In this document: piece after piece, positions 1 to 64,000 of the stretch
How the letters are laid out: each line of letters starts with the position of its first letter
Numbering within the stretch: the stretch's first letter is position 1
NCBI GenBank assembly: GCA_043228905.1
Contig: JBHGNT010000001.1
Span: 20,770,001-20,834,000, forward strand
From: Azolla caroliniana
Taxonomy: Eukaryota; Plantae; Polypodiophyta
Direction: 5' to 3'
Length of the DNA stretch: 64,000 bases
Notes under the pieces: generated by a model
Told to the model about the DNA's origin: nothing
Database searches by the model: none
The model's input: only the letters and a program-made list of their open reading frames with translations
Translations under genes and position numbers: made by a program

Positions 1-1738
1 CTAAAACCTACAACAGGGATGCACGGCACACGGAGGTGCTAGAAAAAGAGTACAAGTGCGAAGGCGGGTTGCCGGTCTAGGTGATCTCGCATAGAAGGTC
101 GGAGAGGGATCCTCCACACTAGTTCCGAAGACCTTGGCAGTTTGGCCGCCGTGACAACGTAAGACCAAGGAGAAGGTAGGTGGCGGCGAGGGGACGATGG
201 CGGTGGAGATCGGCTCGGAACGAGAACCGGGACAAGGCGAAGGTCGATGGAGGCCTAGCGGGTCATCACAGGTGCTCCTCGGACAGAGGACACCGCGTAC
301 CCGAAGGGACGAGAAGCGTGCATGCGGTCGAAAGAAGGGCCTACGGGAAGCACGCACACTACCGGATCGCGGCGAATGACCTATCGACGGGTCGAACAAG
401 CCTACGGGTAGGCAAACTTGGAGAAGGAACCAGAGCCGACGGTTTGGACCGGCGAGGCTAACGTGCAGCCAGAATGAGGATTACGGAAGTTCGGTTCCTC
501 ACCGGTCGGAATCTTTCACCCTTCTCCGAACTTGGCACGTACCGGTGGACGTGCGGTTTGGTGGGGGTAGATGTCATGAAGATTCCGGGCCATGGTGAGA
601 AACCTGGGAAAATCGGAAGAATCGGTGGAATGCATCGCGTGCACTCACCCTTGTTAAAATGTGTGAATAAGAGGGGGGCCTTAATGGCGCCGAGTAGGAG
701 TTAATTTGGGACAGAAAATCCCTTGTAAGTCGGGATTTATCCCAAATAGTCACGCGACCCTCACCTTGTTCTATAAAAGGGAGTGCGCGCCCCTTGTAAA
801 AGGGTTCCTCATTTTTGAGGTTCTGTAGGTTCCATTTTTGGTGTTAATAACTTATGAGCATAATGTCTTTCTGTCTTCTTTTCATCTTGGTGTGAGTGTT
901 GTCTCTATTCTCTGTTAGGGTTTCATCTTGGTGTGTGTGTTGTCTCTATTCTCTGTTAGGGTTTTGGTGTCATCTGTGTGGGTGCGTAGGTGGCATATTT
1001 AGTTGTGCTGGGAAACGTGCGGACTGTCTGCACCTTCCCTGAGTTCCTGATTGTTGGTTCTCAGTACTCCACCGTCCGGTACGTCTATGTGTGGGTGTTG
1101 GCTTCCACTGCTTGTGAAGAGCCCACGCACTAGGTGGTTTGTTGGCAGGTTTCCCTCCTTGGCGGGCAGGACCCAACTCAGTTCAGCGAGCCCGTGCGCC
1201 CCCCTGAAGGCGGCTTTGTGTCAGGAGGTGGTCGTTCTGGAAGAGGCATGCCCTACACGAGGGTCCCATTGCACGAACGAGCCTGGGAGCTCCCCGAACG
1301 GCCCTAGGATGTAGGCTCCCTGTTCCTCTTCGTGTGGAACTCGCGTCACAACGAGCATCGCGTGTGTATGTGTGGGTGTGTCTCCGGATAACGTAGGGTC
1401 CGAGAGCGGGTGTGTGCGTGGTTGCCGGTGTAGAGGTTTCGGTTGTAACTAGGTGTGTATATGTGCATGTGTGTGTGCGTGGGCGGGGTTAACCCGACCG
1501 TGTCCCCTGCCTCTTTTTGCCCCCTGTACATACGAGCGAAATCGGGTGGCATGGACGAGGGCGCGCTCTCTCACTTCCCATGGGATTACCGGTTGCGACC
1601 GGAGAGTATCTGGGATCGAACCGGCTGGCAACGCGGCAAGCTCCGAAGGATTCAGGTTCTCGGCAACTCCTCCCCTCCTGGTCCATGACCCCGGTGCTCC
1701 AGCCCATATCCAACATGCAAGCGCGGATTATTGCGACA
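1..1738 (+). mobile_element. 3' end of a Ty3/gypsy element (Trp-primed family): 3' internal region, PPT ~556-571, 3' LTR 572-1738
   Basis: 531-571 (TTGGCACGTACCGGTGGACGTGCGGTTTGGTGGGGGTAGA) matches the pre-LTR/PPT sequence of the elements at 4686-4725 (-) and 29482-29522 (+). It is followed by TGTC at 572 and ends ...TTGCGACA at 1738, where copia gag resumes. Length 1167 bp is similar to sister LTRs; TATA-like CTATAAAAG at 771. Confidence 0.75.
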
Positions 1739-2664
1739 TCGGAAAAATAGGCCACCATGAAGAAGAGTGCCGAAAGAAGAAGCGTGAGTCGGCTTCCACA
1801 AGTCGACAACTCACCAATTACGCCCCCAATTCCGACTATGAAGATCATGGTGGAATGTTTGTAATGAGACATAGAGCAAATTCTATGTTGGCGTCTACTT
1901 CGACTAATGCCTCCAATTCGGAAGATGTATGGTTCGTCGATTCCGGTGCTTCAAACCATATGACATCCCATCAAGAATGGTTCAAAGACCTTCGAGAGCC
2001 GGATCGATCCGGTTATGTCGAGACCGGAGACGACACCACTCGTCCGATTCGGCATGTTGACAATGTCCCTTTCGGGAAAGAAGGTGAACAAACTTGCATA
2101 AAAATGTCTTACATGTACCTACCATAACGAAGAATTTGGTCTCGGTCGGCCAAATTGTGGAGCAAGGGATGCAAGTTTGATTCAACCAAGGAGGTTGCTT
2201 TAATTGAGAAGGAAGGCCAACTAATTGCTCATGGTCGAAGGGAAGGCCGAATGTTTATCCTCGAAACGAACGAGGTAAAATCGGCCATGTTTGCAAAGGG
2301 CCTCAAATCCGACACCGACATAGAGCTATGGCATAAAAGAATCGGCCATATCAATCTCAACAAACTCAAGGTGATGAAATCGAAAGGAGTCGTCATCGGG
2401 CTCCCGATCTTCAAAGAGAAAGAGATTGAAGGAGAATGTGAAGCATGCCAATTCAGCAAGCAACATCGGCACTCGTTCCCGAAGGAGAGGAACATGAGCA
2501 GAGGCCTATTGGGAACAACACAAACGACTATGTTTGGAGGATGTCGGTACTATGTTACCTTCATCGACGACTTCTCTAGATACACATGGATCTTTCCCAT
2601 GAGGATGAAGAGCGAATTGTTTACACAGTTCCAAAATTCAAAAGGGAAGTCAAAAAGACAACTG
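1739..2664 (+). pseudogene. Ty1/copia gag-pol fragment (zinc knuckle, protease, GAG-pre-integrase, integrase N-terminus), frameshifted
   Basis: GKIGHHEEEC knuckle remnant, WFVDSGASNHMT protease motif, LWHKRIGH..CEAC, YYVTFIDDFSRYTW; same family as the elements at 38326-44220 and 55294-61015. Confidence 0.9.
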
Positions 2665-3575
2665 GCCGTGGAGGAACGTCGTCTTCACGTCTAACTGCTC
2701 TACCTCGAGGTCCATGCTTGCAACTATGCTCAACACCGTCCGGATGGAAGTCATCTTTACTACTGGGGAAAATATCTCGAAGTCCACGCCCTTCTTCTGT
2801 TGGAACCCCTTCACCACGATCCTGGCTTTGTATCTCGGGGGGTTGCCGGCATCTCCCGATTTCAACTTGTACACCCACTTGTTTCGGAGTGCCCTCTTTC
2901 CTTTCAGAAACTACACCAATTCATACGTGTGGTTCTCATGCAAGGAATCCATCTCGTCCTGCATGGCACTCAACCACTTGCGGCTATGGGTGTCATCCTT
3001 CGCTTCTTCGAAGCTTTCCGGCTCCCCCTCATCGGTCAGCAACACATGCTCTTCATCCGGAAATCTCCGGGGGGCTCTTCTTTCCCGGAGAGGATATCTC
3101 CGTCCTCGGTTTTCGGTAACCAGCTCCTATGTCTGTTCTTCATCCGAATCTGATGCCAGGTCGTTTGGTTCCAGTTTCAGCTTCCTCTTCTTCTTCTGCC
3201 GGTTTGGTATCCTCACCGTAACCGGCCAGTTCTTCGATTGTCAACCGGCTCTTAGCCGGGTAGGTCCGAATCTCATTGATCCGATCCTTACCGGTCGACT
3301 CAGAGTTCATTATCTTCTTCTCTGACTCCTAGTCGGCAAGGGTCTTATCCTCCATGAAGATAATATCTCGACTCTAGAACACCTTCTTGTCGATGGGGTC
3401 CCACACTTGGTCATCTATGAACGTCACGTGACTTCGTGTCCACTTGACACACATCGGTATGCACCAGCTCCAGTGGTATATTCTGTCTCATCGGTGGCCT
3501 TGATCGGAAGCAGATCCAGTTTTGCTTACCGGCCAGGTAGTCGGTGCACCTCTCAAGATGCACGTCATTCACCGG

Positions 3576-4685
3576 TGTCGTGAAGATCCGTCACTACGCG
3601 CGGATCGTGAGGCGGAACCGCCGGGGTTCTGGACCGGAAGGGTTCAAAGTTGGTACAAGCTTTGGCGCAAGCTTTAGCGAGAAAGTACTTAGATAGATTG
3701 GGAAAGAGAGAAGTTGAGATTACACGATTGAGAGAGATTGATTGAACTTTTAACTTTAGATTTAAGAAACAAGTTACACGATCAATTTGATAACGAATTT
3801 CTTCTTCTTAATTTCATAAAAAAAACCGCGTTTTTCTCCTCCCCCTTCCTTCTTTTATAGATGCTCTCATGCATATGATGCATGTGAGGGTACAAGACAT
3901 GCATAAATTGCATGCTTGCCATTTGGCGCTTATGTATTACATGTGGTGCATGATAACCATGTCACTCATTTTAGCTCTCATGTATGAGAATTTACACATA
4001 AAAGTACAAGTACAATGATAGAAATATAAATTCAACTAAATGGCATTGCTTAATGGTAAGCCAATTGAATCCTAACTCGGAGGTGCAAGGTTCGAATCCT
4101 TACTTGCCCTCCTTGTATATGTATATATATTTATATATTTATTTATCTAGTCATCGGACGCCGGTTCGCCGGATGCCGTCGGTTACCGGTGCCTCGCTGG
4201 ATGCCGTCACCTCGTCGCCGTCGGATGCTAGTGTCTCACTGGCGCCGGATGCCGTCACCTCACCGGCGTTGGATGCTGTCGGTTACCGTTCACCGGTCCG
4301 GTTTTGGTTGGCCAAAACCATTTACGAGTAGCTAGCCCACCTCCACTCTTAGTTCAAGTTACCTTGAACTCTCTATGCTCCACACATAGACACAAAGATA
4401 ATATCTTTTGCTCTACCTTATATATGATGAGAGCCGTATTTGTCGTGCCTATGTGGGATATCTCACAATTTTCTCTTTTCTTTTCACAAACTTTATACCC
4501 TCATATCTTGACATTTAGTTGTCCGTTTCTCGTGTAATAAAGTGCATTCGAAACCTCCATCATTTTGTACTTAGATATTAAATTTATTTAAAATGTTATC
4601 TTCACAATTATTGTATTATGTGATTCATACTCGATTTTGTACGTTTTATGGGATTTTTACACTATTGTCGAAAATCTTCACAACA
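3576..4685 (-). repeat. 3' LTR of the gypsy element 3576-9773
   Basis: Direct repeat of 8638-9773, TG...CA termini, PPT adjacent. Confidence 0.95.
4042..4108 (+). ncRNA. tRNA-derived Pol III promoter-like sequence inside LTR (not a functional tRNA)
   Basis: A-box-like TTGCTTAATGG (4046-4056), perfect B box GGTTCGAATCC (4089-4099) in AAGG/CCTT T-stem, GGCA/TGCC ends; tRNA-like spacing. Confidence 0.7.
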
Positions 4686-4757
4686 TCCACCCCCATCAAA
4701 CCGCACGTCCTCCGGTACGTGCCAAGAAGAGAGAAAGTGAGATTTCGGCTACGGTGA

Positions 4758-6419
4758 TCAATTAGATTCCTCCATGTCTTCATTTACATCTGCCCTATTA
4801 TGTTCATCGTCGAGGTAATCGAGGTCAGGATCCTTGTCTTGTGTTTTCTTGAAAATCTTTACTCTTTTTCCCGCAATGGGTACGGCCAACCTTGATTCGT
4901 CTAGTTCTGCAAGGTGGTATGTGGCATTATCATTGGCACTTGTCACCACATACGGCCCGAACCATCTTCTTTTGAACTTCCTTGTTGTACTGTGTTGATT
5001 GTCAAGGGTGCTGTCATAAACCAAAACCCAATCCCCTTCTTCAATCTTCTTGGGACGAAGTCGATGCGTGTTGTCGAACCGAACTTTGTTCTTTACTCGG
5101 GCTGCCTCCATCATCTTTCGTGCTTTTTCTAAATCTTCAGGTCTTCTTTCAAGTTGCCTTATCCGCGCCGCTAATAACTCTTCGTGGCTCATCACGTTCT
5201 CCCACGGTATCGCTACCCATGAGGCGATCGTCCTTTCGATGGGCATAATCGGCTTTTGTCCATACATAAGCTCCGTCGGCATATACCCTGTCACCGAGCT
5301 ATGTGTCGTTCTATCAGCCCACAAGGCATAGGGTAATAGTCGTGGACAATTCCCGACTTGACCGTTGCATGCCCGTACGATGGCTTTAACGATAGGTCCA
5401 TGCCCTCGCTCGATCTTCCCATTCGCTTCTGGATTGTGGGCAGTCGTGAGGGAGAGCTTCACACCTAGTCTTTCGAAGAGCTCCGTCGCTTCATGCGCGT
5501 CCAACTCCCCTCGGTTGGCCACTATCTTCCCTACACATCCATATCGGCAAACAACCTCTTCAAGCAGAAATTTGCAAACGGCTAAAGTCGTCTTATTTGT
5601 CAAGGCTCGTCCTTCCACTTGATTTGTCAAGTCTTCCCTTGCCAGCATTAAGTACTTCATTTGTCCTACTCCCATTGGCATCGAGACCAGATCCACCATC
5701 CATTTGAAGTGTATGGTGAGTGGGTATGTCGGCTGTAACTCATCATGATGACGTATATTGGAATATATTTGGTTAGTTTCGCATGTGGACACGAAATGGA
5801 GTACATCTTTGTACATGCTTGGCCACCAATACTTCTCCTTCAACTTTTCGAACGTTGCCCATGTTCCTCTATGACCTGCCCAAGCACTCTCGTGGAATTC
5901 GGTCATCAACGTCTCTTGCTCTTCTTTCTTTACCACCACTCGACGTGGTATTCCTGTCCTTCTTTTTGGATGTCGCCAAAGGAATCCTCCCTTCAACAAG
6001 TATCGGTAAGCTTTCTTTCGGATTCGTAGGGCCTCCTCCTTTGTCAACGAAGCATTTGTCGTCAATGTTCTTAGGAATCTACTAATGAGTAACCACTCTC
6101 CTTCGTACTCGTTCTCGTTGAAGGCGTGGAGGGTTTGCGTGTCCTGGTCTTCTGCCGACAATCGAGCCATCTTGAAGAAGTCAAGGGCGACATCTTCATC
6201 TTCTGAAACCATGTTACTTCCATTTGAAAATCTTGCCCTCGATAGCATGTCAGCCATGGTGTTCTTCTTCCCTGCAATGTGACGGATCTCTGGGTTTAAA
6301 GACTTGATGTAGGCGATCCACCTTAGCATAGCAAGATCTGGGGTCGCACATCCCGAGACCATTCCGAGAATTGGGAGACAATCTGTTTCTATTATCACTT
6401 CTGACCCGATTCCTTTCAT
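4758..6419 (-). CDS. RNase H C-terminal remnant plus intact Ty3/gypsy integrase (553 aa ORF created by the deletion)
   Basis: FHESAWAGHRG..C zinc-finger region, WMVDLV, HNPEANGKIERGHG catalytic core, RRWFGPYVV GPY/F motif; uninterrupted ORF. Confidence 0.85.
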   Translation of the reverse strand: MKGIGSEVIIETDCLPILGMVSGCATPDLAMLRWIAYIKSLNPEIRHIAGKKNTMADMLSRARFSNGSNMVSEDEDVALDFFKMARLSAEDQDTQTLHAFNENEYEGEWLLISRFLRTLTTNASLTKEEALRIRKKAYRYLLKGGFLWRHPKRRTGIPRRVVVKKEEQETLMTEFHESAWAGHRGTWATFEKLKEKYWWPSMYKDVLHFVSTCETNQIYSNIRHHDELQPTYPLTIHFKWMVDLVSMPMGVGQMKYLMLAREDLTNQVEGRALTNKTTLAVCKFLLEEVVCRYGCVGKIVANRGELDAHEATELFERLGVKLSLTTAHNPEANGKIERGHGPIVKAIVRACNGQVGNCPRLLPYALWADRTTHSSVTGYMPTELMYGQKPIMPIERTIASWVAIPWENVMSHEELLAARIRQLERRPEDLEKARKMMEAARVKNKVRFDNTHRLRPKKIEEGDWVLVYDSTLDNQHSTTRKFKRRWFGPYVVTSANDNATYHLAELDESRLAVPIAGKRVKIFKKTQDKDPDLDYLDDEHNRADVNEDMEESN

Positions 6420-8576
6420 GATTGGCTCGCACCGTTAGGAATTGGACCGATCTTTGGTTGTCAAGAATCTTTATTCGTGTGAAGGCTGCTCCATTATCGA
6501 ACACTTTGGTCTCCATCCGAGATGATGTGATATAAGGTTGCCCTAGTATGACAGGATGCGACGCCGATTCTTGTACGAAGAAGTGTTGATCCATCTCCAC
6601 ATCCCTGATTGTGACTTTGATATTGGGACAAGCTCCGTACAAGTCCTCCGTAGACTTTGTTGCCGCGCGAATCTTCCATCCGTGGTTTGTATTGATTGGC
6701 CATCTTCCTTTTTTGTAGAAGTCGGTTGACATGAGGTTGATCTCCGAGCCATGGTCGATCAAGGCTACCACGGTCTCTTTCTTCTCCCCGATCTTCACTG
6801 GCGTCTCCGTTGTCGCTTGTGCCCAATGAGGTCGAGTATAGTGGCTGTCCACCATATTTCATCGACTTCGTCTCTTGCCATCGTTATGGCATTCGTTTTT
6901 GCTTTTTGCGGCTTCTCTTCTTCCTCGTCCGATTGTTGTCTCTTTCTCTTTACAAGGTCCATGATCGTGTCATGGAACTCCTTCTTCGTAATGCCAAGCA
7001 ATTCCCTCAAGGACAAAGTTACGTGGCTATCAAGAACTCGTTCTTCGAGAATCTTCTTTAGGTCCATCGTCTGCTCTATGTCCGACCTTAGCTTATAGGT
7101 AGGTATAGTCCTTGTCCTCCGAGCGGGGTCTTCGACACCAACCTTCATGGGCCGAACCATTTCTTCAACTCGTATGCTCGGCTCCCCTTTTCGGCTTGAT
7201 TCTCGTTCCTCCATTTGTAAAGGCCGACTCGTCTCCGCATCGTCCTTCTTTTTCGCATTCCTTGTTTCATGTCTTTTTAATGGGCCTTGCTCTTCTATTC
7301 TCTTTCTCTTTTCTTCGACGAACACCTCGTGGTTGTCGCACATCACCTCTGCGAGTATGGTGTTGTTGTCCAACGGATCCGACCACCCGGTTATGCTTTG
7401 CACACTTCGGTCCGCAAGCTCTACCTCGTTCGATGTGACTTTTCCGTTCTTCTCATATTCAAGAACGGAAGTCCAAAACTTTGCTCCCGCTCTAGCAGCT
7501 TCAGTCTTGTCTTTCCCGACTCTTATTCCGGCCGACGCAACATAGTGCATCGCATCCACATGAGTTGCATCGACATCCTCCATAGATTTCTTCATTCCTC
7601 CTCTTCCGAAATTCACCCGTAGGGGTCTTCTAGTCTTGCTTGAGCAGATCATGTTGTCCTCTATGTATACGATATTTTGTCGAATCGCCTCTCGAAGGCT
7701 CGCACAATCCCTTCTCATGTGGTCCATGCTATCGCACCACACGCATCTAAAAGGTTCTTTTCCTTTAGGGCCCCGACGATTCATGTTGGCTAGCGTGACC
7801 TTCTCAAACTTCTTCGCTAGCTCTTCAATGATGTCTTCATCAATCTTCTTTTCTTCCACGTTACTTTGTCTTGGTGGCTCAGCTACTTTCGGTGGTCTTG
7901 CTTTCTCCGTGGTAGTCGGTCCCGTCAAGTCGGTGTCATCAACCCATTGGCGACGCTTGTCGAGCCTATTGCATGCCCGCTTCATCGCGATCCAGTCCGC
8001 TACGAGCCCATTTGCTTGGGTATCATCTTCGAGAAGAGTCCCCAACTCCCATCTATCCTTTATGTCCACCGCCTTCAAGGAGTACAAAGTCTTGTCCTCA
8101 TCAAGCAACACTTGGTCCGTATTGGGGAGACGACTAAACATCTGGTCGAATTCGTCGTACACCCTCAAGACGCTCGTCTTCTTATTCTTCTTCTCTATCC
8201 ACTTCATCAGGGCATGTCAAGTCATCCTCTTTGAGTCTTCTGTCACGAACTCTGCTTGTATCATTTTCTCGAACTCGGACCGTGTTGTCTTACCTTCTTG
8301 AAGCTCGATGACTTGTCTTTGGATGTTGTTGGCGACAACTCTCTTGAGGCTTACGATTTGACGTGCCTCGAACACGTCCCTTTGATTCATCTCCCTTCTA
8401 TATGCATCAAGGAACTTCATAACATTCCTTCCATCGAATTGGCCCTCGAGCTCTACGACACGATCGACAGCCTTCTCCACGCTCGCGTCGTTGTCCTGAG
8501 ATCTCATCATTTGCTCGACGATTAGCATCATCCTTTCGAGCTCTCCCGCTTGGTTGCTTGAGGACGCCTTCTCCAA
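6410..8576 (-). pseudogene. gag-protease ORF of the gypsy element (one stop near 8217, one frameshift near 6855)
   Basis: FDGRNVMKFL gag N-terminus, CVWCDSMDHMRRDC knuckle, ALIDHGSEINLM aspartic protease, ILGQPY. Confidence 0.85.
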
Positions 8577-8611
8577 GTATTAATCTTGACTTGATCCTTC
8601 CTACCGCCTCT

Positions 8612-8629
8612 TTCACGTCAGGTTCACCA
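8612..8629 (-). promoter_or_regulatory. Primer-binding site complementary to tRNA-Trp 3' end
   Basis: Minus strand TGGTGAACCTGACGTGAA, 8 nt inside the 5' LTR; matches the complement of the plant tRNA-Trp 3' end (TTCACGTCGGGTTCACCA, from memory) with one mismatch. Confidence 0.8.
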
Positions 8630-8637
8630 CTTAATTA

Positions 8638-9773
8638 TGTCGTGAAGATCCGTCACTACGCGCGGATCGTGAGGCGGAATCACCGGGGTTCTGGACCGGA
8701 AGGATTCAAAGTTGGTACAAGCTTTGGCGCAAGCTTTAGCGAGAAAGTACTTAAGATAGATTGGGAAAGAGAGAAGTTGAGATTACATGATTGAGAGAGA
8801 TTGATTGAACTTTTAACTTTAGATTTAAGAAACAAGTTACACGATCAATTTGATAACGAATTTCTTCTTCTTAATTTCATAAAAAAAACCGCGTTTTTCT
8901 CCTCCCCCTTCCTTCTTTTATAGATGCTCTCATGCATATGATGCATGTGAGGGTACAAGACATGCATAAAATGCATGCTTGCCATTTGGCGCTTATGTAT
9001 TACATGTGGTGCATGATAACCATGTCACTCATTTTAGCTCTCATGTATGAGAATTTACACGTAAAAGTACAATGATAGAAATATAAATTCAACTAAATGG
9101 CATTGCTTAATGGTAGGCCAATTGACTCCTAACTCGGAGGTGCAAGGTTCGAATCCTTACTTGCCCTCCTTACTTGCCCTCCTAACTCGGACGCCGGTTC
9201 GCAGGATGCTGGATGCCGCCGGTCGTCGTCGGATGCCAGTGTCTCACTGGCGCCGTATGCCGTCGGATGCCGTCAACTCAACGGCGTCGGATGCCGTCAG
9301 TTACCGTTGCCGTCGCCGGATTGCCGTCGGATGCCGGTGTCTCACTGGCGCCTGATGCCGCCGGATCACCGGTTCCATCGCCGGTCCGGTTTTGGTTGGC
9401 CAAAACCATTTACGAGTAGCTAGCCCACCTCCACTCTTAGTTCAAGTTACCTTGAACTCTCTATGCTCCGCACATAGACACAAAGATAATATCTTTTGGT
9501 CTACCTTATATATGATGAGAGCCGTATTTGTCGTGCCTATGTGGGATATCTCACAATTTTCTCTTTTCCTTTCACAAACTTTATACCCTCATATCTTGAC
9601 ATTTAATTGTCCGTTTCTCGTGTAATAAAGTGCATTCGAAACCTCCATCATTTTGTACTTAGATATTAAATTTATTTAAAATGTTATCTTCACAATTATT
9701 GTATTATGTGATTCATACTCGATTTTGTATGTTTTATGGGATTTTTACACTATTGCCGAAAATCTTCACGACA
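8638..9773 (-). repeat. 5' LTR of the gypsy element 3576-9773
   Basis: Direct repeat of 3576-4685, PBS adjacent. Confidence 0.95.
9099..9165 (+). ncRNA. tRNA-derived Pol III promoter-like sequence inside LTR (second copy)
   Basis: TTGCTTAATGG A box, GGTTCGAATCC B box (9146-9156), anticodon-loop-like CTCCTAA (Arg-CCT-like). Confidence 0.7.
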
Positions 9774-11136
9774 CCGGAATGAGGTTTTCATCGGCAAGCC
9801 TCCTCATCCCCTTCTCGCTCATGTGACACAGTGTCTTGTGCCACAGCTCACCGGTAGTGTCGGATGCCACGTTCACATCTTTCCGGCATAACCGGGCATT
9901 CATTAGGTACAGAGTGTTGACTATTAGGCTCCCTTTGCTGAACTTCATGACTCCGTTCCAGATGCTACCCGTGTAGCCTTCATTGTCTAGCCGACCGGCT
10001 AATATTAGGTTGAGTCGAACCTCCGGAACGTGTCGAACATCCTTCAGGAGCAGCTTGCATCCGGTTGGTGTTGTCAACCACACGTCTCTTATGCCGACAA
10101 TTCGGCATGTACCTTTATTTCCCATCCAGACACAGCCGTGATCACCAACTATGTAGGATGAGAAGCATTTCCGGTCTAGGGTAAGGTGGAATGACGCTCC
10201 GGAATTGACAACCCACGTTGTCTCATTGCCGGCAAGGTTCAACTCACTCTCCTCGGTGATAAGCATCAACTCTTCTTCACTTGCCGCGATTGTCGTTGTT
10301 CCCTTCCGGTCCGGTCCCCTCCGGTCTTTACCGTTTCGGTTCGGTGACCGCTTCAAATCGGTACTATCGGTTTCCTTGTCTTTTCCGAAGTGCCGACAGT
10401 TCTTTTGGAAGTGTCCCGGTTTGCCGCAATAGAAGCAAGTAGGGCTCCCCCTTGACTTTGACCGTGTCCCCGACTTTTTCCGGTTTTGGGGACTACGATT
10501 CCTTTGTCTTCCGCGTTCCAATTTGGTAAGGAGCGCTTTGGAGTCGGAGCTCGCGCCTCCTCATCTAGCAAGCTCGACTTGACTCTTGCTAGGGATAATT
10601 GTTTTCCTTCCGGCCCGACATTGCCCAAAGTGACAACCAACGTCTCCCAGCTATCTGGGAGGGAACCGAGCAGGAGTTAGTACCTCATCGACAAGAGGTA
10701 CTTCCAACGATGTTGCTTGGTGAATCAGCCCGTGGACGGCATTCATGTGCTCTGCCATGCTGGAGCCATCTTGGTATCGGAGTCTTACTAGCTTCCGGAA
10801 TACCGAAACCCGATTAACAACAATTTTCTTCTGAAACATAATGTCGATCTTCTCCCAAAGCTCATGAACCTTGCTCTCCTCATTAAAGTTGTTGTACAGG
10901 CTCATGTCGATGAAACATCGGATGTATGCTGTTGTCTTCATGTGCATTACCTCCCATACCGTGGCGTCGATCTTATCCGGTCTCTTGTCCTTGAAATGAA
11001 CCGGCAACCAAAGATCTTTAACCACGAGCATGTCCCTCATCTTCGACTTCCACACTGAGTAGTTGGAGCCGGTGAGCTTGAACATGCCTCCCAACGAATC
11101 TTCCATTTTCTGTATCGTTTTGCTCTGATACCAGAT

Positions 11137-11796
11137 TGACGCGAAATATGCGGAATATTACTCGGCCACAACCGAGTCTCAAATCGTGTCATTTGAATCG
11201 AACAACGAGAATGGGAATTCAAGTGAATACACATACACACAGAGAATATGAGAGAGGGTACACAATATGTTTACGTGGAAAACCCAAAATGGGAAAAACC
11301 ACGGGAGTCCACAAACTACAACTATCACTATGTCGAGAGGAATACAACAGGTGAACACAGAGGCAACAACCTCTTGCTCACACTCTTCGCCTGGCGATGG
11401 CTACAACAAAGCATCACTATGTATCTCTCTCTCTCTCTCTCTCTGTGCTACGCTCTATACAGCAGTTACACCAATAACTCTGTACAAAAGTAATGACAAC
11501 ACAATGATACATGCTCACATTGTTTCCCCTAGGTCATATTTATACTAATATGACATTAGGACTATTTATAGATATGGCCCCAATGGGCTCTCAGAAACAT
11601 ATTTACATATATGTCCCTTCATCCGATGAGAGATTCTCATCGGGCTTGCGTCATCCGGTTCTCACTGGGTCTTCCTTACTGGGTACTCATCGTCTGGTTC
11701 TCACCGGGTCTGCATCATCCGGTTCTCACCAGGCCTTCATCATCTGGTTCTCGCAGGGCCTTCATCATCCCATCCAGAGGGACCTAGATCCTAACA
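11137..11796 (-). repeat. 5' LTR of the copia element 2665-11796
   Basis: TG...CA termini, Met-i PBS GCTCTGATACCA at 11122-11133, similar to LTRs at 13248 and 29980. Confidence 0.85.
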
Positions 11797-12389
11797 TGAT
11801 ATTCCACAAAGGGTGTGGAGCGGAAAGACGTATCGTACCGACATTTGAGGGTGTTTGGTTGTCTTGTCTATGTGCATGTGGCAAAGGACCAGAGGGGGAA
11901 GTTGGACCCAAAATCTCGGCCATGCATATTTCTCGGCTACGACGATGACGAATTCGGTAATCGGCAATGCAACATAGCCGATAAGAAGGTGGTTAGGAGC
12001 TGAGACATTGTCTTTATGGAGAAACGCATTTTACTACAAATGAAATGGATAAATAAGTATTAAGTTATGTGAATATGAAGTTGAGAATATAAGGAAAATA
12101 GAATTGTGAAATATCCTACATAGATAGGAAACTTTAGGATCCATCTATATAAGCATAGACGGAGCCGGCGACGAAGTTGGGAACCAAAACCGGATGACGA
12201 CGTAACCGGTAACCGGCGGCAATCGGACGGAGCCGGCAATCGGCAATCGGACAGAACCGACAACTGTATGGCGACGGAACGGAAACCAGACACGGACTAG
12301 ACGGATCGGATGGGCAACGGTCGAGATGGACGGATGATAGGATCATGTGGTGAATTAAAGTAAAATAAAGTAAAGGTCATGTGGAAGGC

Positions 12390-12545
12390 ATGCTACTAAA
12401 GGTACAGGCCATGCAACTAAAAGTAAAGGCGAAGCAACTAAAAACGGAGGCCATCCAACTAAAAGAAAAGGTGAAGCAACTAATAAAGGAGGCTATGCAA
12501 CTAAAAATAAAGGCCAAGCAACTAAAACTGGAGACCAGGAAACAA
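12390..12545. repeat. 21-bp tandem repeat (GCAACTAAAAGTAAAGGC-NNN) in gypsy 5' LTR
   Basis: About 7 imperfect copies; longer counterpart at 31087-31285. Confidence 0.85.
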
Positions 12546-12970
12546 AAAGGGGACGTGTGCAAAGGAACATGGGAGGCGATGATCAAGAAGGAACTCGATA
12601 TATGTACCACTTTTTTTTCTCTAGTTTCGTCTTTTTTTTGGGGGGGGCATTCTCTTTTGCTCCCTCCTATTCCTTGCGGAAAAAACTCTAAGCCTAATTA
12701 TCTTAGAGAAGAAAATCCTAATTTTCCTATGAAATCCATATCTCCGTTTCTTCTAATCTATTATCTATTAATCTCCGTAACCTTAAACTTTTGTAATCCC
12801 AATCTTGGGATAGATTGTAATCTTTCTTTCCCTTTGTTAATGAAATTTGTCGATCTTTCTCATTTCCATTAATTCTTTAATATAAACATATGAATTTGAT
12901 ATGCTCTGGTCAGAGGCCCCTGGGTCCTGCCTCAAGTTCACGTATCCTTGTCGTATTTTCGCAACATCTT

Positions 12971-12988
12971 TAGTGAACCCGACGTGAA
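12971..12988 (+). promoter_or_regulatory. Primer-binding site, tRNA-Trp
   Basis: TAGTGAACCCGACGTGAA 4 nt after LTR end (...GCAACA 12966); one G>A change from TGGTGAACCCGACGTGAA. Confidence 0.8.
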
Positions 12989-13934
12989 ACGAGGCGGCAG
13001 GAGGATATCAAGTGCAACGATGGCTTCGAAAAGCGGAACTCAAAGAGAGGAATTAACGAAAGACATGGTGTCCATTGTGGAATACATGCTGAAGGCGAGA
13101 GATCGAGGGGCTTGAATCGACAAAGTTGTTGATCGAACGGTGGAGATATCTGGACGATTTGGTGGCAAGAATATCACGGATTTCCTTGCAACCTATCGGA
13201 ACGAGATGCAAGAGAGGGATGTCTATGATTTGAAACAAATTTCTAGTTGTCGGGAACTCAACGCTCCTTATGCATAAAGCTCGGCCACAACCGAGATTCT
13301 TTTCATACACAGAAAACAGGAAACGAAAACATGACTCAAAGGAGAGTAAGATACACAGGAGGTTTACGTGGAAAACCCCAAACTAGGGGAAAAACCACGG
13401 CAGCCCACAGGCTGCAAACTGTCACTATGTAAGAATGTACAAAACAGTGAGTTCACGGAGGCAACGACCTCGGACTCACGATCTTCGCCACAGGCGGCGG
13501 TTACAACAGAGGCAACGACCTCGTCTCTCTCTCTCGCTCTCTGTATAGTTACGCACTCTCTCTTCTTCTTGCACCAACAAGAAAAATAACAACATCATAA
13601 TATTAGTTTGCCCTAAGTCATATTTATACTAATATGACTTTTCGGCTATTTACAAATGTAGCCTCGATGGGCTCTTAGAAACATATTTACGAATATGTCT
13701 CTTCCTCTGGTTCACACCAGGCTTGCATCATCCGGCTCTCCGTAGCCGGGTACTCCTCATCCGGTTCACACCGGGCCTGCACCATCCGGCTCTCCGTAGC
13801 CGGGTACTCCTCATCCGGTTCACATCGGGTCTGTATCATCCGGCTCTCCGTAGCCAGGTACTCCTCATACGGTCTTCGGCACTGATCTTCTCCCTTCCCA
13901 TCCGGAGGGACCTGTCTCCCAACAAACTCCCCCT

Positions 13935-16900
13935 TCACTCCGGCATGGGGTGTCCTACCAGTCCGATTCTCTTCCGGCATGCGTCCAGCTTGTCGGGTGT
14001 CAGCACTTTGGTCAGCATATCTGACCCGTTCTCGGTCGTGTGGATCTTTGTCAGTGCGAACTCCTGGTCATCTACTCTTTCCCGGATCCAGTGATACCTC
14101 CGCTGGATATGCTTCGTCTGGGAATGGTAGGCCGCATTCTTAGCAAGGTGGATGGCACTTTGACTGTCGCAGTAGAGTCGGTATTCCTCTTGCCGGATAC
14201 CGAGCTCTCCGATGAAGTCCTTCATCCATAATATTTCCTTGCCGGCTTCCACAGCTGCCATGTACTCCGCCTCCGTGGTTGACAATGCAACCGTCTTCTG
14301 CAGCCTCGACTGCCACGAAACAGCTCCCCCTGCATATGTCATCACATACTTGGATGTAGACCGGCTGGTATCCACATCAGCCGACATGTCCGAATCGGTG
14401 AAACCATCCAGTTGAGGTTTTCCGGAGCCGAATCGGAGACACATATTTGAAGTGCCCTTCAAATACCGGAGTATCCATTTGACCGCGTTCCAGTGCTCCT
14501 TGCCGGGATTGCTCATAAACCGGCTCACAACCCCTACTGCATATCCTATATCCGGTCGGGTACACACCATTGCGTACATCAAGCTCCCGACGGCAGAGGC
14601 ATATGGGATCTTCATCATTTCTGCCTTCTCTGCTTTCGTCTTCGGGCTTTGCTGGCCGGATAGCTTGCAGTTTGCCGGAAGTGTCGATCCGACCGGTTTC
14701 GCTTCTGACATGTTGAACCGGTGAAGCACCTTTGTCACATACTTCTCCTCTGACAACCATAATTGCTTCTTTGACCGGTCCCGAATGATGTGCATCCCCA
14801 GCATCTGTCTTGCCGGACCCAAGTTTTTCATTGAGAAGGTCCGGTTGAGAGCCTTCTTCAGCATCCGTATTTTGACTTGGTCACGTCCGACGATCAACAT
14901 GTCATCCACGTACAGAAGGAGTATCAGGAAGTCGCCTCCTTTAAACTTCTTCACAAACACGCAGTGATCGGCCTGCGTCTTGTGGTACCCTTGATCGGTC
15001 ATCAAGAAGTCGAACTTCCGGTACCATTGACGGGGAGCCTGCTTCAGTCCGTACAGGCTCTTCTTCAACCGGCATACCAGGTGCTCCTTCCCTTTCTCCA
15101 CGAATCCTTCCGGTTGCTGCATGTAAATCTCCTCTTCGAGGTCGCCGTGAAGGAATGCCGTCTTCACGTCCAGCTGCTCTACCTCAAGGTTCATGCTTGC
15201 TGCTATACTCAACACCGTCCGGATGGAGGTCATCTTTACTACCGGGGCAAATATCTCGTCGAAGTCCACGCCCTTCTTCTGCTGGAACCCCTTCACCACT
15301 ATCCTGGCTTTGTATCTCGGGGGGTTGCCGGCATCTCCCGGTTTCAGCTTGTACACCCACTTGTTTCGGAGTGCCCGCTTTCCTTTCCGCAACTCCACCA
15401 ATTCGTATGTATGGTTCTCATGCAGGGAATCCATCTCGTCCTGCATGACACTTAACCATTTTCGGCTGTGGGTGTCTTCCTTCACTTCTTCGAAGCTTTC
15501 CGGCTCCCCTCATCGGTCAGCAGCACATGCTCTGCATCCGGAAATCTCCGGGGGCCCCTTCTCACTCTGAGAGGATATCTACGTCTTTGGGCTTCGGTAG
15601 CCGGCTCCTCCATTTGCTCTTCATCCGAATCCGATTCGGGGTCTTGGCCGGTTCCGGTTTCAACTTCCTCTACTTCTTCTTCTGCCGGTTTGGTATCCTC
15701 ACCGTAACCGGCTGGTTCCTCGAGTGCTAACCGATCTCTTGCCGGTTGGGTCTGCTCATCGTAGAGTCTATCCTTACCAGTCGACTCAGAGTTCATTATC
15801 TTCTTCTCCGACTCCCAGTCAGCGAGTGTCTTGTCCTCCATGAAGATAATATCTTGACTTTGAAATACCTTCTTGTCGACCAGGTCCCACACCCGGTAGC
15901 CGAACTCATTGTCGTCGTAACTGAGGAATATGCATGGCCGGGTCTTCGGATCTAGTTTTCCTCTCCGGTCCTTAGCTACATGCACGTACGCGAGACACCT
16001 GAACACCATCAGATGCCGGTAGGACACTTCCTTACCGGTCCATACTCTGTGTGGCGTGTCTCTGTCCAGGGGTACTGAGGGTGATCTGTTTATCACGTAT
16101 GTCGCCGTCGACAGTGCCTCAGTCCAAAACTTCTTGGGTAGGTTTGCATGCGCTAGCATACTCCGGATCCTCTCCATTATGGTCCGGTTCATCCTCTCGG
16201 CCAGTCCGTTTAGTTCCGGCGTCTTCGGCACGGTAAATTCGAGCCGGATTCCCTTCGAGCGGCAGTACTCCTCGAACTGCCCCCGGTACTCTCCTCCGTT
16301 ATCTGCTCGAACCGCCTTCAGCTTCCGGCCTGTTTCTCTTTCCACTCTCGCGTGGAGCTCTTTGAAGACGGATAACACCTGATCCTTTGTCTTCAACGGT
16401 GTGGCCCACAGCTTCCGGCTGTGGTCATCTATGAACGTCACGAAGTACTGCGCTCCGGCATGTGACTTCGTGTCTACTTGACACACATCCGTATGCACCA
16501 ACTCCAGTGGTGCATTACGTCTCATCGGTGGCCTTGGTCGGAAGGAGGTCCGGTTCTGCTTACCGGCCAGACAATCAGTGCACTTCTCTAAGTGCACGTT
16601 CTTCACTGGAATGAGGTTGTCGTCTGCAAGCCTCTTCATCCCCTTCTCGCTCATATGACACAGCCTCTTGTGCCACAGCTCACCGGTAGTGTCGGATGCC
16701 ACGTTCACTTCTTCCGGACATAACCGGGCATTCATTAGGTACAGTGTGTTTACCTTCCGGGCCCGAGCCACAATCAGGCTCCCTTTGCTGAACTTCATGA
16801 CACCATTCCGGATGCTACCCGTGTAGCCTTCATCATCTAGCCGACCGACTGATATCAGGTTTAGACGAACCTCCGGAACGTGTCGGACATCCTTCAGCAG

Positions 16901-17995
16901 CAACTTGCATCTGGTTGGTGTTGTCAGCCACATGTCTCCTATGCCGACAATTTGGCATGTACCTTCATTCCCCATCCGGACACAGCCGTGGTCACCGGCT
17001 GAGTAGGATGCGAAGCATTTCCGGTCCGGGGTAAGGTGGAACGACGCTCCGGAGTCTACCACCTAGGTCATCTCGTCGCCGGCAAGGTTTATCTCACTCT
17101 CCTCGGTGATGAGGATCAACTCCTCTTCACTTGCCGCGATTGTCGTCGTTCCCTTCCGGTCTGGCCCCCTCCGGTCTTTACCGTTCCGGTCTTTACCGTT
17201 TCGGTCCGGGGTTTGCTTCGAATCGGTACCGTCGGTTTCCTTGTCTTTACGGAAATGCCGACAGTTCTTTTGGAAGTGTCCCGGCTTGCCGCAATAGAAG
17301 CAAGTAGGCCTCCCCCTTGACTTTGACCGTGTCCCCGACTTCTCCCGGTTCTGGGGACTACGGTTTCTCTGTCTTCCGCGTTCCGATTCGGTAAGGAGCG
17401 CTTTGGAGTCGGAGCTCGTATCTTTATCCTTCCGACGTGCCTCCTCATCTAGCAAGCTCGACTTTACTCTTGCTAGGGATAACCGTTTTCCTTCCGGCCC
17501 AGCGTTGCCCAAAGTGACAACCAACGTCTCCCAGCTATCCGGGAGGGAACCGAGCAGGAGTAGCGCAAGTACCTCATCGGCGAGAGGTACTTCCAATGAA
17601 GTTGCCTGGTGGATCAGCCCCTGGAAGGCATTCATGTGCTCCGCCATGCTGGAGCCATCTTGGTACCGGAGTCTTACTAGCTTCCGGAATACCGACACCT
17701 GATTGACAGCATTTTTGTTCTTGAACATTATGCTGATCTTCTCCTAGAGCTCATGAGCCTTGCTCTCTTCATTGAAGTTGTTGTACAGGCTCATGTCGAT
17801 GAAGCACCGTATGTACGCCGTTGTCTTCATGTGCATCACCTCCCATATCGCGGCGTCGATTTTGTCCGGTCTCTTGTCCCTGAACTGAACCGGCAGCCAA
17901 AGGTCTTTAACCACGAGCATGTCCCTCATCTTCGACTTCCACACTGAGTAGTTGGAACCGGTGAGCTTGAACATGCCGCCAAACGATTCGTCCAT
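13935..17995 (-). pseudogene. copia gag-pol polyprotein with two TGG>TAG stops (~17744, ~17063) and a 1-bp frameshift (~15500)
   Basis: ORF track pieces are colinear with the intact polyprotein at 19118-23191; VDSGAS, HTDVC..FIDD, LLYVDDML, FTDSDM..EAEY..CDSQSA motifs. Confidence 0.95.
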
Positions 17996-18468
17996 TTTCT
18001 GTGTCGTTTCGCTCTGATACCACTTGTCGGGAACTCAACGCTCCTTATGCACAAAGCTCGGCCACAACCGAGATTCTTTTCATACACAGAAAACAGGAAA
18101 CGAAAACACGACTCAAAGGAGAGTAAGATACACAGGAGGTTTACGTGGAAAACCCCAAACTAGGGGAAAAACCACGGCAGCCCACAGGCTGGAAACTGTC
18201 ACTATGTAAGAAATGTACAAAACAGTGAGTTCACGGAGGCAACGACCTCGGACTCACGATCTTCGCCACAGGCGGCGGTTACAACAGAGGCAACGACCTC
18301 GTCTCTCTCTCTCTCTCTCTGTATAGTTACGCACTCTCTCTTCTTCTTGCACCAACAAGAAAAATAACAACATCATAATATTAGTTTGCCCTAAGTCATA
18401 TTTATACTAATATGACTTTTCGGCTATTTACAAATGTAGCCTCGATGGGCTCTTAGAAACATATTTAC

Positions 18469-21400
18469 TGTTGGGATTTCGGTCCCTTTCGGATGGGATG
18501 GTCGGATATCGGAGATGAATGCCGACAAGCCCGGTTTCGGTTTCGGATCCGGATGACGAAGACCCCGGCTTCGGTGCCGGATGACGAATGTACCCGGAGA
18601 GCGATCCGGATGCAGGGACATATCCGTGAATATGTTCGCTACGAGCCCCCTGAGGCTATAGTTGTAAATAGCCCAAAGTCATATAAGTATAAATATGACT
18701 TAGGGCAAACAGTTTTCCTGTTGCTTCTCATTTTTCTGTTTTTCCACTTTGGAGGAGTGAAGAGAGAGCAGCCGTGAGAGAGAGAAAGAGAGAGAGCGCG
18801 AGAGAGAAAGAGGTAGACGCCTCTGTGTATTTCCGCCGCCTGTGGCGAGGACAGCGAGCTCAAGGTCGTCGCCTTGGAGCTCGTCATTGTATACTTCTCT
18901 GTATAGTGTTGTTTGGAGTCTTGTACTCCCGTGGTTTTTCCCCGTTTAGGGTTTTCCACGTTAATCCTTGTGTACTCGCGTTTCTTCGTTTTGTTTCTAC
19001 GTGTGTTTCCTATTTTCTGCTCCATTGATCCGCGATTAATCGGTTGTGGCCGAGATAAGAAGGTGGATAGAAGGGTCTATTCCTTACAAACTGGTATCAG
19101 AGCGACTGTTGCAGAAAATGGAAGGCGGCGGCAGCGGGCAGCCGATGATGATGGTGCTGAATGCACAGAATTACGCCGACTGGAAGATCAAGATGGAGGA
19201 TCTTCTGATTGTTCGGGACCTGTACGAACCGATTGACAGGTCGGAAATACCGAAGGGGGTACTTGAGTCGGAGTGGAAGCTCCTGAACCGGAAAGCCGTA
19301 GCGACGATCCGACAATATGTCGACGTAAGCGTCCTGCAACATGTGGCGAACGACACCAACGCATACGAGATGTGGAAGAAGCTGTCTGGCCTCTATGAGA
19401 GGAAGAATGCGTTGAACCGGACCTCCCTGATGAGGAAGATTGTGAATCTCAAGTATCGGGACGGCGAGAGTATGGTGGAACACGTAAGCACGTTCATGGG
19501 ATTCGTGAACCAGCTTGCGGCGATCAAGTTCCCGTTGGAGGATGCAATGCAAGCCATCATCCTGATGTGTACATTGCCGGAAAGCTGGGAGAACTTGGTG
19601 GTGACTCTCAGCACCTCGTGCACCGAAGATAACTTGTCCTTACAAACTGTAAAGACAAGTATTCTGAATGAAGAAGCGCGTCGGAGAGATAAGGAACCGG
19701 CCTCCGACCCGAAGATGCTGTTTACCGAATCGGATCGGGGAAGACAATGGAACCGGAGTCCGCAAAGACGGGAGAAGTCGGGGACCCGGTCGCAGTCAAG
19801 AGGAAGGCCCACATGCTTCCACTGTGGGAAGCCGGGGCACTTCCGAAAGAATTGTCGGCATTACCGAAAAGACAACGGAGCCGACGACACCGACTCGAAG
19901 AAGTCACCGGAGAGAAACGGTGCATACCGGGGAGCCACGGACCGGAGAGGTTCGGATCGGCGAGGGCAAGACCGGAAAGGAACAACGGCACTCGCGGCAA
20001 GTGAGGAAGAAATCATGCTCATCACCGAAGAAGGTGAGCTAAACGTTGCCGGCGATGAGACGACCTGGGTGGTCGATTCCGGAGCATCGTTCCACCTGAC
20101 CCCGGAGAGAAGATACTTCTCATCCTACACAGCCGGCGAGCATGGCTGTGTTCGGATGGGAAATGAAGGTACGTGCCGGATTGCCGGCATAGGAGACGTG
20201 TGGTTGACAACCCCGACCGGATGCAAAATGCTGCTGAAAGATGTCCGACACGTTCCGGAGGTCCGATTGAACCTGATTTCGGCCGGGAGGCTAGATGATG
20301 AAGGCTACACGGGTAGCATCCGGAACGGTGTCATGAAGTTCAGCAAGGGGAGCTTGATAGTGGTTCGGGCCCGGAAGGTCAACACACTGTACCTGATGAA
20401 TGCCCGGTTATGTCCGGAAGAGCTGAATGTGGCAGCCGACACTGCCGGTGAGCTGTGGCACAAAAGACTGTGCCACATGAGTGAGAAGGGGATGAAGAGG
20501 CTTGCAGAAGACAACCTCATCCCAGTGAAGCACGTGCACCTGGAGAAGTGCACCGATTGCCTGGCCGGTAAGCAGAACCGAACCTCCTTCCACTCAAGGC
20601 CACCGACGAGACGTAGCGCACCATTGGAGTTGGTGCACACTGACGTGTGTCAGGTAGAGACGAAGTCACATGGCGGAGCCCAGTACTTCGTAACATTCAT
20701 CGATGATCATAGCCGAAAACTGTGGACGGCACCGATGAAGACAAAGGACCAAGTGTTGTCCGTCTTCAAAGAACTCCATGCGAGAGTGGAAAGAGAATCC
20801 GGCAAGAAGCTGAAAGCGATACGAGCGGATAACGGAGGGGAATACCGAGGGCAGTTCCAGGAGTACTGTCGCTCGAAGGGAATCCGACTCGAGTTTACTG
20901 TGCCGAAGACGCCGGAACTGAACGGGCTGGCCGAGAGGATGAACCGGACCATAATGGAGCGGGTCCGGAGTATGCTGGCGCATGCGAAATTACCCAAGGG
21001 GTTTTGGGCTGAGGCAATGTCGACGGCGACATACGTGATAAACAGATCACCCTCAGTACCTTTGGACGGAGACACGCCGCAGAAAGTGTGGACTGGTAAG
21101 GAAGTGTCCTACCGGCATCTGAAGGTGTTCGGGTGTCTCGCATACGTGCATGTGGCAAAGGACCGGAGAGGAAAGCTAGATCCGAAGACCCGGCCATGCA
21201 TATTCCTCGGTTACGGCGACGACGAGTTCGGCTACCGAGTATGGGACCCGGTCGACAAGAAGATATTCCGGAGTCGTGATATCATCTTCATGGAGAACAA
21301 GACGCTCGCCGACTGGGAGTCGGAGAAGAAGATGAAGAGCTCCAAGTCGACCGGTGAGGATCAACTCTACGAGGAGCAGTCCCGACCGGCAAGGGACCGG

Positions 21401-23821
21401 TTAGCACTCGAGGATCCGGCCGAAGACGGTGAAGACACAGAACCGGCCGAAGAAGATGAAAATGATACCGGAACCGGCCCCGATCCCGAAATGGTCTCGG
21501 ATGAAGAAGAATCGGAAGAACCGGTTACCGAAGCTCCGGAACGGAGATATCCTCTAAGAGAGAGAAGGGCCCCCCGGAGATTTCCGGAACCAGAGCACGT
21601 GCTGCTAACCGACGAGGGGGAGCCGGAGAGCTTTGAAGAAGCGAAGCATGACACCCAGAGCCGCAGGTGGTTGAGTGCCATGCAGGACGAGATGGATTCC
21701 CTGCATGAGAACCACACATATGAACTTGTGGAGTTGCCGAAGGGAAAGCGGGCACTTCGAAACAAGTGGGTGTTCAAGCTGAAACCGGGAGATGCCGGAA
21801 ACCCCCCGAGATACAAAGCCAGGATCGTGGTGAAGGGGTTTCAGCAAAAGAAGGGCGTCGACTTCGACGAGATATTTGCCCCGGTAGTGAAGATGACCTC
21901 CATCCGGACGGTGCTGAGCATAGCGGCAAGCATGGACCTCGAGGTAGAACAGATGGACGTGAAGACGGCATTCCTTCACGGCGACCTCGATGAAGAGATC
22001 TACATGCAGCAACCGGAAGGATTCGAGAAGGAAGGGAAGGAGCACCTGGTATGCCGGTTGAAGAAGAGCCTTTACGGACTGAAGCAGGCTCCCCGGCAAT
22101 GGTACCGGAAGTTCGACTCCTTCATGACCGACGAAGGGTACCTCAAAACGCAGTCCGACCACTGCGTGTTTGTGAAGGAGTTCGAAGGAGGAGACTCTCT
22201 AATACTCCTCCTGTACGTGGACGACATGTTGATCGTCGGACGGGACCAGGTCAAGATACGGATGCTGAAGAAGGCTCTTCACCGAACCTTCTCAATGAAG
22301 GACCTGGGTCCGGCGAGGCAAATACTAGGGATGCACATCATCCGGGACCGGAAGAAGAAGCAGTTGTGGCTGTCACAGGAGAAGTACGTGACGAAGGTGC
22401 TTCACCGGTTCAACATGTCGGAAGCAAGACCGGTCGGATCGACCCTCCCGACAAACTGCAAGCTGTCCAGCAAGCAAAGTCCCAAGACAAAGGCTGAGAA
22501 GGAGGATATGATGAAAGTGCCGTATGCCTCAGCCGTCGGGAGCTTGATGTACGCCATGGTGTGTACGAGACCGAACATCGGATATGCAGTCGGAGTGGTG
22601 AGCCGGTACATGAGCAATCCCGGCAAAGAGCATTGGAACGCGGCCAAGTGGATACTCCGATACCTGAAGGGCACGGCAAACGTGTGCCTCCGATTCGGCC
22701 CCGGTAAACCCGAACTCGACGGTTTCACCGATTCGGATATGTCGGCTGATGCAGATACCAGCCGGTCCACATCAGGGTATGTGATGACGTATGCAGGGGG
22801 AGCTGTTTCGTGGCAGTCGAGGCTGCAGAAGACGGTTGCGTTGTCAACCACGGAGGCGGAGTACATGGCAGCTGTTGAAGCCGGCAAGGAAATAATATGG
22901 ATGAAGGACTTCATTAGAGAGCTCGGTATCCGGCAAGAGGAGTACCAACTCTACTGCGACAGTCAGAGTGCCATCCACCTTGCGAAGAACGCAGCCTATC
23001 ACTCCCGGACGAAACACATCCAGCGTAGATACCACTGGATCCGGGAAAGGATAGAAGACAAGGAGTTCGTGCTGACAAAGATCCACACGGACGAGAACGG
23101 GTCGGATATGCTGACCAAGGTGCTCACACCCGACAAGCTGGAAGCATGCCGGAAGAGGATCGGATTGGAAAGACATCCCATGCCGAAGTGAAGGGGGAGT
23201 TTGTTGGGATTTCGGTCCCTTTCGGATGGGATGGTCGGATATCGGAGATGAATGCCGACAAGCCCGGTTTCGGTTTCGGATCCGGATGACGAAGACCCCG
23301 GCTTCGGTGCCGGATGACGAATGTACCCGGAGAGCGATCCGGATGCAGGGACATATCCGTGAATATGTTCGCTACGAGCCCCCTGAGGCTATAGTTGTAA
23401 ATAGCCCAAAGTCATATAAGTATAAATATGACTTAGGGCAAACAGTTTTCCTGTTGCTTCTCATTTTTCTGTTTTTCCACTTTGGAGGAGTGAAGAGAGA
23501 GCAGCCGTGAGAGAGAGAAAGAGAGAGAGCGCGAGAGAGAAAGAGGTAGACGCCTCTGTGTATTTCCGCCGCCTGTGGCGAGGACAGCGAGCTCAAGGTC
23601 GTCGCCTTGGAGCTCGTCATTGTATACTTCTCTGTATAGTGTTGTTTGGAGTCTTGTACTCCCGTGGTTTTTCCCCGTTTAGGGTTTTCCACGTTAATCC
23701 TTGTGTACTCGCGTTTCTTCGTTTTGTTTCTACGTGTGTTTCCTATTTTCTGCTCCATTGATCCGCGATTAATCGGTTGTGGCCGAGATAAGAAGGTGGA
23801 TAGAAGGGTCTATTCCTTACA
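18469..23821 (+). mobile_element. Intact young Ty1/copia element, 620-bp LTRs (18469-19088, 23202-23821), TSD TTTAC
   Basis: TTTAC at 18464-18468 and 23822-23826; PBS TGGTATCAGAGC 19092-19103; PPT 23190-23199; LTRs look identical by eye and give identical ORF-track translations. Confidence 0.98.
19118..23191 (+). CDS. Ty1/copia Gag-Pol polyprotein (1357 aa; gag, CCHC, PR, IN, RT, RNase H)
   Basis: Single uninterrupted ORF from the first ATG after the PBS; CFHCGKPGHFRKNC, WVVDSGAS, HKRLCH..CTDC, DDE core, YVDD, RNase H. Confidence 0.97.
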   Translation: MEGGGSGQPMMMVLNAQNYADWKIKMEDLLIVRDLYEPIDRSEIPKGVLESEWKLLNRKAVATIRQYVDVSVLQHVANDTNAYEMWKKLSGLYERKNALNRTSLMRKIVNLKYRDGESMVEHVSTFMGFVNQLAAIKFPLEDAMQAIILMCTLPESWENLVVTLSTSCTEDNLSLQTVKTSILNEEARRRDKEPASDPKMLFTESDRGRQWNRSPQRREKSGTRSQSRGRPTCFHCGKPGHFRKNCRHYRKDNGADDTDSKKSPERNGAYRGATDRRGSDRRGQDRKGTTALAASEEEIMLITEEGELNVAGDETTWVVDSGASFHLTPERRYFSSYTAGEHGCVRMGNEGTCRIAGIGDVWLTTPTGCKMLLKDVRHVPEVRLNLISAGRLDDEGYTGSIRNGVMKFSKGSLIVVRARKVNTLYLMNARLCPEELNVAADTAGELWHKRLCHMSEKGMKRLAEDNLIPVKHVHLEKCTDCLAGKQNRTSFHSRPPTRRSAPLELVHTDVCQVETKSHGGAQYFVTFIDDHSRKLWTAPMKTKDQVLSVFKELHARVERESGKKLKAIRADNGGEYRGQFQEYCRSKGIRLEFTVPKTPELNGLAERMNRTIMERVRSMLAHAKLPKGFWAEAMSTATYVINRSPSVPLDGDTPQKVWTGKEVSYRHLKVFGCLAYVHVAKDRRGKLDPKTRPCIFLGYGDDEFGYRVWDPVDKKIFRSRDIIFMENKTLADWESEKKMKSSKSTGEDQLYEEQSRPARDRLALEDPAEDGEDTEPAEEDENDTGTGPDPEMVSDEEESEEPVTEAPERRYPLRERRAPRRFPEPEHVLLTDEGEPESFEEAKHDTQSRRWLSAMQDEMDSLHENHTYELVELPKGKRALRNKWVFKLKPGDAGNPPRYKARIVVKGFQQKKGVDFDEIFAPVVKMTSIRTVLSIAASMDLEVEQMDVKTAFLHGDLDEEIYMQQPEGFEKEGKEHLVCRLKKSLYGLKQAPRQWYRKFDSFMTDEGYLKTQSDHCVFVKEFEGGDSLILLLYVDDMLIVGRDQVKIRMLKKALHRTFSMKDLGPARQILGMHIIRDRKKKQLWLSQEKYVTKVLHRFNMSEARPVGSTLPTNCKLSSKQSPKTKAEKEDMMKVPYASAVGSLMYAMVCTRPNIGYAVGVVSRYMSNPGKEHWNAAKWILRYLKGTANVCLRFGPGKPELDGFTDSDMSADADTSRSTSGYVMTYAGGAVSWQSRLQKTVALSTTEAEYMAAVEAGKEIIWMKDFIRELGIRQEEYQLYCDSQSAIHLAKNAAYHSRTKHIQRRYHWIRERIEDKEFVLTKIHTDENGSDMLTKVLTPDKLEACRKRIGLERHPMPK

Positions 23822-24106
23822 TTTACGAATATGTCTTTTCCTCTGGTTCACACCGGGCCTGCACCATCCGGCTCTCCGTAGCCGGGTACTCCTCATCCGG
23901 TTCACACCGGGCCTGTCCGTAGTTGGGTACTCCTCATCCGGTTCACACCGGGCCTGCACCATCCGGCTCTCCGTAGCCGGGTACTCCTCATCCGGTTCAC
24001 ACTGGGTCTGTATCATCCGGCTCTCCGTAGCTAGGTACTCCTCATACGGTCTTCGACACTGATCTTCTCCCTTCCCATCCGGAGGGACCTGTCTCCCAAC
24101 ACTAGT

Positions 24107-27100
24107 TTCAAGCAGGTGGTGGAACCAGGAATCCATGAGCATGTCATAGAGATCCAAAACGAGCACGCAACTTGGGCGAAGTTCGAGAAGGTGCTTCTTG
24201 CTGAAAACATGCTTGAAGATGCATCACAGATGACTCAACATACGTTAATGATTTGGATCGAGAAGAAAGGAAAGAATTTGTGTGCATTGGGAGTATATGC
24301 GGAATTCGACTAGATGTACAACCGACTTCCAAGTTCTCGATGGAGATAAAGTCATGTTATCCCTGAAGGCGGTGGATACAAAAGACTGGCGAGAATTGGG
24401 TGGTTTTTTGGAGGACGAAACGCAACCAAATGGCTTGGTAGCGGACTAGGCGGAGGTGCAGAAGGCTTGTAGCCGTCTTGATAAGCGTCGACAATGGCAA
24501 GAGGAAACTGATATGGAGAATCTACAAACATGGAGGAGGAAGGCACCGGTGACGGTCAAGCCTAACAAGCCGATCAACAATTTCGGCAAGAAAGCGATGG
24601 AGGACTCTATAATCGAAGAGCTCTCCAAGAAATTTGAAGTGGTATCGCTGGCCAACTTAGGTCGATGCGGGCCCAAGGGAAAATAAGCATATAGATGTGT
24701 GTGGTGCGACAGCTTTGAGCACTCACGAAGGGAATGCGTGGACTTGCAAGACGCGATTCACAAGAATGTCGTCTATTTGGATGGAAACATGATCCACTCA
24801 AGTGAGACTAGGAAGCCACTACAAGTGAACTTCAGAAGAGGCGGGCTGAAAAAGATTGTAGAAGAGGAAAATGCAAGGCATGTGGAACCTGTGCACTATG
24901 CCACATCGACCGGGATACGAGTTGGAAAAGAAAATCTAAAGACGATCAAGCCAGAAGCTGGGTTTTCGCCGACGATCTTTGAGTGTGAGAAAAAAGGCAA
25001 AATCGATTCGGAGGATTTAAAACTTGTTGATCGGAATGTGCGATGAGTTACCGGATGGTCAGATCCAGTCGATGATAACACAAGCTTTGCGGAGGTAGAG
25101 TGCGACAACTATGAAGCTCTTGTCGAAGAGAAGAGGAAACGAACCGGTGAAGAAGATGGCACATCAAAGTGTCCCAACACGAGGAACTCAGGGAAAGAAG
25201 GGCAAGTCCAACCTACGCCACGAAAAGAGGTTGGAGAAACAAGCATGAAGCCCGGTGGATCGAGCCAACCTGCTCGGATGGAAGTCGAAGAATCAACGAA
25301 GAAAGGAAAAGAACGAGTGGCGTTGACTTACAAGCTAAGGTCGGATATAAAACAAACAACTGATTTGCAAAAGGTCCTTGAGGAGAAAGTTTTAGACAGT
25401 CATGTCGACCTTACTTTGAGAGAACTACTTGGGATTGCGAAGAAGGAGTTCCATGATACTATCGTGGACCTTATTAAGCAGAATCGGCAACAATCTGATG
25501 AAGAGGAGGTGAAAACAAGTGCCATAACCATGGCAATATCGGAAGAGGAAGAAGAAGAAGTGGTGGCGGATAGCCATTACTCTCGAGTTCATTGGGCAAG
25601 AGCGACAATGGAGACGCTGGTGAAGATCGGGGAGAAGAAAGAGACCGTAGTAGCCTTGATTGACCATGGCTCAGAGATCAACCTCATGTCGACCGAGTTC
25701 TACAAGAAAGGAAGATGGTCGATTAATAAAAACCATGGATGGAAGATTCGAGCGGCGACAAAGTCTATGGAGGACTTGTACGGAGCTTACCCCAACATTA
25801 AAGTCACGATCGGGGATGTGGAGATTGATCAACACTTCTTCGTGCAAGACTCGGCTTCGCATCCTATCATCCTAGGACAACCGTATATAACATCGTCTCG
25901 GATGGAGACCAAGGTGTTCGATAAAGGAGCAGACTTCGCGTGCGTCAAGAGTCTTGATAGTAAAAGATTTGTTCAATTCCTAACGGTGCGAGCTAATCAC
26001 GAAAGGAACTGAGATAGCCTTGGAGGGGAATCCTCGGATTTTTAAAGCGGACTATTGAAGCATGGGGCACAAATAGTCCGAGCAATCATAAGTCCCCACA
26101 AGGAAGCAGAGTGCGTGGATTGCAAGGAGAAGCAACATGCGTCACACCTAGCGGCGCATGCAAACTAAGACTACTCAACAAGAAGGAAAAGTGTCGGATA
26201 CAAGACTTCGAGAAGGTGCTACAAGACGAAAGCATAATCGAAGAAGAAGAATTTGTGTCTCATATTCTGGAGGAAGCCTCATTTAATGACACCATCGACG
26301 AAATCGAGGAAGTCGTGGACTTGAGCTATCCTCACCATCAACATGTGATTTCGGTTAACTCCGTCAACATGTACACTATCATCGATGAATATCATCGAAG
26401 CATCTTGATGAAGGAAACCGAAGTCAACACAAAATATAAAACCGTGGATAGGAAGATCAAGCCAGTTGCAGTACCACTACCGGAAGATAGCTGGCAAAAG
26501 ATGAAGGAAGTTGCAAAAGATCCAAGCTTAAGGAATCCAAATACAATTGGTCACATCTTCACTAAAGAGACGAAGGGAAAGCTACGAGTTGGAAGGGAGG
26601 ATTTGCTCCTTCCTGAAGAGGAGTGAATGTTCAGCAGAATGCTTGAAAGACATGGGAAGGCTTTCGTACTTTTCCCACATGAAATCGGATGTGCTAATCC
26701 AAGGACGGTAGAACCGATGGTGATCTTCACGGTGCCGCATGTGCCTTGGAATTTGAAACCGATATTGGTTCTGAGAGCACACCTACCAAAGCTGATCGAG
26801 CTCTTAAAGGAGAAGGTGAATATGGGAATTTTGGAACCGCCGAACACTCCTTATTCTAATAGGTGGTTCACGGTGCCGAAGAAGAATGGATCGTTGTGAT
26901 TCATCCAAGATCTCCAACCCGTCAACAAGGTGACAATCCGAAATGCCGGAATTGGTCCAAGCATGGATGAATTTGTCGAAGCCTTCGTAGGAAGATCGAT
27001 CTATTCCATTGGTGATCTCTACTCGGGCTATGACCAGTTTCAGTTGGTTGTCGATAGTAGAGACATAACGACAATGCGGACACCGATCGGGTTGGTGCAG

Positions 27101-29458
27101 ATGTCAAGGTGCAACGAATTCGGTGGCCCATATGGTGAATGCCATGAACAAGGTCTTGAAGGATTGCATCCCAGGCATCACAATGTCATTCTTGGATGAC
27201 ATTCTGATAAAAGGATGTTCAGATGAGGAGAAGGATGAATCAAAAGATAAGGATGGATGCAGAAAGTTCGTCGTGGATGCAGAAAGTTCGTCGAGAAGGT
27301 GCTCCAAAGGCTCAAAGATGTGAATTTGACATTTTTGGGAGAAAAAACCGCATTCGGGCAATCAGAGATCTTGGTGGTAGGTCACTTGTCAGGAGCATAC
27401 GGTCGGAATCCTTCACCATCCAAGGTGAATGCGATCCAGGACATGAAAGAAGAATGTGTAACCCAAACGGAGGTTCGTAGGTTCCTTGGAGCATGCGTGT
27501 TTTATCATATTTGGATTCCACACTACGCTCACATTGTTGAAGCGGCAGTTCGAATGGACAAGTGAGCATACTATCGCCATCTAAAGGTTGAAGAAATTAT
27601 TGATGGAGGTACCTACATTATGGAAGGCAGACTATTCAAACGGGAAGACCATTTTCGTGATCGTGGATACTAGTCCAACCAGAATCGGATGGGCTATCAA
27701 CCAAGAAGATGAAGATTGCAACCGATATGCAATTCGGTTTGACGCAAAAGGGTTAAGTGATAGGCAAAGAAGGTATACCCAAGTGAAGAGGGAGCTATGG
27801 GGAATCGTTTCGGCGATCAAGTCTGATCGTGACTACCTTATTGGAGCAGAAGTCATAATTGAGACAGATTGCCTACCAAATTTGGGTATCATATCTAGTT
27901 GTAATACACTAGATATTGCCATGTTGCGCTAGATTGCATATATCATCAAATCACTCAACCCGGAGATCCATCATGTAGCTGGGAAGCGTAATGTCATTGC
28001 AGACATCTATCACGAGCGAGATACGACGGAGAGGAAGATCGACATTCTGATGAAGAGGATGTTGGCTTGGATTTCTTTACAAGTTCCTACGCTCGGGTGT
28101 TGACTACTTCCATAGAAGGGGACTACGAAGGTGAATTTGTGGAGATTGGGAAATACTTGAGTTCTCTCCAAAAAGATGAATCATGGTCAATGGAAGACTT
28201 CCATCGAATTCGTAAGAAGGCGTAAAAGTATTTCCTTAAGGATGGAGCTCTTTGGAGGCATGCAAAAAAGAAGAATGGGACTCCAAAGAGAGTTGTTTGC
28301 AAGCTAGAGGATCAACAAAAACTAATGTCTGAATTTCATGATAGTGTTTTTGCAGGCCATCGAGGAATATGGGCTACGTTCGCGAAGCTCAAGGAGAAAT
28401 ATTGGTGGTTGGGCATCTACAAAGATGTAGCAGCTTATGTGGAAACATGTAAGGAATATCTGATGTTTTCGAATATTCGCCATCGAGATGAACTTCATCC
28501 GACTTACCCGTTGGCTATGCATTACAAGTGGATGGTGGACATCGTAATGATGCCAATGGGGCGACGACAGATGAAGTATCTTGTGCTTGCAAGAGAGGAT
28601 CTTATCAATCAAGTTGAAGGGTGAGCATTGAGAACTAAGGAGACATCATCAGTATGCAGATTCCTTCTTGAAGATGTTATTTGCAGATATGGATGCGTTG
28701 GCAAGATAGTGGCTGATAGAGGCGAGCTAGATGCCAATGAAGCTAGAGAATTCTTCTCTAGGATGGGAATCAAATTATCTCTTACCACTGCGTATAATCT
28801 GGAAGCAAATGGGAAAGTGGAACGTGGCCATGGATCGATTGTGAAGGCTCTAGTGAAAGCTAGCCATGGGAAAATAAGAGAATGGCCGCGACTATTGTCA
28901 TTTCCACTATGGGTTGAAAGGACTACTCACAGCATGGTGACGGGATACATGCCAGCAGAGCTCATATTCGAACAAAATCCGACAATGCCAATAGAACAAA
29001 GTATTGTTTCATGGTTTGCATTGCCATGGCAAGATGAGATAAGTAGAGAAGATCTTCTCGCATTGAGGATTCGACAGTTGGAGTAGAAGTTGGAAGATAT
29101 AGATGTGGCTAAAGAGCGGCTCAAGAATGCAAGGTTGAAGAACAAGAAATACTTCGACAAATGACATCGACTTCGTCCGAGGAAAATTGTTGAAGGAGAT
29201 TGGGTGTTGGTCTATGACAGTAGCCTAGACAACCAACATAGTACGGCTCGAAAATTTTCACAACGATGGTTTGGACCATATGTGGTGAAGAAACTGGAAG
29301 ATAATGCAACATATCGTTTAGCAGAAGTAGATTGTACACCACTTGCCTTGCCAATTTCTAGAAAAAGAATCAAGATCTTTAAGAGAAGAGATAGAATAGA
29401 AATCGGATTCGAAGCTTTCGACGATTCTATCTTGGGCATCAACGAAAAAGTAAAGTAA
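24107..29458 (+). pseudogene. gag-protease (to 26045) and RT-RNase H-integrase (from ~26042) of the gypsy element 12024-31712
   Basis: CVWCDSFEHSRREC, ALIDHGSEIN, YSNRWFTVPKKNG, DLYSGYDQ, FLDDILIKG, VDTSP..KRELWG, WFGPYVV; many premature stops. Confidence 0.9.
26036..26098 (+). promoter_or_regulatory. Putative -1 programmed ribosomal frameshift signal (G_GAT_TTT_TAA plus pseudoknot)
   Basis: Heptamer 26036-26042 in the protease frame just before its TAA; -1 frame is open into the RT-side ORF; 9-bp stem 26048-26056/26072-26080; TGGGG 26063-26067 pairs with CCCCA 26094-26098. Confidence 0.75.
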
Positions 29459-29979
29459 TCAAAAGTGGAGCCTCACCAAAATTGGCACATACCAGTGGAT
29501 GTGCAGGTTTGGTGGGGGTGAATGTCGTGTGATTCTTCACACACTATGTAAAAAATAATAAAATAATAATTTTAGATTAGATTAATGGCTTGATATGGGA
29601 AGATAGATGTCTTCAAGAGCTTAATAACGCATTTTACTACACATGAAACGGATAAATACGTATTAAATTATGTGAATATGAAGTTGAGAGTATAAGGAAA
29701 ATAGAATTGTGAAATATCCCACATAGATAGGAAACTTTAGGATCCATCTATATAAGCAGATTGAGAACTATTAGTTTTCATCTATGTGTTGAGAGCACAA
29801 AAGGAATGGTTAGACTTGGACCAATTTGTCTACATGGACAAATGTAGCTAAGGAAACCAGAAACTAGAAACCGGATGGAGCTGGTGATTGGATAGAACCG
29901 GCAATCAGAAACCGGATGGAGCTGGCAACTAGAAACCGGAAACCGGACGGAGTTGGCAACAAAGTTGGGAACTGGAACC

Positions 29980-30777
29980 TGTTGGGAGACAGGTCCCTCC
30001 GGATGGGAAGGGAGAAGAACGGTGCAGACCTGGTGAGAACCGGATGAGGAGTCCCCGGCTACGGAGAGCCAGATGGTGCAGACCCGGTGAGAACTGGATG
30101 AGGAGTACCCGGCTACGGAAAGCCGGATGGTGCAGACCCGGTGAGAACTGGATGAGGAGTACCCGGTTACAGAGAGTCGGATGGTGCAGACCCGGTGAGA
30201 ACCGGATAAGGAGTACCCGGTTACGGAGAGCCGGATGGTGCAGACCCGGTGAGAACCGGATGAGGAGTACCCGGCTACGGAGAGTCGGATGGTGCAGACC
30301 CGGTGAGGAATGCTCACCGGATGAAGAGAAATATTCGTAAATATGTTTCTGAGATTCCATCGAGGCTATATTTGTAAATAGCCGAAAAGTCATATTAGTA
30401 TAAATATGACTTAGGGCAAACTTTTAGGTTACTGTTGGTTGTTGTCATATTCTTGTTGGTGCAAGAAAAGAGAGAGTGTGTAACAGTGTACAGAGAGAGA
30501 GACAAAGAGGTCGTTGCCTCTGTTGTAAGCGCCGCCTGTGGTGAGAATCGTGAGCACGAGGTCGTTGTCTCCGTGAACTCACTGTTGTACATTCTAGCAT
30601 AGTGATAGTTTGCAGCCTGTGGGCTGCCGTGGTTTTTCCCTCTTTGGTTTTTCCACGTAAACATCCTGTGCACTCGTTTCTTCTTCGTGTCGTGTTTTAT
30701 TTCCCGTTTTTTTTTGTATGATTCTAAGCTCGGTTGTGGCCGAGCGTTGTGCATAAGGAGCGTTTGAGTTCCTGTCA
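29980..30777 (+). mobile_element. Solo copia LTR inserted in the gypsy 3' LTR
   Basis: Reverse-complement match to LTR 13248-13924; TG...CA; flanks GAACC/GAACT; about 5 copies of a 54-bp repeat. Confidence 0.9.
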
Positions 30778-31086
30778 GAACTGACAACCGACGATCAATC
30801 AGACGGAGTCGGCAATCGGCAATCGGACGGAGGCGGCAATCGACAACTGGACGATGATGGACTGGCAATCGGACGGAGCCAGAGATGAAGTAGGGAACCG
30901 AAACCGGATGACGACGGAACTGGCAACCGGCGGCAATCGAAAGGAGCCGGCAATCGACAACTGTACGGCCACGGAACAAAAACCGGATGTGGACCAGACA
31001 GATCGGATGGGGGACGGTTGAGATGGACGGATGATAGGATCATGCGGCGAATTAAAGTAAAATAAAGTAAAGGTCATGTGGAAGGC

Positions 31087-31285
31087 ATGCAACTAAAGGT
31101 AGAGGTCATGCAACTAAAAGTAAAGGCGAAGAAACTAAAAATGGAGGCCATGCAACTAAAAGTAAAGGCGAAGCAACTAAAAAAGGAGGCCATCCAACTA
31201 AAAGTAAAGGTGAAGCAACTAAAAAAGAAGGCCATGCAACTAAAAATAAAGGCCAAGCAACTAAAAATGGAGGCCAGGCAACAAA
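31087..31285. repeat. 21-bp tandem repeat in gypsy 3' LTR
   Basis: About 9 imperfect copies of GCAACTAAAAGTAAAGGC-NNN. Confidence 0.85.
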
Positions 31286-31965
31286 AAGTGGACGCGTGCA
31301 AAGGAACATGGGAGACGATGATCAAGAAGGAACTCGATATATGTACCACTTTTTTTTTCTCTAGTTTCGTCTTTCTTTTCTTGGAGGGGGGGGGGGGGGG
31401 CATTCTCTTCTGCTCCCTCCCATTCCTTGCGGAAAAAACTCTAAGCCTAATTATCTTAGAGAAGAAAGTCCTAATTTTCCTATGAAATCCATATCTCCGT
31501 TTCTTCTATTCTATTAATCTCCGTAAGTTTAAACTTTTGTAATCCCAATCTTGGGATAGATTGTAATCTTTCTTTCCCTTTGTTAATGAAATTTGTCAAT
31601 CTTTCTCATTTCCATTAATTCTTTAATATAAACATACGAATTTGATATCTTCCGGTCGGAGGTCCTGGGGTCCTGCTTCAAGTTCACGTATCGTTGTCGT
31701 ATTTTCGCGACTCCGGAAAGCTTTGAAGAAGTTAAACACGATACCCATAGCCGAAGTGGTTAAGTGTCATGCAAGAGGAGATGGATTCCTTGCGTGAGAA
31801 CCACACATACGAATTGACCGAGTTGCCAAAAGGGAAGAAGGCACTACGAAATAAGTGGGTATACAAACTTAAGTCAAGAGATGGCGGAAATCCACCTAGA
31901 TGTCACGAACAGGTGGAATGAGGCTAAGTACTAAGAGAGAGCGAGAGCATAAGCAAGATCACAAG

Positions 31966-34900
31966 AGAGCGACGGAGAAGCCAAACAAAGTCTCCTACCT
32001 CCAATTGGGGAGCATCTAAGTGATGACGGTCAGCTTGCTCCTTGTAGTGTCCGCCAGCGAGGGTGAGCTCGAAGGAAAGATAGTGATGTACATCCTCCAA
32101 GAGACGCGCCCGGTCTTCCACAAAAGGATTGACAGAGTCAAACGGAAGCGAAATGGTGAAGCGGGGGTGGAAACCATAGTTGGCGAAAAATGGAGTAACT
32201 CTCGTAGATACATGTAGAGAGTTGTTGTAGGCGAACTCGGCAAGTGGGAGAAGGTCAACCCAGTTGTCTTGTTGGTAACTAAGAGAGCACCGCAAGTATT
32301 GTTCCAAGATTTGGTTAACCCGCTCCGTTTGTCCATCGGTTTGCGGATGATAAGCGGAAGATAGATTCACAATACAACCGAAGGTTTGCAGAAGGCGCCG
32401 ACAGAAATTGGAAACAAATTGTGGTCCTCAATCAGAAGTGATATCGTTTAGGAGTCCGTGTAGTCGAACCACATTTTTGAAAAACAAATCGGTTGTCTCC
32501 TCTCTGGTAATGGTTTTTGCACATGGAGCAAAATGAGTCATCTTGGTGAAGCGATCAACCATGACGAATACCGAGTCATAACCACCAACAAAGGGAAGGT
32601 CAGTGATGAAATCCATGGAAAGAGAGGCCCAAGGCCGTTTGGGGATTGGGAGAGGGTGAAGGAGACCATATGGTCGATGATGAGATGCTTTAGAGTGAGC
32701 ACAAACGTCACGTGACTTTATGAACTCTTTGACCAATTTCCATGGTTGTGGCCACCAGTATCCCCGAGATATCAACTCCAAGGTTTTCGCAACGCCAAAA
32801 TGACCAACAAGTGGATCATCGTGACACTCGTGGAACACCCTTGTCCGACTAGGACCTTCTAGGAGATACAAAAGATTATCTCGAAACAAAAGATTATCCT
32901 GAATTGTAAAATGAGCTAAATTAGGTCTTTTGGGTTCATGGGAGGGGTTTGTGATACTTGCCTTGACCTTTGTGGCGAACTTGTCAGTCGTAGTGGCTTC
33001 TACTATTTGCTTGAGCAAAGAGTCATCCCAGAGCAAGCAAGTCACGAAGTTGTAGAATTGGTTAGGCTTTAACAAACTCGGGGACTGCTGAACATAGGCT
33101 TCATCCTCCGGAGTGAGCTCGAACTCAGACCGACGGGATAAGACATCGGTCTTCGTGTGTTGAGCGCCGGGTCGAAAGATTATCTCAAAATCATAGTCCG
33201 CCAAAAAGTTCGACCATCGCGCCTATCTACGATTTAAGGTTCGTGTGGTAGAAAAGTATATTAGATTTTTGTGATCGGTAATCACTTGGATACAATGTTG
33301 TGCCCCAGCTAAATAAGGTCTCCATTCTTCAAAAGCAACAATAATAGCGAGAAGCTCCTTGTCGTATATGGGGTAGTTGATTTCTGGGGCCGTGAATTTG
33401 CGGGAGTAGTAAGCCATCGGGTGAAGCACACTGACCTCATTTGGTTGGGAGAGGATCGCCCCAATGGCGAAATCTGAAGCATCCGTTTCAACTTGGAAAG
33501 GCTTAGTTGGGTCAGGATGTAAAAGGACTTGTTCCATAGTAAAGTCTTGTTTCAGCAAGTCGTGCGCCTTTTGGGCAGTTGTTGTCCATTTGAAAGTAGC
33601 ATCCTTGCGTGTAAGAGCAATGAGAGGTTGTGCGATCACTGAGAATCCTTTGATGAAGCGGCGATAAAAATTGGCAAAACCAAGGAATGATTGCACATCT
33701 CGTACCCGAGTTGGGACAACCCACTCTTGGATAATCTTAACTTTCCGTGTGTCCATGGTGATTCCCTGTGTCGAAATGGCATACCCAAGAAACTCTACAG
33801 AAGTACAATCAAATTCACATTTTTCACTTTTAGCATAGAGTCCGTGCTCGCGAAGTTTGGCGAGGACTAACCTGACATGTCGAGTATGCTCCTTGATGTT
33901 CGAAGAGAAGACCAAGATATCATCTAGATAGATCACAACAAAGTGATCTAGATATTCTCGGAATATGTCATTCATCATATGCTGAAATACTGCATGAGCA
34001 TTAGTGAGGCTGAAAGGCATTACCTTATACTTGAAATGTCCGTAGCGCGTTCTAAATGTCGTTTTTCCATTCATCTCTAGGTTTGATCCGTACCAAATTG
34101 TATGCTCCCCGTAGGTCAATCTTGGAGAAGATCTTCCTAGTCCGGAGTCGATCCAATAGCTCTGGGATGAGAAACAGTGGGTAGCGGTTGCAAACAATAA
34201 TCTTGTTTAGACCTCGATAGTCGACACAAAGGCATAAGGATCCATCTTTCTTTTACACGGAGTGATTTTGAGGGTTCAATAAAACCCTTTTCAAGGTTCT
34301 CGTCGAGATACATTCGGAGTGCTTGGAGTTCTGGTTCCGACAACCCATAAATTGGGCCAAAGGAAGAACTGGCACCTTCTTGCATATCAATCGAACAGTC
34401 GTAGTGTCGATGCTCAAGCAAGTGATCAACATTCTTTTTCTCAAATACGTCCTTGACGTCTTCATACTTGGACGGTAGTGAGTCAGTAGTTGTCCTCATT
34501 GGATTGCTCGACGAGGCACTATGCAATATTTTCCTTGTTGTGACTGGGATGTGAACATCCGCCTTGGAGCTGATTCCTGCATTAATGGGAGGGTGAGCAC
34601 CTGCAACAACATGAGATATTGTTTGCACCTCCGAGCTAGTTTGGGAGAAAGTAATCGAGTGATTGCGTCAATCAACAAGTGGATTCTCTGCCTTCAGCCA
34701 AGACAAACCGACGATGACCGGATGTTGCGGTGAAGTGATAACATAAAATGTTAAGGCCTCCTGGTGGTCCCCGAGCTGTAAGATAAGTGGGACAATGGCT
34801 TCGGTGACTGCTCCCGAAGAAAGCATGCGTCCATCGATAGCTTCCACTGGGATTGGCTTGGACAATCGGACAACTGGGAATTTGTGTTTACGAACGAACC

Positions 34901-35985
34901 TTTCCTCCATAAAACACGTTGTTGCCCTAGAATCTAATTGAAATCAACTTGAAATGGATGCTTACCAGAAAGGAGAATCCTTCTGTCAATGTAGCCGAAC
35001 TATGGGAGTGACACGAATGCGGATTGTCCAACCACATGGCTCCTACTGTAGTTCGACACCATGGTTTTCTCCTTTGTTGGGGCCATCTTGTCGTATTGTT
35101 TGTAGATATTTCTCGTTGATTATTCTTGATTGGGCAAAAACGAATGAGATGGGCGCGAGCTTGATCAATTTACATCAGCACGGGGTTATCGTACGATGAC
35201 GATGGAGAAGATCTCGAAGAGGGTTTCCACCTTGAAGTTGCTTGTTCCTCTTGACGAAGCTCAAATAATTGATTGTCACAACTAACTGCTTGCGTGATGG
35301 CTTGCAACAATGACGTAGGCTCCAGAAAGTTGAGTAATAAATTTTTAATCTCGCTTCGAAGGCCCCGACGAAAATGGTCGCAGAGAGCGTGGCCATCTCA
35401 CTGAACATCACATGCTAATTGTCTAAATTCAGAGGCATAAATGGATACGGGACGCATATCTTGATGTAATGAATAGAGTTTCTTGATAGCAGTATGGCGT
35501 CGGTCCGTATCCCCAAATGTTGCCACAAACTCTGCCAAAAAGGCAGGAAAGTTTTGTAGAAGTGGTGATGAAGTTTCGACCAACGATGCAAAACAGACTT
35601 GTGCAGCTCCGGACAGAAGGGTCCTGATGAGACCAACTTGATGAAAATCATCCGCATACCGTTGAGGCTGTAGGTGGATAATAAGCTTCATCTGATTTAT
35701 GAACCCTTAGAAGTGCTTCCTCATGCCATCGAACTTGTTAGGTAAACTAATATTGGGCGCCAAACTTGTACTGGGATGGGAAGGAGTCAGAGAAAGCATA
35801 GACGAGGAACCAAGCTCTATAGGTAGAACATTTGTTGATGTAGGAGGAGAGTTGTTTTTTTCTTCGAGTTCCATCGATGTTCCAACTTGAAGCTTCCATA
35901 ACGATTCCCGAAGGTTGTCATTGTCAAGGTGAAGTTGATGCATGGCTTCCATGAGGTGATTTATTCTCTCGGTAAGATCCGACAT
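31966..35985 (-). pseudogene. gag-pol of the Tf1/Tcn1-like element
   Basis: Series of minus-strand ORF fragments in gag-PR-RT-RH-IN order with stops and frameshifts. Confidence 0.9.
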
Positions 35986-36412
35986 GTTGAGCCTTAGAAA
36001 ATGGGAAGGTGAAGAAACTGTCACGAACGGATGGAATGAGGCTAAGTACTAAGAGAAAGCGAGAGCATAAGCAAGATCACAAGATTGTCAAGGACAAGTA
36101 GACGAGGCTCAATATTAAGAGATAGCGGGAGAGAGAGCATAGACAAGAGAACAAGCAAGAGAGAGGATAGACAAATAAACAAGAATTGTACATGCTTTCG
36201 TAACTGGTGTTGTTCACCTTGATTGTAATCAAGGTGCACCCCAATATATATACCAGAATGTGGAGGTATGCATGAAAGCTAGAAGACTTCTAGAGAGTGC
36301 ATGGAAACTTCTAGAGAGTGCATGAAGATGCATTCTCTAGAAGGTTCTTGAAAGTTCTAGTGATCAATCTATAATGAAATAAGTTGAGTTTTACACAATA
36401 CAATAATGCATA

Positions 36413-36484
36413 GATGGATGTAGCTCAATTGGTAAGGTTGCCCAATAAGACTAGAAGGTCATGGGTTCAGCCCCCACCAATCCA
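36413..36484 (+). ncRNA. tRNA-derived Pol III promoter-like sequence inside LTR
   Basis: A box TAGCTCAATTGG (36421-36432), AGGTC variable loop, T-arm TGGG-TTCAGCC-CCCA, GGAT/ATCC ends, ~72 nt. Confidence 0.7.
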
Positions 36485-37763
36485 TGTGGCATCTTGTCTA
36501 TAACACCATATACAAAGCACAAATTGTCGTGAAAGGTTTCCAGGAGAACAAGGGTGTGCATTTCGACAAAATATTTGCCCTGGTGGTTAAGATGATGTTA
36601 ATCCGAACAATGTTGAGCATTGCAGCCAGCCTAGATCTCAAAGTCAAGACGACGTTTCTGCACGGAGATCTATATGCACCAGTCGAAAGGATTCATAAAG
36701 AAAGGTAAAGAAAATCTGGTATGCCGATTGAGAAAGAGCTTGTATGGGCTAAAGCAGACACCTCAACAATGGTACCAAAAATTCGAACCCTTCATGACCG
36801 ACAATGGGTACCACAAAATGAAGGCCGATCACTGCATGCTTGTGAAGAAATTCGATGAGGGAGGTTTCCGCATCCTCCTATTTTCCGTGAACAACATGTT
36901 GATTGTAGGACGGGACCATACGAAGATCCGAGTGCTGAAGAAGGCCTTGAGCAGATTGTTATCGATGAAGAATATGGGTCCGGTAAAGCAAATCCTGGGG
37001 ATGTGCATTGTTCAGGATCAAACAAAGAAATTATTGTGGTTGTCATAGGAGAAATACGTGACAAAGGTGCTCCAGAGATTTGACATGAAAAGCGCGAAAC
37101 CGGTCGACTCGACAATGTCGACGAACTGCGATGGTATGTACCAAGACGAACATAGGATACACAGTCGGAGTGGTCAGCCGATATATGAGAAATCCCGATA
37201 GAGAGCATTGGGATGCTGTGAAGTGGATACTTCGGTACCCGAGAGGCACTTCGATTCGGCTCAGATAACCCCACATTGGAAGGTTACACGAATTCAGACA
37301 TGTCGGCTAATGCAGATACCAGCCGATCCACGTCTGGATACATGATGACTTACGCAAGGCGGAGCTGTTTCGTGGAAGTCAAAGTTGTAGAAGGACGTGG
37401 CGTTGTCAACCACGAAAGCCGAGTATATGGCCGCAGGGAAAGCCGTCAAGGAAATAACATGGATGAAGGAATTTATAGGTGAGTTGGGAATTCGGCAGGA
37501 AGAATTTCGACTCTACTGCGATAATCAGAGTATCATCCATCTTGCCAAGAATGTCGCCTACCACTCAAGGTCCAAGCACATCCAAAGGAGATACCATTGG
37601 CTCCGAGAGGAAGTAGAAGAGAAGGACTTTGCTCTGATGAAGATTCACACGGTTGAGAATGGATCGTATATGCTGTCGAAGGTGTTGTCAGCCGAAAAGC
37701 TAAACGCATGCCGAAAGAGAGTCGGTTTGGTGAACTGTCCCACACTGGAGTGAAGGTGGAGTT

Positions 37764-38325
37764 TGTTGGGAACATGTCCCTCCGGATGGGAAGAGAAGAG
37801 CCGAGTTGATGAGTAACTCGGCCGAGGCCGAAGTCGAGGATATAGCCAACTGGGAGACTATATTTGTAAATAGTCGAAATGTGCCCCACGTAGGCTATGT
37901 ATGTAAATAGCCATAAAGTTGTATAAGTATAAATACAACTAAGGAAAACTTTAGTAGTGTAGTAGATCATTGTCGTATCATTGGGTTGTGAGTTACAAGA
38001 AGGTCTTTGCCTCTATAACTGTGTAAGACAGAGAGAGAGTGTGTAAGATGAGAGTGAGTGTAACTTTGTAGCCGTCTGTCAAACGAAGGTGAACTCGAGG
38101 TCATTGCCTCCGAGTTTCTCATTGTACTTCTCCTCTACCATAGTGATATGTTTTGGGGTTTGTGAACTCCACGTAGTTTTTCCCAATTTGGGTTTCGACG
38201 TTAAATCTTGTGTCCCTGTTTCTAGTTGTATTTCTGTCGTTTTTCAGTCCGTGCACATTCATCTTGATTTTTGCACCCGACTATACGAACGAACTGCGGG
38301 TTCTGGCCGGTCACGATTGTCAACA
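37764..38325 (+). repeat. 3' LTR of the copia element 11797-38325
   Basis: TGTTGGG after PPT; ends GTCAACA; similar to other copia LTRs in the window. Confidence 0.8.
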
Positions 38326-41300
38326 ATGGGTTGTGGCTTGTTCTGACTTCATTGGACTCAGCTCCCTTTTTCTTCTTCTTGTCTCCCCTTATCTCTCCAG
38401 CTCTTTGTCCGGTTCCATCACCTGTTTTCCCAGTTTCCGTTCCGGTTCTCCCCCTCAAGTGCGGCATGTCAAGATGCTGAAGACCAAGCATCTTGTAAAA
38501 ATGTTGCAACTTGTCGGTTCTGAGGGCCTTGGTGAACATGTTGGCAATATGTTGATCCGTCTGGACATACCGGAGTTCTACTTCATCACTGAGGACCTGC
38601 TTGTACACAAAGTGATAATGCACTTCTATGTGCTTCGTTTGAGCATGGAACGCAAGGTTCTTGGCGAGCTGCATTCTGCGCATGTTGTCGCAATAGATCA
38701 GGATCGGAGTCGGGACTTCGATCTGGAGGTCTTCCAGCAGCCGCCGAAGCCAGATGGTTTCACAGGTGGCAATAATAGCGCCCCGATATTTGGCCTCAGT
38801 GCTCGACAAAGCCATTGTTGGCGGCTTTTTGCTGCTCCACACAACAATTGTGCTACCTAGAGAGAACGTGAATTTTGAAGTGGATCGTCGATCTGACACA
38901 TCTCCGGCCCATTTGGCATCTGTGTATCCGACTAGCTTTTTGGTCAGTATAACAGTCCCTTGTCCTTAGAGCCGCTAACATACTAGAGTATCTAGTGTGT
39001 GCACTAAAGGTGCTCCACGGTCGGTTTCTACATGAATTGGCTAATCACTCTGATACGATATCTGATGTCGGGTCGGGTGATAGTTAAGTAGATAAGGCAT
39101 CCGACAATTTGTTGGTACCATTTCTCGTTGCAAGCCAGTCCGGAGTGGGGACATAGCTTCAGGTGCCGGTCCAGGGATGTGGAGATCGGTCGGCAATCCG
39201 TCATGCCGAACTTGTACATCATATTCAACACATAGTGTCGTTGTGAGAGCAATATGTCGTCGGGGGTGTGGATCACTTCGATCCCGAGGAAGAAATGAAG
39301 GTTCCACGGGTCCTTCATTTTGAATGCATCCGACAGTTGGGACTTCACTTGGCCGATTTCAGCAAGTCTGGGTCTGCTGATGACTAGATTATCTACATAT
39401 AATAGGATAGATACCAGACCATCCAGACCATTCCGGATGAACAGTGAAGAATCCGACTTCAAGGCCACAAACCCCATCTTACACAATTGGTGTGATCTTC
39501 GAATTCCAAGCATGGGGGGCTTGCTTCAAGCCGTAAAGGGACTTTTGAGTCGGCACTCTACCGACTTGTTCATCTCCGACTGAAATCCGGGGGGCTAGAT
39601 CATGTAGACCTATTCTTCAAGGTTTCCTTGAAGAAACGCATTCTTCACATCCATTTGATGAAGATGTCACCCCCCTTGCCGCAACAACTGCTAGCACCAC
39701 ATGAACCGTCATCATCTTTGTTACTAGAGCAAAGGTCTCGCCGTAATCGATTACGTGCATCTGCGCATCTGCGCGTTGTCGTGTCGTTTTTCACACATGA
39801 TATGAAAACTATGCAGAAAAATAATGAAATAATTATTTTAGATTAGATTAGTAGCTTGTTATAGAGAGATGGATGTACTCAAGAGCTTTAAAACGTATTT
39901 CACTCCATACAAAATGGAAGTTATGAGGACACGAAGCTTGGGAAGATAGGGAAAATAGAATTTTGAAGTATCCCACATAGAGAGAAAACTTACGGCCCTA
40001 GCTATATAAGCACATTGAGATCCCTCTTTTTTTATTTGTGCTAAGAGCACTTTGGCCACTTTGTCTAGAAGGATGAATGTGGCCAAGTTCCCAAAAACCG
40101 ACTGGCAATAAAATGGAAGGATAAATGTGGCCAAGTTCCCAAAACTAACTGGCAATAAAATGGAACCGGCCGGTAAACAAATCGGAACCGGCCGGTAAGC
40201 AATCCGGAACCGGTCGGGAAGCAAACAGGAGCCGACCGGTAAGCAAATCGGAACCGGCGAAATCGGCAATCGAATGGTGTCGGAAATCGGGCGGATCCGA
40301 GAACCGGCGACCGGACGAGGCTGGATGCGAACCGGACGGATTGGATGGGCGGCGATCGAGATGGACAGATGATAGGATCATGTGGCTAATTAAAGTAAAG
40401 TAAAGAAAACTAAAGTAAAGGTCATGTGGACGGTTGCATGCAACTAAAAGTAGAGGCCATGCAAATAAAAGTGGGCATGCAAAGTAACATTGAAGGTTAT
40501 GATCAACGGGGAACTCCATATAAAATTCCATTTTTTTTTCCTACACTGAGGCTCTCTCCATATTTTTTATTTTCTTTTCCTTCTTAGCTCCCTTATCTTA
40601 TCGGAGCCATATCTCTCGTAAACCCTAATTTTCCCTACGGAAGCCATAACACTCAAAAACCCTAATTTTCCCTACGGAAGCCATATCTCTCGTATAACCT
40701 AATCTTATCTCTCAAAACCCCTCATTTTTCTTTTCTATTAATCTCAGTAAACCAAAAAGCTCTAAATCCCAATCTTGGGACATATTGTAATTTCTTTTCC
40801 TTTGTTAATGAAAAATATTAAATTTCTGATTTCCGTTAATTGTTAAAAATATAAGAGCACGAATGTAATATCCTCTAGTCAGAGACCCCGGGGTCTTGCC
40901 TCAAGTTTGAGTAAGTTCGTCGTATTTCCGTGACAGTGTAACCTTTGACCATTAGTCGGACCTTGTACCAGTTGACCGAACCGTCACCATTATACTTTAC
41001 CTTGTACACCCACTTGCAACTGATCGGTTTGCAATGTCGGAGAGGGTCAAGTGCCCAAATCTCTTCCTCCATAGGGGCACGCCAATGTGCATCCCTTGCC
41101 GCTTCTGCGTAGCTCTCTAGCTCACGCTCTTTCGCCACTTTCGTCATGTACGCATAGTGATGCACCATGTACTCGTTGTACCCGTACCGTTTTACAGGGT
41201 TCTTGGCCAGCGTGGACTTCTCTTCCGAAGGTCCGTCTTCAATTTGTCCGGAGTCAGATTCGCTTTGATCCGACTAGTCTCTGCCGATGTCATATTTCGG

Positions 41301-44220
41301 CATCTTCTTCTTCCCCTTTTCCTTGCGTGTGAACCATTTCCTCAATTCCTTGTGCGGGGAAAGCACAGTTGAGTTTCCACTGCTCGTCGAGTCTTCATCT
41401 GACTGATCGTTCCGACTCAGTCGCTCATTTGGCCCACTTAGCCGGAATGAGAACGGACTCTCTTCCACATTACCAAGGTCTTCCTCATCTTCTGCCCATA
41501 TCAATTCAGCCTCGCTAGCCTCATCTTCCGGAATTGGGTCGGAGTCAGGAATCGACCGGTTCTCCTCAAGAATTTCCCTTGTTGCATCGACAATCGACCG
41601 GTTCTTTCTCTCGGCCACACCGTTTTGTTCTAGTGTGTATCTGCAGTTGAATTCTCTCCGAACTCCTTTCTGTTGCAGATAACTGTTGAATTGGCCGGAA
41701 AGATATTCTTTTCCACCATCTGACCGTAGGCACTTAATCTTCCTCTCCATTTCCCGTTCAACAAGATTTTGTAGGTTCCAGAAACAGTCAAAGACTTTGC
41801 TTTTCTTCTCAATGAGGTAGATCCACGTGTGTCGGTCGTAGTTGTCGATGAAAGAGACAAAATATCGGTTCCCCCCAAGACTAACGTTTTATGTTGTGAT
41901 GGTCCCAATACATCCGAATGTATTAGATCGAGCTTGTTACGGCTCCGATTTCTTTCCATGGGGAAGGGAATTCGGTGTTGCTTCCCAAGTTTGCATGGTT
42001 CACATATTTGGGTCTTCCAGCCACTGAATGTGGGCAATCCGAAAACAACTTGTTTTGATTGCAAGTCTTGAAGCCTCTGGTAGTTGACATGGCCAATCTA
42101 CTTGTGCTAGAGATTGATGTCCAATTCGATCTTCTACCCTTTGGTAAACAATGAGGTGCCTACATCACCAGCGTCGAGGATACACATCCTCCCATCCATG
42201 CGCCCTTGCACGATCATCTAGCCTTCTTCCTTAATGAAACACCCGAGGTGCGTAAATCGCACTTGCATTCCCTGGTTGACGATCTGCCTGACCGACACTA
42301 GGTTCTTTGTGATTGTCGAAACATGTAATACGTTCATCAGCTTTCCCTTTTGTCCGACATGGCTTAAGGGTACTTCTCTGACATGCACAATCGGGTGAGG
42401 AGTGTCGTCTCCGGTCTCGACAACTCCCGGTTGTTTCAGTTTTTCTAGAAAGGAGAACCACTCTTCGTGCCTCGTCATATGGTTAGACGCTCTAGTATCA
42501 GCATACCACACTTCCTCCAATTTGGAAGTGGTCTTCTTCATCGAGTTAGCCTTGTGCTTCATCACAAAGGCTGGCCCCTTTCCGATCTTCCTGGTTCCGA
42601 GATTTCCCTTTTGTACGACATGGCTTAAGGGTACTTCTCCGACATGCACAATCGGGTGAGGAGTGTCGTCTTCGGTCTCGACAACTCCCAGTTGTTTCAG
42701 TTTTTCTAGAAAGGAGAACCACTCTTCGTGCCTCGTCATATGGTTAGACGCTCTGGTATCAACATACCACACTTCCTCCAATTTGGAAGTGGTCTTCTTC
42801 ATCGAGTTAGCCTTGTGCTTCATCACAAAGGCTGGCCCCTTTCCAATCTTCCTGGTTCCGAATCCTTCCGATCCTTTTGGGCAGTATGACCTTTGTTGGT
42901 TCCCTTGTCCAGCCTTGCCGGGTTCGGATTTATCTGAATCGGCGCACTTCTTACAGCACTCGCTTTCTCAGTGGCCTTTCTTGCCACAATACGAGCATTC
43001 CGTATCGGCTTTCGATTGTCAGTTTCCGGCACCGTTTTGACTCCCCCTGCTCGTGGAGGGTCCAGAACTACCGTCGGCACTATCTTTGTGCCTCTGATTC
43101 TGCTCTTGTCAGAAGCCGCTCTTGTGTGCCGACCCACCTCATCCTCCATGCCCGCGGGGCTGATCCGTCTCAATGTACAGCATCCGGCTATCTGATTGAG
43201 TGGTCTTTGACCCACTCGTGTGGTTTTCTTCAACCATCAATATTGATTGCAGGTCAAAGAAGGACGGTGGTTTCTCCCGGGTGAGGATAGTGGTTCGGAT
43301 GGGCCCGTACCTTTGAGCCAGACCATCGAGGCAAATTTGCACCATTTTGCCCTTGCTATCGTGATGTCAATGGACCCTAATGCGTCACAAATCTCCTTTA
43401 TCTTCGTGGTGTAGTTTGAAACTAACATATCCTTTTGTCGAACATTGTTTAGTTCTTGCCGTAGTTGTAGCTTCCAGGCTGAGGTACTTGCGACGAAAAT
43501 CTTTTTCAGATTGCTCCTTTTTCAGATTGCGTCGATCATCTGGTTGTGCACGGAGGACACAAGGCAATACAGAACTATCCTTGCTCCTTGTTCCCATGCC
43601 GGGAACTCCTTTTGTGACGACTCCGATGACATTTCATTCGCACCCTCAACATAACTCCAATTATCCATGTCCGAGCAGATATTGGTGCATCTTGTATGAC
43701 CAAGATGCATAGTTGTGTCTATCAAGCTTCTCCATTGGAAGAGAGCTTTCCATACCTCTATCCATCTTTCGCTCTTTACCGGATGTTAGGGTTTGTCTTG
43801 AGTAATCGCTCGTCGATTGTAGAGGTTCTCAACCCTTGCGCTCTGATACCATGTAAAGAATAGCATGCGGAAGCTTGTAGACAAACAGGCTCAACCGAAT
43901 TACAACAATAAAACAGAGAATGAAAGTTTAATGGAAGCTTAAGGACAGTGAATACACAGGAGAGACAGAGAGAGCAAAAAGCAAAAACTCAATTCAAAAT
44001 AATAACACTCTGAAAGGACTGACAAAAGTATTGACAAGTACTTCAATGCTCATATGAGTGACTGACACTAACTCCAAGAAATCTGCCTATGTACTAGGCT
44101 AGATTTGTAGGCCTCTAACGGCCTACCGGCTACAATCCGATCCAACTACTAGGTTCGGATACTGATCCGGCTCTGGCTAATTCAACCAATCCGGATCCGG
44201 TTGAGCTTGTCCGCTCAACA
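38326..44220 (-). mobile_element. Degenerate Ty1/copia element (second family); 5' LTR 43852-44220, 3' end cut by another copia
   Basis: PBS GCTCTGATACCA 43840-43851; gag, CSYCGKKGH knuckle, duplicated protease region, deleted integrase, RT, RNase H; similar to 55294-61015. Confidence 0.9.
39777..40935 (+). mobile_element. Solo LTR of the Trp-primed gypsy family
   Basis: TGTCGTG...CGTGACA; clearly similar to LTR 29523-31712; flanks GCGT/GTGT (4-bp TSD with one CpG transition) inside copia RT (KGY|AQ). Confidence 0.88.
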
Positions 44221-46200
44221 GGAAGCTACGAATTGTTGTTGAGTGAAGGATGTGTGTGAGTTTCGTAGTGAGGTTCTCGAAAGGCAGGGAAGAATCAAGA
44301 GAGGAGAGATGGGCTTGAACATGTCGGGAGTAGATGTTAGAGAGCTCATGCGTGAAATATATTGTGGTGTGATGGTTCTCTTGACTAGAGTTGGTGGCGT
44401 TAGAGGTGTTGCATTTTAGCTTAAAGTATAGGAAGCTATGGTCTGCACCAATAGGGCATGGGGCACCCAGAATGAGTTAATCATGTGGGTAACATCAGGG
44501 CATCCTATTAGGTAATCAACTATGTTTTCCCCTCCTCCATGTCGGAAACATGTGAGCTCTTCCGAGCCCGGCCACTTGGTTAAACCATTTATATATGATC
44601 ATCCGATGTCGATTTCCAAGTTCAAGCATATGATGGCCAAAGCTTGTTGCGTCTGCACCTTGATCTTTTGATCTACGTGTGATGCCTATGGCTAAAGGGT
44701 TGACATTCACCATTTCGAGGTTTTTATCCATCTAAAATATTGTGCATTATCCGGTTTGGTTCTAGCATTGAAATCTCCTACGAGGAAGACATTCTATTGA
44801 GAAGAATACTGGATTATGTCATCCAATAAATGTTCGTATGGAGAAGGCCCATCTGGCGCTCCATCATCAACTAAACTCGCCTCTCCAACCATATTATATT
44901 GGGATCCTTTCGAGGGAAAGCAACAAATGGCGATAAATATTGCCTGATCCTTGCTAGTGAGGACTTTCACCCACATAAAATTGGGTTCTGGGTCTGTTCT
45001 TAATATTTCTATCCTATTATGTGTTTCTCTTCGAAATAATATTGCAACCCCTCCAGACCCTCTAGTAGTGTGTTGACATGAGGTTTATCTAGTGACAAAC
45101 TCCCAACGAAAACCTTCAACTTGTGGTAGTCCTCTATTTGGACTATGATGTGTTTCTACTAAAAAAAGTATATCAAATACCTTCAAAATCTCCTATAGAC
45201 GGTCAGGGTGTGTCCAAAGTGCACCGTTACAATTCCATAAAGTCATCCTAATTTTATTGTCTGTCAAATGGGCCACACACCGTAAATTGGTGGTGTGATC
45301 ATTTATTATTATTCGTCCATCTCAATAAAAGGTGTGATGCCCTTCTTTACAAGCTTGCATGACTCATGGCATACAAGTTTTACGGTGCTCAATTTTCATC
45401 TTGGTGAGGTTTTCATCTAGGTAGATAGGGTCCCCGCCTAATCCTCAAAGAATTGGTCTCTTCTTAAAAAATGTGATTGTTGATTCCAAGTCTTTAAACT
45501 AAATGACTAAAGCTCTCTTCCTAATAGTGTCACGGTCAACCCTCCAAGTTTTGGTGATTGGTAGGGCCTCTATGTACCCTAACGTTTTCCTGAGTGTTTC
45601 TGCATCTTCATTGGGAGATGCCCCTTCCTTGAGTCCAATGACATGTACATTTAGGCATCAAGCTTGACGTATTTTCTCTTCCTCAAGGGTAGTGTTTACA
45701 ATATTTTCATCATTTATTTCCTTTTTAATGTTATGTTTTACTACATCGACCCAACCGGTTTTCGCTAATTCCATGTCGTTTCTTACCTCTTCCTTAACCT
45801 TATTAATCTCTTCCTTAATATCCTCTAGGGAGGATATTTCACCGTCTCCCCTAGATTTCTTGAGGTCATTAAGTTGTTTCTGAAGGTTGATGTTGATTTC
45901 GCTATTTCAGCCATAAGTATGTCTTTTTCTTCCCTATCTTTTTCCTTTTGAGATTCGGTCTCTTTTGCCCATTTTTTCATTTCACTCTCTATTTTAACTA
46001 AACAATTAAAGACATCTAAGAATTCTTCTTTACTTATAGTTTCTTCGTGTGTTCCCTTATGGTCTTTAGTTAGTTTAGAAGTCATGTTGTAATTCCAAAG
46101 ATAAAAGGAAAGGACGAAACAGGACAGAAAACTTAGTCAAGCATCGGTGGATGTCTCATTCACTTCGTGAGCTCGCAATCAACCCACAAAAGAGAGACCT
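44221..46200 (-). mobile_element. 5' part of a LINE (ORF1 ~46085-45280 and APE endonuclease ~45270-44300), degenerate
   Basis: Manual translation: LWNCNGAL, DILFLVETH, RGSGGVAILF, VGDFNAR endonuclease motifs; ORF1 charged coiled-coil followed by VIGLKE..IYLDENLT. Confidence 0.75.
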
Positions 46201-46496
46201 TGCGCGCCAAGTATAAGCACACACATCGTAGGAACACACTCTACCAAACAACCCACGTATGCACGGCCACAACTTTAGCAAGATTGGAGACATGCTTTCT
46301 CTCGCTTACTCGACAAACGACGTTAGAGGCGTAGGAGGCGGCGACAACGACAGCAGAAGGTAATGGCGACAACAAAGAGAGAGAGGGAGAGAGAGAGGGA
46401 GAGATGTTTTTTACACACATTTATTAATATAATTGTGTGTTTTCACCAAAAGAGAGAGAGAGAGAGAGAGAAAGAAAGACAGAGAGCAAGAAAACA

Positions 46497-48210
46497 CTGA
46501 CTAAGAGAGAGATGGGCCCCCCGGAGATTTCCGGATGAAGAGCGAGTGTTACTTACCGACAAGGGGGATCCGGAAAGTTTTGAAAAAGCAAAGAGAGACA
46601 CCCACAACCGCAAGTGGTTAAGTGTCATGCAAGATGAGATGGATTCCCTACCTGAGAACCACGCATACGAATTGATGGAGCTGTCGAAAGGGAAGAAAGC
46701 GCTCTGGAACAAGAGGGTGTACAAGTTGAAACCGAGGGACGCCGGAAATCCACCGAGATACAAAGCCTGCATTGTGGTGAAGGAGAAGAAAGGAGTGGAT
46801 TTTGATGATATTTTCACCCCGGTAGTGAAGATGACATCCATCCGGACGTTCTTGAGCATAGCGGCAAGCATGGACCTCAAGGTAGAGCAATTGGACGTCA
46901 AGACGATGTTCCTACATGGCGACCTCAAAGAAGAGATCTACATGCAACAACCGCAAGGATTTTTCAAGCAAGGGAAGGAGAATCTGGAGTGCCAATTGAA
47001 GAAGAGCTTATATGAACTAAAGAAAGTTCCCCGGCAATGCTACCGAAGTTCGACTCCTTCATGACCGACCAAGGATACCGCAAGACGCAAACCCACCATT
47101 GAGTGTTTGTGAAGAAGTTCGACGGAGGAGACTTCCTGATACTCTTGTTGTATGTGGATGACATGTTGATTGTCGAACCGAACCGAATCAAAATCGAAAA
47201 TCTGAAGAAGGCCTTGAACCGGACCTTCTCAATTAAAGATTTGGGTCCGGTGAGACAGATACTAGGGATGCACCAGACAAAGAAGCTATTGAGGTTGTCA
47301 CAAGAGAAGTACGTGATGAAGGAGCTCCAAAAATTCAGCATGTCAGATGCTAAATTGGTCAGATCAACACTCCCGGAAAATTGCAAGTTGTCCGGAAAAC
47401 AGAGCCCGAAGACAGAGGCAAAGAAGTCAAAAATTATGAAGGTACCATATGCCTCTACCGTTGGAAGCTTAATGTACGCAATGGTGTGTACTCGACCAAA
47501 TATTAGATATGCAGTTGGAGTGGTGAGCCGGTTTATGAGCAACCCGGGAAGAGAGCATTGGGCTGCCATCAAGTGGTTCCGCCGGTACATGAAAGGCACC
47601 TCGAACATGTGCCTCCGGTTCGGCTCTGGCTTTACGAATTCAGACATGTCGGCTGATCTAGATACTAGTCGGTCCACGTCCGGATACATCATGACTTATG
47701 CATGGGGAGCGGTATCATGGCAGTCAAGACTGCAGAAATCAGTGGCATTATCGAGAATGGAAGCGAAATACATGGCGGTTGTAGAAGTCGGCAAGGAAAT
47801 AATCTAGATGAAGGACTTCATCAAAGAGGTAGGGATTCGATAGGAGGAATATCGGCTCTATTGCGATAGCCAAAGTGTCATCCACCTTGTAAAGAACGCG
47901 GCCTACCACTCCAGAACCAAGCACATCCAACGGAGATACCACTGGCTCTAGGAGAAGGTAGAAGATAAAGAGTTTTCATTGATGAAGATTCATACGGAGG
48001 AGAACGGGTCGGACACGCTGACCAAGGTGTTGTCACCCAACAAACTGGACACGTGCCGGAGACGGATCGGACTAACGAGACATCCCATGCCGGAGTGAAG
48101 GGGGAGTTTGTTGGGAAACAAGTCCCTCCGGATGGGATCCGGATGAGTACCAGACAAGACGGATCGGACGAGCCGAAGGAAAGAACCGGACTAGATGGAT
48201 CCGGAAGATA
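46497..48210 (+). mobile_element. Ty1/copia RT-RNase H fragment with PPT and start of 3' LTR (48109)
   Basis: Colinear with 21553-23250; LLYVDDML; GAAGGGGGAG PPT then TGTTGGG. Confidence 0.92.
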
Positions 48211-51121
48211 TTAGCATTTAGAGCCCTTTTCTAGAGTTAATATATATTTAAACATATAAGTTTTTACCTATAAATTACTTGTTGGTTCATATAATTGAGT
48301 TTCTCTATATTTTTCAATCTTGCCCCTATAAGGTCAACTAAAAATCAGGATGAGCGTATAGTCAAGAAAATACGTTTGAAATATCAATGCTCTCTTTTAG
48401 AATCTACTCAACGTGAGGAAGCCATGTATAGTGAGAGACCAAAGAAATATTGTTCAACCATGATATACCAAGATTGTGATAATCAGAAATTGAGAGAAGT
48501 TAAAGATATTCCTGATTTTTCCTACATCATTTCTTGCACATATTGACAACGAAGGAATACATATTATTGATTGTAGCTATGCTAAGTTACATATTAAAAA
48601 ATTTGTGATTTGGTTAAACGTACTACATCTACATGCTTTGAAGCTCTTCCGAAATATTGTTTCATTGGAGAAAGACGATGAACAAGTGAGTTTCATTAAC
48701 ATGAGGATTAAAGCCTTAGCCTTATGGGAATGCCCAAACTAGGATGAGGAAGTAGGGGCAAAGCACATTGCGAATACAGAACGATTTCAACCAGTCTCCC
48801 GTGAGCCAATTTCTCCATTAGTTGGTGAACCTAGGGAGCTTATTGATCTTGACGATGAGCTTCTAGAGGACCCTACGGTTGCCACTGCACAAATGTGTGA
48901 GGAGAGTTCTCAAAAGGAGGAAGAGGAGAATGATGTAGATACTTTGATAGCCATGTAAAACTATACGTTGCAATGTTATGTTGACATTTTAATCTAAGTT
49001 ATATTCTTTTCATTGTTAGATTAATGTCTACATTTTGGTCGGTGGTTTGCCACCCGAAGGTGTTAGTCAAGCTAGGGTAAAAAACATTAGCAGGTTGAGA
49101 CCAATTAACCATCCTCTCCTGGTTCGCCACCCGAATGGTATACAACAATCCAAAATCTTCAACCAACAATTTTGAGTAGAGAGCCCTTCACAAAACGCAT
49201 AGATGACCTCAATGTGAAGCACCTTAATGGGACACACAAGATAGTACCTCCATTGAGAATAGGTTCATGTTTGAAACTCTTCCCCAACTAGCACGACATA
49301 AGTTTTAAAGATGTACATGCATAGCACATGGTCTTACGCAAGCATATACAAATAGATACAACAATGGCTTGAAGTATGACAACTTTTTTCACTTGCCTAA
49401 GGGTTTCCGTTTATATACATAGGCTTACTAACACTAATAGTCACATTCATGTCGGCCACCTATTTGTGTAACCCATAGTTCCCCTTCTCCCCACTATAAT
49501 GTCTCATGTGCAAACGTTGTTTTTCTTGGGGGTCCTAAAATGTTTGTCTCATGTTAACAAACTCACACACACATCTTTCCATTTCCAATACACACATACA
49601 ATGAGGTGTATATGTAATATACACTATTGTTTTGTTTGTGTGGAGGATGATGCACCTTCACCTTCTTCGTTTGTTTTGTGTTGGGTTTAGCATTGGCTAA
49701 AGGCAACACATGGAGATGGATGCCTCTTCCTCTAGATATGATTGTTCTCTAAGAATCAAATCAACGACTTGTTCCTACAAAAATCCATCATTAACGTCTG
49801 CTCGTAGGGAATGGATGGACATGAATTTACCGAGAGGTGGTGGAAAATTTGATGACATAGCTGGTAACACTGCTCCGTGTCATGCCATTACAATACAACA
49901 TTTGGAACTATATATATTATGGGACTTCATCATATGCACATATCAATCCCATTCCATGTATGTATGTGTATACATATCATTGTAGATATAGATGCGAGAA
50001 GGGTAAAACTTCCCACTGGAACCAAAATACTATGCCTCAAATGCACAGCACATCTCACATATGAAGGGCCCCACAAAAAACCCACTCAGCCCAGAAGTTC
50101 AAAAAAGCCACTCTAAGCCTAAATGGCATTCTACTCTAAACTGAAGGTCTTATAAGAGAACCATTGGGAGAATGTTGCTCCGACATTGGGATGTGGTAAG
50201 GACATGAGTAGTGAGGTAGTTTGAGTGAGATGAGATGGGGCGCCCTTGTCAAGGTCAAAACTTGAGAAGTGTCGATGTGTTCAATCTTGCCTTCTCTTGG
50301 GCGTTCGTTAGGGATTCTTAAATTTCACAGCTCGAGGAATTAATTGCGTGAGTACTACGTATATATGTAGATAAGCCATTTAATACTAGATGCATCCATG
50401 CATAAGTTGTTTGAGGGTGTCATATGTGAATCATCATCATCATCATAATCAAAATAAGTAGGTCAGGTTAGGTTAGGTAGTAGGTGGGTGGATGGATGGG
50501 TGGGTAGGTAGGCAGGCAGGCCACACCGGCATCGTTTGATTGCCGGACGGGCTCCACCTTTTCCTTCCCGTCACTTCAAATACGTCTTTCTTACTACCAT
50601 ACCATACCATACCATACCTTCCTTCGGCACGGTGAGGACCTCAGCAGCAGCTCAGTTTATGTTTATGTTTATATTTATGTTTATGAGAGAGAGAGAGAGA
50701 AACATACCGTTGGAAGGACGGACATGGAAAGATTGAATGGAATTCCAGCAGGCATGCCTACAGTTGCATATATGTATATGTATATGTATATATGTATGCA
50801 GGGATGTAAGTTTAATCGTTTAAACAGACAGAGCAGAGACTCTCTGAGAGCATGTTGATGTAATAATCGAGGTGAAAAACAAGAACAATATGTATGTATG
50901 TATACACTTGTTCCCCAAATATGTATAGATAGGCCTTCATTCACTTCAAAGTGTGGTTTGGTTTGGTTTGGTTTGGTTTGGTTCGGTTCAAACTTCTACC
51001 ACCCCCCCCCCCCCCCCCATTTGAAATGACACCAAGATAGATAGCGAGCAAGCCTCTAGAGAAGACAAGACGAAGAAAAAACACAATAATATATGGATCC
51101 AGAAAAAGGAAATGTACGCAT

Positions 51122-51744
51122 TCAATAGATGGATGGAGGTGAAGAAGCCGGTGGCTCATCATTTGAGCAGCAGTCTCTTAACGGAGACTGCTCCCCTCTC
51201 AGTACACCTTCAATCATTCTCACCACTTGCCTCATTTTCGGCCTTTGTTGGGGAGCCACTGAGACACAGGACATGGCGATTTGGAGCAAAGACACCATCT
51301 CCTGCTCATTGTCCTTATAATGCATTAGCTCAAGGTCGAAGACCTCAGCTGTCCACTCTTCTCTTACAACCGATTGCACCCATCGTGGCAAATCTAAACC
51401 CTCATCTTGTAAAGACTGGGCTGGGGATTTCCCCGTCAATATCTCAAGTAACAACACACCGAAGCTATACATATCCGTCCGTAGCGACACTTTCTTGTTG
51501 TCAACGAGCTCTGGCGCCTTGTAGCCCGACGCCATTTGCATGGTTACCGATGATGGCATTAAGGGTGCTAAGGCGAAATCGGAGACACACGCATTCCCCT
51601 CACTGTCTAGGAGGACATTCGATGACTTGATGTTACCATGCTCTATCTTGTGGTTGTGTAGGTGTGCTATACCCCTTGCCGCACCTAGCGCTATCCGAAC
51701 TCGAGTATTCCAATCCAACGGCACACGCCCAGGTCCTCGATTTC
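51122..51744 (-). CDS. LRR receptor-like kinase, exon 2 (kinase C-lobe)
   Basis: TTAG acceptor at 51748-51745; NRGPGRVPLDWNTR, HGNIKSSN, GYKAPE, DMYSFGVLLLE, WVQSVVREEWTAEVFD. Confidence 0.95.
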
Positions 51745-52010
51745 CTAATACCATGTCAAACCCAAAAACAAAGAAATCGTTGTTAAATCCCTACACAACC
51801 TTCAATGCCTACCTAGCTAGCATTAGTGTAACTTTCAAACCACATTTCCTCAGATGCATTTGAATGTCTTATCCAAGGTTAAGTCAGGTAAAACAATCTA
51901 TCTAATATTGTTGAGATTGAAGACCTTTAGGGCCATAAGATATTAGTGGATCAGTTAAAATAAAAGGGAAGACTGCACCCAACTAAGGGTTTTTGGTTTT
52001 TGGTTTTTCG

Positions 52011-52037
52011 TTAGGGTTTAGGGTTTAGGGTTTAGGG
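52011..52037 (+). repeat. Interstitial plant telomeric repeat (TTTAGGG) x4 in the RLK intron
   Basis: TTAGGG-TTTAGGG-TTTAGGG-TTTAGGG read directly. Confidence 0.9.
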
Positions 52038-52241
52038 TAAAATAGTAGGATGTAGAACATGAATCAATGATATTGATACTAATTCACGTAGTGAATAATA
52101 TCTCTTAGCCTTTATTATTCATGAGCATGTATGGTGTTCTAGTTCCCCCTATTCATTATTGAGATTGAAAACGTTCATCTTGAAGAAAAGAACGAAACAG
52201 TAGAGAGAGAGAGAGAGAGAGAGAAATACAGATAGACTTAC

Positions 52242-53414
52242 CATGGAGCAGGTTGAATAAGCTTCCGTTAGACATGAAGTCGTAGACAAGAAGCTTCTCT
52301 TCTTTGGCATAATAGAAAGCTCGAAGAGAAACCAGATTTTGGTGTCCTCGGATTTTGCCAATCAAATCCATTTGTTGTTCAAAATCTTTCTTACTTGATG
52401 CATTCGCCTCCTTCAATCTCTTGATAGCTACAGATCCCCCATCCTCCATCACTGCCTTATATGCCGTGCCAAGACTACCCTTTCCAAGCATCTCCGCCGA
52501 TGCTCTTAACAAATCTTCTAACTCAAACTTCTTCATTTTCCGACCATCACCATCTCCACCATCATCACCATCGTCAAAGAAAATAAGTTTTTTCTTGCTC
52601 TTCTTTTCACTGGATTCAGCCCGATCATTAGCCGTACTCGGGCCTGGCAAGCAGTTTATGTCTTGTGCGAATTTGTTCGACTTGCAATCTCCAAATGCAT
52701 TGTTCGACTTGCAATCTCCAAACGCATTGCCACCGAGCGTTTTCACTTTCGATCTTTGATAATATATGGAGAATACGAGGACTAATAAAAGGAGAAGTAC
52801 CACATCTCCAACCACAATGGCAGCAATGGCACCTAAGCTAAGCTTGCTAGAGCTCTTCTTAACCACTCCAACTTGTGGTGATTGTAAAGTAAATGGGTCA
52901 TTGTGGGTAGATGGTATACTAACAAACGGTGAGGCAGGGCTACTTAACACGTCACTTGCATTGCATGAAGGTAAGGGCGTCCCACATAGGTTGAGATTGC
53001 CATAGAAAGAAGAACTTGGAAACCTACCTAAGGATAGTGGAATCAACCCACTTAAGTTATTATATGAAACATCAAAGAAGGTGAGGTTTGTCATGTTTAG
53101 GGCGGGGATAGCTCCATAAAACAGGTTGTGGCCGAGAGATAAGTCGATGAGGTTGGGTAATGTGAGGTTAGGGATGGTACCTGTGAGGTTGTTATGATGA
53201 AGATGTAGAGACAGCAGCATTGTCAAGTTGAGCAACGATGGAGGGATGGTCCCATTGAAGTTGTTATGCGATAGGTCTAAGGTCCGAAGCTGAGATAACA
53301 AAGAGATGGAGTCGGGGATGGGTCCCGAGAATCGGTTGGACGGGAGCGCAAGGAACCATAGGTGTTTCCAATTAGCAATGCTACTGTTGCTAATGCTGCT
53401 GCTGCTTCTTAGCG

Positions 53415-53450
<36 letters not shown>

Positions 53451-53726
53451 GAGGAGGAGAAGGAATGAGCTGGCCCTGGAAGTTGTTGTTAGAGAGAATG
53501 AGGACTCGGAGCTCGGTTAGAAGGAGAAGGGGCTGGAGGGATCCACTTAGGTTTCGGCCTCGTAACGACAGTCGGGCGACGCGGCCATCTAGCGTGCATG
53601 TCACCCCGCTCCAATCGCAACAATCTGAGGTGTTCCATGCTGCCAGAGACTGCGTCTCAGGATCACTGGCGGCTCTGAATGTGAGCAGTGCTTGTGTGTC
53701 ATTTTGGGCATGAATGCTGTTGCTGT

Positions 53727-53757
<31 letters not shown>

Positions 53758-53790
53758 CAGAGGGCAAAAGAAGAGAGAGGGTAGCAGCAT
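52242..53790 (-). CDS. LRR receptor-like kinase, exon 1 (signal peptide, LRRNT, ~6-7 LRRs, TM, kinase N-lobe); LRR-III atypical kinase, ~723 aa spliced
   Basis: Leu-rich signal peptide, CDWSGVTC cap, LxxNxFxGxIP repeats, GNLNLCG, TM helix, FELEDLLRASAEMLGKGSLGTAYKA; GTAAGT donor at 52241 gives a phase-1 intron at LLHG, typical of this subfamily. Confidence 0.95.
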
Positions 53791-53800
53791 TGTGTGTGTG

Positions 53801-53831
<31 letters not shown>

Positions 53832-53943
53832 GGCCTCAGAAGAAGACCATAGCTCGAGATATGGAGAAGAACCCACGAGAGGGAAAGTTAGATAAAGGGC
53901 TATAGAGACCTCACAAATGGAGAATTCGTTCTACTGAGAAGAA

Positions 53944-53987
<44 letters not shown>

Positions 53988-54095
53988 GGTGTCTCGCTGA
54001 GCCCTGTCAGAGAGATACATAAATGTCTATTCACACAAGCCCCTCAGAAACCATTTCACACACACACACACACTCACTCACTCACTCACTCACGC
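53791..54095. repeat. GA/CT and CA microsatellites in the 5' UTR/promoter of the RLK
   Basis: (GA)n at ~53802-53830 and 53947-53983, (CA)n/(CACT)n at 54057-54092. Confidence 0.85.
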
Positions 54096-55293
54096 ACAAG
54101 AGAACTTAAATCCACACAATTGCAGAGACCTTTGTTTGATTCATCATAATGGATGGGATGGGGTCCTTTCTCCGAAGATGACCATCTTCCCCACCAAATC
54201 AATGCTTAGACCATACATACATATACATACATACTAAGATATGCTAACGATTTTCAAGTGATGCTTCCTCAAAATATACCCTACTTCATTAACAACAAGA
54301 TTCATGTCACCGACATGAGAAGGCCACTCAGGCTCAACTTTGTTTGAGGTGGCATGAAAATGATCGATCATACACTACTTAGACTCAATAGAGATTGGAG
54401 TCAAACATGTCGAAAATCTCGGCCCATCTAAGAAAAGAGGTAGACAACACTTAGGGGATGAGTCAAGAGAAATGTTGTCACGTAAGTCATGATGCCATGA
54501 CATGGCATGTTCGAAGGAGGAAAGCACATGAAAATCAAATTTACAATATGCTAAAGGAGAGGTGATTAAATGGTATTAAAAACAATGACTAAAGTTCTTT
54601 GTTTAAAATGATAAGTTAAGGGTTCAATCCTTGTTAGGAACTTGATGGGAATATGTGAGCTATAATGAAAAAGCGACCATACTAAAGTGGATATGTGCAT
54701 GATAATACTATTTTTCTTTGGCATAGGAGCTCCAAAATGCTATAAAAGGAGCAAGAAGGCTCATTGTTAGGAGGAAGAAATTGGATTGAAAGCAAAAGCT
54801 CTACCAAAATTTAGAACCATCACCATCATTAGAAATACTTCAACATGCTTAAAACAATGCGAGCACTAGAGCATTTTCTACATTGAAAACGGGGAATTTA
54901 CAAGTGTCAAGAGTTGAACCCACTACACAAGCCAAAACTCAAGCATTCCAACATCCATACAACACTTGTGAATCAAAGTGTGCCTCTATGGATTGAATCC
55001 ATCAAGGTCTCATATCTCCCTCATCTAGAGTCGGAATCAGATGAAATCTAAGTCATTTTGGGGTTGGCACCTTCCGGTTGGATTGAGCAAATAAGCTTCA
55101 CTCAAATCTGAGCGGAGTGCAGACTTCAGGACCTGCCTATTTCGACCTAAGCTGTGAGACACCAGGTTTTCTCCTCTCATTACCTTTGTTAGACCTCTCT
55201 ACATTTCGACATACAAAGTAGTAGGTCTACCACATTATTGTTGTCAAGGGTGGCTCAATCATCTTCTATATGGAATAAGAAAAGGAAAGAAAT

Positions 55294-55379
55294 TGAAAAG
55301 AATGGCGTTCGGAAGCAATATAGGAAACCGAACAATAGAAAACATAGGTTTAATGCAAAGATTAGGTTTGCACAGTACG

Positions 55380-55417
<38 letters not shown>

Positions 55418-58400
55418 AACACCAGGAAAAAACAATTTCAAAAACTAACACTCTGTACATACATCGTGCTCAGTGAGCACCTTTTATACAAGCCTTGACA
55501 ATGGGCTGACACAAGTACTGACAGTACTTGACTGCTCATAAATGAGCCTCGACTCTTACTCCCAAAACTATTCCCTACGAGGAATATCTCTCTAACGACC
55601 TTTCGGTTTACGCACCGATACGGCCTTCCTACGCACCGATCTGTGTACCGGTTTCCAACTGATCCGGCCTAACTAATCAGTCCCAACCGATCCGGTCCTC
55701 GGCTTGGTCAGCCGATCCGGCTGATGTTGAGCTTATCTCTCAACACTCCCCCTCAAGCTCAACTTGAGGCTCTTCGGGATCTTCCTGATCACCGCTCCGG
55801 TTCCTCCTGGCTCCACGCCTCGCTCGCGCTCCTCGGCCTGTTCGACTCCACACGCTTCGACCCTTCCGGTCGGCTTGTCTGCTCCCACGGCCCTTCACAG
55901 CTCCCTTGTTGTCGCGGTGTTGGCGCTTCTCCTCCTGCCTTCCTTTCCGCTTGGCCCTCGGTTGATTCAGTGTATCCGAATCAAACATCTAAACCGACTC
56001 GGCTACCTCCGATCAGTTTTCTCTCTCGTCCGAGTTGGTTGTCTCCAACTCGTCTTCGATCTTCTCGCCCTTGACGGTGTCATCTCCCCCATGCTTGGTT
56101 GGCTTCGGCTCTTTCTTTCGGCTGCTCCCCTTATGTCCGCTTTTGGACTCTTCCGGGGATCCGCCCTGGGCTTCTTCAGTCGATCCGAAGTTGAATTCAT
56201 CATCCGACTCAGTGTCATGGCCTCTTCCACTCCCTTCCTGCTCCCATGCTTAGTCTTTCGAGACTGTTCTCCCACTCAAGTTTGGCACGTCGAGGTGACG
56301 CAACCCAAGCGCACCCGAGAATTGCCGCAACTTGTCCAGACCAAGGGGCTTAGTGAAGATGTCGGCAGTTTGCCGATCCATCGGAACATAATGAAGTTTG
56401 ACTTCACCAGAAAGGACACGCTCACAGACAAAATGGTAGTGCACCTCAATGTCTTTGGTCCGTGCGTGGAAAACGGGGTTCTTCGCGAGCTGGATGTTGT
56501 TGAGGTTGTCGCAGTAGATTGTCGTCAGATCGGATACCTCCTCTTGCAGGTCCTTAAGTAGCCGCTTCAACCATATGGCTTCGCATGTCGCGACAGCCGC
56601 TCCTCGGTACTCAGCTTCGGTGCTCGACAGTGCAACTGTCGGCTGCTTCTTACTGCTCCACGCTATCACGGGACTACCAAGAGAGAACGCGTATCCGGAC
56701 GTGGATCGACGATCGGCGGCGTTGCCAGCCCAATCAGCATCGGTGTAGCCGACCAACTACGAGGCTGTACCGGTCTGGTATAGCAGTCCCTGGTCCTTAG
56801 TGCCACTTACGTACCGCAGTACGCATTGCGCACACTGAAGGCGCTCCTCGGTAGGTTGTGCCATGAACTGACTGATCACCCCGACCGGATAACTGAGATC
56901 GGGTTGGGTGATTGTCAAGTAGATAAGGCTTCCGACAATTTGTCGGAACCTCGTCAGGTCGCATACCTTTCCGGAATTGGGGCGAAGCTTGACGGTTCTA
57001 TCTAGAGAAGTCGAGACGGACTTGGAGTCGGCCATCCCGAATTTGAAGAGCATATTCAGCGCGTAATGACGTTGGCTGATCAGTATGCCTTCGGGGGTGT
57101 GGATCACTTCGATCCCGAGGAAGTAATGAAGGTCCCCCGGATCCTTCATGTCGAATGATGCCGCAAGCTGGAGCTTCACGCGGTCGATTTCACCTAGGTC
57201 GGCGCCGGTGATGACCAAGTCATCAACATATAGTAAAATACTGACCGGACCGAGTCGACCTTTCCGGATGAATAGGGAAGAGTCCGATTTTGATGTTGCA
57301 AAGCCCATCCGACACAGTTGCTGCATGATCTTCGCGTTCTAGGCAAGCGGGGCTTGCTTTAGTCCGTAAAGGGACTTCTTCAATTGGCACACTACCGACG
57401 TGTTTGTTCCGGAGTGAAATCCGGGGGGCTGTACCATGTACACCTGTTCCTCAAGCTAACCCTGCAAGAATGCATTCTTTACATCCATTTGATGTAAGTG
57501 CCACCCCTTTGTCATAGCTACCGCGAGCAAAACACGGACGGTCGTCATCTTCGCGACCGGCGCAAACGTCTCATTGTAGTCGATGCCGTGTTTCTGCGCG
57601 TAGCCTTTTGCTACTAACTGAGCCTTGTATCGGTTGACCGAGCCGTCGGTGTTGTACTTGACCATGTACACTCACCTACATCTGATCGGCTTCACACCCT
57701 TCGGTGCGTCAACCAGGTCCCAGGTCTCGTTTTCCGCCAATGCGTGCTACACGGGTCATGTACGCATAATGATGCGCCATGTACTCGTTGTATCCGAACC
57801 GCACAACTGGGTTCTTCTGGCGGGTAGATCAGCATAATTGCTCATCAGCCACTGTTGAGGCTTTCTTGGCCGACGCGGACTTTGGTCTCGAAGACCCGTC
57901 GTCACTTCCCTCGGAGTTGGATTCGCGTCGATCTGACTCGTTCCTATCCGTGCCGTAATCCGACACCTTCTTCTTCCCTTTTTCTTTGCGCGTAAGCCGT
58001 CTCCTCGACTTCCTACGCGAGGAATGCACGACCGAGTCTCTGCTACTCGCCGGCTCTTCATCGGACTGGTCGAACCGACTCAATCGTCCATTCGGTCCAC
58101 TTATTTGAAACGAAATCAGACTCTCTTCGCAAGTCCCGATTTCAGGCTCATCCGGAGGCATCTCGGCCTCGCTGACCTCATTATCAGAACTCGGATTGGA
58201 GGTGAGGTCCGGAGTCGGAGGCAAGTACCAGGACGCGAACTCGTCAAACAAAACGTCGCGGCTCACGCGTGCTTGTTTGGTGCGTGGGTTATAACACTTA
58301 TAACCCTTTTGCTCGTCCGAGTAACTGACCAAGATACATTTCTCGGCCTTTGCGTCCAACTTTCTCCATTTCTCCTTCTGCACATGCACATAAGCAATGC

Positions 58401-61015
58401 TACCAAAAACTCGTAAGTGTCGCAAGTTCAGCTTCGTTCCGAAGTATAGCTCGTGCGCCGACACTTTTTCTCCGATCCGATTCTAGATGTATACCGTAGT
58501 TCGTACCGCCTCGGCCTAGTAGAACTTGGGCAAGCTCTTCTCCTCTAGCATTGCTCATGCCACTTCCACAACCAACCGATTTTTCCTCTCGGCCACGCCG
58601 TTTTTCTCCGGCGTGTATCTACAACGGAATTCGCGCCGAATTCCCATCTGTCGTAGATAACTGTTGAATTTTCTGGAAAAGTATTCTTTTCCTCCATCCG
58701 ACTGCAAGCACTTGATCTTTCTTCCTGTTTCCGTTTCCACGAACCCTTTGAGGTCCCGGAAATAGTCGAAGACTTCGCTCTTCCTCTCAATGAGGTAGAT
58801 CCACGTGTGCCACGTGTAGTCGTTGATGAAGGAGACGAAATATTGGCTCCCGCCAAGACTGACGTTTTGTGCCGGCCCCCACACATCAGAGTGTATCAAG
58901 TCGAGCTTGTTTCGGCTCCGGTTACGCTCGTTGGGGAAAGGAAGTCAGTGTTGCTTCCTAAACTGGCAGGCTTCACAAATTTGTGCCTTCTAGCCACTAA
59001 ATTTGGGCAATCCGAACACCACTTGTTTCGATTGCAGGTCTTGAAGCCGCTGGTAGTTGACGTGGCCTATCCGCTTGTGCCATAAGTCAATGTCCGACTC
59101 GACTTTTTGTCCCTTCGCGAACATTGCAGTGTTACCGTCAGTAGAGTCGAGGATGAACATCCTCCCATCTCTGCGCCCTTGCACAATAACACGGCCTTCT
59201 TCCTCAATGAAGCACTCGAGGTGTGTAAACTGGACCTCCATCCCTTGGTCGACGATCTGTCTGACCGACACCAAGTTCTTCGTGATTGTCGAAACGTGTA
59301 GCACGTTCATGAGTTTCCCTTTCTGCCCGACATGGCTCAGGGGAACTTCTTCGACATTCGCGATCGGATGCGGAGTGTCGTCTCTGGTTCCGACTACTCC
59401 TGGTTGCATTGGTTTTTCTAGGTACGAGAACCACTCCTTATGGCTCGTCATGTGATTTGACGCACCGGAGTCGACGCACCACACCTCGTCCGATTTCGGG
59501 GTGGTCTGCTTCATTGAGTTTGCTTCGTGTCTCATCACGAAGACTGACCCTTTTCCGGCTTCTCTGGATCCTTCGGCGTAGTGCGATCGTTGCCGGTTTC
59601 CTTTGTCGGTATGTTTGGAACCAGATCCAGAACCAGGTCTCTCCGACTCGGCGTGCTTTTTCCAGCACTCGCTCTCCCTATGGCCTTTCTTGCCACAGTA
59701 CCAGCATTCCGCGGCGGATTTCCCTTGCTGGTTCTCATCGCCTCGACTCCCCCTGTTTTCGGAGGGTTCGGAATTGTTGTCGGCATCATTTCGGTGCCTC
59801 CTTCCTTGATCTCGTTGGCCGCCTCCATTGCGCACCGACTCGCCTTGTCCTCCACGTCCATGGGGCCTATCTCCCTCCGTGTACAACATCTTGTTGTCAG
59901 TGTGCATGCTCGTTGACGCACCTGCGTGGTTCTCCTCTACCAGGAGCATCGACTGTAAGTCGAAAAAGGACGGCGTATTCTCCCGGGTACAAACAACAGT
60001 TCGGAACGCCCCGAACTTTGATGCCAAACCCCCAAGACAAACCTGGACCATCTCGCTTTCCTCAATTTTCACATCGATGGAAGCTAAGGAGTCGCATATG
60101 TCCTTGATCATCGAGGTATAGGCAGCCACCGACAAGTTGCGTTGTCATAGGTTGCTCAACTCCTGTCGGAGCTGAAGCTTCCTGGCTATGGTGCTTGCAA
60201 CGAAGATCTTCTTCAAATTTTCCCATGCACCCTTCGGCGTTTTTGCATCCCGAACGTAGCTTAATAGCTGTTCGCCCACACAAGACACGAAACAGTACAA
60301 CACTCTGCTCGCCGATTGTTCCCACGCCGGGAAGTCTTTGTGTGTCGATTCGGGTGCCACGTCATTCGCTCCTTCGACATAGCTCCAGTAACCATGCCCA
60401 AGCAGGTACTGGTGCATCTTGTAGGACCAAGATGCGTAGTTGGTTCTGTCGAGCTTCTCCGTCGGAAGCGAGCTAGCCATTCCTCTGTCCATCGGTTTTC
60501 TTGTTCTTCTTCGTTGGTTTTCCTTCAAGCAAAGTCGGCTGTAGAGGTTCTCAACCCTCGCACTTTGAGACCATGAAAAGAATGGCGTGTGGAAGCAATA
60601 TAGGAAACCGAACAACAGAAAACGCAGGTTTAATGGAAAGCTTAGGTTTGCACAGTACGCACAGGAGAGACAGAGAGAGAGAGAGTAAACACCAAGAAAA
60701 AACAATTTCAAAAACTAACACTCTGTACATACATCGTGCTCAGTGAGCACCTTTTATACAAGCCTTGACAATGGGCTGACACAAGTACTGACAGTACTTG
60801 ACTGCTCATAAATGAGCCTCGACTCTTACTCCCAAAACTATTCCCTACGAGGAATATCTCTCTAACGGCCTTTCGGTTTACGCACCGATACGACCTTCCT
60901 ACACACCGGTCTGCGTACCAGTTTCCAACCGATCCGGCCTAACCGATTGGTCTCAACTGATCCGGTCCTCGGCTTGCTCAGCCGATCCGGCCGATATTGA
61001 GCTTGTCTCTCAACA
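55294..61015 (-). mobile_element. Full-length degenerate Ty1/copia element (second family); LTRs 55294-55745 and 60574-61015
   Basis: Paired LTRs TG...CA, flanks GAAAT/AAAAT, PPT 55746-55757, decayed Met-i PBS 60561-60573; gag, [40 protein letters not shown]. Confidence 0.95.
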
Positions 61016-63480
61016 AAAATTATAAAAGATCCTGTAGATACAAAATGGATTCAGGATAGTCTAGTAGAGGACTTTGCAGAGGCTAGAAAGACATGGGATG
61101 TGCCTTTGCCAAGCAAGACATTTACTATCCCATCGCAAGACTTATTGAATCCTTTAAAAGTGTACATGTCAAATGCTATTATTCTTTTCTTTCTTAGAAA
61201 GATGCCTTCTGCAAATGACGTGGCTCAATGGATAAATGCCATGTTTAAAGTCTATGCAATTGGTGGAGTTTATTTTACTATTAGAGGGTTTTACGAAGTA
61301 TTGCTATCAGAACCGAAGTACAAAACTCAATTACTTAAAGAATCTCCTTTAACATATAGAGATAAAATGGTTCATGCATTGCCATGGTCTTTGACCAAAG
61401 ATTATCAAGGGCTAATTCGTCACAAATGTCCTGTCTGGGTGGAAGTGCTTGACTTTCCAGAAAATTGGAATCACTTGTTACCTACCATTGCAGCAGGAAT
61501 GGGGAGAGTAGTATGCCCCCCAAAAACTACAAGTACTTATAATAGATTTTGCATTCTTTGAGAGACATATGTTCCGATCTTGGAAGGTATCATCCTCAAC
61601 TCGGATGATCCAACTATTGGTGCAAGACCTTTTAAGCTGAAATGGGGCAAATTTGCAGGTGCATGTTACACATGTAACAAGTTTGGTCATATGCAATTAG
61701 AATGCCCAACATTGACTATTCAACCACCTGAAACCGCCATGTTGAAACCTGCATCATTGAAAGAAAATAGTTAGGTTTCTTCTTCAAAGGCAACAAACCT
61801 ATTTATGATGCAACCCATCCAAAAATTGAGAGTACAAGACAAAGGGAAAAGTAAAGTCCCGCAGACAATTGGTAATGTGCAATCAAACATGCACGATTTG
61901 AGACAAACCTTTGATGTGGACAAAGAGAACACTGAAGGATGGCAAATATCTAAGAAATCCTTTAGAAGCAAGACACCTGTGGTGGTGAGGAACTACACTC
62001 ATGCACTTGAGAATCAAGGTTCATCTTTACAGGTTAATGCTTTAATGCTTGCTTCAGTCTCAAAAGCCTAGAAAAGGGTGAGTAGAGGCTCATATGTGGA
62101 CATTTACAAAGATGGATCAAATGTAGATATTAGTCTTCATGCAAATAAGCATGTCGGTGATACTAATATGCAATCAGATTAATATTTTGCTTTGTTTTAT
62201 ATCTTCAACCATATTAATCATGCATAAACAAGTCAAATGTGTCTCCTTCAATATACAGGGTCTTTGTAACCCTAGTAAATGAAAACTATTTTGGAACTAT
62301 ATTATCTCTTCTCAAGCAGATGTAATTTGTGTTCAAGAACATAAACAAGTTGAATTCAGTGGTCAAGTTGGTTCATTTGGAGGTTTTGACATCTTCTATG
62401 CAGGTCAAGGTACAACATCTGGAGTGCTTATGATCATAAAAAATGATCTAAATCCTACAGTTGCCTATAATGATCAACGTGAGAGGTGGATGGTTGTGCA
62501 ATGCATGATAAATGGCAAGACATATGATTTGTTGGAATATATGTCCCGAATGCCTCAAGGGACAAAGCTTTACTTTGGCAAGACATTTGTGCTTATCCAT
62601 GGCAAGACAATTGTCAGATCCTGCTCCTATCTAGCTAGACCTTCAGTTTGCGAATCATTCCTATGAAGTGGATCTCCAAAGGAAGAGACTTATGCTCATT
62701 AACAACAGCTACCTCAAGCATGAACTCTTCAAGAGGATGGTCTATGACATAATATTTCCTCTTTATCTAGAAGTCAACATAGATGTTGATATAGCGTGGG
62801 TACATTTTGTACATAGATTACAAACAATAATACAAGAGTATGGGAAGTGGTATCTCTCAAGGTAGAGAGATTACACTCAACAAGCCAAATTTACTTGTCA
62901 AGCCCTAACGGAGTTACCACATTGAAGATCTTTGACTTTACATGAAGAGGATGCATTGTGTATGGCCAAACACACATTGATGCTACATGACAAAAATAAA
63001 TTGAAAAATGGCAAGTTAGGTCAAGACAATTTGCATTGAAAGACAAAGGATGCTTTTTTAAATCTTTCTTCAAAAGGTTGCATGTAATACGCCAAAATGA
63101 ATCCATTAAATTCATCAAAATTGGTGATGGTTTGTGGACTACAAACCAACTTGAACTAACCAAGGAATGTGTAACTCACTTCTCTCACATCTTTGAGGAC
63201 AATGTAGTTGTTACAAATGTAGTTAAACATGCCAGAGATACATTCTTGTCACTAGTTCAACCCCCTATTTGTGTTGATAAAGTTATTGCTTTGGATGCAA
63301 CATTCACAATGGAGGAGCTTTTGGAGGCTCGGAAGGGCCTCAAGAAAGGCAAAGCGCCTGGTTGGGATGGTATTACGTTAGAGTTCATTGACAATTTTGG
63401 GATGTCGTTAAGGATTTAATCCTATATATGGCAAATAATGCTTGGCAACAATGGGATATGTAGATCTCATGGAAAGAAGG
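61016..63480 (+). mobile_element. Degenerate L1-type LINE (ORF1 with zinc knuckle; ORF2 endonuclease and RT start); 5' part probably lies left of 55294
   Basis: PVWVEVLDFP and CYTCNKFGHMQLEC in ORF1; SFNIQGL and DVICVQEHK at ~62240-62345; KKGKAPGWDGITLEF. Confidence 0.85.
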
Positions 63481-63481
63481 T

Positions 63482-64000
63482 TTGGTCAAATTAATACTCG
63501 CGGGATCATTTGACATGAAGGATCTTTGGGACCTTCATTACTTCCTTGGGATCGAAGTGATTTGCACCTCAGAAGGCATGCTGATCAGTCGACGCTACTA
63601 TGTGTTGAGTACGCTCTTCAAATTCGGTATGACGGAATGTAAGCTCGTCTCAACTCCTCTATATAGGAATGTGAAGCTCTTCCTTGACTTTGGAACGGCA
63701 TGCGACTCGAAAAGGTTTCGACAGATAGTCGGAAGCCTTATCTACCTGACCATCACCCGGCCAGATCTTTGCCATCCAGTTGCCTTGATTAGTCAATTCA
63801 TGGCGCACCCAACCATGGAGCACATTAAGTGTGTGCACCGAATACTCAGGTACGTTAGGGGCACTAAGGACAGGGGGTTGCTCTATCGGACCGGTGTAGC
63901 TGGACAACTTGTTGGCTATACATATGCCGATTGGGCCGGAAACGCCGACGATCGAAGGCCAACTTCTTGATTCACGTTTTCACTTGGAAGTGTCACGGTT
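63482..64000 (+). pseudogene. Ty1/copia RT-RNase H fragment (second family)
   Basis: FDMKDLWDLHYFLGIEV, FRQIVGSLIYLTITRPDL, GYTYADWAG. Confidence 0.92.

What the first reader, a model, noticed from the sequence alone, without database searches (positions are those of the whole stretch)
1739..40939. One gypsy family makes 4-bp target duplications centred on CpG
Seen: CCGG on both sides of 3576-9773; GCGT/GTGT around solo LTR 39777-40935; CCGG after 31712; TCGG after 1738. All four sites fit NCGN. Two are confirmed as 4-bp duplications by reconstructing the host copia sequence; two are one-sided. The copia elements here have 5-bp TSDs, the usual value in plants. Inference: the integrase cuts symmetrically around (possibly methylated) CpG, steering insertion into other TEs without a chromodomain.
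Basis: partly seen in the sequence, partly recalled or inferred. Interest (0 to 1): 0.7.

Follow-up and report, generated by a model that had tools for sequence, protein, structure and literature searches.

The report
Phygy-type retrotransposons insert at CpG
Several related jumping-gene families in this genome, likely a fern, almost always insert at a CG pair and duplicate four bases around it; this habit is already published for the moss lineage Phygy, to which they likely belong, and their pile-up inside other repeats is likely due to CG density and selection rather than to reading DNA methylation.

Summary
Genome-wide, 1,619 of at most 2,035 outer LTR junctions carry NCG, and 94% carry CG or its decay products TG/CA; background CG is 3.7%. 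Duplications are 4 bp (13 of 22 solo LTRs identical over 4 bp, 0 over 5 bp). Copia solo LTRs give 5 bp (12 of 12). The motif is really VCGB (TCG avoided). The TCGG site is two-sided (GCGG upstream of the window). The four sites are four LTR families of one lineage, not one family. It is known: REXdb lists Phygy as '4 bp (100%) (NCGN)', tRNA-Trp PBS, 7.7-10 kb, no extra domain. These elements match each feature tested; phylogeny could not be tested. The host is likely a fern, so this extends the lineage's range. Flanks are repeat-rich (55 of 66), but CG sites are themselves concentrated in repeats, and copia shows a similar excess. Methyl-CpG reading is unsupported, though not excluded. Earlier scan notes placed related elements near Phygy; none listed concerned this motif.

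The parts
3576..9773 (-). Family A non-chromovirus gypsy element with an internal deletion (~1.87 kb, RT and part of RNase H missing), inserted in a copia element
   Evidence: LTRs differ at 34 of 1,054 aligned bases
3572..3575 (+). Target duplication CCGG, left copy
9774..9777 (+). Target duplication CCGG, right copy
8638..9773 (-). 5' LTR of element A; ends carry a 12-bp inverted repeat (TG...CA)
3576..4685 (-). 3' LTR of element A
8613..8629 (-). Primer-binding site complementary to the host's own tRNA-Trp(CCA) 3' end (one mismatch in this copy)
4686..4697 (-). G-rich polypurine-like tract next to the 3' LTR
4758..6434 (-). RNase H end plus integrase (zinc finger, core, SH3-type tail), no chromodomain
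6406..8579 (-). gag-protease region (DUF4100-like), with breaks
12023..31712 (+). Family B element of the same lineage: 5' LTR remnant 12023-12965, tRNA-Trp PBS near 12970-12990, interrupted by copia elements 13248-24101, 3' LTR 29524-31712 holding a copia solo LTR; left junction deleted
31713..31716 (+). CCGG target remnant, right side of element B
39777..40935 (+). Solo LTR of a third family (74-80% patches to family B), inserted in a copia RT region
39773..39776 (+). Target duplication GCGT, left copy
40936..40939 (+). Target duplication GTGT, right copy (CG to TG change)
572..1738 (+). 3' LTR of a fourth family (D); 5' LTR lies upstream of the window, LTRs 11.1% apart
1739..1742 (+). TCGG, mutated right copy of a GCGG target duplication in a copia gag zinc knuckle

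Best explanation
These are several families of chromodomain-less Ty3/gypsy retrotransposons, likely of the Phygy lineage, whose insertions are flanked by 4-bp duplications of a symmetric VCGB target, likely because the integrase selects that sequence directly. Shown: 4-bp length, central CG, T avoided at the first and A at the last position, tRNA-Trp PBS, no chromodomain. Inferred: the symmetric integrase complex bends the target sharply at the central pyrimidine-purine step, as prototype foamy virus integrase does at its VYRB site, and added base contacts narrow YR to CG. Inferred: landing in repeats follows from CG-rich repeats in a genome whose low-copy DNA is CG-poor, plus the general force (selection or chromatin) that also puts copia there; TG/CA flanks are mostly later decay of methylated CG.
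For: Genome counts 1,619 CG, 139 TG, 162 CA of at most 2,035 outer junctions. Unselected set: 54 CG, 8 TG, 3 CA, 1 TA of 66; 13 of 22 solo LTRs identical over 4 bp, 7 differing by 1-2 transitions, 2 unmatched, none identical over 5 bp. In 92 outer flanks the first base is T in 5% (background 32%) and the last is A in 3% (32%). PFV consensus VYRB, with T and A disfavoured at positions 0 and +3 in 4-bp-TSD viruses (PMC4422553, passages). Phygy features. VCGB density 4.4 vs 1.8 per 200 bp in repeat vs non-repeat tiles; gypsy excess over VCGB expectation OR about 3.0, copia excess over random OR 2.5-3.7 (all 60 stretches). CG-poor stretches hold host genes in 5 of 15. In 10 of 16 solo LTRs chosen for a TG/CA flank, the other side still has CG.
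Against: Gypsy flanks are more often in repeats than random VCGB sites in all six comparisons (OR 2.2-8) and, with the unbiased library, more than copia (55 of 66 vs 35 of 54, p=0.033; not with the larger library, 57 of 66 vs 42 of 54, p=0.24), so a modest extra bias is not excluded. CG selection is far stricter than retroviral YR preference, so bending alone does not explain it. In 4 of 16 pairs both copies share the same TG or CA centre. No Phygy reference sequence was available for a tree; no methylation data.
Confidence: 0.72

Rival explanations
1. The integrase (or a partner) reads 5-methyl-CpG, which steers the element into silenced repeats without a chromodomain.
For: Near-absolute CG centre; no chromodomain; flanks exceed the VCGB-matched repeat expectation; TSD CGs decay to TG/CA, so they were methylated at some time.
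Against: Copia, without CG preference (CG in the last 5 bases at 10 of 54 outer sites), shows a similar excess. Low-copy, gene-holding DNA is CG-depleted (O/E 0.3-0.6), which suggests it has been methylated too, so methyl-reading need not spare genes. Decay can all postdate insertion. Drosophila gypsy-group elements select TATA, CGCG or ATAT by sequence (PMC5408687, passages).
Confidence: 0.15
2. Sequence selection of VCGB is as described, but a separate tether (integrase tail or host factor) adds real targeting to heterochromatin beyond what copia has.
For: 55 of 66 vs 35 of 54 repeat flanks (p=0.033); chromosome-1-matched OR 7-8 for gypsy vs 4-7 for copia; Phygy reported enriched at centromeres of a liverwort (PMC12885004, passage) and nested in Tcn1 in moss (PMC6911290, passage).
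Against: The ratio of odds ratios spans 1 in all six comparisons; no known targeting domain at E 0.1; copies lie along the whole of contig C1.
Confidence: 0.12
3. The NCGN flanks are chance or an artefact of CCGG-rich targets or of misplaced LTR ends.
For: Only four sites in the window; local copia DNA is CG-rich.
Against: At least 79.6% CG vs 3.7% background and under 7 CG per 100 bp even around random CG sites. All four first bases occur, ACGT is commonest, and flanks are unrelated sequences. LTR ends are fixed by PBS and PPT junctions.
Confidence: 0.01

Closest known systems
Phygy, non-chromovirus Ty3/gypsy clade of Physcomitrium patens (REXdb; Neumann et al. 2019, PMC6317226; passages and Additional file 5 read)
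   Same: 4-bp NCGN duplication, tRNA-Trp PBS, about 8 kb, short internal region filled by the polyprotein, no chromodomain, no archaeal RNase H.
   Different: Host is likely a fern, whereas REXdb called the clade species-specific to the moss (later reported in a liverwort, PMC12885004). Motif is refined here to VCGB. gag-protease and pol lie in two overlapping frames; REXdb gives the organisation as not determined.
Prototype foamy virus integrase target selection (Serrao et al. 2015, PMC4422553; passages read)
   Same: 4-bp duplication, symmetric VYRB site, T and A disfavoured at the outer positions; PFV integrase is the top solved-structure match (E 1.2e-17, level with Ty3 at 1.5e-17).
   Different: PFV preference is weak and accepts any YR step; here the centre is CG in at least 80% and likely over 90% of insertions. 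The match is distant and does not show close kinship.
TatI and Selgy (REXdb Additional file 5)
   Same: Non-chromovirus, 4-bp duplication; TatI also uses tRNA-Trp and is about 9 kb.
   Different: TatI carries an archaeal RNase H (none found here); Selgy uses tRNA-Ala and is about 5 kb; neither is listed with NCGN.
Drosophila errantivirus subgroups gypsy, ZAM, Idefix (PMC5408687; passages read)
   Same: Gypsy integrases with strict short palindromic targets (TATA, CGCG, ATAT).
   Different: Different lineage; the ZAM target CGCG has GC, not CG, at its centre.

Membership tests
Phygy | Ty3/gypsy domain order RT-RH-INT | tested here: met
   Pfam on three 1,170-aa pol frames of family A (L065, L067, L070): RVT_1, RT_RNaseH, Integrase_H2C2, rve in that order
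Phygy | 4-bp TSD with NCGN | tested here: met
Phygy | tRNA-Trp primer-binding site | tested here: met
   PBS matches the 3' end of host genes called tRNA-Trp(cca) in 4 of 4 loci scanned; the same PBS core occurs in 41 of 80 related metagenome loci
Phygy | No chromodomain, no archaeal RNase H, no extra ORF | tested here: met
   No chromo or RNase_H/RVT_3 hit at E 0.1 in 6 of 6 proteins; no further ORF of 250 aa inside full-length copies
Phygy | Length 7.7-10 kb | tested here: met
   Full-length family A copies with both ends seen are 7.8-8.2 kb (L063-L066, L069-L071); the window copy is a 6.2-kb deletion derivative
Phygy | RT/RH/INT fall in the Phygy clade of the REXdb tree (the primary criterion) | not testable with these tools
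   No REXdb sequences held; the only named relatives among the 120 listed hits of each search were Riccia proteins
TatI | Archaeal RNase H domain in the polyprotein | tested here: not met
Selgy | tRNA-Ala PBS, about 5 kb | tested here: not met
Chromoviruses (Tcn1, Galadriel, Tekay, Reina, CRM) | Chromodomain at the integrase C-terminus | tested here: not met
   pol is only 22% identical to the other gypsy element at window 32149-34062

The most novel reading that the evidence does not exclude
A Phygy-type integrase conserved across mosses, liverworts and ferns recognises methylated CpG itself, giving plant retrotransposons a chromodomain-free route into silenced DNA.
Probability: 0.15. Interest if true: 0.65.

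Novelty: new member of a known kind. Interest (0 to 1): 0.22.

Why it matters
The motif is not new, so the gain is modest. The data extend the one plant LTR lineage with a known sequence target to a likely fern, at high copy (at least 2,000 outer junctions for one terminal 15-mer), and refine NCGN to VCGB, the same outer-base rule as 4-bp retroviral integrases. They also show that a plain CG preference shifts landing towards repeats in a genome with CG-poor genes. The thousands of sites make the open question, whether methylation of the target matters, testable with one methylome.

Tried and rejected
Chance or CCGG-rich targets: rejected. 5-bp duplication: 0 of 22. One family: rejected. TatI, Selgy, chromovirus: rejected. 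My first guess of a moss host: not supported; the window's receptor kinase is closest to fern proteins (47-49%; one gene only). First repeat-context test used a weaker self-hit filter and was replaced; its result (gypsy 90 of 118, copia 16 of 22, random VCGB 291 of 400, random 194 of 400) points the same way. Metagenome relatives: the script returned 12 candidate outer junctions; 6 were inner or tandem junctions; of the other 6, five are NCGN and one is CTGC; these are collapsed contigs of unnamed hosts, so weak evidence. Search for P. patens Phygy proteins by homology: none among listed hits. Rfam and relaxed ARAGORN on the tRNA-like piece in the LTR: no hit. Pattern for a tRNA matching the segment before the 3' LTR: no hit. 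Paper searches: 'NCGN'+'retrotransposon' gave 3 papers, only REXdb relevant; six-term search on methylated CpG and 4-bp TSD gave 0; 'Phygy'+'fern' gave 3, two read in passages without a report of Phygy in ferns, the third not opened; Azolla and fern methylation searches gave nothing relevant. REXdb Additional file 1 (per-element table) was not seen and may hold the outer-base bias.

Full report
1. The four sites. The window is a nest of copia and gypsy elements with one receptor-kinase gene. Element A (3576-9773, minus strand) has CCGG on both sides. I aligned each flank separately to two uninterrupted copia copies; they overlap by exactly 4 bases. The solo LTR 39777-40935 has GCGT/GTGT, and a homolog shows a single GCGT at that point. 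Element B ends at 31712 before CCGG; its left junction is deleted. The LTR ending at 1738 has its partner 16 kb upstream of the window, with left flank GCGG, and a copia homolog reads GCGG, so this site is two-sided with one mutated copy. The four LTRs are only patchily alike: four families of one lineage. A, B and D share a tRNA-Trp PBS; the solo LTR is assigned only by likeness to B.

2. Genome-wide test. The terminal 15-mer, shared by family A and some sister families, occurs 2,944 times. 909 are inner PPT junctions, leaving at most 2,035 outer ones. Of these 1,619 continue NCG, 139 NTG and 162 NCA: 79.6% and 94.3%, lower bounds because variant inner junctions remain in the denominator. CG is 3.7% of dinucleotides in 400 kb of evenly picked DNA. 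Of the first 100 listed matches I recovered 83; the 17 not fetched were listed as inner junctions. The 66 outer ones give 54 CG, 8 TG, 3 CA, 1 TA; 22 solo LTRs give 13 identical 4-mers, 7 with 1-2 transitions, 2 unmatched, and no identical 5-mer. Copia control: 12 of 12 solo LTRs with both ends found have 5-bp duplications.

3. The motif. In 92 outer flanks (some are both ends of one insertion) the first base is A 49%, C 25%, G 21%, T 5% against 23/29/16/32% around background CG; the last is T 52%, C 24%, G 21%, A 3%. Only 4 of the first 100 listed NCG sites are TCG. The target is a symmetric VCGB, with little signal beyond a weak purine bias at the next base. Among 60 loci chosen for a TG or CA flank, 16 showed both outer ends: 10 keep CG on the other side, 1 is ACAT/ATGT (decay on opposite strands), 4 share the same non-CG centre, 1 is unmatched. 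So most non-CG flanks are later decay, and a few per cent may be true non-CG insertions.

4. What the element is. Full-length family A copies are 7.8-8.2 kb. Three have a 1,170-aa RT-RH-INT frame with no chromodomain and no archaeal RNase H at E 0.1. The PBS matches host tRNA-Trp(cca) genes. The window copy lacks RT. Named relatives among listed hits are Riccia proteins only. The host is likely a fern, from one gene.

5. Known. Neumann et al. [quoted passage not shown] Jedlicka et al. 2019 (PMC6911290; passages) report mostly 4-bp TSDs for Phygy and Phygy nested in Tcn1. Phygy is also named in a liverwort genome (PMC12885004; passages). Every testable Phygy feature is met; the tree could not be built, so membership is likely, not shown. 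TatI, Selgy and chromoviruses each fail a defining feature.

6. Mechanism. Serrao et al. 2015 (PMC4422553; passages) give the PFV site as VYRB with a sharp bend at the central YR step, and T and A disfavoured at the outer positions for 4-bp-TSD viruses. VCGB is a strict case of that rule. PFV and Ty3 integrases are the top solved-structure matches, at low similarity. I infer a symmetric complex that bends at CG, with extra base contacts that exclude TG, CA and TA; those contacts are not identified.

7. Steering and methylation. I scored 200-bp flanks for a BLAST hit elsewhere (over 20 kb away) in fetched DNA, a relative measure that misses low-copy repeats. Gypsy 55 of 66, copia 35 of 54 with the unbiased library; 57 of 66 and 42 of 54 with all loci. 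Expected values from 60 background stretches: random sites 43-48%, VCGB sites 62-68%; from 20 stretches of contig C1 alone, 30-33% and 42-44%. CG preference alone therefore raises landing in repeats. Gypsy still exceeds that expectation (OR 2.2-8.1), but copia exceeds its own by a similar amount (OR 1.9-6.9); the ratio is 0.78-1.63 and its interval spans 1 in all six comparisons. Against my reading, the direct gypsy-copia contrast reaches p=0.033 with one library, and samples are small. CG-poor stretches hold host genes in 5 of 15 (102 of 153 ORFs scanned), which suggests that low-copy DNA has lost CG through methylation as well. Nothing here shows that the target was methylated when the element arrived.

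8. Verdict. Real, strong and already described for Phygy; new only in host range and in the VCGB refinement, which my searches did not find in print. Earlier notes of this scan also place related elements of this genome near Phygy and in a fern; they are unchecked AI notes and were not used as support. Interest 0.22. The methyl-CpG reading stays open at about 0.15.

Noticed in passing
window 4686-4725 (-), 29484-29523 (+), 532-571 (+): A ~40-base segment before the 3' LTR is similar in three families: it starts TGGCAC and ends in the G-rich tract; on the opposite strand it ends like a tRNA 3' end. Earlier notes on this genome describe a tRNA-Arg-like site at the PPT position; here the orientation is not the 'sense copy' form, and no matching tRNA gene was found with one pattern.
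   Followed up: partly
L065, L066, L067, L070, L071; window 26035-26047: gag-protease and pol overlap in -1 frames at GGATTTT followed at once by a stop, which looks like a ribosomal frameshift site between protease and RT. REXdb lists Phygy organisation as not determined.
   Followed up: partly
window 4040-4115 and 9090-9165: tRNA/SINE-like piece with A- and B-box-like motifs inside family A LTRs; no Rfam or ARAGORN hit.
   Followed up: partly
L051 (right flank), L070:2591: L051 shows an insertion into the ACGT within another copy's primer-binding site; L070 has ACGC instead of the usual spacer between LTR and PBS.
   Followed up: no
window 51122-53835 (-): LRR receptor-like kinase gene; best hits are fern proteins at 47-49% identity.
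   Followed up: partly
window 31902-36000: A second, distant gypsy element (22% pol identity to family A) inserted in copia sequence; lineage not determined.
   Followed up: no
L173-L212: The genome is split into GC-rich, repeat-rich stretches with CpG O/E near 1 and AT-rich, gene-holding stretches with O/E 0.3-0.6, the reverse of the usual expectation for silenced repeats.
   Followed up: partly
P0001 vs Riccia proteins: Pol is up to 64% identical over the full region to liverwort proteins, and no named fern protein is among the listed hits; a lead for horizontal transfer or slow evolution, untested.
   Followed up: no
G000:C8:17.80-17.82 Mb and C16:4.99-5.11 Mb: Tandem arrays of the tRNA-Trp 3'-end motif, 14 and 19 matches.
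   Followed up: no

What the first reader, a model, noticed from the sequence alone, without database searches (positions are those of the whole stretch)
4042..4295. tRNA-like Pol III cassette built into both LTRs of a protein-coding gypsy element, antisense to the element
Seen: A box, perfect B box GGTTCGAATCC, T-arm and Arg(CCT)-like loop at 4042-4108 and 9099-9165. Presence in both LTRs means it was copied by retrotransposition. The first TTTT downstream is at 4292-4295 and 9390-9393, predicting a ~250-290 nt RNA whose body is the GC-rich GGATGCCG repeat block. Sister LTRs (29523, 39777) lack it. Known parallels: Cassandra TRIMs carry 5S sequence in LTRs, and I recall tRNA-like LTRs in non-autonomous Helenus elements. 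Inference: an antisense Pol III RNA or a TFIIIC-bound insulator protecting the LTR promoter inside heterochromatin.
Basis: partly seen in the sequence, partly recalled or inferred. Interest (0 to 1): 0.8.

Follow-up and report, generated by a model that had tools for sequence, protein, structure and literature searches.

The report
Backwards tRNA relic in retrotransposon LTRs
A very abundant family of plant jumping genes, likely from a moss, carries in its end-repeats a worn, backward-facing piece of a tRNA gene whose B-box part changes least between copies, so it likely serves as a docking site for the host factor TFIIIC next to the element's own promoter, though no binding or RNA has been shown.

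Summary
The head is real: A box 4046-4056 and B box 4089-4099, repeated at 9103-9156, antisense, in both LTRs of a Phygy-like Ty3/gypsy element. Three corrections: this copy lacks reverse transcriptase, the left TTTT is at 4302, and it is no tRNA-Arg (no cloverleaf; the loop varies CCT/CTT). It is not one copy's accident. It lies in LTR context in 5 of 7 metagenome hits and is covered like the flanking LTR in seven public runs. The 34-nt B-box segment is the least variable stretch (1 of 34 places against 20 of 71 beside it), and similarity returns there in diverged subfamilies. The predicted 250-290-nt RNA is not conserved: one subfamily copy has TTTT inside the head. Against function: a C56>T B-box variant is common, sister families lack the head, and the upstream flank is nearly as conserved. 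Best reading (0.4): a captured tRNA/SINE head kept as a TFIIIC site; passenger 0.3. It differs from Helenus in orientation and coding capacity. The scan noted LTR-borne tRNA relics in other genomes.

The parts
3576..9773 (-). Phygy-like Ty3/gypsy LTR retrotransposon, 6.2 kb, RT-less copy, inserted in a Ty1/copia element; 4-bp TSD CCGG (3572-3575, 9774-9777)
8638..9773 (-). 5' LTR
   Evidence: 15 substitutions in about 915 columns against the 3' LTR outside the repeat block (which listed a 16th at 4686, outside the LTR)
3576..4685 (-). 3' LTR
4046..4112 (+). tRNA-derived head in the 3' LTR, antisense to the element; begins at the A box, 5' acceptor strand not recognisable
4046..4056 (+). A box; this copy has a private T at 4047, other copies G
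4079..4112 (+). B-box segment (B box 4089-4099), least variable stretch; also folds as a 10-bp hairpin on either strand
4113..4150 (+). TA/TTTA-rich tail behind the head; reads AATAAA on the element's sense strand in 4 of 5 head-bearing LTRs examined
4151..4305 (+). GC-rich CCGG repeat block and first TTTT (4302-4305); block unstable between copies and present in headless sister LTRs
4417..4424 (-). TATA-like motif of the 3' LTR (predicted Pol II promoter), in the only block that blastn finds shared with sister LTRs
9103..9169 (+). tRNA-derived head in the 5' LTR (A box 9103-9113, B box 9146-9156)
9170..9191 (+). Tail replaced by short copies of nearby head sequence (templated-insertion scar, inferred to postdate insertion)
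9505..9512 (-). TATA-like motif of the 5' LTR, about 350 bp upstream (element sense) of the antisense B box
8613..8629 (-). Primer-binding site, 8 nt from the 5' LTR; tRNA-Trp type by recall; not complementary to the head's 3' end
   Evidence: tRNA-Trp is the dominant Phygy PBS
4686..4702 (-). Polypurine tract
6253..8637 (-). gag (DUF4100 hit, below cut-off) and protease region, with stops and a frame change
4758..6434 (-). End of RNase H plus integrase; joined to the protease end near 6410, where about 1.8 kb present in the sister element is missing

Best explanation
This is a tRNA-derived A/B-box head carried backwards inside the LTR of a high-copy Phygy-like Ty3/gypsy family, likely captured once as a tRNA or SINE retrocopy and likely kept as a DNA binding site for TFIIIC that would help hold the LTR's own Pol II promoter open. 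Shown: position, orientation, presence through the family, loss of the cloverleaf, low variation of the B-box segment, absence from sister families. Inferred: one insertion of a head with an AT-rich tail into the part of the LTR downstream of the TATA motif (predicted R/U5), copying to both LTRs of all descendants by reverse transcription, then free drift of the acceptor and anticodon arms. Untested: TFIIIC binds the B box about 290-380 bp downstream of the TATA motif and acts as a nucleosome-positioning or boundary site, as ETC sites and B boxes do in yeasts; any Pol III RNA would be a by-product that differs between subfamilies. It cannot be the promoter of the genomic RNA, because it faces the other way.
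For: Family-wide: 5 of 7 metagenome hits lie at the same LTR position; contigs cover the head like the flanks in X1, X4, X5, X6 and X1, X17, X19, X20. Places varying at about 10% or more in any run: B-box segment 1 of 34, AT spacer 14 of 49, anticodon arm 6 of 22 (Fisher p 0.002 against those two, p 0.02 against all other places). The two A-box polymorphisms fall on degenerate positions. 7 of 8 listed joints are contigs that match the upstream flank, break off, and match again at 4058-4088. L007 keeps the 43-nt A-to-B spacing while its arm is 45% identical to L003 and its flank 75%. RNA product not conserved: no cloverleaf, TTTT 22 nt into the head of L007. Precedent for TFIIIC without Pol III at B boxes: PMC3395662, PMC7474672.
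Against: C56>T in the B box core (4093) is 27%, 15% and 57% of depth in X1, X17, X19, and the mirror G>A is not among the 40 rows shown, which suggests inherited variants rather than decay after insertion. Both LTRs of this copy carry the altered A box, so its parent moved with it. The B-box segment is not significantly less variable than the CATG-rich flank (1 of 34 against 11 of 97, p 0.18), the two 11-nt boxes taken as such are no better than the rest (3 of 22 against 31 of 191, p 1.0), and the segment's borders were drawn after seeing the data. The B box of the metagenome copies was fixed by my search pattern. In L007 the A box is 7 of 11 identical to L003, no better than the flank. Sister families multiply without the head, and contigs of organism C share the flank with no matching head in a median 143 loose letters. 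Conservation reaches beyond the B box into a hairpin stem that TFIIIC does not need. I saw no paper that shows TFIIIC boundaries in plants.
Confidence: 0.4

Rival explanations
1. Fixed passenger. A tRNA pseudogene or short SINE landed in one ancestral LTR, that lineage amplified for other reasons, and the head drifts; at most its tail was put to use as a poly(A)-type AATAAA signal on the element's strand.
For: Common C56>T variant and private A-box change; boxes as a whole no more conserved than flanks; headless sister families are abundant; SINE-like AT tail, and a CCA end in L007; PMC10886601 notes that 'not a few' Repbase LTRs hold tRNA-like pieces.
Against: The 34-nt B-box segment is much less variable than its two neighbours and reappears after diverged stretches in three organisms; spacing is kept in L007; no free copy of the head was found in the window, and X1 shows no excess depth over the head.
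Confidence: 0.3
2. RNA-level element. The conserved 34 nt act as a hairpin in the 5' leader of the element's own genomic RNA (dimer or packaging signal; its loop holds the self-complementary hexamer of the T loop), or as a tRNA-annealing patch like the tRNA-like sequence of HIV-1 U3-R.
For: Hairpin z-scores -2.8 to -4.1 on both strands in three copies; 97% of cells paired in 7 copies; the variable places (4093, 4100-4102) lie in the loop and the stems are nearly invariant; C56>T spares the stem; the head lies downstream of the TATA motif, so it would be transcribed antisense in the leader.
Against: No change on both sides of any pair, covariation score 0, and one stem arm was fixed by the search pattern; weaker in L007 (z -2.1 and -1.6); the head does not match the PBS; the HIV-1 paper was seen only as a title in a reference list.
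Confidence: 0.17
3. Functional antisense Pol III RNA: a 250-310-nt transcript through the GC block that feeds small RNAs or dampens the element, as foamy-virus LTRs make Pol III pri-miRNAs.
For: Canonical A and B boxes at tRNA spacing in most copies; a TTTT 256-310 nt downstream in 4 of 6 copies checked (L008 ends first); the predicted RNA folds better than shuffles (z -2.8); precedent PMC3993851.
Against: Body and length differ between all copies, even between the two LTRs of this element; L007 has TTTT inside the head; the GC block also stands in headless sisters; the fold's centroid is loose and repeats inflate the score.
Confidence: 0.13

Closest known systems
Helenus / TRIMp3 (Kojima 2024, PMC10886601; read main text parts 1-4 of 6, figure legends by passage, one supplement passage)
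   Same: tRNA-derived A/B-box sequence in both LTRs, boxes better kept than the tRNA fold, isotype unstable, not the primer; origin proposed there as a SINE insertion into an LTR.
   Different: Helenus are non-coding TRIMs of 311-1263 bp; in the supplement passage seen (Helenus-1_SMo and ToGe families) the tRNA part runs in the element's sense, fit to drive its RNA. Here the LTR is 1.1 kb with a TATA motif, the element carries gag-PR-IN, RT-bearing relatives are indicated, and the head is antisense.
Phygy clade of Ty3/gypsy (Neumann et al. 2019, PMC6317226; passages and supplement row read)
   Same: 4-bp NCGN TSD, tRNA-Trp-type PBS (by recall), polyprotein filling the internal region, about 8 kb with the missing part counted; closest named proteins from Riccia and Ceratopteris.
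   Different: No tRNA-like LTR segment is mentioned in the passages seen; sister families in this window lack it; clade membership by tree was not tested.
Simian foamy virus LTR Pol III miRNA cassettes (Kincaid et al. 2014, PMC3993851; passages read)
   Same: A- and B-box promoters inside the LTR of an autonomous LTR retroelement.
   Different: There transcription, box dependence and miRNA products were shown; here none is shown, the sequence is plainly tRNA-derived and antisense, and no conserved pre-miRNA body exists.
ETC sites and B-box boundaries of yeasts (PMC3395662 abstract and passages; PMC7474672 abstract and opening); mouse B2 SINE boundaries (PMC8136502, abstract only)
   Same: Conserved B box without a conserved RNA; proposed working principle.
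   Different: Host loci or free SINEs, not a fixed part of an LTR; occupancy was measured. The fission-yeast boundaries also favour heterochromatin, so the effect could be silencing rather than protection.
tRNA-Lys3-like sequence in HIV-1 U3-R (Piekna-Przybylska et al. 2010; title seen in a reference list only, content recalled)
   Same: tRNA-gene-like relic embedded in an LTR.
   Different: There it resembles the primer tRNA; here the head shows no match to the element's PBS.

Membership tests
Helenus/TRIMp3 | tRNA-derived sequence with A and B boxes in both LTRs | tested here: met
Helenus/TRIMp3 | Short (up to about 1.3 kb) and non-coding | tested here: not met
   6.2 kb with gag, protease and integrase regions
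Helenus/TRIMp3 | Pol III promoter in the element's sense, able to make the genomic RNA | tested here: not met
   antisense to PBS-gag-PPT; sense in the Helenus sequences seen
Phygy clade | 4-bp TSD of type NCGN | tested here: met
   CCGG on both sides; L003 flanks CCAT/CCGT, L008 left flank CCGT; definition
Phygy clade | PBS for tRNA-Trp | tested here: inconclusive
   PBS seen in the window and L004; isotype rests on recall, no plant tRNA set at hand
Phygy clade | Polyprotein fills the internal region, element 7.7-10 kb | tested here: inconclusive
   fills it, but this copy is 6.2 kb after a gap of about 1.8 kb
Phygy clade | RT/RH/INT tree placement | not tested
   no reference set of Phygy domains at hand; RT absent from this copy
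Functional tRNA gene | Cloverleaf with paired acceptor, anticodon and T stems | tested here: not met
   45% of cells paired, acceptor 6%; ARAGORN and Rfam negative
tRNA-derived SINE (free family) | Dispersed copies outside the LTR with their own TSDs | tested here: inconclusive
   none in 64 kb; 0 of 7 metagenome hits are a whole head outside an LTR; no excess depth in X1; no TSD seen by eye; whole genome not held
tRNA-derived SINE (free family) | tRNA head followed by an AT-rich tail | tested here: met
   left LTR, L003, L004, L007, L008
ETC / TFIIIC boundary site | B box conserved over its surroundings | tested here: inconclusive
   p 0.002 against neighbours, p 0.18 against the CATG flank; C56>T common
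ETC / TFIIIC boundary site | TFIIIC bound, Pol III absent, boundary activity | not testable with these tools
   needs ChIP and reporters
Foamy-virus-type LTR Pol III miRNA cassette | Pol III transcript with conserved hairpin and terminator | tested here: inconclusive
   body and terminator distance not conserved; transcription not testable with contigs

The most novel reading that the evidence does not exclude
A protein-coding plant LTR retrotransposon lineage has domesticated a tRNA promoter as a portable TFIIIC boundary: every new copy brings its own Pol III factor site beside its Pol II promoter, which lets a CpG-targeting element stay active inside methylated repeat DNA and spreads TFIIIC sites through the host genome in large numbers.
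Probability: 0.25. Interest if true: 0.78.

Novelty: new variant of a known kind. Interest (0 to 1): 0.45.

Why it matters
Small-RNA promoters in LTRs are described for miniature non-coding elements, where they are thought to drive the element's RNA. An antisense one fixed in a large coding family cannot do that, so if it is under selection it must do something else. It would give a direct test of whether TFIIIC boundaries work in plants and whether a transposon can carry its own protection from silencing: head-bearing and headless sister families, and intact and C56>T variants, sit in the same genome as natural controls. If it is a passenger it still is a dated marker of one subfamily and a likely source of many false tRNA/Pol III peaks.

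Tried and rejected
tRNA gene: rejected; the one ARAGORN call at lowered thresholds was a chance fold in the GC block of the 5' LTR. Arg(CCT) label: rejected as unstable; the best phage hit was tRNA-Arg(TCT), most others tRNA-Lys, so the isotype stays open. Helenus-like promoter of the genomic RNA: rejected by orientation. Self-priming: no useful pairing of head and PBS. Upstream plant-type TATA/CAA signals for Pol III (recalled motifs): TATAAA at 4025-4030 is too near the A box and the CAA at 4033 varies; not claimed, and the literature search for it was not completed. Expression: no RNA holder listed; one contig from a run guessed to be RNA covers the stretch but shows neither strand nor level; no evidence either way. 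Viral contigs: 3 scans, nothing. Genome contigs: 4 loci, only L009 reaches about 960 nt into an LTR, without a head match. B-box-like motifs at 1621, 54622 and 54920 did not match the head profile. L002 and L006 share only the search pattern. Summed contig depth was not used as copy number. Whether the RT-less form is a subfamily or only this copy could not be decided.

Full report
The element. The finding lies in the 3' LTR of a 6.2-kb LTR retrotransposon on the minus strand (LTRs 3576-4685 and 8638-9773, TSD CCGG, PBS 8613-8629, PPT 4686-4702), nested in a copia element. Outside the repeat block the LTRs differ at 15 of about 915 columns. The internal 3952 bp hold gag and protease, then pass near 6410 straight into the end of RNase H and the integrase; the sister element at about 24000-31711 has about 1.8 kb with RT motifs at this place. 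So this copy is non-autonomous. Loose ends at 6410 in 17, 29 and 7 contigs of runs X4, X5, X6 carry on with letters like the sister's continuation after the protease, which indicates longer relatives, likely RT-bearing, in the same organisms; no contig links such an RT to a head-bearing LTR. The closest named integrases are from Riccia and Ceratopteris, unnamed metagenome proteins reach 78%. A 4-bp NCGN TSD and a tRNA-Trp PBS define Phygy in Neumann et al. 2019 (PMC6317226; passages and supplement row); the Trp label of this PBS is my recall. The host is likely a moss or another non-seed plant (inference); no whole genome is held.

The observation. The two B boxes (4089, 9146) are the only strict ones in the window, against 0.14-0.19 expected. 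An A box lies 43 nt upstream, and 58 nt align at 78% with a phage tRNA gene, so tRNA descent is likely. It is not a tRNA: ARAGORN and Rfam are negative, and across 7 copies the cloverleaf is 45% paired, the acceptor 6%. The first TTTT is 4302, not 4292. LTRs of sister families (29523, 39777, the truncated one at 12023-12965, and the one from about 570) give no hit with a profile of the head, nor does the partial LTR in L009.

Family-wide presence. A 21-nt pattern found 7 metagenome stretches; 5 are LTRs of this clade with the head at the same place, 2 are unrelated and alike. These contigs may come from one campaign, L004 and L008 are near twins, and their B box is fixed by the pattern. Independent of the pattern, thousands of contigs per run lie on the stretch in organisms A and B and a leaf metagenome, with the head covered like its flanks, and in organisms C and D. 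The tool's depth is no copy number; I use only proportions. The window's A box has a private T at 4047 in both LTRs; 227,217 of 227,590 depth in X1 reads G, as do L003, L004, L005, L007, L008. The loop reads CCT in about 90% of X1 depth but CTT in 54% (X17) and 61% (X19) and in L003/4/5/8, and is gone in L007.

What is conserved. From the 40 rows shown of 56 (I infer that the 16 hidden rows are below about 10%, and I left out the private change at 4047): CATG-rich flank 11 of 97 places variable, AT spacer 14 of 49, A box 2 of 11 (both at degenerate positions), anticodon arm 6 of 22, B-box segment 4079-4112 1 of 34. The segment is less variable than its neighbours (p 0.002) and than all other places (p 0.02), but not than the CATG flank (p 0.18); the two 11-nt boxes as such do not stand out (p 1.0), and the segment's borders were chosen after the fact. 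In X17 depth falls to 370-1090 over 4002-4049 and returns to 6200-7600 over 4082-4105; the window's private changes cause part of such dips in every run. 7 of 8 listed joints leave the flank and rejoin at 4058-4088; each is one contig, with 24-36 letters on the shorter side, and may be a replacement or a deletion. L007 shows the pattern in letters: flank 75%, A box 7 of 11, arm 45% identical to L003, spacing unchanged, a CCA end and a TTTA tail. Against constraint: C56>T at 4093 is 27%, 15% and 57% of depth in X1, X17, X19, without a matching G>A row, and 8 contigs of X17 leave the flank at 3996 with a median 143 loose letters, which points to relatives without a recognisable head.

The proposed RNA. 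The distance from A box to first TTTT is 256, 287, 310 and 264 nt in four copies and 22 nt in L007 (one low-coverage contig); L008 ends before one. The GC block differs even between the two LTRs, GGATGCCG is absent from the stretches checked in L003 and L007, and headless sisters have CCGG-rich blocks at the same place. The left RNA folds better than shuffles (z -2.8) but loosely. A conserved 250-290-nt product is therefore unlikely. Expression could not be tested.

Where it sits. A TATATAAG motif lies about 260 nt into the LTR, in the one block shared with sister LTRs. The antisense B box is 286-380 nt downstream of it in five LTRs, so the head is predicted to be in R/U5 and to be read backwards in the element's leader. 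The tail gives AATAAA on that strand in 4 of these 5; the window's 5' LTR lost it to a templated-insertion scar. The B-box segment also folds as a 10-bp hairpin on both strands (z -2.8 to -4.1 in three copies, weaker in L007), 97% paired but with no compensatory change. This keeps an RNA-level role open.

Reading. Capture once, spread by retrotransposition and loss of tRNA structure are well supported. Whether the remainder is selected, and for what, is open: TFIIIC site 0.4, passenger 0.3, leader hairpin or tRNA-annealing patch 0.17, functional antisense RNA 0.13. TFIIIC binds B boxes without Pol III and acts at boundaries in yeasts (PMC3395662, PMC7474672); the second paper shows such boundaries can also favour silencing.

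What is known. Kojima 2024 (PMC10886601) describes tRNA-bearing LTRs in non-coding TRIMs, states that 'not a few' Repbase LTRs hold tRNA-like pieces, and analysed only the short ones; the Helenus sequences I saw are in sense. Foamy-virus LTRs carry working A/B-box cassettes (PMC3993851). Five searches, judged mostly from listings plus passages of PMC2774510 and PMC13570524, showed no report of an antisense tRNA head in the LTR of a coding plant Ty3/gypsy family; Repbase and subscription journals were not searchable, and most of the Helenus supplement was not read. The scan's notes had no look-alike sequence but list LTR-borne tRNA relics in other genomes; these are unchecked. Verdict: real, family-wide, a new variant of a known kind, function unproven.

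Noticed in passing
window 9170-9191: The 5' LTR's tail is replaced by two short copies of nearby head sequence joined at microhomologies, the look of a templated-insertion repair scar; the 3' LTR and relatives keep the AT tail.
   Followed up: partly
window 531-568, 4687-4724, 29483-29529; L009:2318-2365: A stretch of about 38 nt just upstream of the 3' LTR, longer than the PPT, is 84-95% alike among otherwise distant Phygy-like families.
   Followed up: no
window 18469-23821: Ty1/copia element with a 1383-aa open frame and two LTRs identical over 620 bp: a very young insertion.
   Followed up: no
L009, L010, L011: Plant-type gypsy retrotransposon contigs stand in two prokaryote genome assemblies (a cyanobacterial MAG and a Streptomyces draft): likely contamination.
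   Followed up: no
L008:1-612 and L007:342-900: Head-bearing LTRs are inserted in the RT-RNase H region of another Phygy-like element (L008, at a CCGT site) and beside a gag-like region of another retroelement (L007): nesting in repeats, as in the window.
   Followed up: partly
window 3850-4005: The CATG-rich LTR segment next to the head is itself well conserved across subfamilies (11 of 97 places variable in 3900-3996; 75% to L007) and may hold a functional signal.
   Followed up: partly
window 54560-54640 (+) and about 54920 (-): Two weak B-box-like motifs in AT-rich DNA; no match to the head profile.
   Followed up: partly

What the first reader, a model, noticed from the sequence alone, without database searches (positions are those of the whole stretch)
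26036..26098. -1 frameshift site with H-type pseudoknot located after the protease
Seen: the gag-protease frame (ignoring one likely CGA>TGA at 26010) ends TCG GAT TTT TAA. The -1 frame is open from there into the RT-side ORF. After a 5-nt spacer comes a perfect 9-bp stem CGGACTATT/AATAGTCCG whose loop TGGGG(C)AC can pair with downstream GTCCCCA. Established: GGAUUUU is a slippery heptamer in plant diantho- and umbraviruses; most Ty3/gypsy elements shift between gag and protease or not at all. Inference: an alpharetrovirus-like Gag-PR / RT-RH-IN expression strategy in a plant retrotransposon.
Basis: partly seen in the sequence, partly recalled or inferred. Interest (0 to 1): 0.75.

Follow-up and report, generated by a model that had tools for sequence, protein, structure and literature searches.

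The report
Frameshift switch in bryophyte retrotransposons
A large group of plant jumping genes (the Phygy retrotransposons) splits its protein code right after the protease at a conserved slippery sequence followed by a predicted RNA knot whose base pairs co-vary, so ribosomes likely slip back one base to make the copying enzymes, and a recently active sister family likely slips back two.

Summary
Observation confirmed and extended to a whole clade. The site lies in a decayed Phygy-type Ty3/gypsy element (NCGN target duplication, tRNA-Trp primer site).

The Gag-protease frame ends G_GAU_UUU-stop and RT-RH-IN lies in the -1 frame, with a 28-nt overlap. This holds in four families of this genome. 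Of 62 scorable relatives from public assemblies, 59 are in the -1 frame and none is in frame. Homologous proteins of Physcomitrium, Riccia and Adiantum end at or just after the same Asp-Phe.

All 28 diverged family representatives can form the same H-type pseudoknot. Stem 1 is recovered unaided; 12 of 15 pairs show two-sided changes.

New here: a young sister family keeps the pseudoknot but has AG_GUU_UUU, a spacer one base shorter and pol in the +1/-2 frame, a candidate -2 frameshift.

No RNA or translation data were available, so frameshifting is inferred. REXdb lists Phygy ORF layout as not determined; nine paper searches found no report.

The parts
12747..13246 (+). End of the 5' LTR and start of gag of the same element, cut off from the rest by nested insertions (13247-24103)
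   Evidence: Collinear with bases 1247-1750 of copy L031; the match resumes at 24104 with base 1749
24104..26045 (+). Gag-protease reading frame (decayed in this copy): CCHC zinc knuckle, DUF4100 region, retropepsin domain with D-H-G at 25662-25670
   Evidence: retropepsin fold by structure search and atlas neighbours
26015..26017 (+). Last stop codon in the pol frame before the site; it limits the overlap to 28 nt
26036..26042 (+). Slippery heptamer G_GAU_UUU (last codons Asp-Phe of Gag-PR)
   Evidence: intact with its stop in 25 of 29 family A siblings and 22 of 29 family B loci
26043..26047 (+). Gag-PR stop codon TAA and 5-nt spacer
26048..26056 (+). Pseudoknot stem 1, 5' arm
   Evidence: Covariation
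26063..26067 (+). Pseudoknot stem 2, 5' arm (UGGGG) in the loop of stem 1
26072..26080 (+). Pseudoknot stem 1, 3' arm
26094..26098 (+). Pseudoknot stem 2, 3' arm (CCCCA) after a 13-nt loop
26018..29458 (+). pol in the -1 frame: linker of about 130 codons, RT, RNase H, integrase (many stops and indels in this copy)
   Evidence: one 1157-codon frame with RVT_1, RT_RNaseH, Integrase_H2C2 and rve in sibling L031
29523..31711 (+). 3' LTR, in pieces around a further insertion
   Evidence: Matches to the L031 LTR at 29523-29798, 31022-31210 and 31507-31711

Best explanation
This is the Gag-protease / RT-RH-IN junction of a Phygy-type Ty3/gypsy retrotransposon, where a conserved in-phase G_GAU_UUU heptamer followed by a covarying, predicted H-type pseudoknot likely drives a programmed -1 ribosomal frameshift. 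Shown: two frames offset by -1 with a short overlap; heptamer; covarying stems; open pol-frame linker. Inferred: most ribosomes read Asp-Phe and stop, giving Gag-PR; a minority stall on the pseudoknot 5-6 nt downstream, slip back one base (GAU UUU to GGA UUU) and make Gag-PR-RT-RH-IN. Protease would then be made one-to-one with Gag and only RT and integrase would be rationed. The window copy itself is dead; the signal is a clade-wide trait.
For: Frames: -1 in 17 of 20 scorable family A loci, 16 of 20 family C and 19 of 20 family D loci, and 59 of 62 scorable assembly loci with none in frame. Heptamer: GG(A/G)UUU(U/C) in phase in 59 of 59. Proteins: 64 of the 120 listed homologues end D-F, 26 end five residues after D/G-F, 4 end G-F or N-F; the residue before is never one of the seven that lack a G-ending codon (0 of 90; background 29%). 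Structure: pseudoknot in 28 of 28 representatives, mean stacking -28.1 kcal/mol against -9.9 elsewhere in the elements (1 of 266 windows as low) and -6.7 in shuffles (1 of 1120). RNAalifold finds stem 1 unaided, 6 of 8 pairs with two-sided change. Named structure: 85.7% of cells paired against 38-44% when slid, 48 two-sided cells, 0 of 500 shuffles. At least 16 separate gains or losses of an alternative Watson-Crick pair on the tree against 2-8 when slid. The peptide over the stems varies, so protein constraint does not explain the pairing. Linker: 2 stops in the pol frame against 244 and 332 in the other frames over 27 families; first Met at codon 6 to 111; dN/dS 0.14-0.56 in 9 of 11 pairs. 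Motif and spacer fit the -1 rules in PMC5009743.
Against: No translation, proteomic or real RNA data were available. ViennaRNA's best nested fold of the window's 61-mer uses the stem-1 5' arm with the stem-2 3' region, a competing fold. A cruder tree measure (joint changes, pairing not required) separates poorly: 14 against 2-10 when slid. Stem 2 drifts by 1-3 columns in the sequence-only alignment and is only 4-5 bp in some families. Most assembly loci come from one accession series and several match this genome's families at 95-100%, so host breadth at DNA level is narrow; fern and liverwort support is at protein level only. Ten longer Riccia gene models join protease to RT, though each lacks the junction and they cut at different places. 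G_GA gives imperfect P-site re-pairing, so efficiency may be low.
Confidence: 0.86

Rival explanations
1. Splicing joins Gag-PR to RT-RH-IN, as shown for Ogre elements; the overlap and structure are incidental.
For: Ogre splits at the same domain border and uses an intron (PMC6317226). Riccia and Physcomitrium gene models bridge the junction.
Against: No conserved GT donor near the site: at most 11 of 28 representatives at one position, 53 nt upstream. The gene models cut at different places, 79 to 195 residues from the G-Q-P-Y motif to the KYK motif, even within one family. The would-be intron stays open and under purifying selection in the pol frame. Splicing would not need an in-phase heptamer.
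Confidence: 0.04
2. A -1 frameshift occurs but only the stem-1 hairpin stimulates it, or the structure serves packaging or dimerisation and the heptamer works alone.
For: Stem 1 carries most of the clean covariation; stem 2 is short in some families and drifts in register.
Against: Stem 2 is found in 28 of 28 representatives with different sequences on both arms, for example GCAGGGA/UCCUUGC, GCGGGA/UCUCGC, AUGAGGGU/ACCCUCAU; 4 of its 5 pairs show two-sided changes. The fixed 5-6 nt distance from the heptamer fits a frameshift stimulator.
Confidence: 0.07
3. RT-RH-IN is made separately, by reinitiation after the Gag-PR stop or from a subgenomic RNA starting at a downstream AUG.
For: Several families have a Met in an N-S-(I/V)-x-M-Y motif shortly before the KYK motif.
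Against: The first Met lies anywhere from codon 6 to 111 after the site and the motif Met is absent in L131 and L141. The codons upstream of it stay open and selected.
Confidence: 0.02
4. RNA-polymerase slippage on the T run changes the transcript instead of the ribosome shifting.
For: A run of five T lies at the site in most families.
Against: The run is short and drops to three or four T in GGATTTC and GGATTTTC families that keep the layout; a downstream RNA pseudoknot at ribosome spacing would be unexplained.
Confidence: 0.01

Closest known systems
Phygy clade of non-chromovirus Ty3/gypsy elements (REXdb; PMC6317226)
   Same: 4-bp NCGN target duplication, tRNA-Trp primer site, about 8.5 kb, no extra domain found, homologues in Physcomitrium patens.
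   Different: REXdb gives the Phygy ORF layout as 'ND'; the two-frame layout, heptamer and pseudoknot are not in the parts I could read. Homologues extend to Riccia and Adiantum.
Retroviral -1 frameshift signals after the protease (pro-pol shift of MMTV, MPMV, HTLV; gag-pol shift of RSV)
   Same: X_XXY_YYZ heptamer, pseudoknot 5-8 nt downstream, RT rationed by a -1 shift (PMC12789967).
   Different: A plant retrotransposon, not a retrovirus; different heptamer; single shift with protease already in the gag frame (this matches RSV by recall only).
G_GAU_UUU sites of umbraviruses and dianthoviruses (PEMV RNA2, RCNMV)
   Same: Same heptamer type on plant ribosomes, with a stop codon just 3' of it (PMC5009743).
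   Different: Their stimulator is a stem-loop pairing at long range; here a compact local H-type pseudoknot is predicted.
Ogre and Retand (Tat clade) plant retrotransposons
   Same: [quoted passage not shown]
   Different: Ogre uses a spacer or intron and Retand a single in-frame stop; here the frames overlap by 13-124 nt.
Arterivirus nsp2 -2/-1 frameshift (PRRSV, simarteriviruses; PMC6675879) - for the sister family only
   Same: G_GUU_UUU, full A-site and poor P-site re-pairing after -2, immediate stop in the -1 frame.
   Different: Arteriviruses need nsp1beta and PCBP bound to a C-rich motif 10 nt downstream; the sister family has a pseudoknot 5 nt downstream.

Membership tests
Phygy (REXdb) | 4-bp target-site duplication with NCGN motif | tested here: met
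   Family A: ACGG on both sides of L031 and L036, CCGT/CCTT at L034. Family E: 5 of 5 identical NCGN pairs.
Phygy (REXdb) | Primer-binding site for tRNA-Trp | tested here: met
   TGGTGAACCCGACGTGA behind the 5' LTR complements the 3' end of a tRNA-Trp(CCA) gene of this genome.
Phygy (REXdb) | Length 7.7-10 kb, order GAG-PROT-RT-RH-INT, no chromodomain or aRH | tested here: met
   L031 is 8466 bp; Pfam shows RVT_1, RNase H, integrase and no chromodomain. aRH was not sought with its own model.
Phygy (REXdb) | RT/RH/INT phylogeny groups with REXdb Phygy sequences | not testable with these tools
   The REXdb sequence file was too large to read; nearest named homologues are Physcomitrium proteins.
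Canonical -1 programmed frameshift signal | Downstream ORF in the -1 frame, overlapping the end of the upstream ORF | tested here: met
   59 of 62 scorable loci, none in frame; 28-nt overlap in the window.
Canonical -1 programmed frameshift signal | In-phase X_XXY_YYZ heptamer within the overlap (G_GA allowed) | tested here: met
   59 of 59 loci; G_GA exception listed in PMC5009743.
Canonical -1 programmed frameshift signal | Conserved 3' structure 5-9 nt downstream | tested here: met
   predicted and covarying, not probed.
Canonical -1 programmed frameshift signal | Measured frameshifting that depends on heptamer and structure | not testable with these tools
   Needs a reporter assay, profiling or mass spectrometry.
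Ogre-type intron between PROT and RT | Non-coding spacer with splice sites between the ORFs | tested here: not met
   Frames overlap; linker open and selected; no conserved donor.
Arterivirus-type -2 frameshift (sister family E) | G_GUU_UUU with downstream ORF in the +1/-2 frame | tested here: met
   Site in 15 of 15 loci; pol in +1/-2 in 12 of 15.
Arterivirus-type -2 frameshift (sister family E) | C-rich CCCANCUCC motif 10 nt downstream with protein trans-activators | tested here: not met
   That stretch holds the pseudoknot stems instead; read by eye.
Rfam frameshift-element families | Match to a curated covariance model | tested here: not met
   No match up to E 5 in 25900-26250.

The most novel reading that the evidence does not exclude
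The Phygy clade is a natural tuning series of one frameshift device. Most families use G_GAU_UUU with six bases to the first G-C pair of the pseudoknot for a -1 shift, while one recently transposing sub-lineage changed to AG_GUU_UUU with five bases and makes RT by a pseudoknot-driven -2 shift with no helper protein. That would be a retrotransposon using -2 frameshifting, with shift direction set by heptamer and spacer length in nature.
Probability: 0.6. Interest if true: 0.87.

Novelty: new variant of a known kind. Interest (0 to 1): 0.73.

Why it matters
A 2016 review of a 2003 survey found only +1-frame cases among plant LTR elements (PMC5009743), and plant elements are described as mostly single-ORF (PMC5580714). 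A clade-wide -1 pseudoknot signal after the protease would fill the 'ND' entry for Phygy and add a strategy in which protease is as abundant as Gag. It would explain why gene predictors place inconsistent introns in these loci. It supplies about 30 natural, covarying pseudoknots that can be assayed on plant ribosomes. The +1/-2 sister family makes a laboratory observation, that shorter spacers favour -2 over -1, directly testable on a natural pair.

Tried and rejected
RNA evidence: no RNA holder listed; the four runs laid were contigs, probably DNA, and say nothing on splicing or expression. IMG/VR: no relative by protein and no match to the motif pattern. Rfam: no match. PDB by sequence: nothing significant; the fold search settled the protease. 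Gao et al. 2003 (PMC1370496) was not held. Earlier scan notes: three look-ups, nothing. A covariance model of the site hits only this site strongly in the window; it was not run genome-wide, so there is no genome-wide count of sites.

Full report
1. Observation. The pol frame has a stop at 26015-17, so any change of frame must happen in 28 nt. The stop at 26010 is private decay: 27 of 29 sibling copies have a sense codon there. Of 47 GGRTTTY heptamers in the window only this one is followed by a perfect 8-bp stem.

2. The element. The window copy is a decayed LTR retrotransposon, split in gag by about 10.9 kb of nested insertions. Sibling L031 has two LTRs, a 725-aa ORF1 and a 1157-codon ORF2 overlapping by 28 nt. 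ORF2 carries RT, RNase H and integrase. ORF1 ends in a retropepsin: Pfam is weak (7 of 30 homologues at E up to 0.1), but atlas neighbours carry aspartic-protease families and the predicted fold matches Ddi1 and retroviral proteases at E 1e-5 to 1e-3 (model mean pLDDT 62.5). NCGN target duplications, a primer site matching this genome's tRNA-Trp and the length fit the Phygy clade as defined in PMC6317226. A tree with REXdb sequences could not be made.

3. Frames across relatives. Family A: pol in -1 in 17 of 20 scorable loci out of 30; the other three have indels and keep the stop or break earlier. Family B (82% DNA identity in the protease): heptamer and stop in 22 of 29 loci, same 28-nt overlap. 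Families C and D: -1 in 16 of 20 and 19 of 20. Public assemblies: 80 loci kept of 171 confirmed; 62 had both sides; 59 are -1, none in frame, 3 are +1/-2. All 59 carry GG(A/G)UUU(U/C) in phase. Among the best 120 of 238 protein homologues, 64 end D-F, 26 end five residues after D/G-F, 4 end G-F or N-F, 2 end V-F-D/Y and 24 are truncated or spliced models. The residue before D/G-F can always be encoded by a G-ending codon (90 of 90; 29% of nearby residues cannot). Named examples come from Riccia, Adiantum and Physcomitrium. These counts are sequences, not independent events, and most assembly loci come from one accession series.

4. Structure. I took 28 representatives under 85% identical over 75 nt. 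They were chosen among loci with a GG-type heptamer; 5 broken loci, 2 truncated loci and 2 own-genome copies with a changed first base were left out. A sequence-only alignment is gap-free from the heptamer through stem 1. RNAalifold recovers 8 pairs, 6 with two-sided changes. For the named pseudoknot 85.7% of cells pair against 38-44% when slid; 12 of 15 pairs and 48 cells change on both sides; shuffles reach these values 0 to 3 times in 500. Enumeration finds an H-type pseudoknot starting 3-8 nt after the heptamer in 28 of 28, far stronger than in 266 other windows and 1120 shuffles, of which one each was as low. On a protein tree, stem 1 needs at least 16 gains or losses of an alternative Watson-Crick pair against 2-8 when slid; a cruder measure gave only 14 against 2-10. 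The overlying peptide varies widely. Against: for the window's own 61-mer ViennaRNA prefers a competing nested fold, and the bulged extension of stem 2 is not general.

5. The linker is translated. From the site to the conserved KYK motif (121-156 codons) the pol frame holds 2 stops in 27 families, the other frames 244 and 332; the first Met falls at codon 6 to 111. dN/dS is 0.14-0.56 in 9 of 11 family pairs, 2 saturated, with no other-frame control run. There is no conserved splice donor. Ten longer proteins joining protease and RT are all Riccia gene models; each lacks the junction and they cut at different places.

6. Mechanism. Shown: layout, heptamer, covarying stems, open linker. Inferred: ribosomes mostly stop after Asp-Phe to give Gag-PR; some stall at the pseudoknot, re-pair GAU UUU to GGA UUU and read on to integrase. 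G_GA heptamers and 5-9 nt spacers are documented (PMC5009743). In five representatives the stop lies five codons further on, inside the structure, so an adjacent stop is not required. Confidence 0.86.

7. The sister family. L117 and L124 form one clade (100/100) and have AG_GUU_UUU, pol in the +1/-2 frame and the same pseudoknot one base closer. The family is in this genome: 40 matches scored, the site in 15 of 15 fetched loci, pol in +1/-2 in 12 and open to KYK in 11. Five of these copies read in full have NCGN duplications, LTRs 96-100% identical and ORF1 open; ORF2 is full length in 4. Linker dN/dS is 0.14. G_GUU_UUU is the arterivirus -2/-1 site, with full A-site and poor P-site re-pairing and an immediate -1 stop (PMC6675879); the -1 frame here also stops at once. 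Shorter spacers raise the -2 share in an HIV cassette (PMC5009743). A +1 shift re-pairs poorly on UUU_G. Caveats: one origin only; the AG|GU could be a splice donor; pol-frame ATGs lie a few codons upstream in both families; mobilisation in trans by -1 families is possible. Probability of -2: about 0.6.

8. Literature. Seen as passages: PMC5009743, PMC6317226 with its Additional file 5 in full, PMC6675879, PMC12786077, PMC11963269, PMC5580714, PMC7466625 (no occurrence of frameshift, ORF or Phygy), PMC12789967. Not seen: Gao et al. 2003 and REXdb Additional files 1 and 3 (too large), which may hold per-element ORF calls for Phygy. Nine searches listed no report of frameshifting in Phygy or of -2 frameshifting in a retrotransposon. 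The library lacks most subscription papers and Repbase notes, so this is not proof of absence. That RSV carries protease in the gag frame is recalled.

9. Verdict. A real, clade-wide recoding signal. It works like the retroviral heptamer-plus-pseudoknot -1 frameshift and meets every sequence-level test for it; the functional test is open. It is a new variant of a known kind: new host group, placed after the protease, with a candidate -2 offshoot. Interest 0.73.

Noticed in passing
G000 family E, e.g. L214-L218; L117, L124: Young sister family with AG_GUU_UUU, the same pseudoknot one base closer and pol in the +1/-2 frame: candidate -2 frameshift.
   Followed up: yes
L112, L126, L128, L139, L147: Sub-group in which the heptamer (G_GAU_UUU/C or G_GGU_UUU) lies five codons before the stop and the stop sits inside the pseudoknot; different sequence, same topology. 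Physcomitrium and Adiantum proteins end the same way.
   Followed up: partly
window 4844-8240 (- strand), junction near 6405: A family B copy with a deletion joining the protease end out of frame to RNase H, removing the frameshift site and RT; the other 29 family B loci fetched do not share it.
   Followed up: partly
window 18469-23821: Very young Ty1/copia element: 620-bp LTRs 100% identical and a single open 1383-codon frame, nested in the insertions that split the Phygy gag.
   Followed up: no
window 13685-13924, 23821-24101, 29955-30366: Arrays of a 54-bp GC-rich repeat next to the LTR-like ends of the nested Copia-related elements.
   Followed up: no
window 25662-25670 and homologues: The protease active-site motif reads D-H-G rather than D-T/S-G across the homologues seen, yet the fold is a retropepsin.
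   Followed up: partly
(atlas neighbours of the protease): Nearest non-plant look-alikes are basidiomycete clusters; whether they share the frameshift layout is unchecked.
   Followed up: no
Riccia and Physcomitrium gene models (P0138-P0147, P0009, P0020, P0052, P0072): Public annotations bridge the frame offset at inconsistent places, probably prediction artefacts caused by the frameshift.
   Followed up: partly

What the first reader, a model, noticed from the sequence alone, without database searches (positions are those of the whole stretch)
36413..36484. Second, independent tRNA-like cassette in the LTR of an unrelated gypsy element, again antisense
Seen: GGATG-TAGCTCAATTGGTAAGG...AGGTCATGGGTTCAGCCCCCACCAATCCA, 21 bp from the LTR edge, ~160 bp upstream of and divergent from the TATA box. 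It is not similar to the 4042 cassette beyond the boxes. No TTTT occurs before the LTR end, so a Pol III transcript would read outward, or antisense into the internal region from a 3' LTR. Inference: convergent recruitment of tDNA into LTRs by two lineages in one genome suggests a function (barrier to silencing, antisense control, or promoter for derived non-autonomous elements). Only one LTR copy of this part survives, so a later SINE insertion is not excluded.
Basis: partly seen in the sequence, partly recalled or inferred. Interest (0 to 1): 0.75.

Follow-up and report, generated by a model that had tools for sequence, protein, structure and literature searches.

The report
Backward tRNA promoters inside retrotransposon LTRs
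Nearly all sampled members of one group of jumping genes in this plant genome, and several families of an unrelated group, carry a backward-facing tRNA-gene-type promoter inside their end repeats, kept while the DNA between its boxes drifted; it likely binds RNA polymerase III factors and may help keep the element's own promoter open, a role I did not find described for protein-coding retrotransposons.

Summary
Real, and wider than reported. The 70-bp cassette is a fixed part of U3 in a self-priming, chromodomain-bearing (Tcn1-type) Gypsy family: 32 of 32 aligned LTRs carry it. It is not family-specific. In 28 of 30 Tcn1-type 3' LTRs taken in genome order, from about ten diverged families, an antisense GG motif plus B box lies at near-tRNA spacing, while the spacer, RNA fold and terminator are not conserved. 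Unrelated Phygy-type LTRs carry other antisense cassettes (7 of 30 loci), tRNA-Met-primed LTRs none (0 of 30). This family's version is 85% identical to the head of a high-copy tRNA-Ile-like SINE, so SINE ancestry is likely, but not a late insertion. Best reading: a DNA-level TFIIIC/Pol III site, 120-210 bp upstream of the TATA box, that helps keep the promoter open. That function is untested; old copies show no protection from methylation-type decay, and this copy's B box is damaged. Closest known: Helenus TRIMs (sense, non-coding). The scan noted LTR-borne or antisense tRNA-like units before in other genomes.

The parts
36019..36505 (-). 5' LTR (487 bp, TG...CA) of a Tcn1-type chromovirus family ('family A')
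   Evidence: 41 genome matches at 90-100% over most of its length among 40 scored of 1945 candidates; ends fixed by alignment
36415..36484 (+). tRNA-derived cassette, antisense to the element, in the outer part of U3
   Evidence: nearest of 13 host isotypes is tRNA-Ile(TAT)
36421..36432 (+). A box
   Evidence: sequence; aligns to host tRNA positions 8-19
36456..36474 (+). variable-loop motif (36456-36460) and B box (36464-36474); A58 is mutated in this copy
36412..36497 (+). stretch homologous to nt 4-88 of a ~210-bp SINE-like family (75 of 88 columns identical)
36244..36252 (-). TATA box of the element's Pol II promoter
   Evidence: sequence; same place in sister families
36210..36220 (-). 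predicted self-primer, 30-40 nt downstream of TATA
   Evidence: 11-12 nt perfect complement to the post-LTR site in 5 of 5 other elements, with co-variation among families
36006..36018 (-). primer-binding site for self-priming (no tRNA PBS); one mismatch in this copy
31969..35990 (-). broken gag-pol (RT, RNase H, integrase); chromodomain, PPT and most of the 3' LTR deleted in this copy
   Evidence: chromodomain present in family member L033
31901..31966 (-). remnant of the 3' LTR (last 66 nt)
31896..31900 (+). left target-site duplication; right copy at 36506-36510 matches 3 of 5; element sits inside a Copia RT region
   Evidence: sequence
4041..4113 (+). different antisense cassette in the 3' LTR of a Phygy-type element, about 195 bp from its TATA
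9098..9170 (+). same cassette in the 5' LTR of that Phygy-type element

Best explanation
The cassette is a tRNA/SINE-derived A-box/B-box unit fixed in the U3 of Tcn1-type retrotransposon LTRs, facing away from the element's own promoter; it is likely kept by selection as a DNA site for TFIIIC/Pol III and likely helps keep the LTR promoter open against surrounding heterochromatin. Shown: fixed LTR part, lineage-wide presence, box-only conservation, tRNA-like spacing, one orientation, SINE homology. Inferred: TFIIIC binds it (odds about 0.8); TFIIIB and a nucleosome-poor region then form on the side of the TATA box; the bound complex acts as a barrier or opener for copies that the chromodomain integrase places in heterochromatin (odds about 0.5). 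Cassettes appear to be replaced from time to time by fresh SINE heads; the outward orientation would avoid Pol III running into the Pol II promoter (inference).
For: 28 of 30 Tcn1-type 3' LTRs beat shuffles; A+B score >=14 in 17 antisense against 0 sense, 0 next-130-nt, 0 internal windows (>=12: 19, 3, 0, 0). Across 20 representatives B-box columns G19 T19 T20 C19 and A20 of 20 and the upstream variable-loop motif 14-19 of 20, while mid-spacer similarity is near shuffled (0.22 vs 0.17). GG-to-B gap 31-34 nt as in tRNA in most families, 38-39 in others. Carriers lie in two starred integrase clades about 50-57% identical and in unrelated Phygy-type LTRs, one with two different cassettes. Distance to TATA is 123-188 nt in the 9 of 20 representatives where it could be measured and 158-209 for the nearest cassette in 5 Phygy-type LTRs, whereas distance to the LTR edge ranges 8-655 nt. 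No conserved fold (median z -0.8, control -2.2) or terminator, so the constraint looks DNA-level. Intact young copies (LTRs 99.7-100% identical) keep a perfect B box. tDNA barriers need TFIIIC and Pol III in S. pombe (PMC2040200, abstract); chromodomain integrases are reported to aim at heterochromatin (PMC7466625, passage citing Gao 2008).
Against: No ChIP, methylome or expression support. In 29 family-A LTRs C-to-T-type changes are not lower in the cassette (CHH 0.035 vs 0.019-0.027; CHG 0.22 on only 2 sites vs 0.13), and within-family conservation equals the rest of the LTR (0.954 vs 0.962); both boxes are intact in only 15 of 30 rows. The feature is dispensable: degenerate in L144/L211, absent in L214, L209, L219, in Selaginella SM-Tcn1 (by eye) and in 23 of 30 Phygy-type loci. 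The 5' half of the A box is poorly conserved in many families. The scoring motif was chosen after seeing the sequences, and the GG column is fixed by construction. The S. pombe barrier is orientation-independent, so it does not by itself explain the orientation. Phygy-type carriers have no chromodomain hit.
Confidence: 0.5

Rival explanations
1. The cassette makes an antisense Pol III RNA from the 3' LTR across the U3 end and PPT that limits the element's own copying or feeds small RNAs.
For: Strict antisense orientation in all carriers seen; in family A a T5 run lies 42 nt past the LTR; LTR-encoded Pol III RNAs exist in foamy viruses (PMC3993851, passages).
Against: T4 position varies 11-114 nt and is missing within 150 nt in 6 of 20; no conserved fold; in the 4042 Phygy-type LTR a T4 run lies inside the LTR, so the RNA would not reach the PPT.
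Confidence: 0.2
2. Neutral passenger: SINE heads landed in U3 of a few ancestors and hitch-hiked; sense insertions were purged.
For: 85% identity to a SINE head; no extra conservation within families; many relatives do without it.
Against: Boxes and spacing persist while the spacer has decayed to near-random similarity across clades 50-57% identical in integrase; repeated presence in a narrow band upstream of TATA; none in 30 tRNA-Met-primed LTR windows.
Confidence: 0.13
3. The motifs came from tRNA/SINE but now work as Pol II enhancer sites on the sense strand, without Pol III.
For: Located in U3 where LTR enhancers lie; A-box 5' half decayed in many families.
Against: Two motifs kept at tRNA spacing and exactly the TFIIIC-type invariant positions.
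Confidence: 0.1
4. A role in reverse transcription or integration (structure at the U3 end, extra primer).
For: In Tcn1-type LTRs the B box lies 8-55 nt from the end and some families have end hairpins.
Against: Priming is already explained by the self-primer and a PPT; Phygy-type cassettes lie 136-655 nt inside; no shared fold.
Confidence: 0.07

Closest known systems
Helenus (TRIMp3, with Cassandra and Ajax); Kojima 2024, PMC10886601 (parts 1-5 of 6 of the text and one supplement passage read)
   Same: tRNA-like sequence in LTRs with conservation centred on A and B boxes, non-decoding, proposed origin by SINE insertion into an LTR.
   Different: Helenus are 311-1263 bp, non-coding, tRNA-primed, and the cassette is in sense (plant Helenus-1_SMo) as the proposed element promoter. 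Here elements are ~5.2 kb, protein-coding, self-primed, keep a TATA box, and the cassette is antisense. The paper analysed only TRIMs under 1000 bp, while noting that 'not a few LTRs' in Repbase resemble part of a tRNA.
Tcn1 clade chromoviruses (Tf1/Sushi group); Neumann 2019 PMC6317226 (passages), Novikova 2010 PMC2864245 (passages and supplement S3)
   Same: Chromodomain integrase, no tRNA PBS, predicted self-priming, 5-bp TSD, seed-free plant host.
   Different: No tRNA-like or Pol III element is mentioned in the passages searched (0 hits for 'tRNA-like' and 'polymerase III' in PMC6317226); SM-Tcn1's LTR shows no such cassette by eye.
tDNA and SINE chromatin barriers: S. pombe cen1 tDNA-Ala (PMC2040200, abstract); mouse B2 SINE boundaries (PMC8136502, search listing only)
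   Same: A/B-box DNA that would recruit TFIIIC/Pol III next to a Pol II unit; this is what it is proposed to work like.
   Different: Those are host loci with tested activity; here the unit travels with the transposon and activity is untested.
Foamy virus LTR Pol III miRNA genes (PMC3993851, passages)
   Same: Pol III A/B-box units inside the LTR of an autonomous retroelement.
   Different: Those have conserved hairpins and terminators and give miRNAs; here neither is conserved.

Membership tests
Helenus/TRIMp3 | tRNA-derived A and B boxes inside the LTR | tested here: met
Helenus/TRIMp3 | short (<~1.3 kb) non-coding element | tested here: not met
   paired-LTR family-A elements ~5.0-6.0 kb with gag-pol remnants; sister family with intact 1199-aa pol
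Helenus/TRIMp3 | cassette in sense, able to make the template RNA | tested here: not met
   antisense in all carriers; Helenus-1_SMo is sense
Helenus/TRIMp3 | tRNA primer-binding site | tested here: not met
   post-LTR site complements the LTR itself
Tcn1 chromovirus | Gypsy RT/RH/INT with C-terminal chromodomain | tested here: met
   deleted in the window copy, present in L033
Tcn1 chromovirus | self-priming instead of tRNA PBS | tested here: met
   11-12 nt complement co-varying across families, 5 of 5 elements; sequence-level only
Tcn1 chromovirus | placement with REXdb Tcn1 reference sequences in an RT tree | not tested
   no reference set in the tree
SINE insertion (individual copy) | own TSD, A-rich tail, absent from other LTR copies | tested here: not met
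   32 of 32 rows carry it at the same offset, no tail
functional tRNA gene | cloverleaf called by ARAGORN/Rfam | tested here: not met
   also 0 genes in L284, L117, L137, L120
Pol III chromatin barrier | TFIIIC/Pol III occupancy | not testable with these tools
   no ChIP data
Pol III chromatin barrier | local protection from methylation | tested here: inconclusive
   no dip in C-to-T-type decay in 29 old copies; indirect, few CG/CHG sites
Phygy (4042 element) | non-chromovirus, NCGN 4-bp target, tRNA primer | tested here: met
   flanks; PBS matches the 3' end of host tRNA-Trp; definition from PMC6317226; no RT tree

The most novel reading that the evidence does not exclude
Autonomous LTR retrotransposons in this plant lineage repeatedly recruit and renew SINE/tRNA Pol III promoters as portable insulators: a TFIIIC-bound module copied into both LTRs at every transposition that shields the promoter inside heterochromatin, reached independently by chromoviruses and non-chromoviruses.
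Probability: 0.4. Interest if true: 0.85.

Novelty: new variant of a known kind. Interest (0 to 1): 0.66.

Why it matters
How retrotransposons that insert into heterochromatin still get transcribed is an open question. A conserved Pol III-type site at a fixed side of the promoter gives a single, mutable handle to test a built-in anti-silencing mechanism. It also extends small-RNA-gene capture from tiny parasites (Helenus, Cassandra) to protein-coding elements, shows sequence traffic between SINEs and LTRs, and implies more than a thousand possible extra TFIIIC sites in this genome (1310 Tcn1-type PPT-LTR junctions against 45 control matches; 1291 first-look candidates for this cassette).

Tried and rejected
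ARAGORN and Rfam: no call. Cassette-only genome search returned LTR copies in 30 of 30 fetched loci, but it scores only the 40 best of 1291 candidates and so missed the 85%-identical SINE; it does not show that no SINE exists. RNA: no RNA holder listed; poly(A) reads on an intact sister element were 25 and 28, diverged, without start piles; on family A the 119, 110 and 126 reads were mostly partial matches from SINE-type sequence with (GA)n loose ends, no start piles. None of this bears on Pol III transcription. Conserved fold and conserved terminator: rejected (the C_L137 row was anchored on the wrong motif because its B box is mutated, and L212 has a 45-nt gap). Cassette as primer: rejected. 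TRIM-sized derivative of family A: the short LTR pair in L419 is an internally deleted copy of about 2.4 kb, not a TRIM. Tree: 68 loci tried, 50 kept; 12 had no integrase match within 1.5 kb of the PPT and 6 were under 130 aa, so three cassette-bearing LTR groups are not on it; root is midpoint and test_one_clade was not run, so independent gain versus loss within Tcn1 is open. Metagenome: 64 of 80 loci examined, 20 had no usable PPT/LTR, 44 scored, 9 positive, all from one series of records that may be the same or a close host. Direction of SINE-LTR exchange not settled. Literature searches found no description of antisense A/B cassettes in autonomous plant LTRs; the library lacks most subscription papers and Repbase notes, and five .DOC supplements of PMC2864245 could not be read. 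10.1101/827881 and PMC13570524 (passages) added nothing; PMC13437025 (passages) gave flanking-motif background only.

Full report
Observation. ARAGORN and Rfam do not call it. Its best match among 56 host tRNA sequences of 13 isotypes is tRNA-Ile(TAT), score 70.5, next isotype 53.5, shuffled top 40; the isotype set is incomplete. This copy has lost the invariant A58 of the B box.

The element. It is a Gypsy element inserted in a Copia RT region, with RT, RNase H and integrase remnants and only 66 nt of its 3' LTR. Family members are 5.0-6.0 kb with 5-bp target duplications in L031 and L032, LTR pairs 93-97% identical and a C-terminal chromodomain. There is no tRNA primer site; instead 11-12 nt after the 5' LTR complement a stretch just downstream of TATA in 5 of 5 other elements, and both sides change together among families. 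This fits the Tcn1 clade of seed-free plants, predicted to self-prime (PMC6317226, passages). So the cassette is not needed for priming.

Fixed, not inserted. The LTR has 41 long matches among 40 scored of 1945 candidates; 39 cover the whole cassette and 2 part of it. All 32 aligned rows carry it at the same offset, with no tail or duplication (two rows are arms of one inverted junction and two look like duplicates).

Lineage-wide. A PPT-plus-LTR-start pattern has 1310 matches against 45 for the control. The first 30 in genome order fall into about ten LTR families. On the antisense strand of LTR nt 1-130 a combined GG-plus-B-box score beats 100 shuffles at p<=0.05 in 28 of 30; scores >=14 occur in 17 antisense windows and in none of the sense, next-130-nt or internal windows. 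The motif was chosen after viewing the sequences. In 20 representatives the B-box core is kept in 19-20, the variable-loop motif in 14-19, the gap is mostly 31-34 nt as in tRNA, and the mid-spacer is near shuffled similarity (0.22 against 0.17); folding is not conserved and the first T4 beyond the LTR lies anywhere from 11 to 114 nt or is absent in 6. The youngest family, with intact pol and LTRs 99.7-100% identical, keeps a perfect B box. In metagenome relatives 9 of 44 scorable loci are positive, all 58-86% identical in integrase and from one series of records; none of 34 from other records is. On the integrase tree (50 of 68 loci) carriers form two starred clades, with cassette-less L214 sister to one of them; the tRNA-Ile-like version is one subclade, 96/94. 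Selaginella SM-Tcn1 lacks the cassette by eye. So it marks Tcn1-type elements of this host lineage, not the whole clade.

Second lineage. The 4042 element has a tRNA-Trp primer site, NCGN 4-bp targets like Phygy and an integrase 24% identical to the Tcn1 one. Its cassette is in 20 of 20 copies. Among 30 Phygy-type junction loci 7 carry an antisense cassette (two overlap, so 6 distinct), 23 do not; among 30 windows upstream of tRNA-Met primer sites none does. L309 has two different cassettes. What the lineages share is orientation and distance to TATA, 123-188 nt and 158-209 nt, not distance to the LTR edge.

SINE link. A separate ~210-bp family (1356 first-look candidates) sits in (GA)n tracts, has an A-rich 3' end and variable 5' truncations, as expected of a SINE. 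Window 36412-36497 matches its nt 4-88 at 75 of 88 columns; only the three tRNA-Ile-like families score high against it (102-123 against 15-33). Homology starts at the SINE's 5' end and stops about 8 nt short of the LTR terminus, which resembles that of sister families with other cassettes. Capture of a SINE head by the LTR is the simpler reading (about 60:40); birth of the SINE from an LTR transcript is not excluded.

Mechanism. Shown: fixed position, box-only conservation over deep divergence, one orientation, recurrence. Inferred: TFIIIC binding, and a benefit to the Pol II promoter as barrier or opener, by analogy with tDNA barriers (PMC2040200, abstract) and given heterochromatin targeting by chromodomains (PMC7466625, passage). 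Against: no lower C-to-T-type decay in the cassette of 29 old copies, no extra within-family conservation, both boxes intact in 15 of 30 rows, many relatives lack it, and the yeast barrier ignores orientation. Old copies decay neutrally, so these results test protection in silenced copies, not selection on the copies that transpose. RNA runs were uninformative.

Comparison and verdict. It works like a tDNA/SINE promoter module and resembles Helenus in make-up, but fails three Helenus features: size and coding, orientation, and primer. Foamy virus LTRs hold Pol III miRNA genes, with hairpins and terminators that are missing here. Nine paper searches found no account of this arrangement; Kojima's remark that not a few Repbase LTRs resemble tRNA parts shows that single cases have been seen. 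Notes of this scan report LTR-borne or antisense tRNA-like units in fungal-type genomes; none matched this sequence. New variant of a known kind, interest 0.66; function untested.

Noticed in passing
L277-L305, L366-L390: High-copy ~210-bp SINE-like family in (GA)n tracts with a tRNA-Ile-like head and a second A/B-box-like unit on the opposite strand in its 3' half; appears in poly(A) reads with GA flanks.
   Followed up: partly
L309, LTR nt ~180-390: One Phygy-type LTR carries two different antisense tRNA-like cassettes in tandem.
   Followed up: partly
L178; window 3580-9773: Elements with gag and integrase but no RT match between their LTRs; L178 has LTRs 99.8% identical, so such non-autonomous forms seem recently mobile.
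   Followed up: partly
L181, L185; 12 of 30 loci L146-L175: Short (2.2-2.7 kb) LTR pairs and many PPT junctions with no integrase match within 1.5 kb: probable non-autonomous Tcn1-type families that still carry the cassette.
   Followed up: partly
PMC2864245 supplement S3 (SM-Tcn1): By eye, the sequence after the 5' LTR complements about 15 nt of the LTR just before the motif shared with these elements, although the paper reports no evidence of self-priming.
   Followed up: no
L035 (G000:C4:19256781-19257707): Two family-A LTRs joined head to head at their cassette ends.
   Followed up: no
L137, L136; L120 family: One family has a 12-bp inverted repeat closing the cassette; the youngest family has its B box in the loop of an 8-bp hairpin at the very end of the LTR.
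   Followed up: partly
G000 C8:17.80-17.82 Mb, C16:4.99-5.11 Mb, C5:17.99 Mb, C2:20.11 Mb: Tandem arrays of tRNA-Trp-type, tRNA-Lys and tRNA-Ile genes.
   Followed up: no
window 52156-53835 (-): Host LRR receptor-like kinase fragment.
   Followed up: no
window 54563 (+): Weak A/B-like pair (score 15.0, within the shuffled range) in AT-rich DNA.
   Followed up: no
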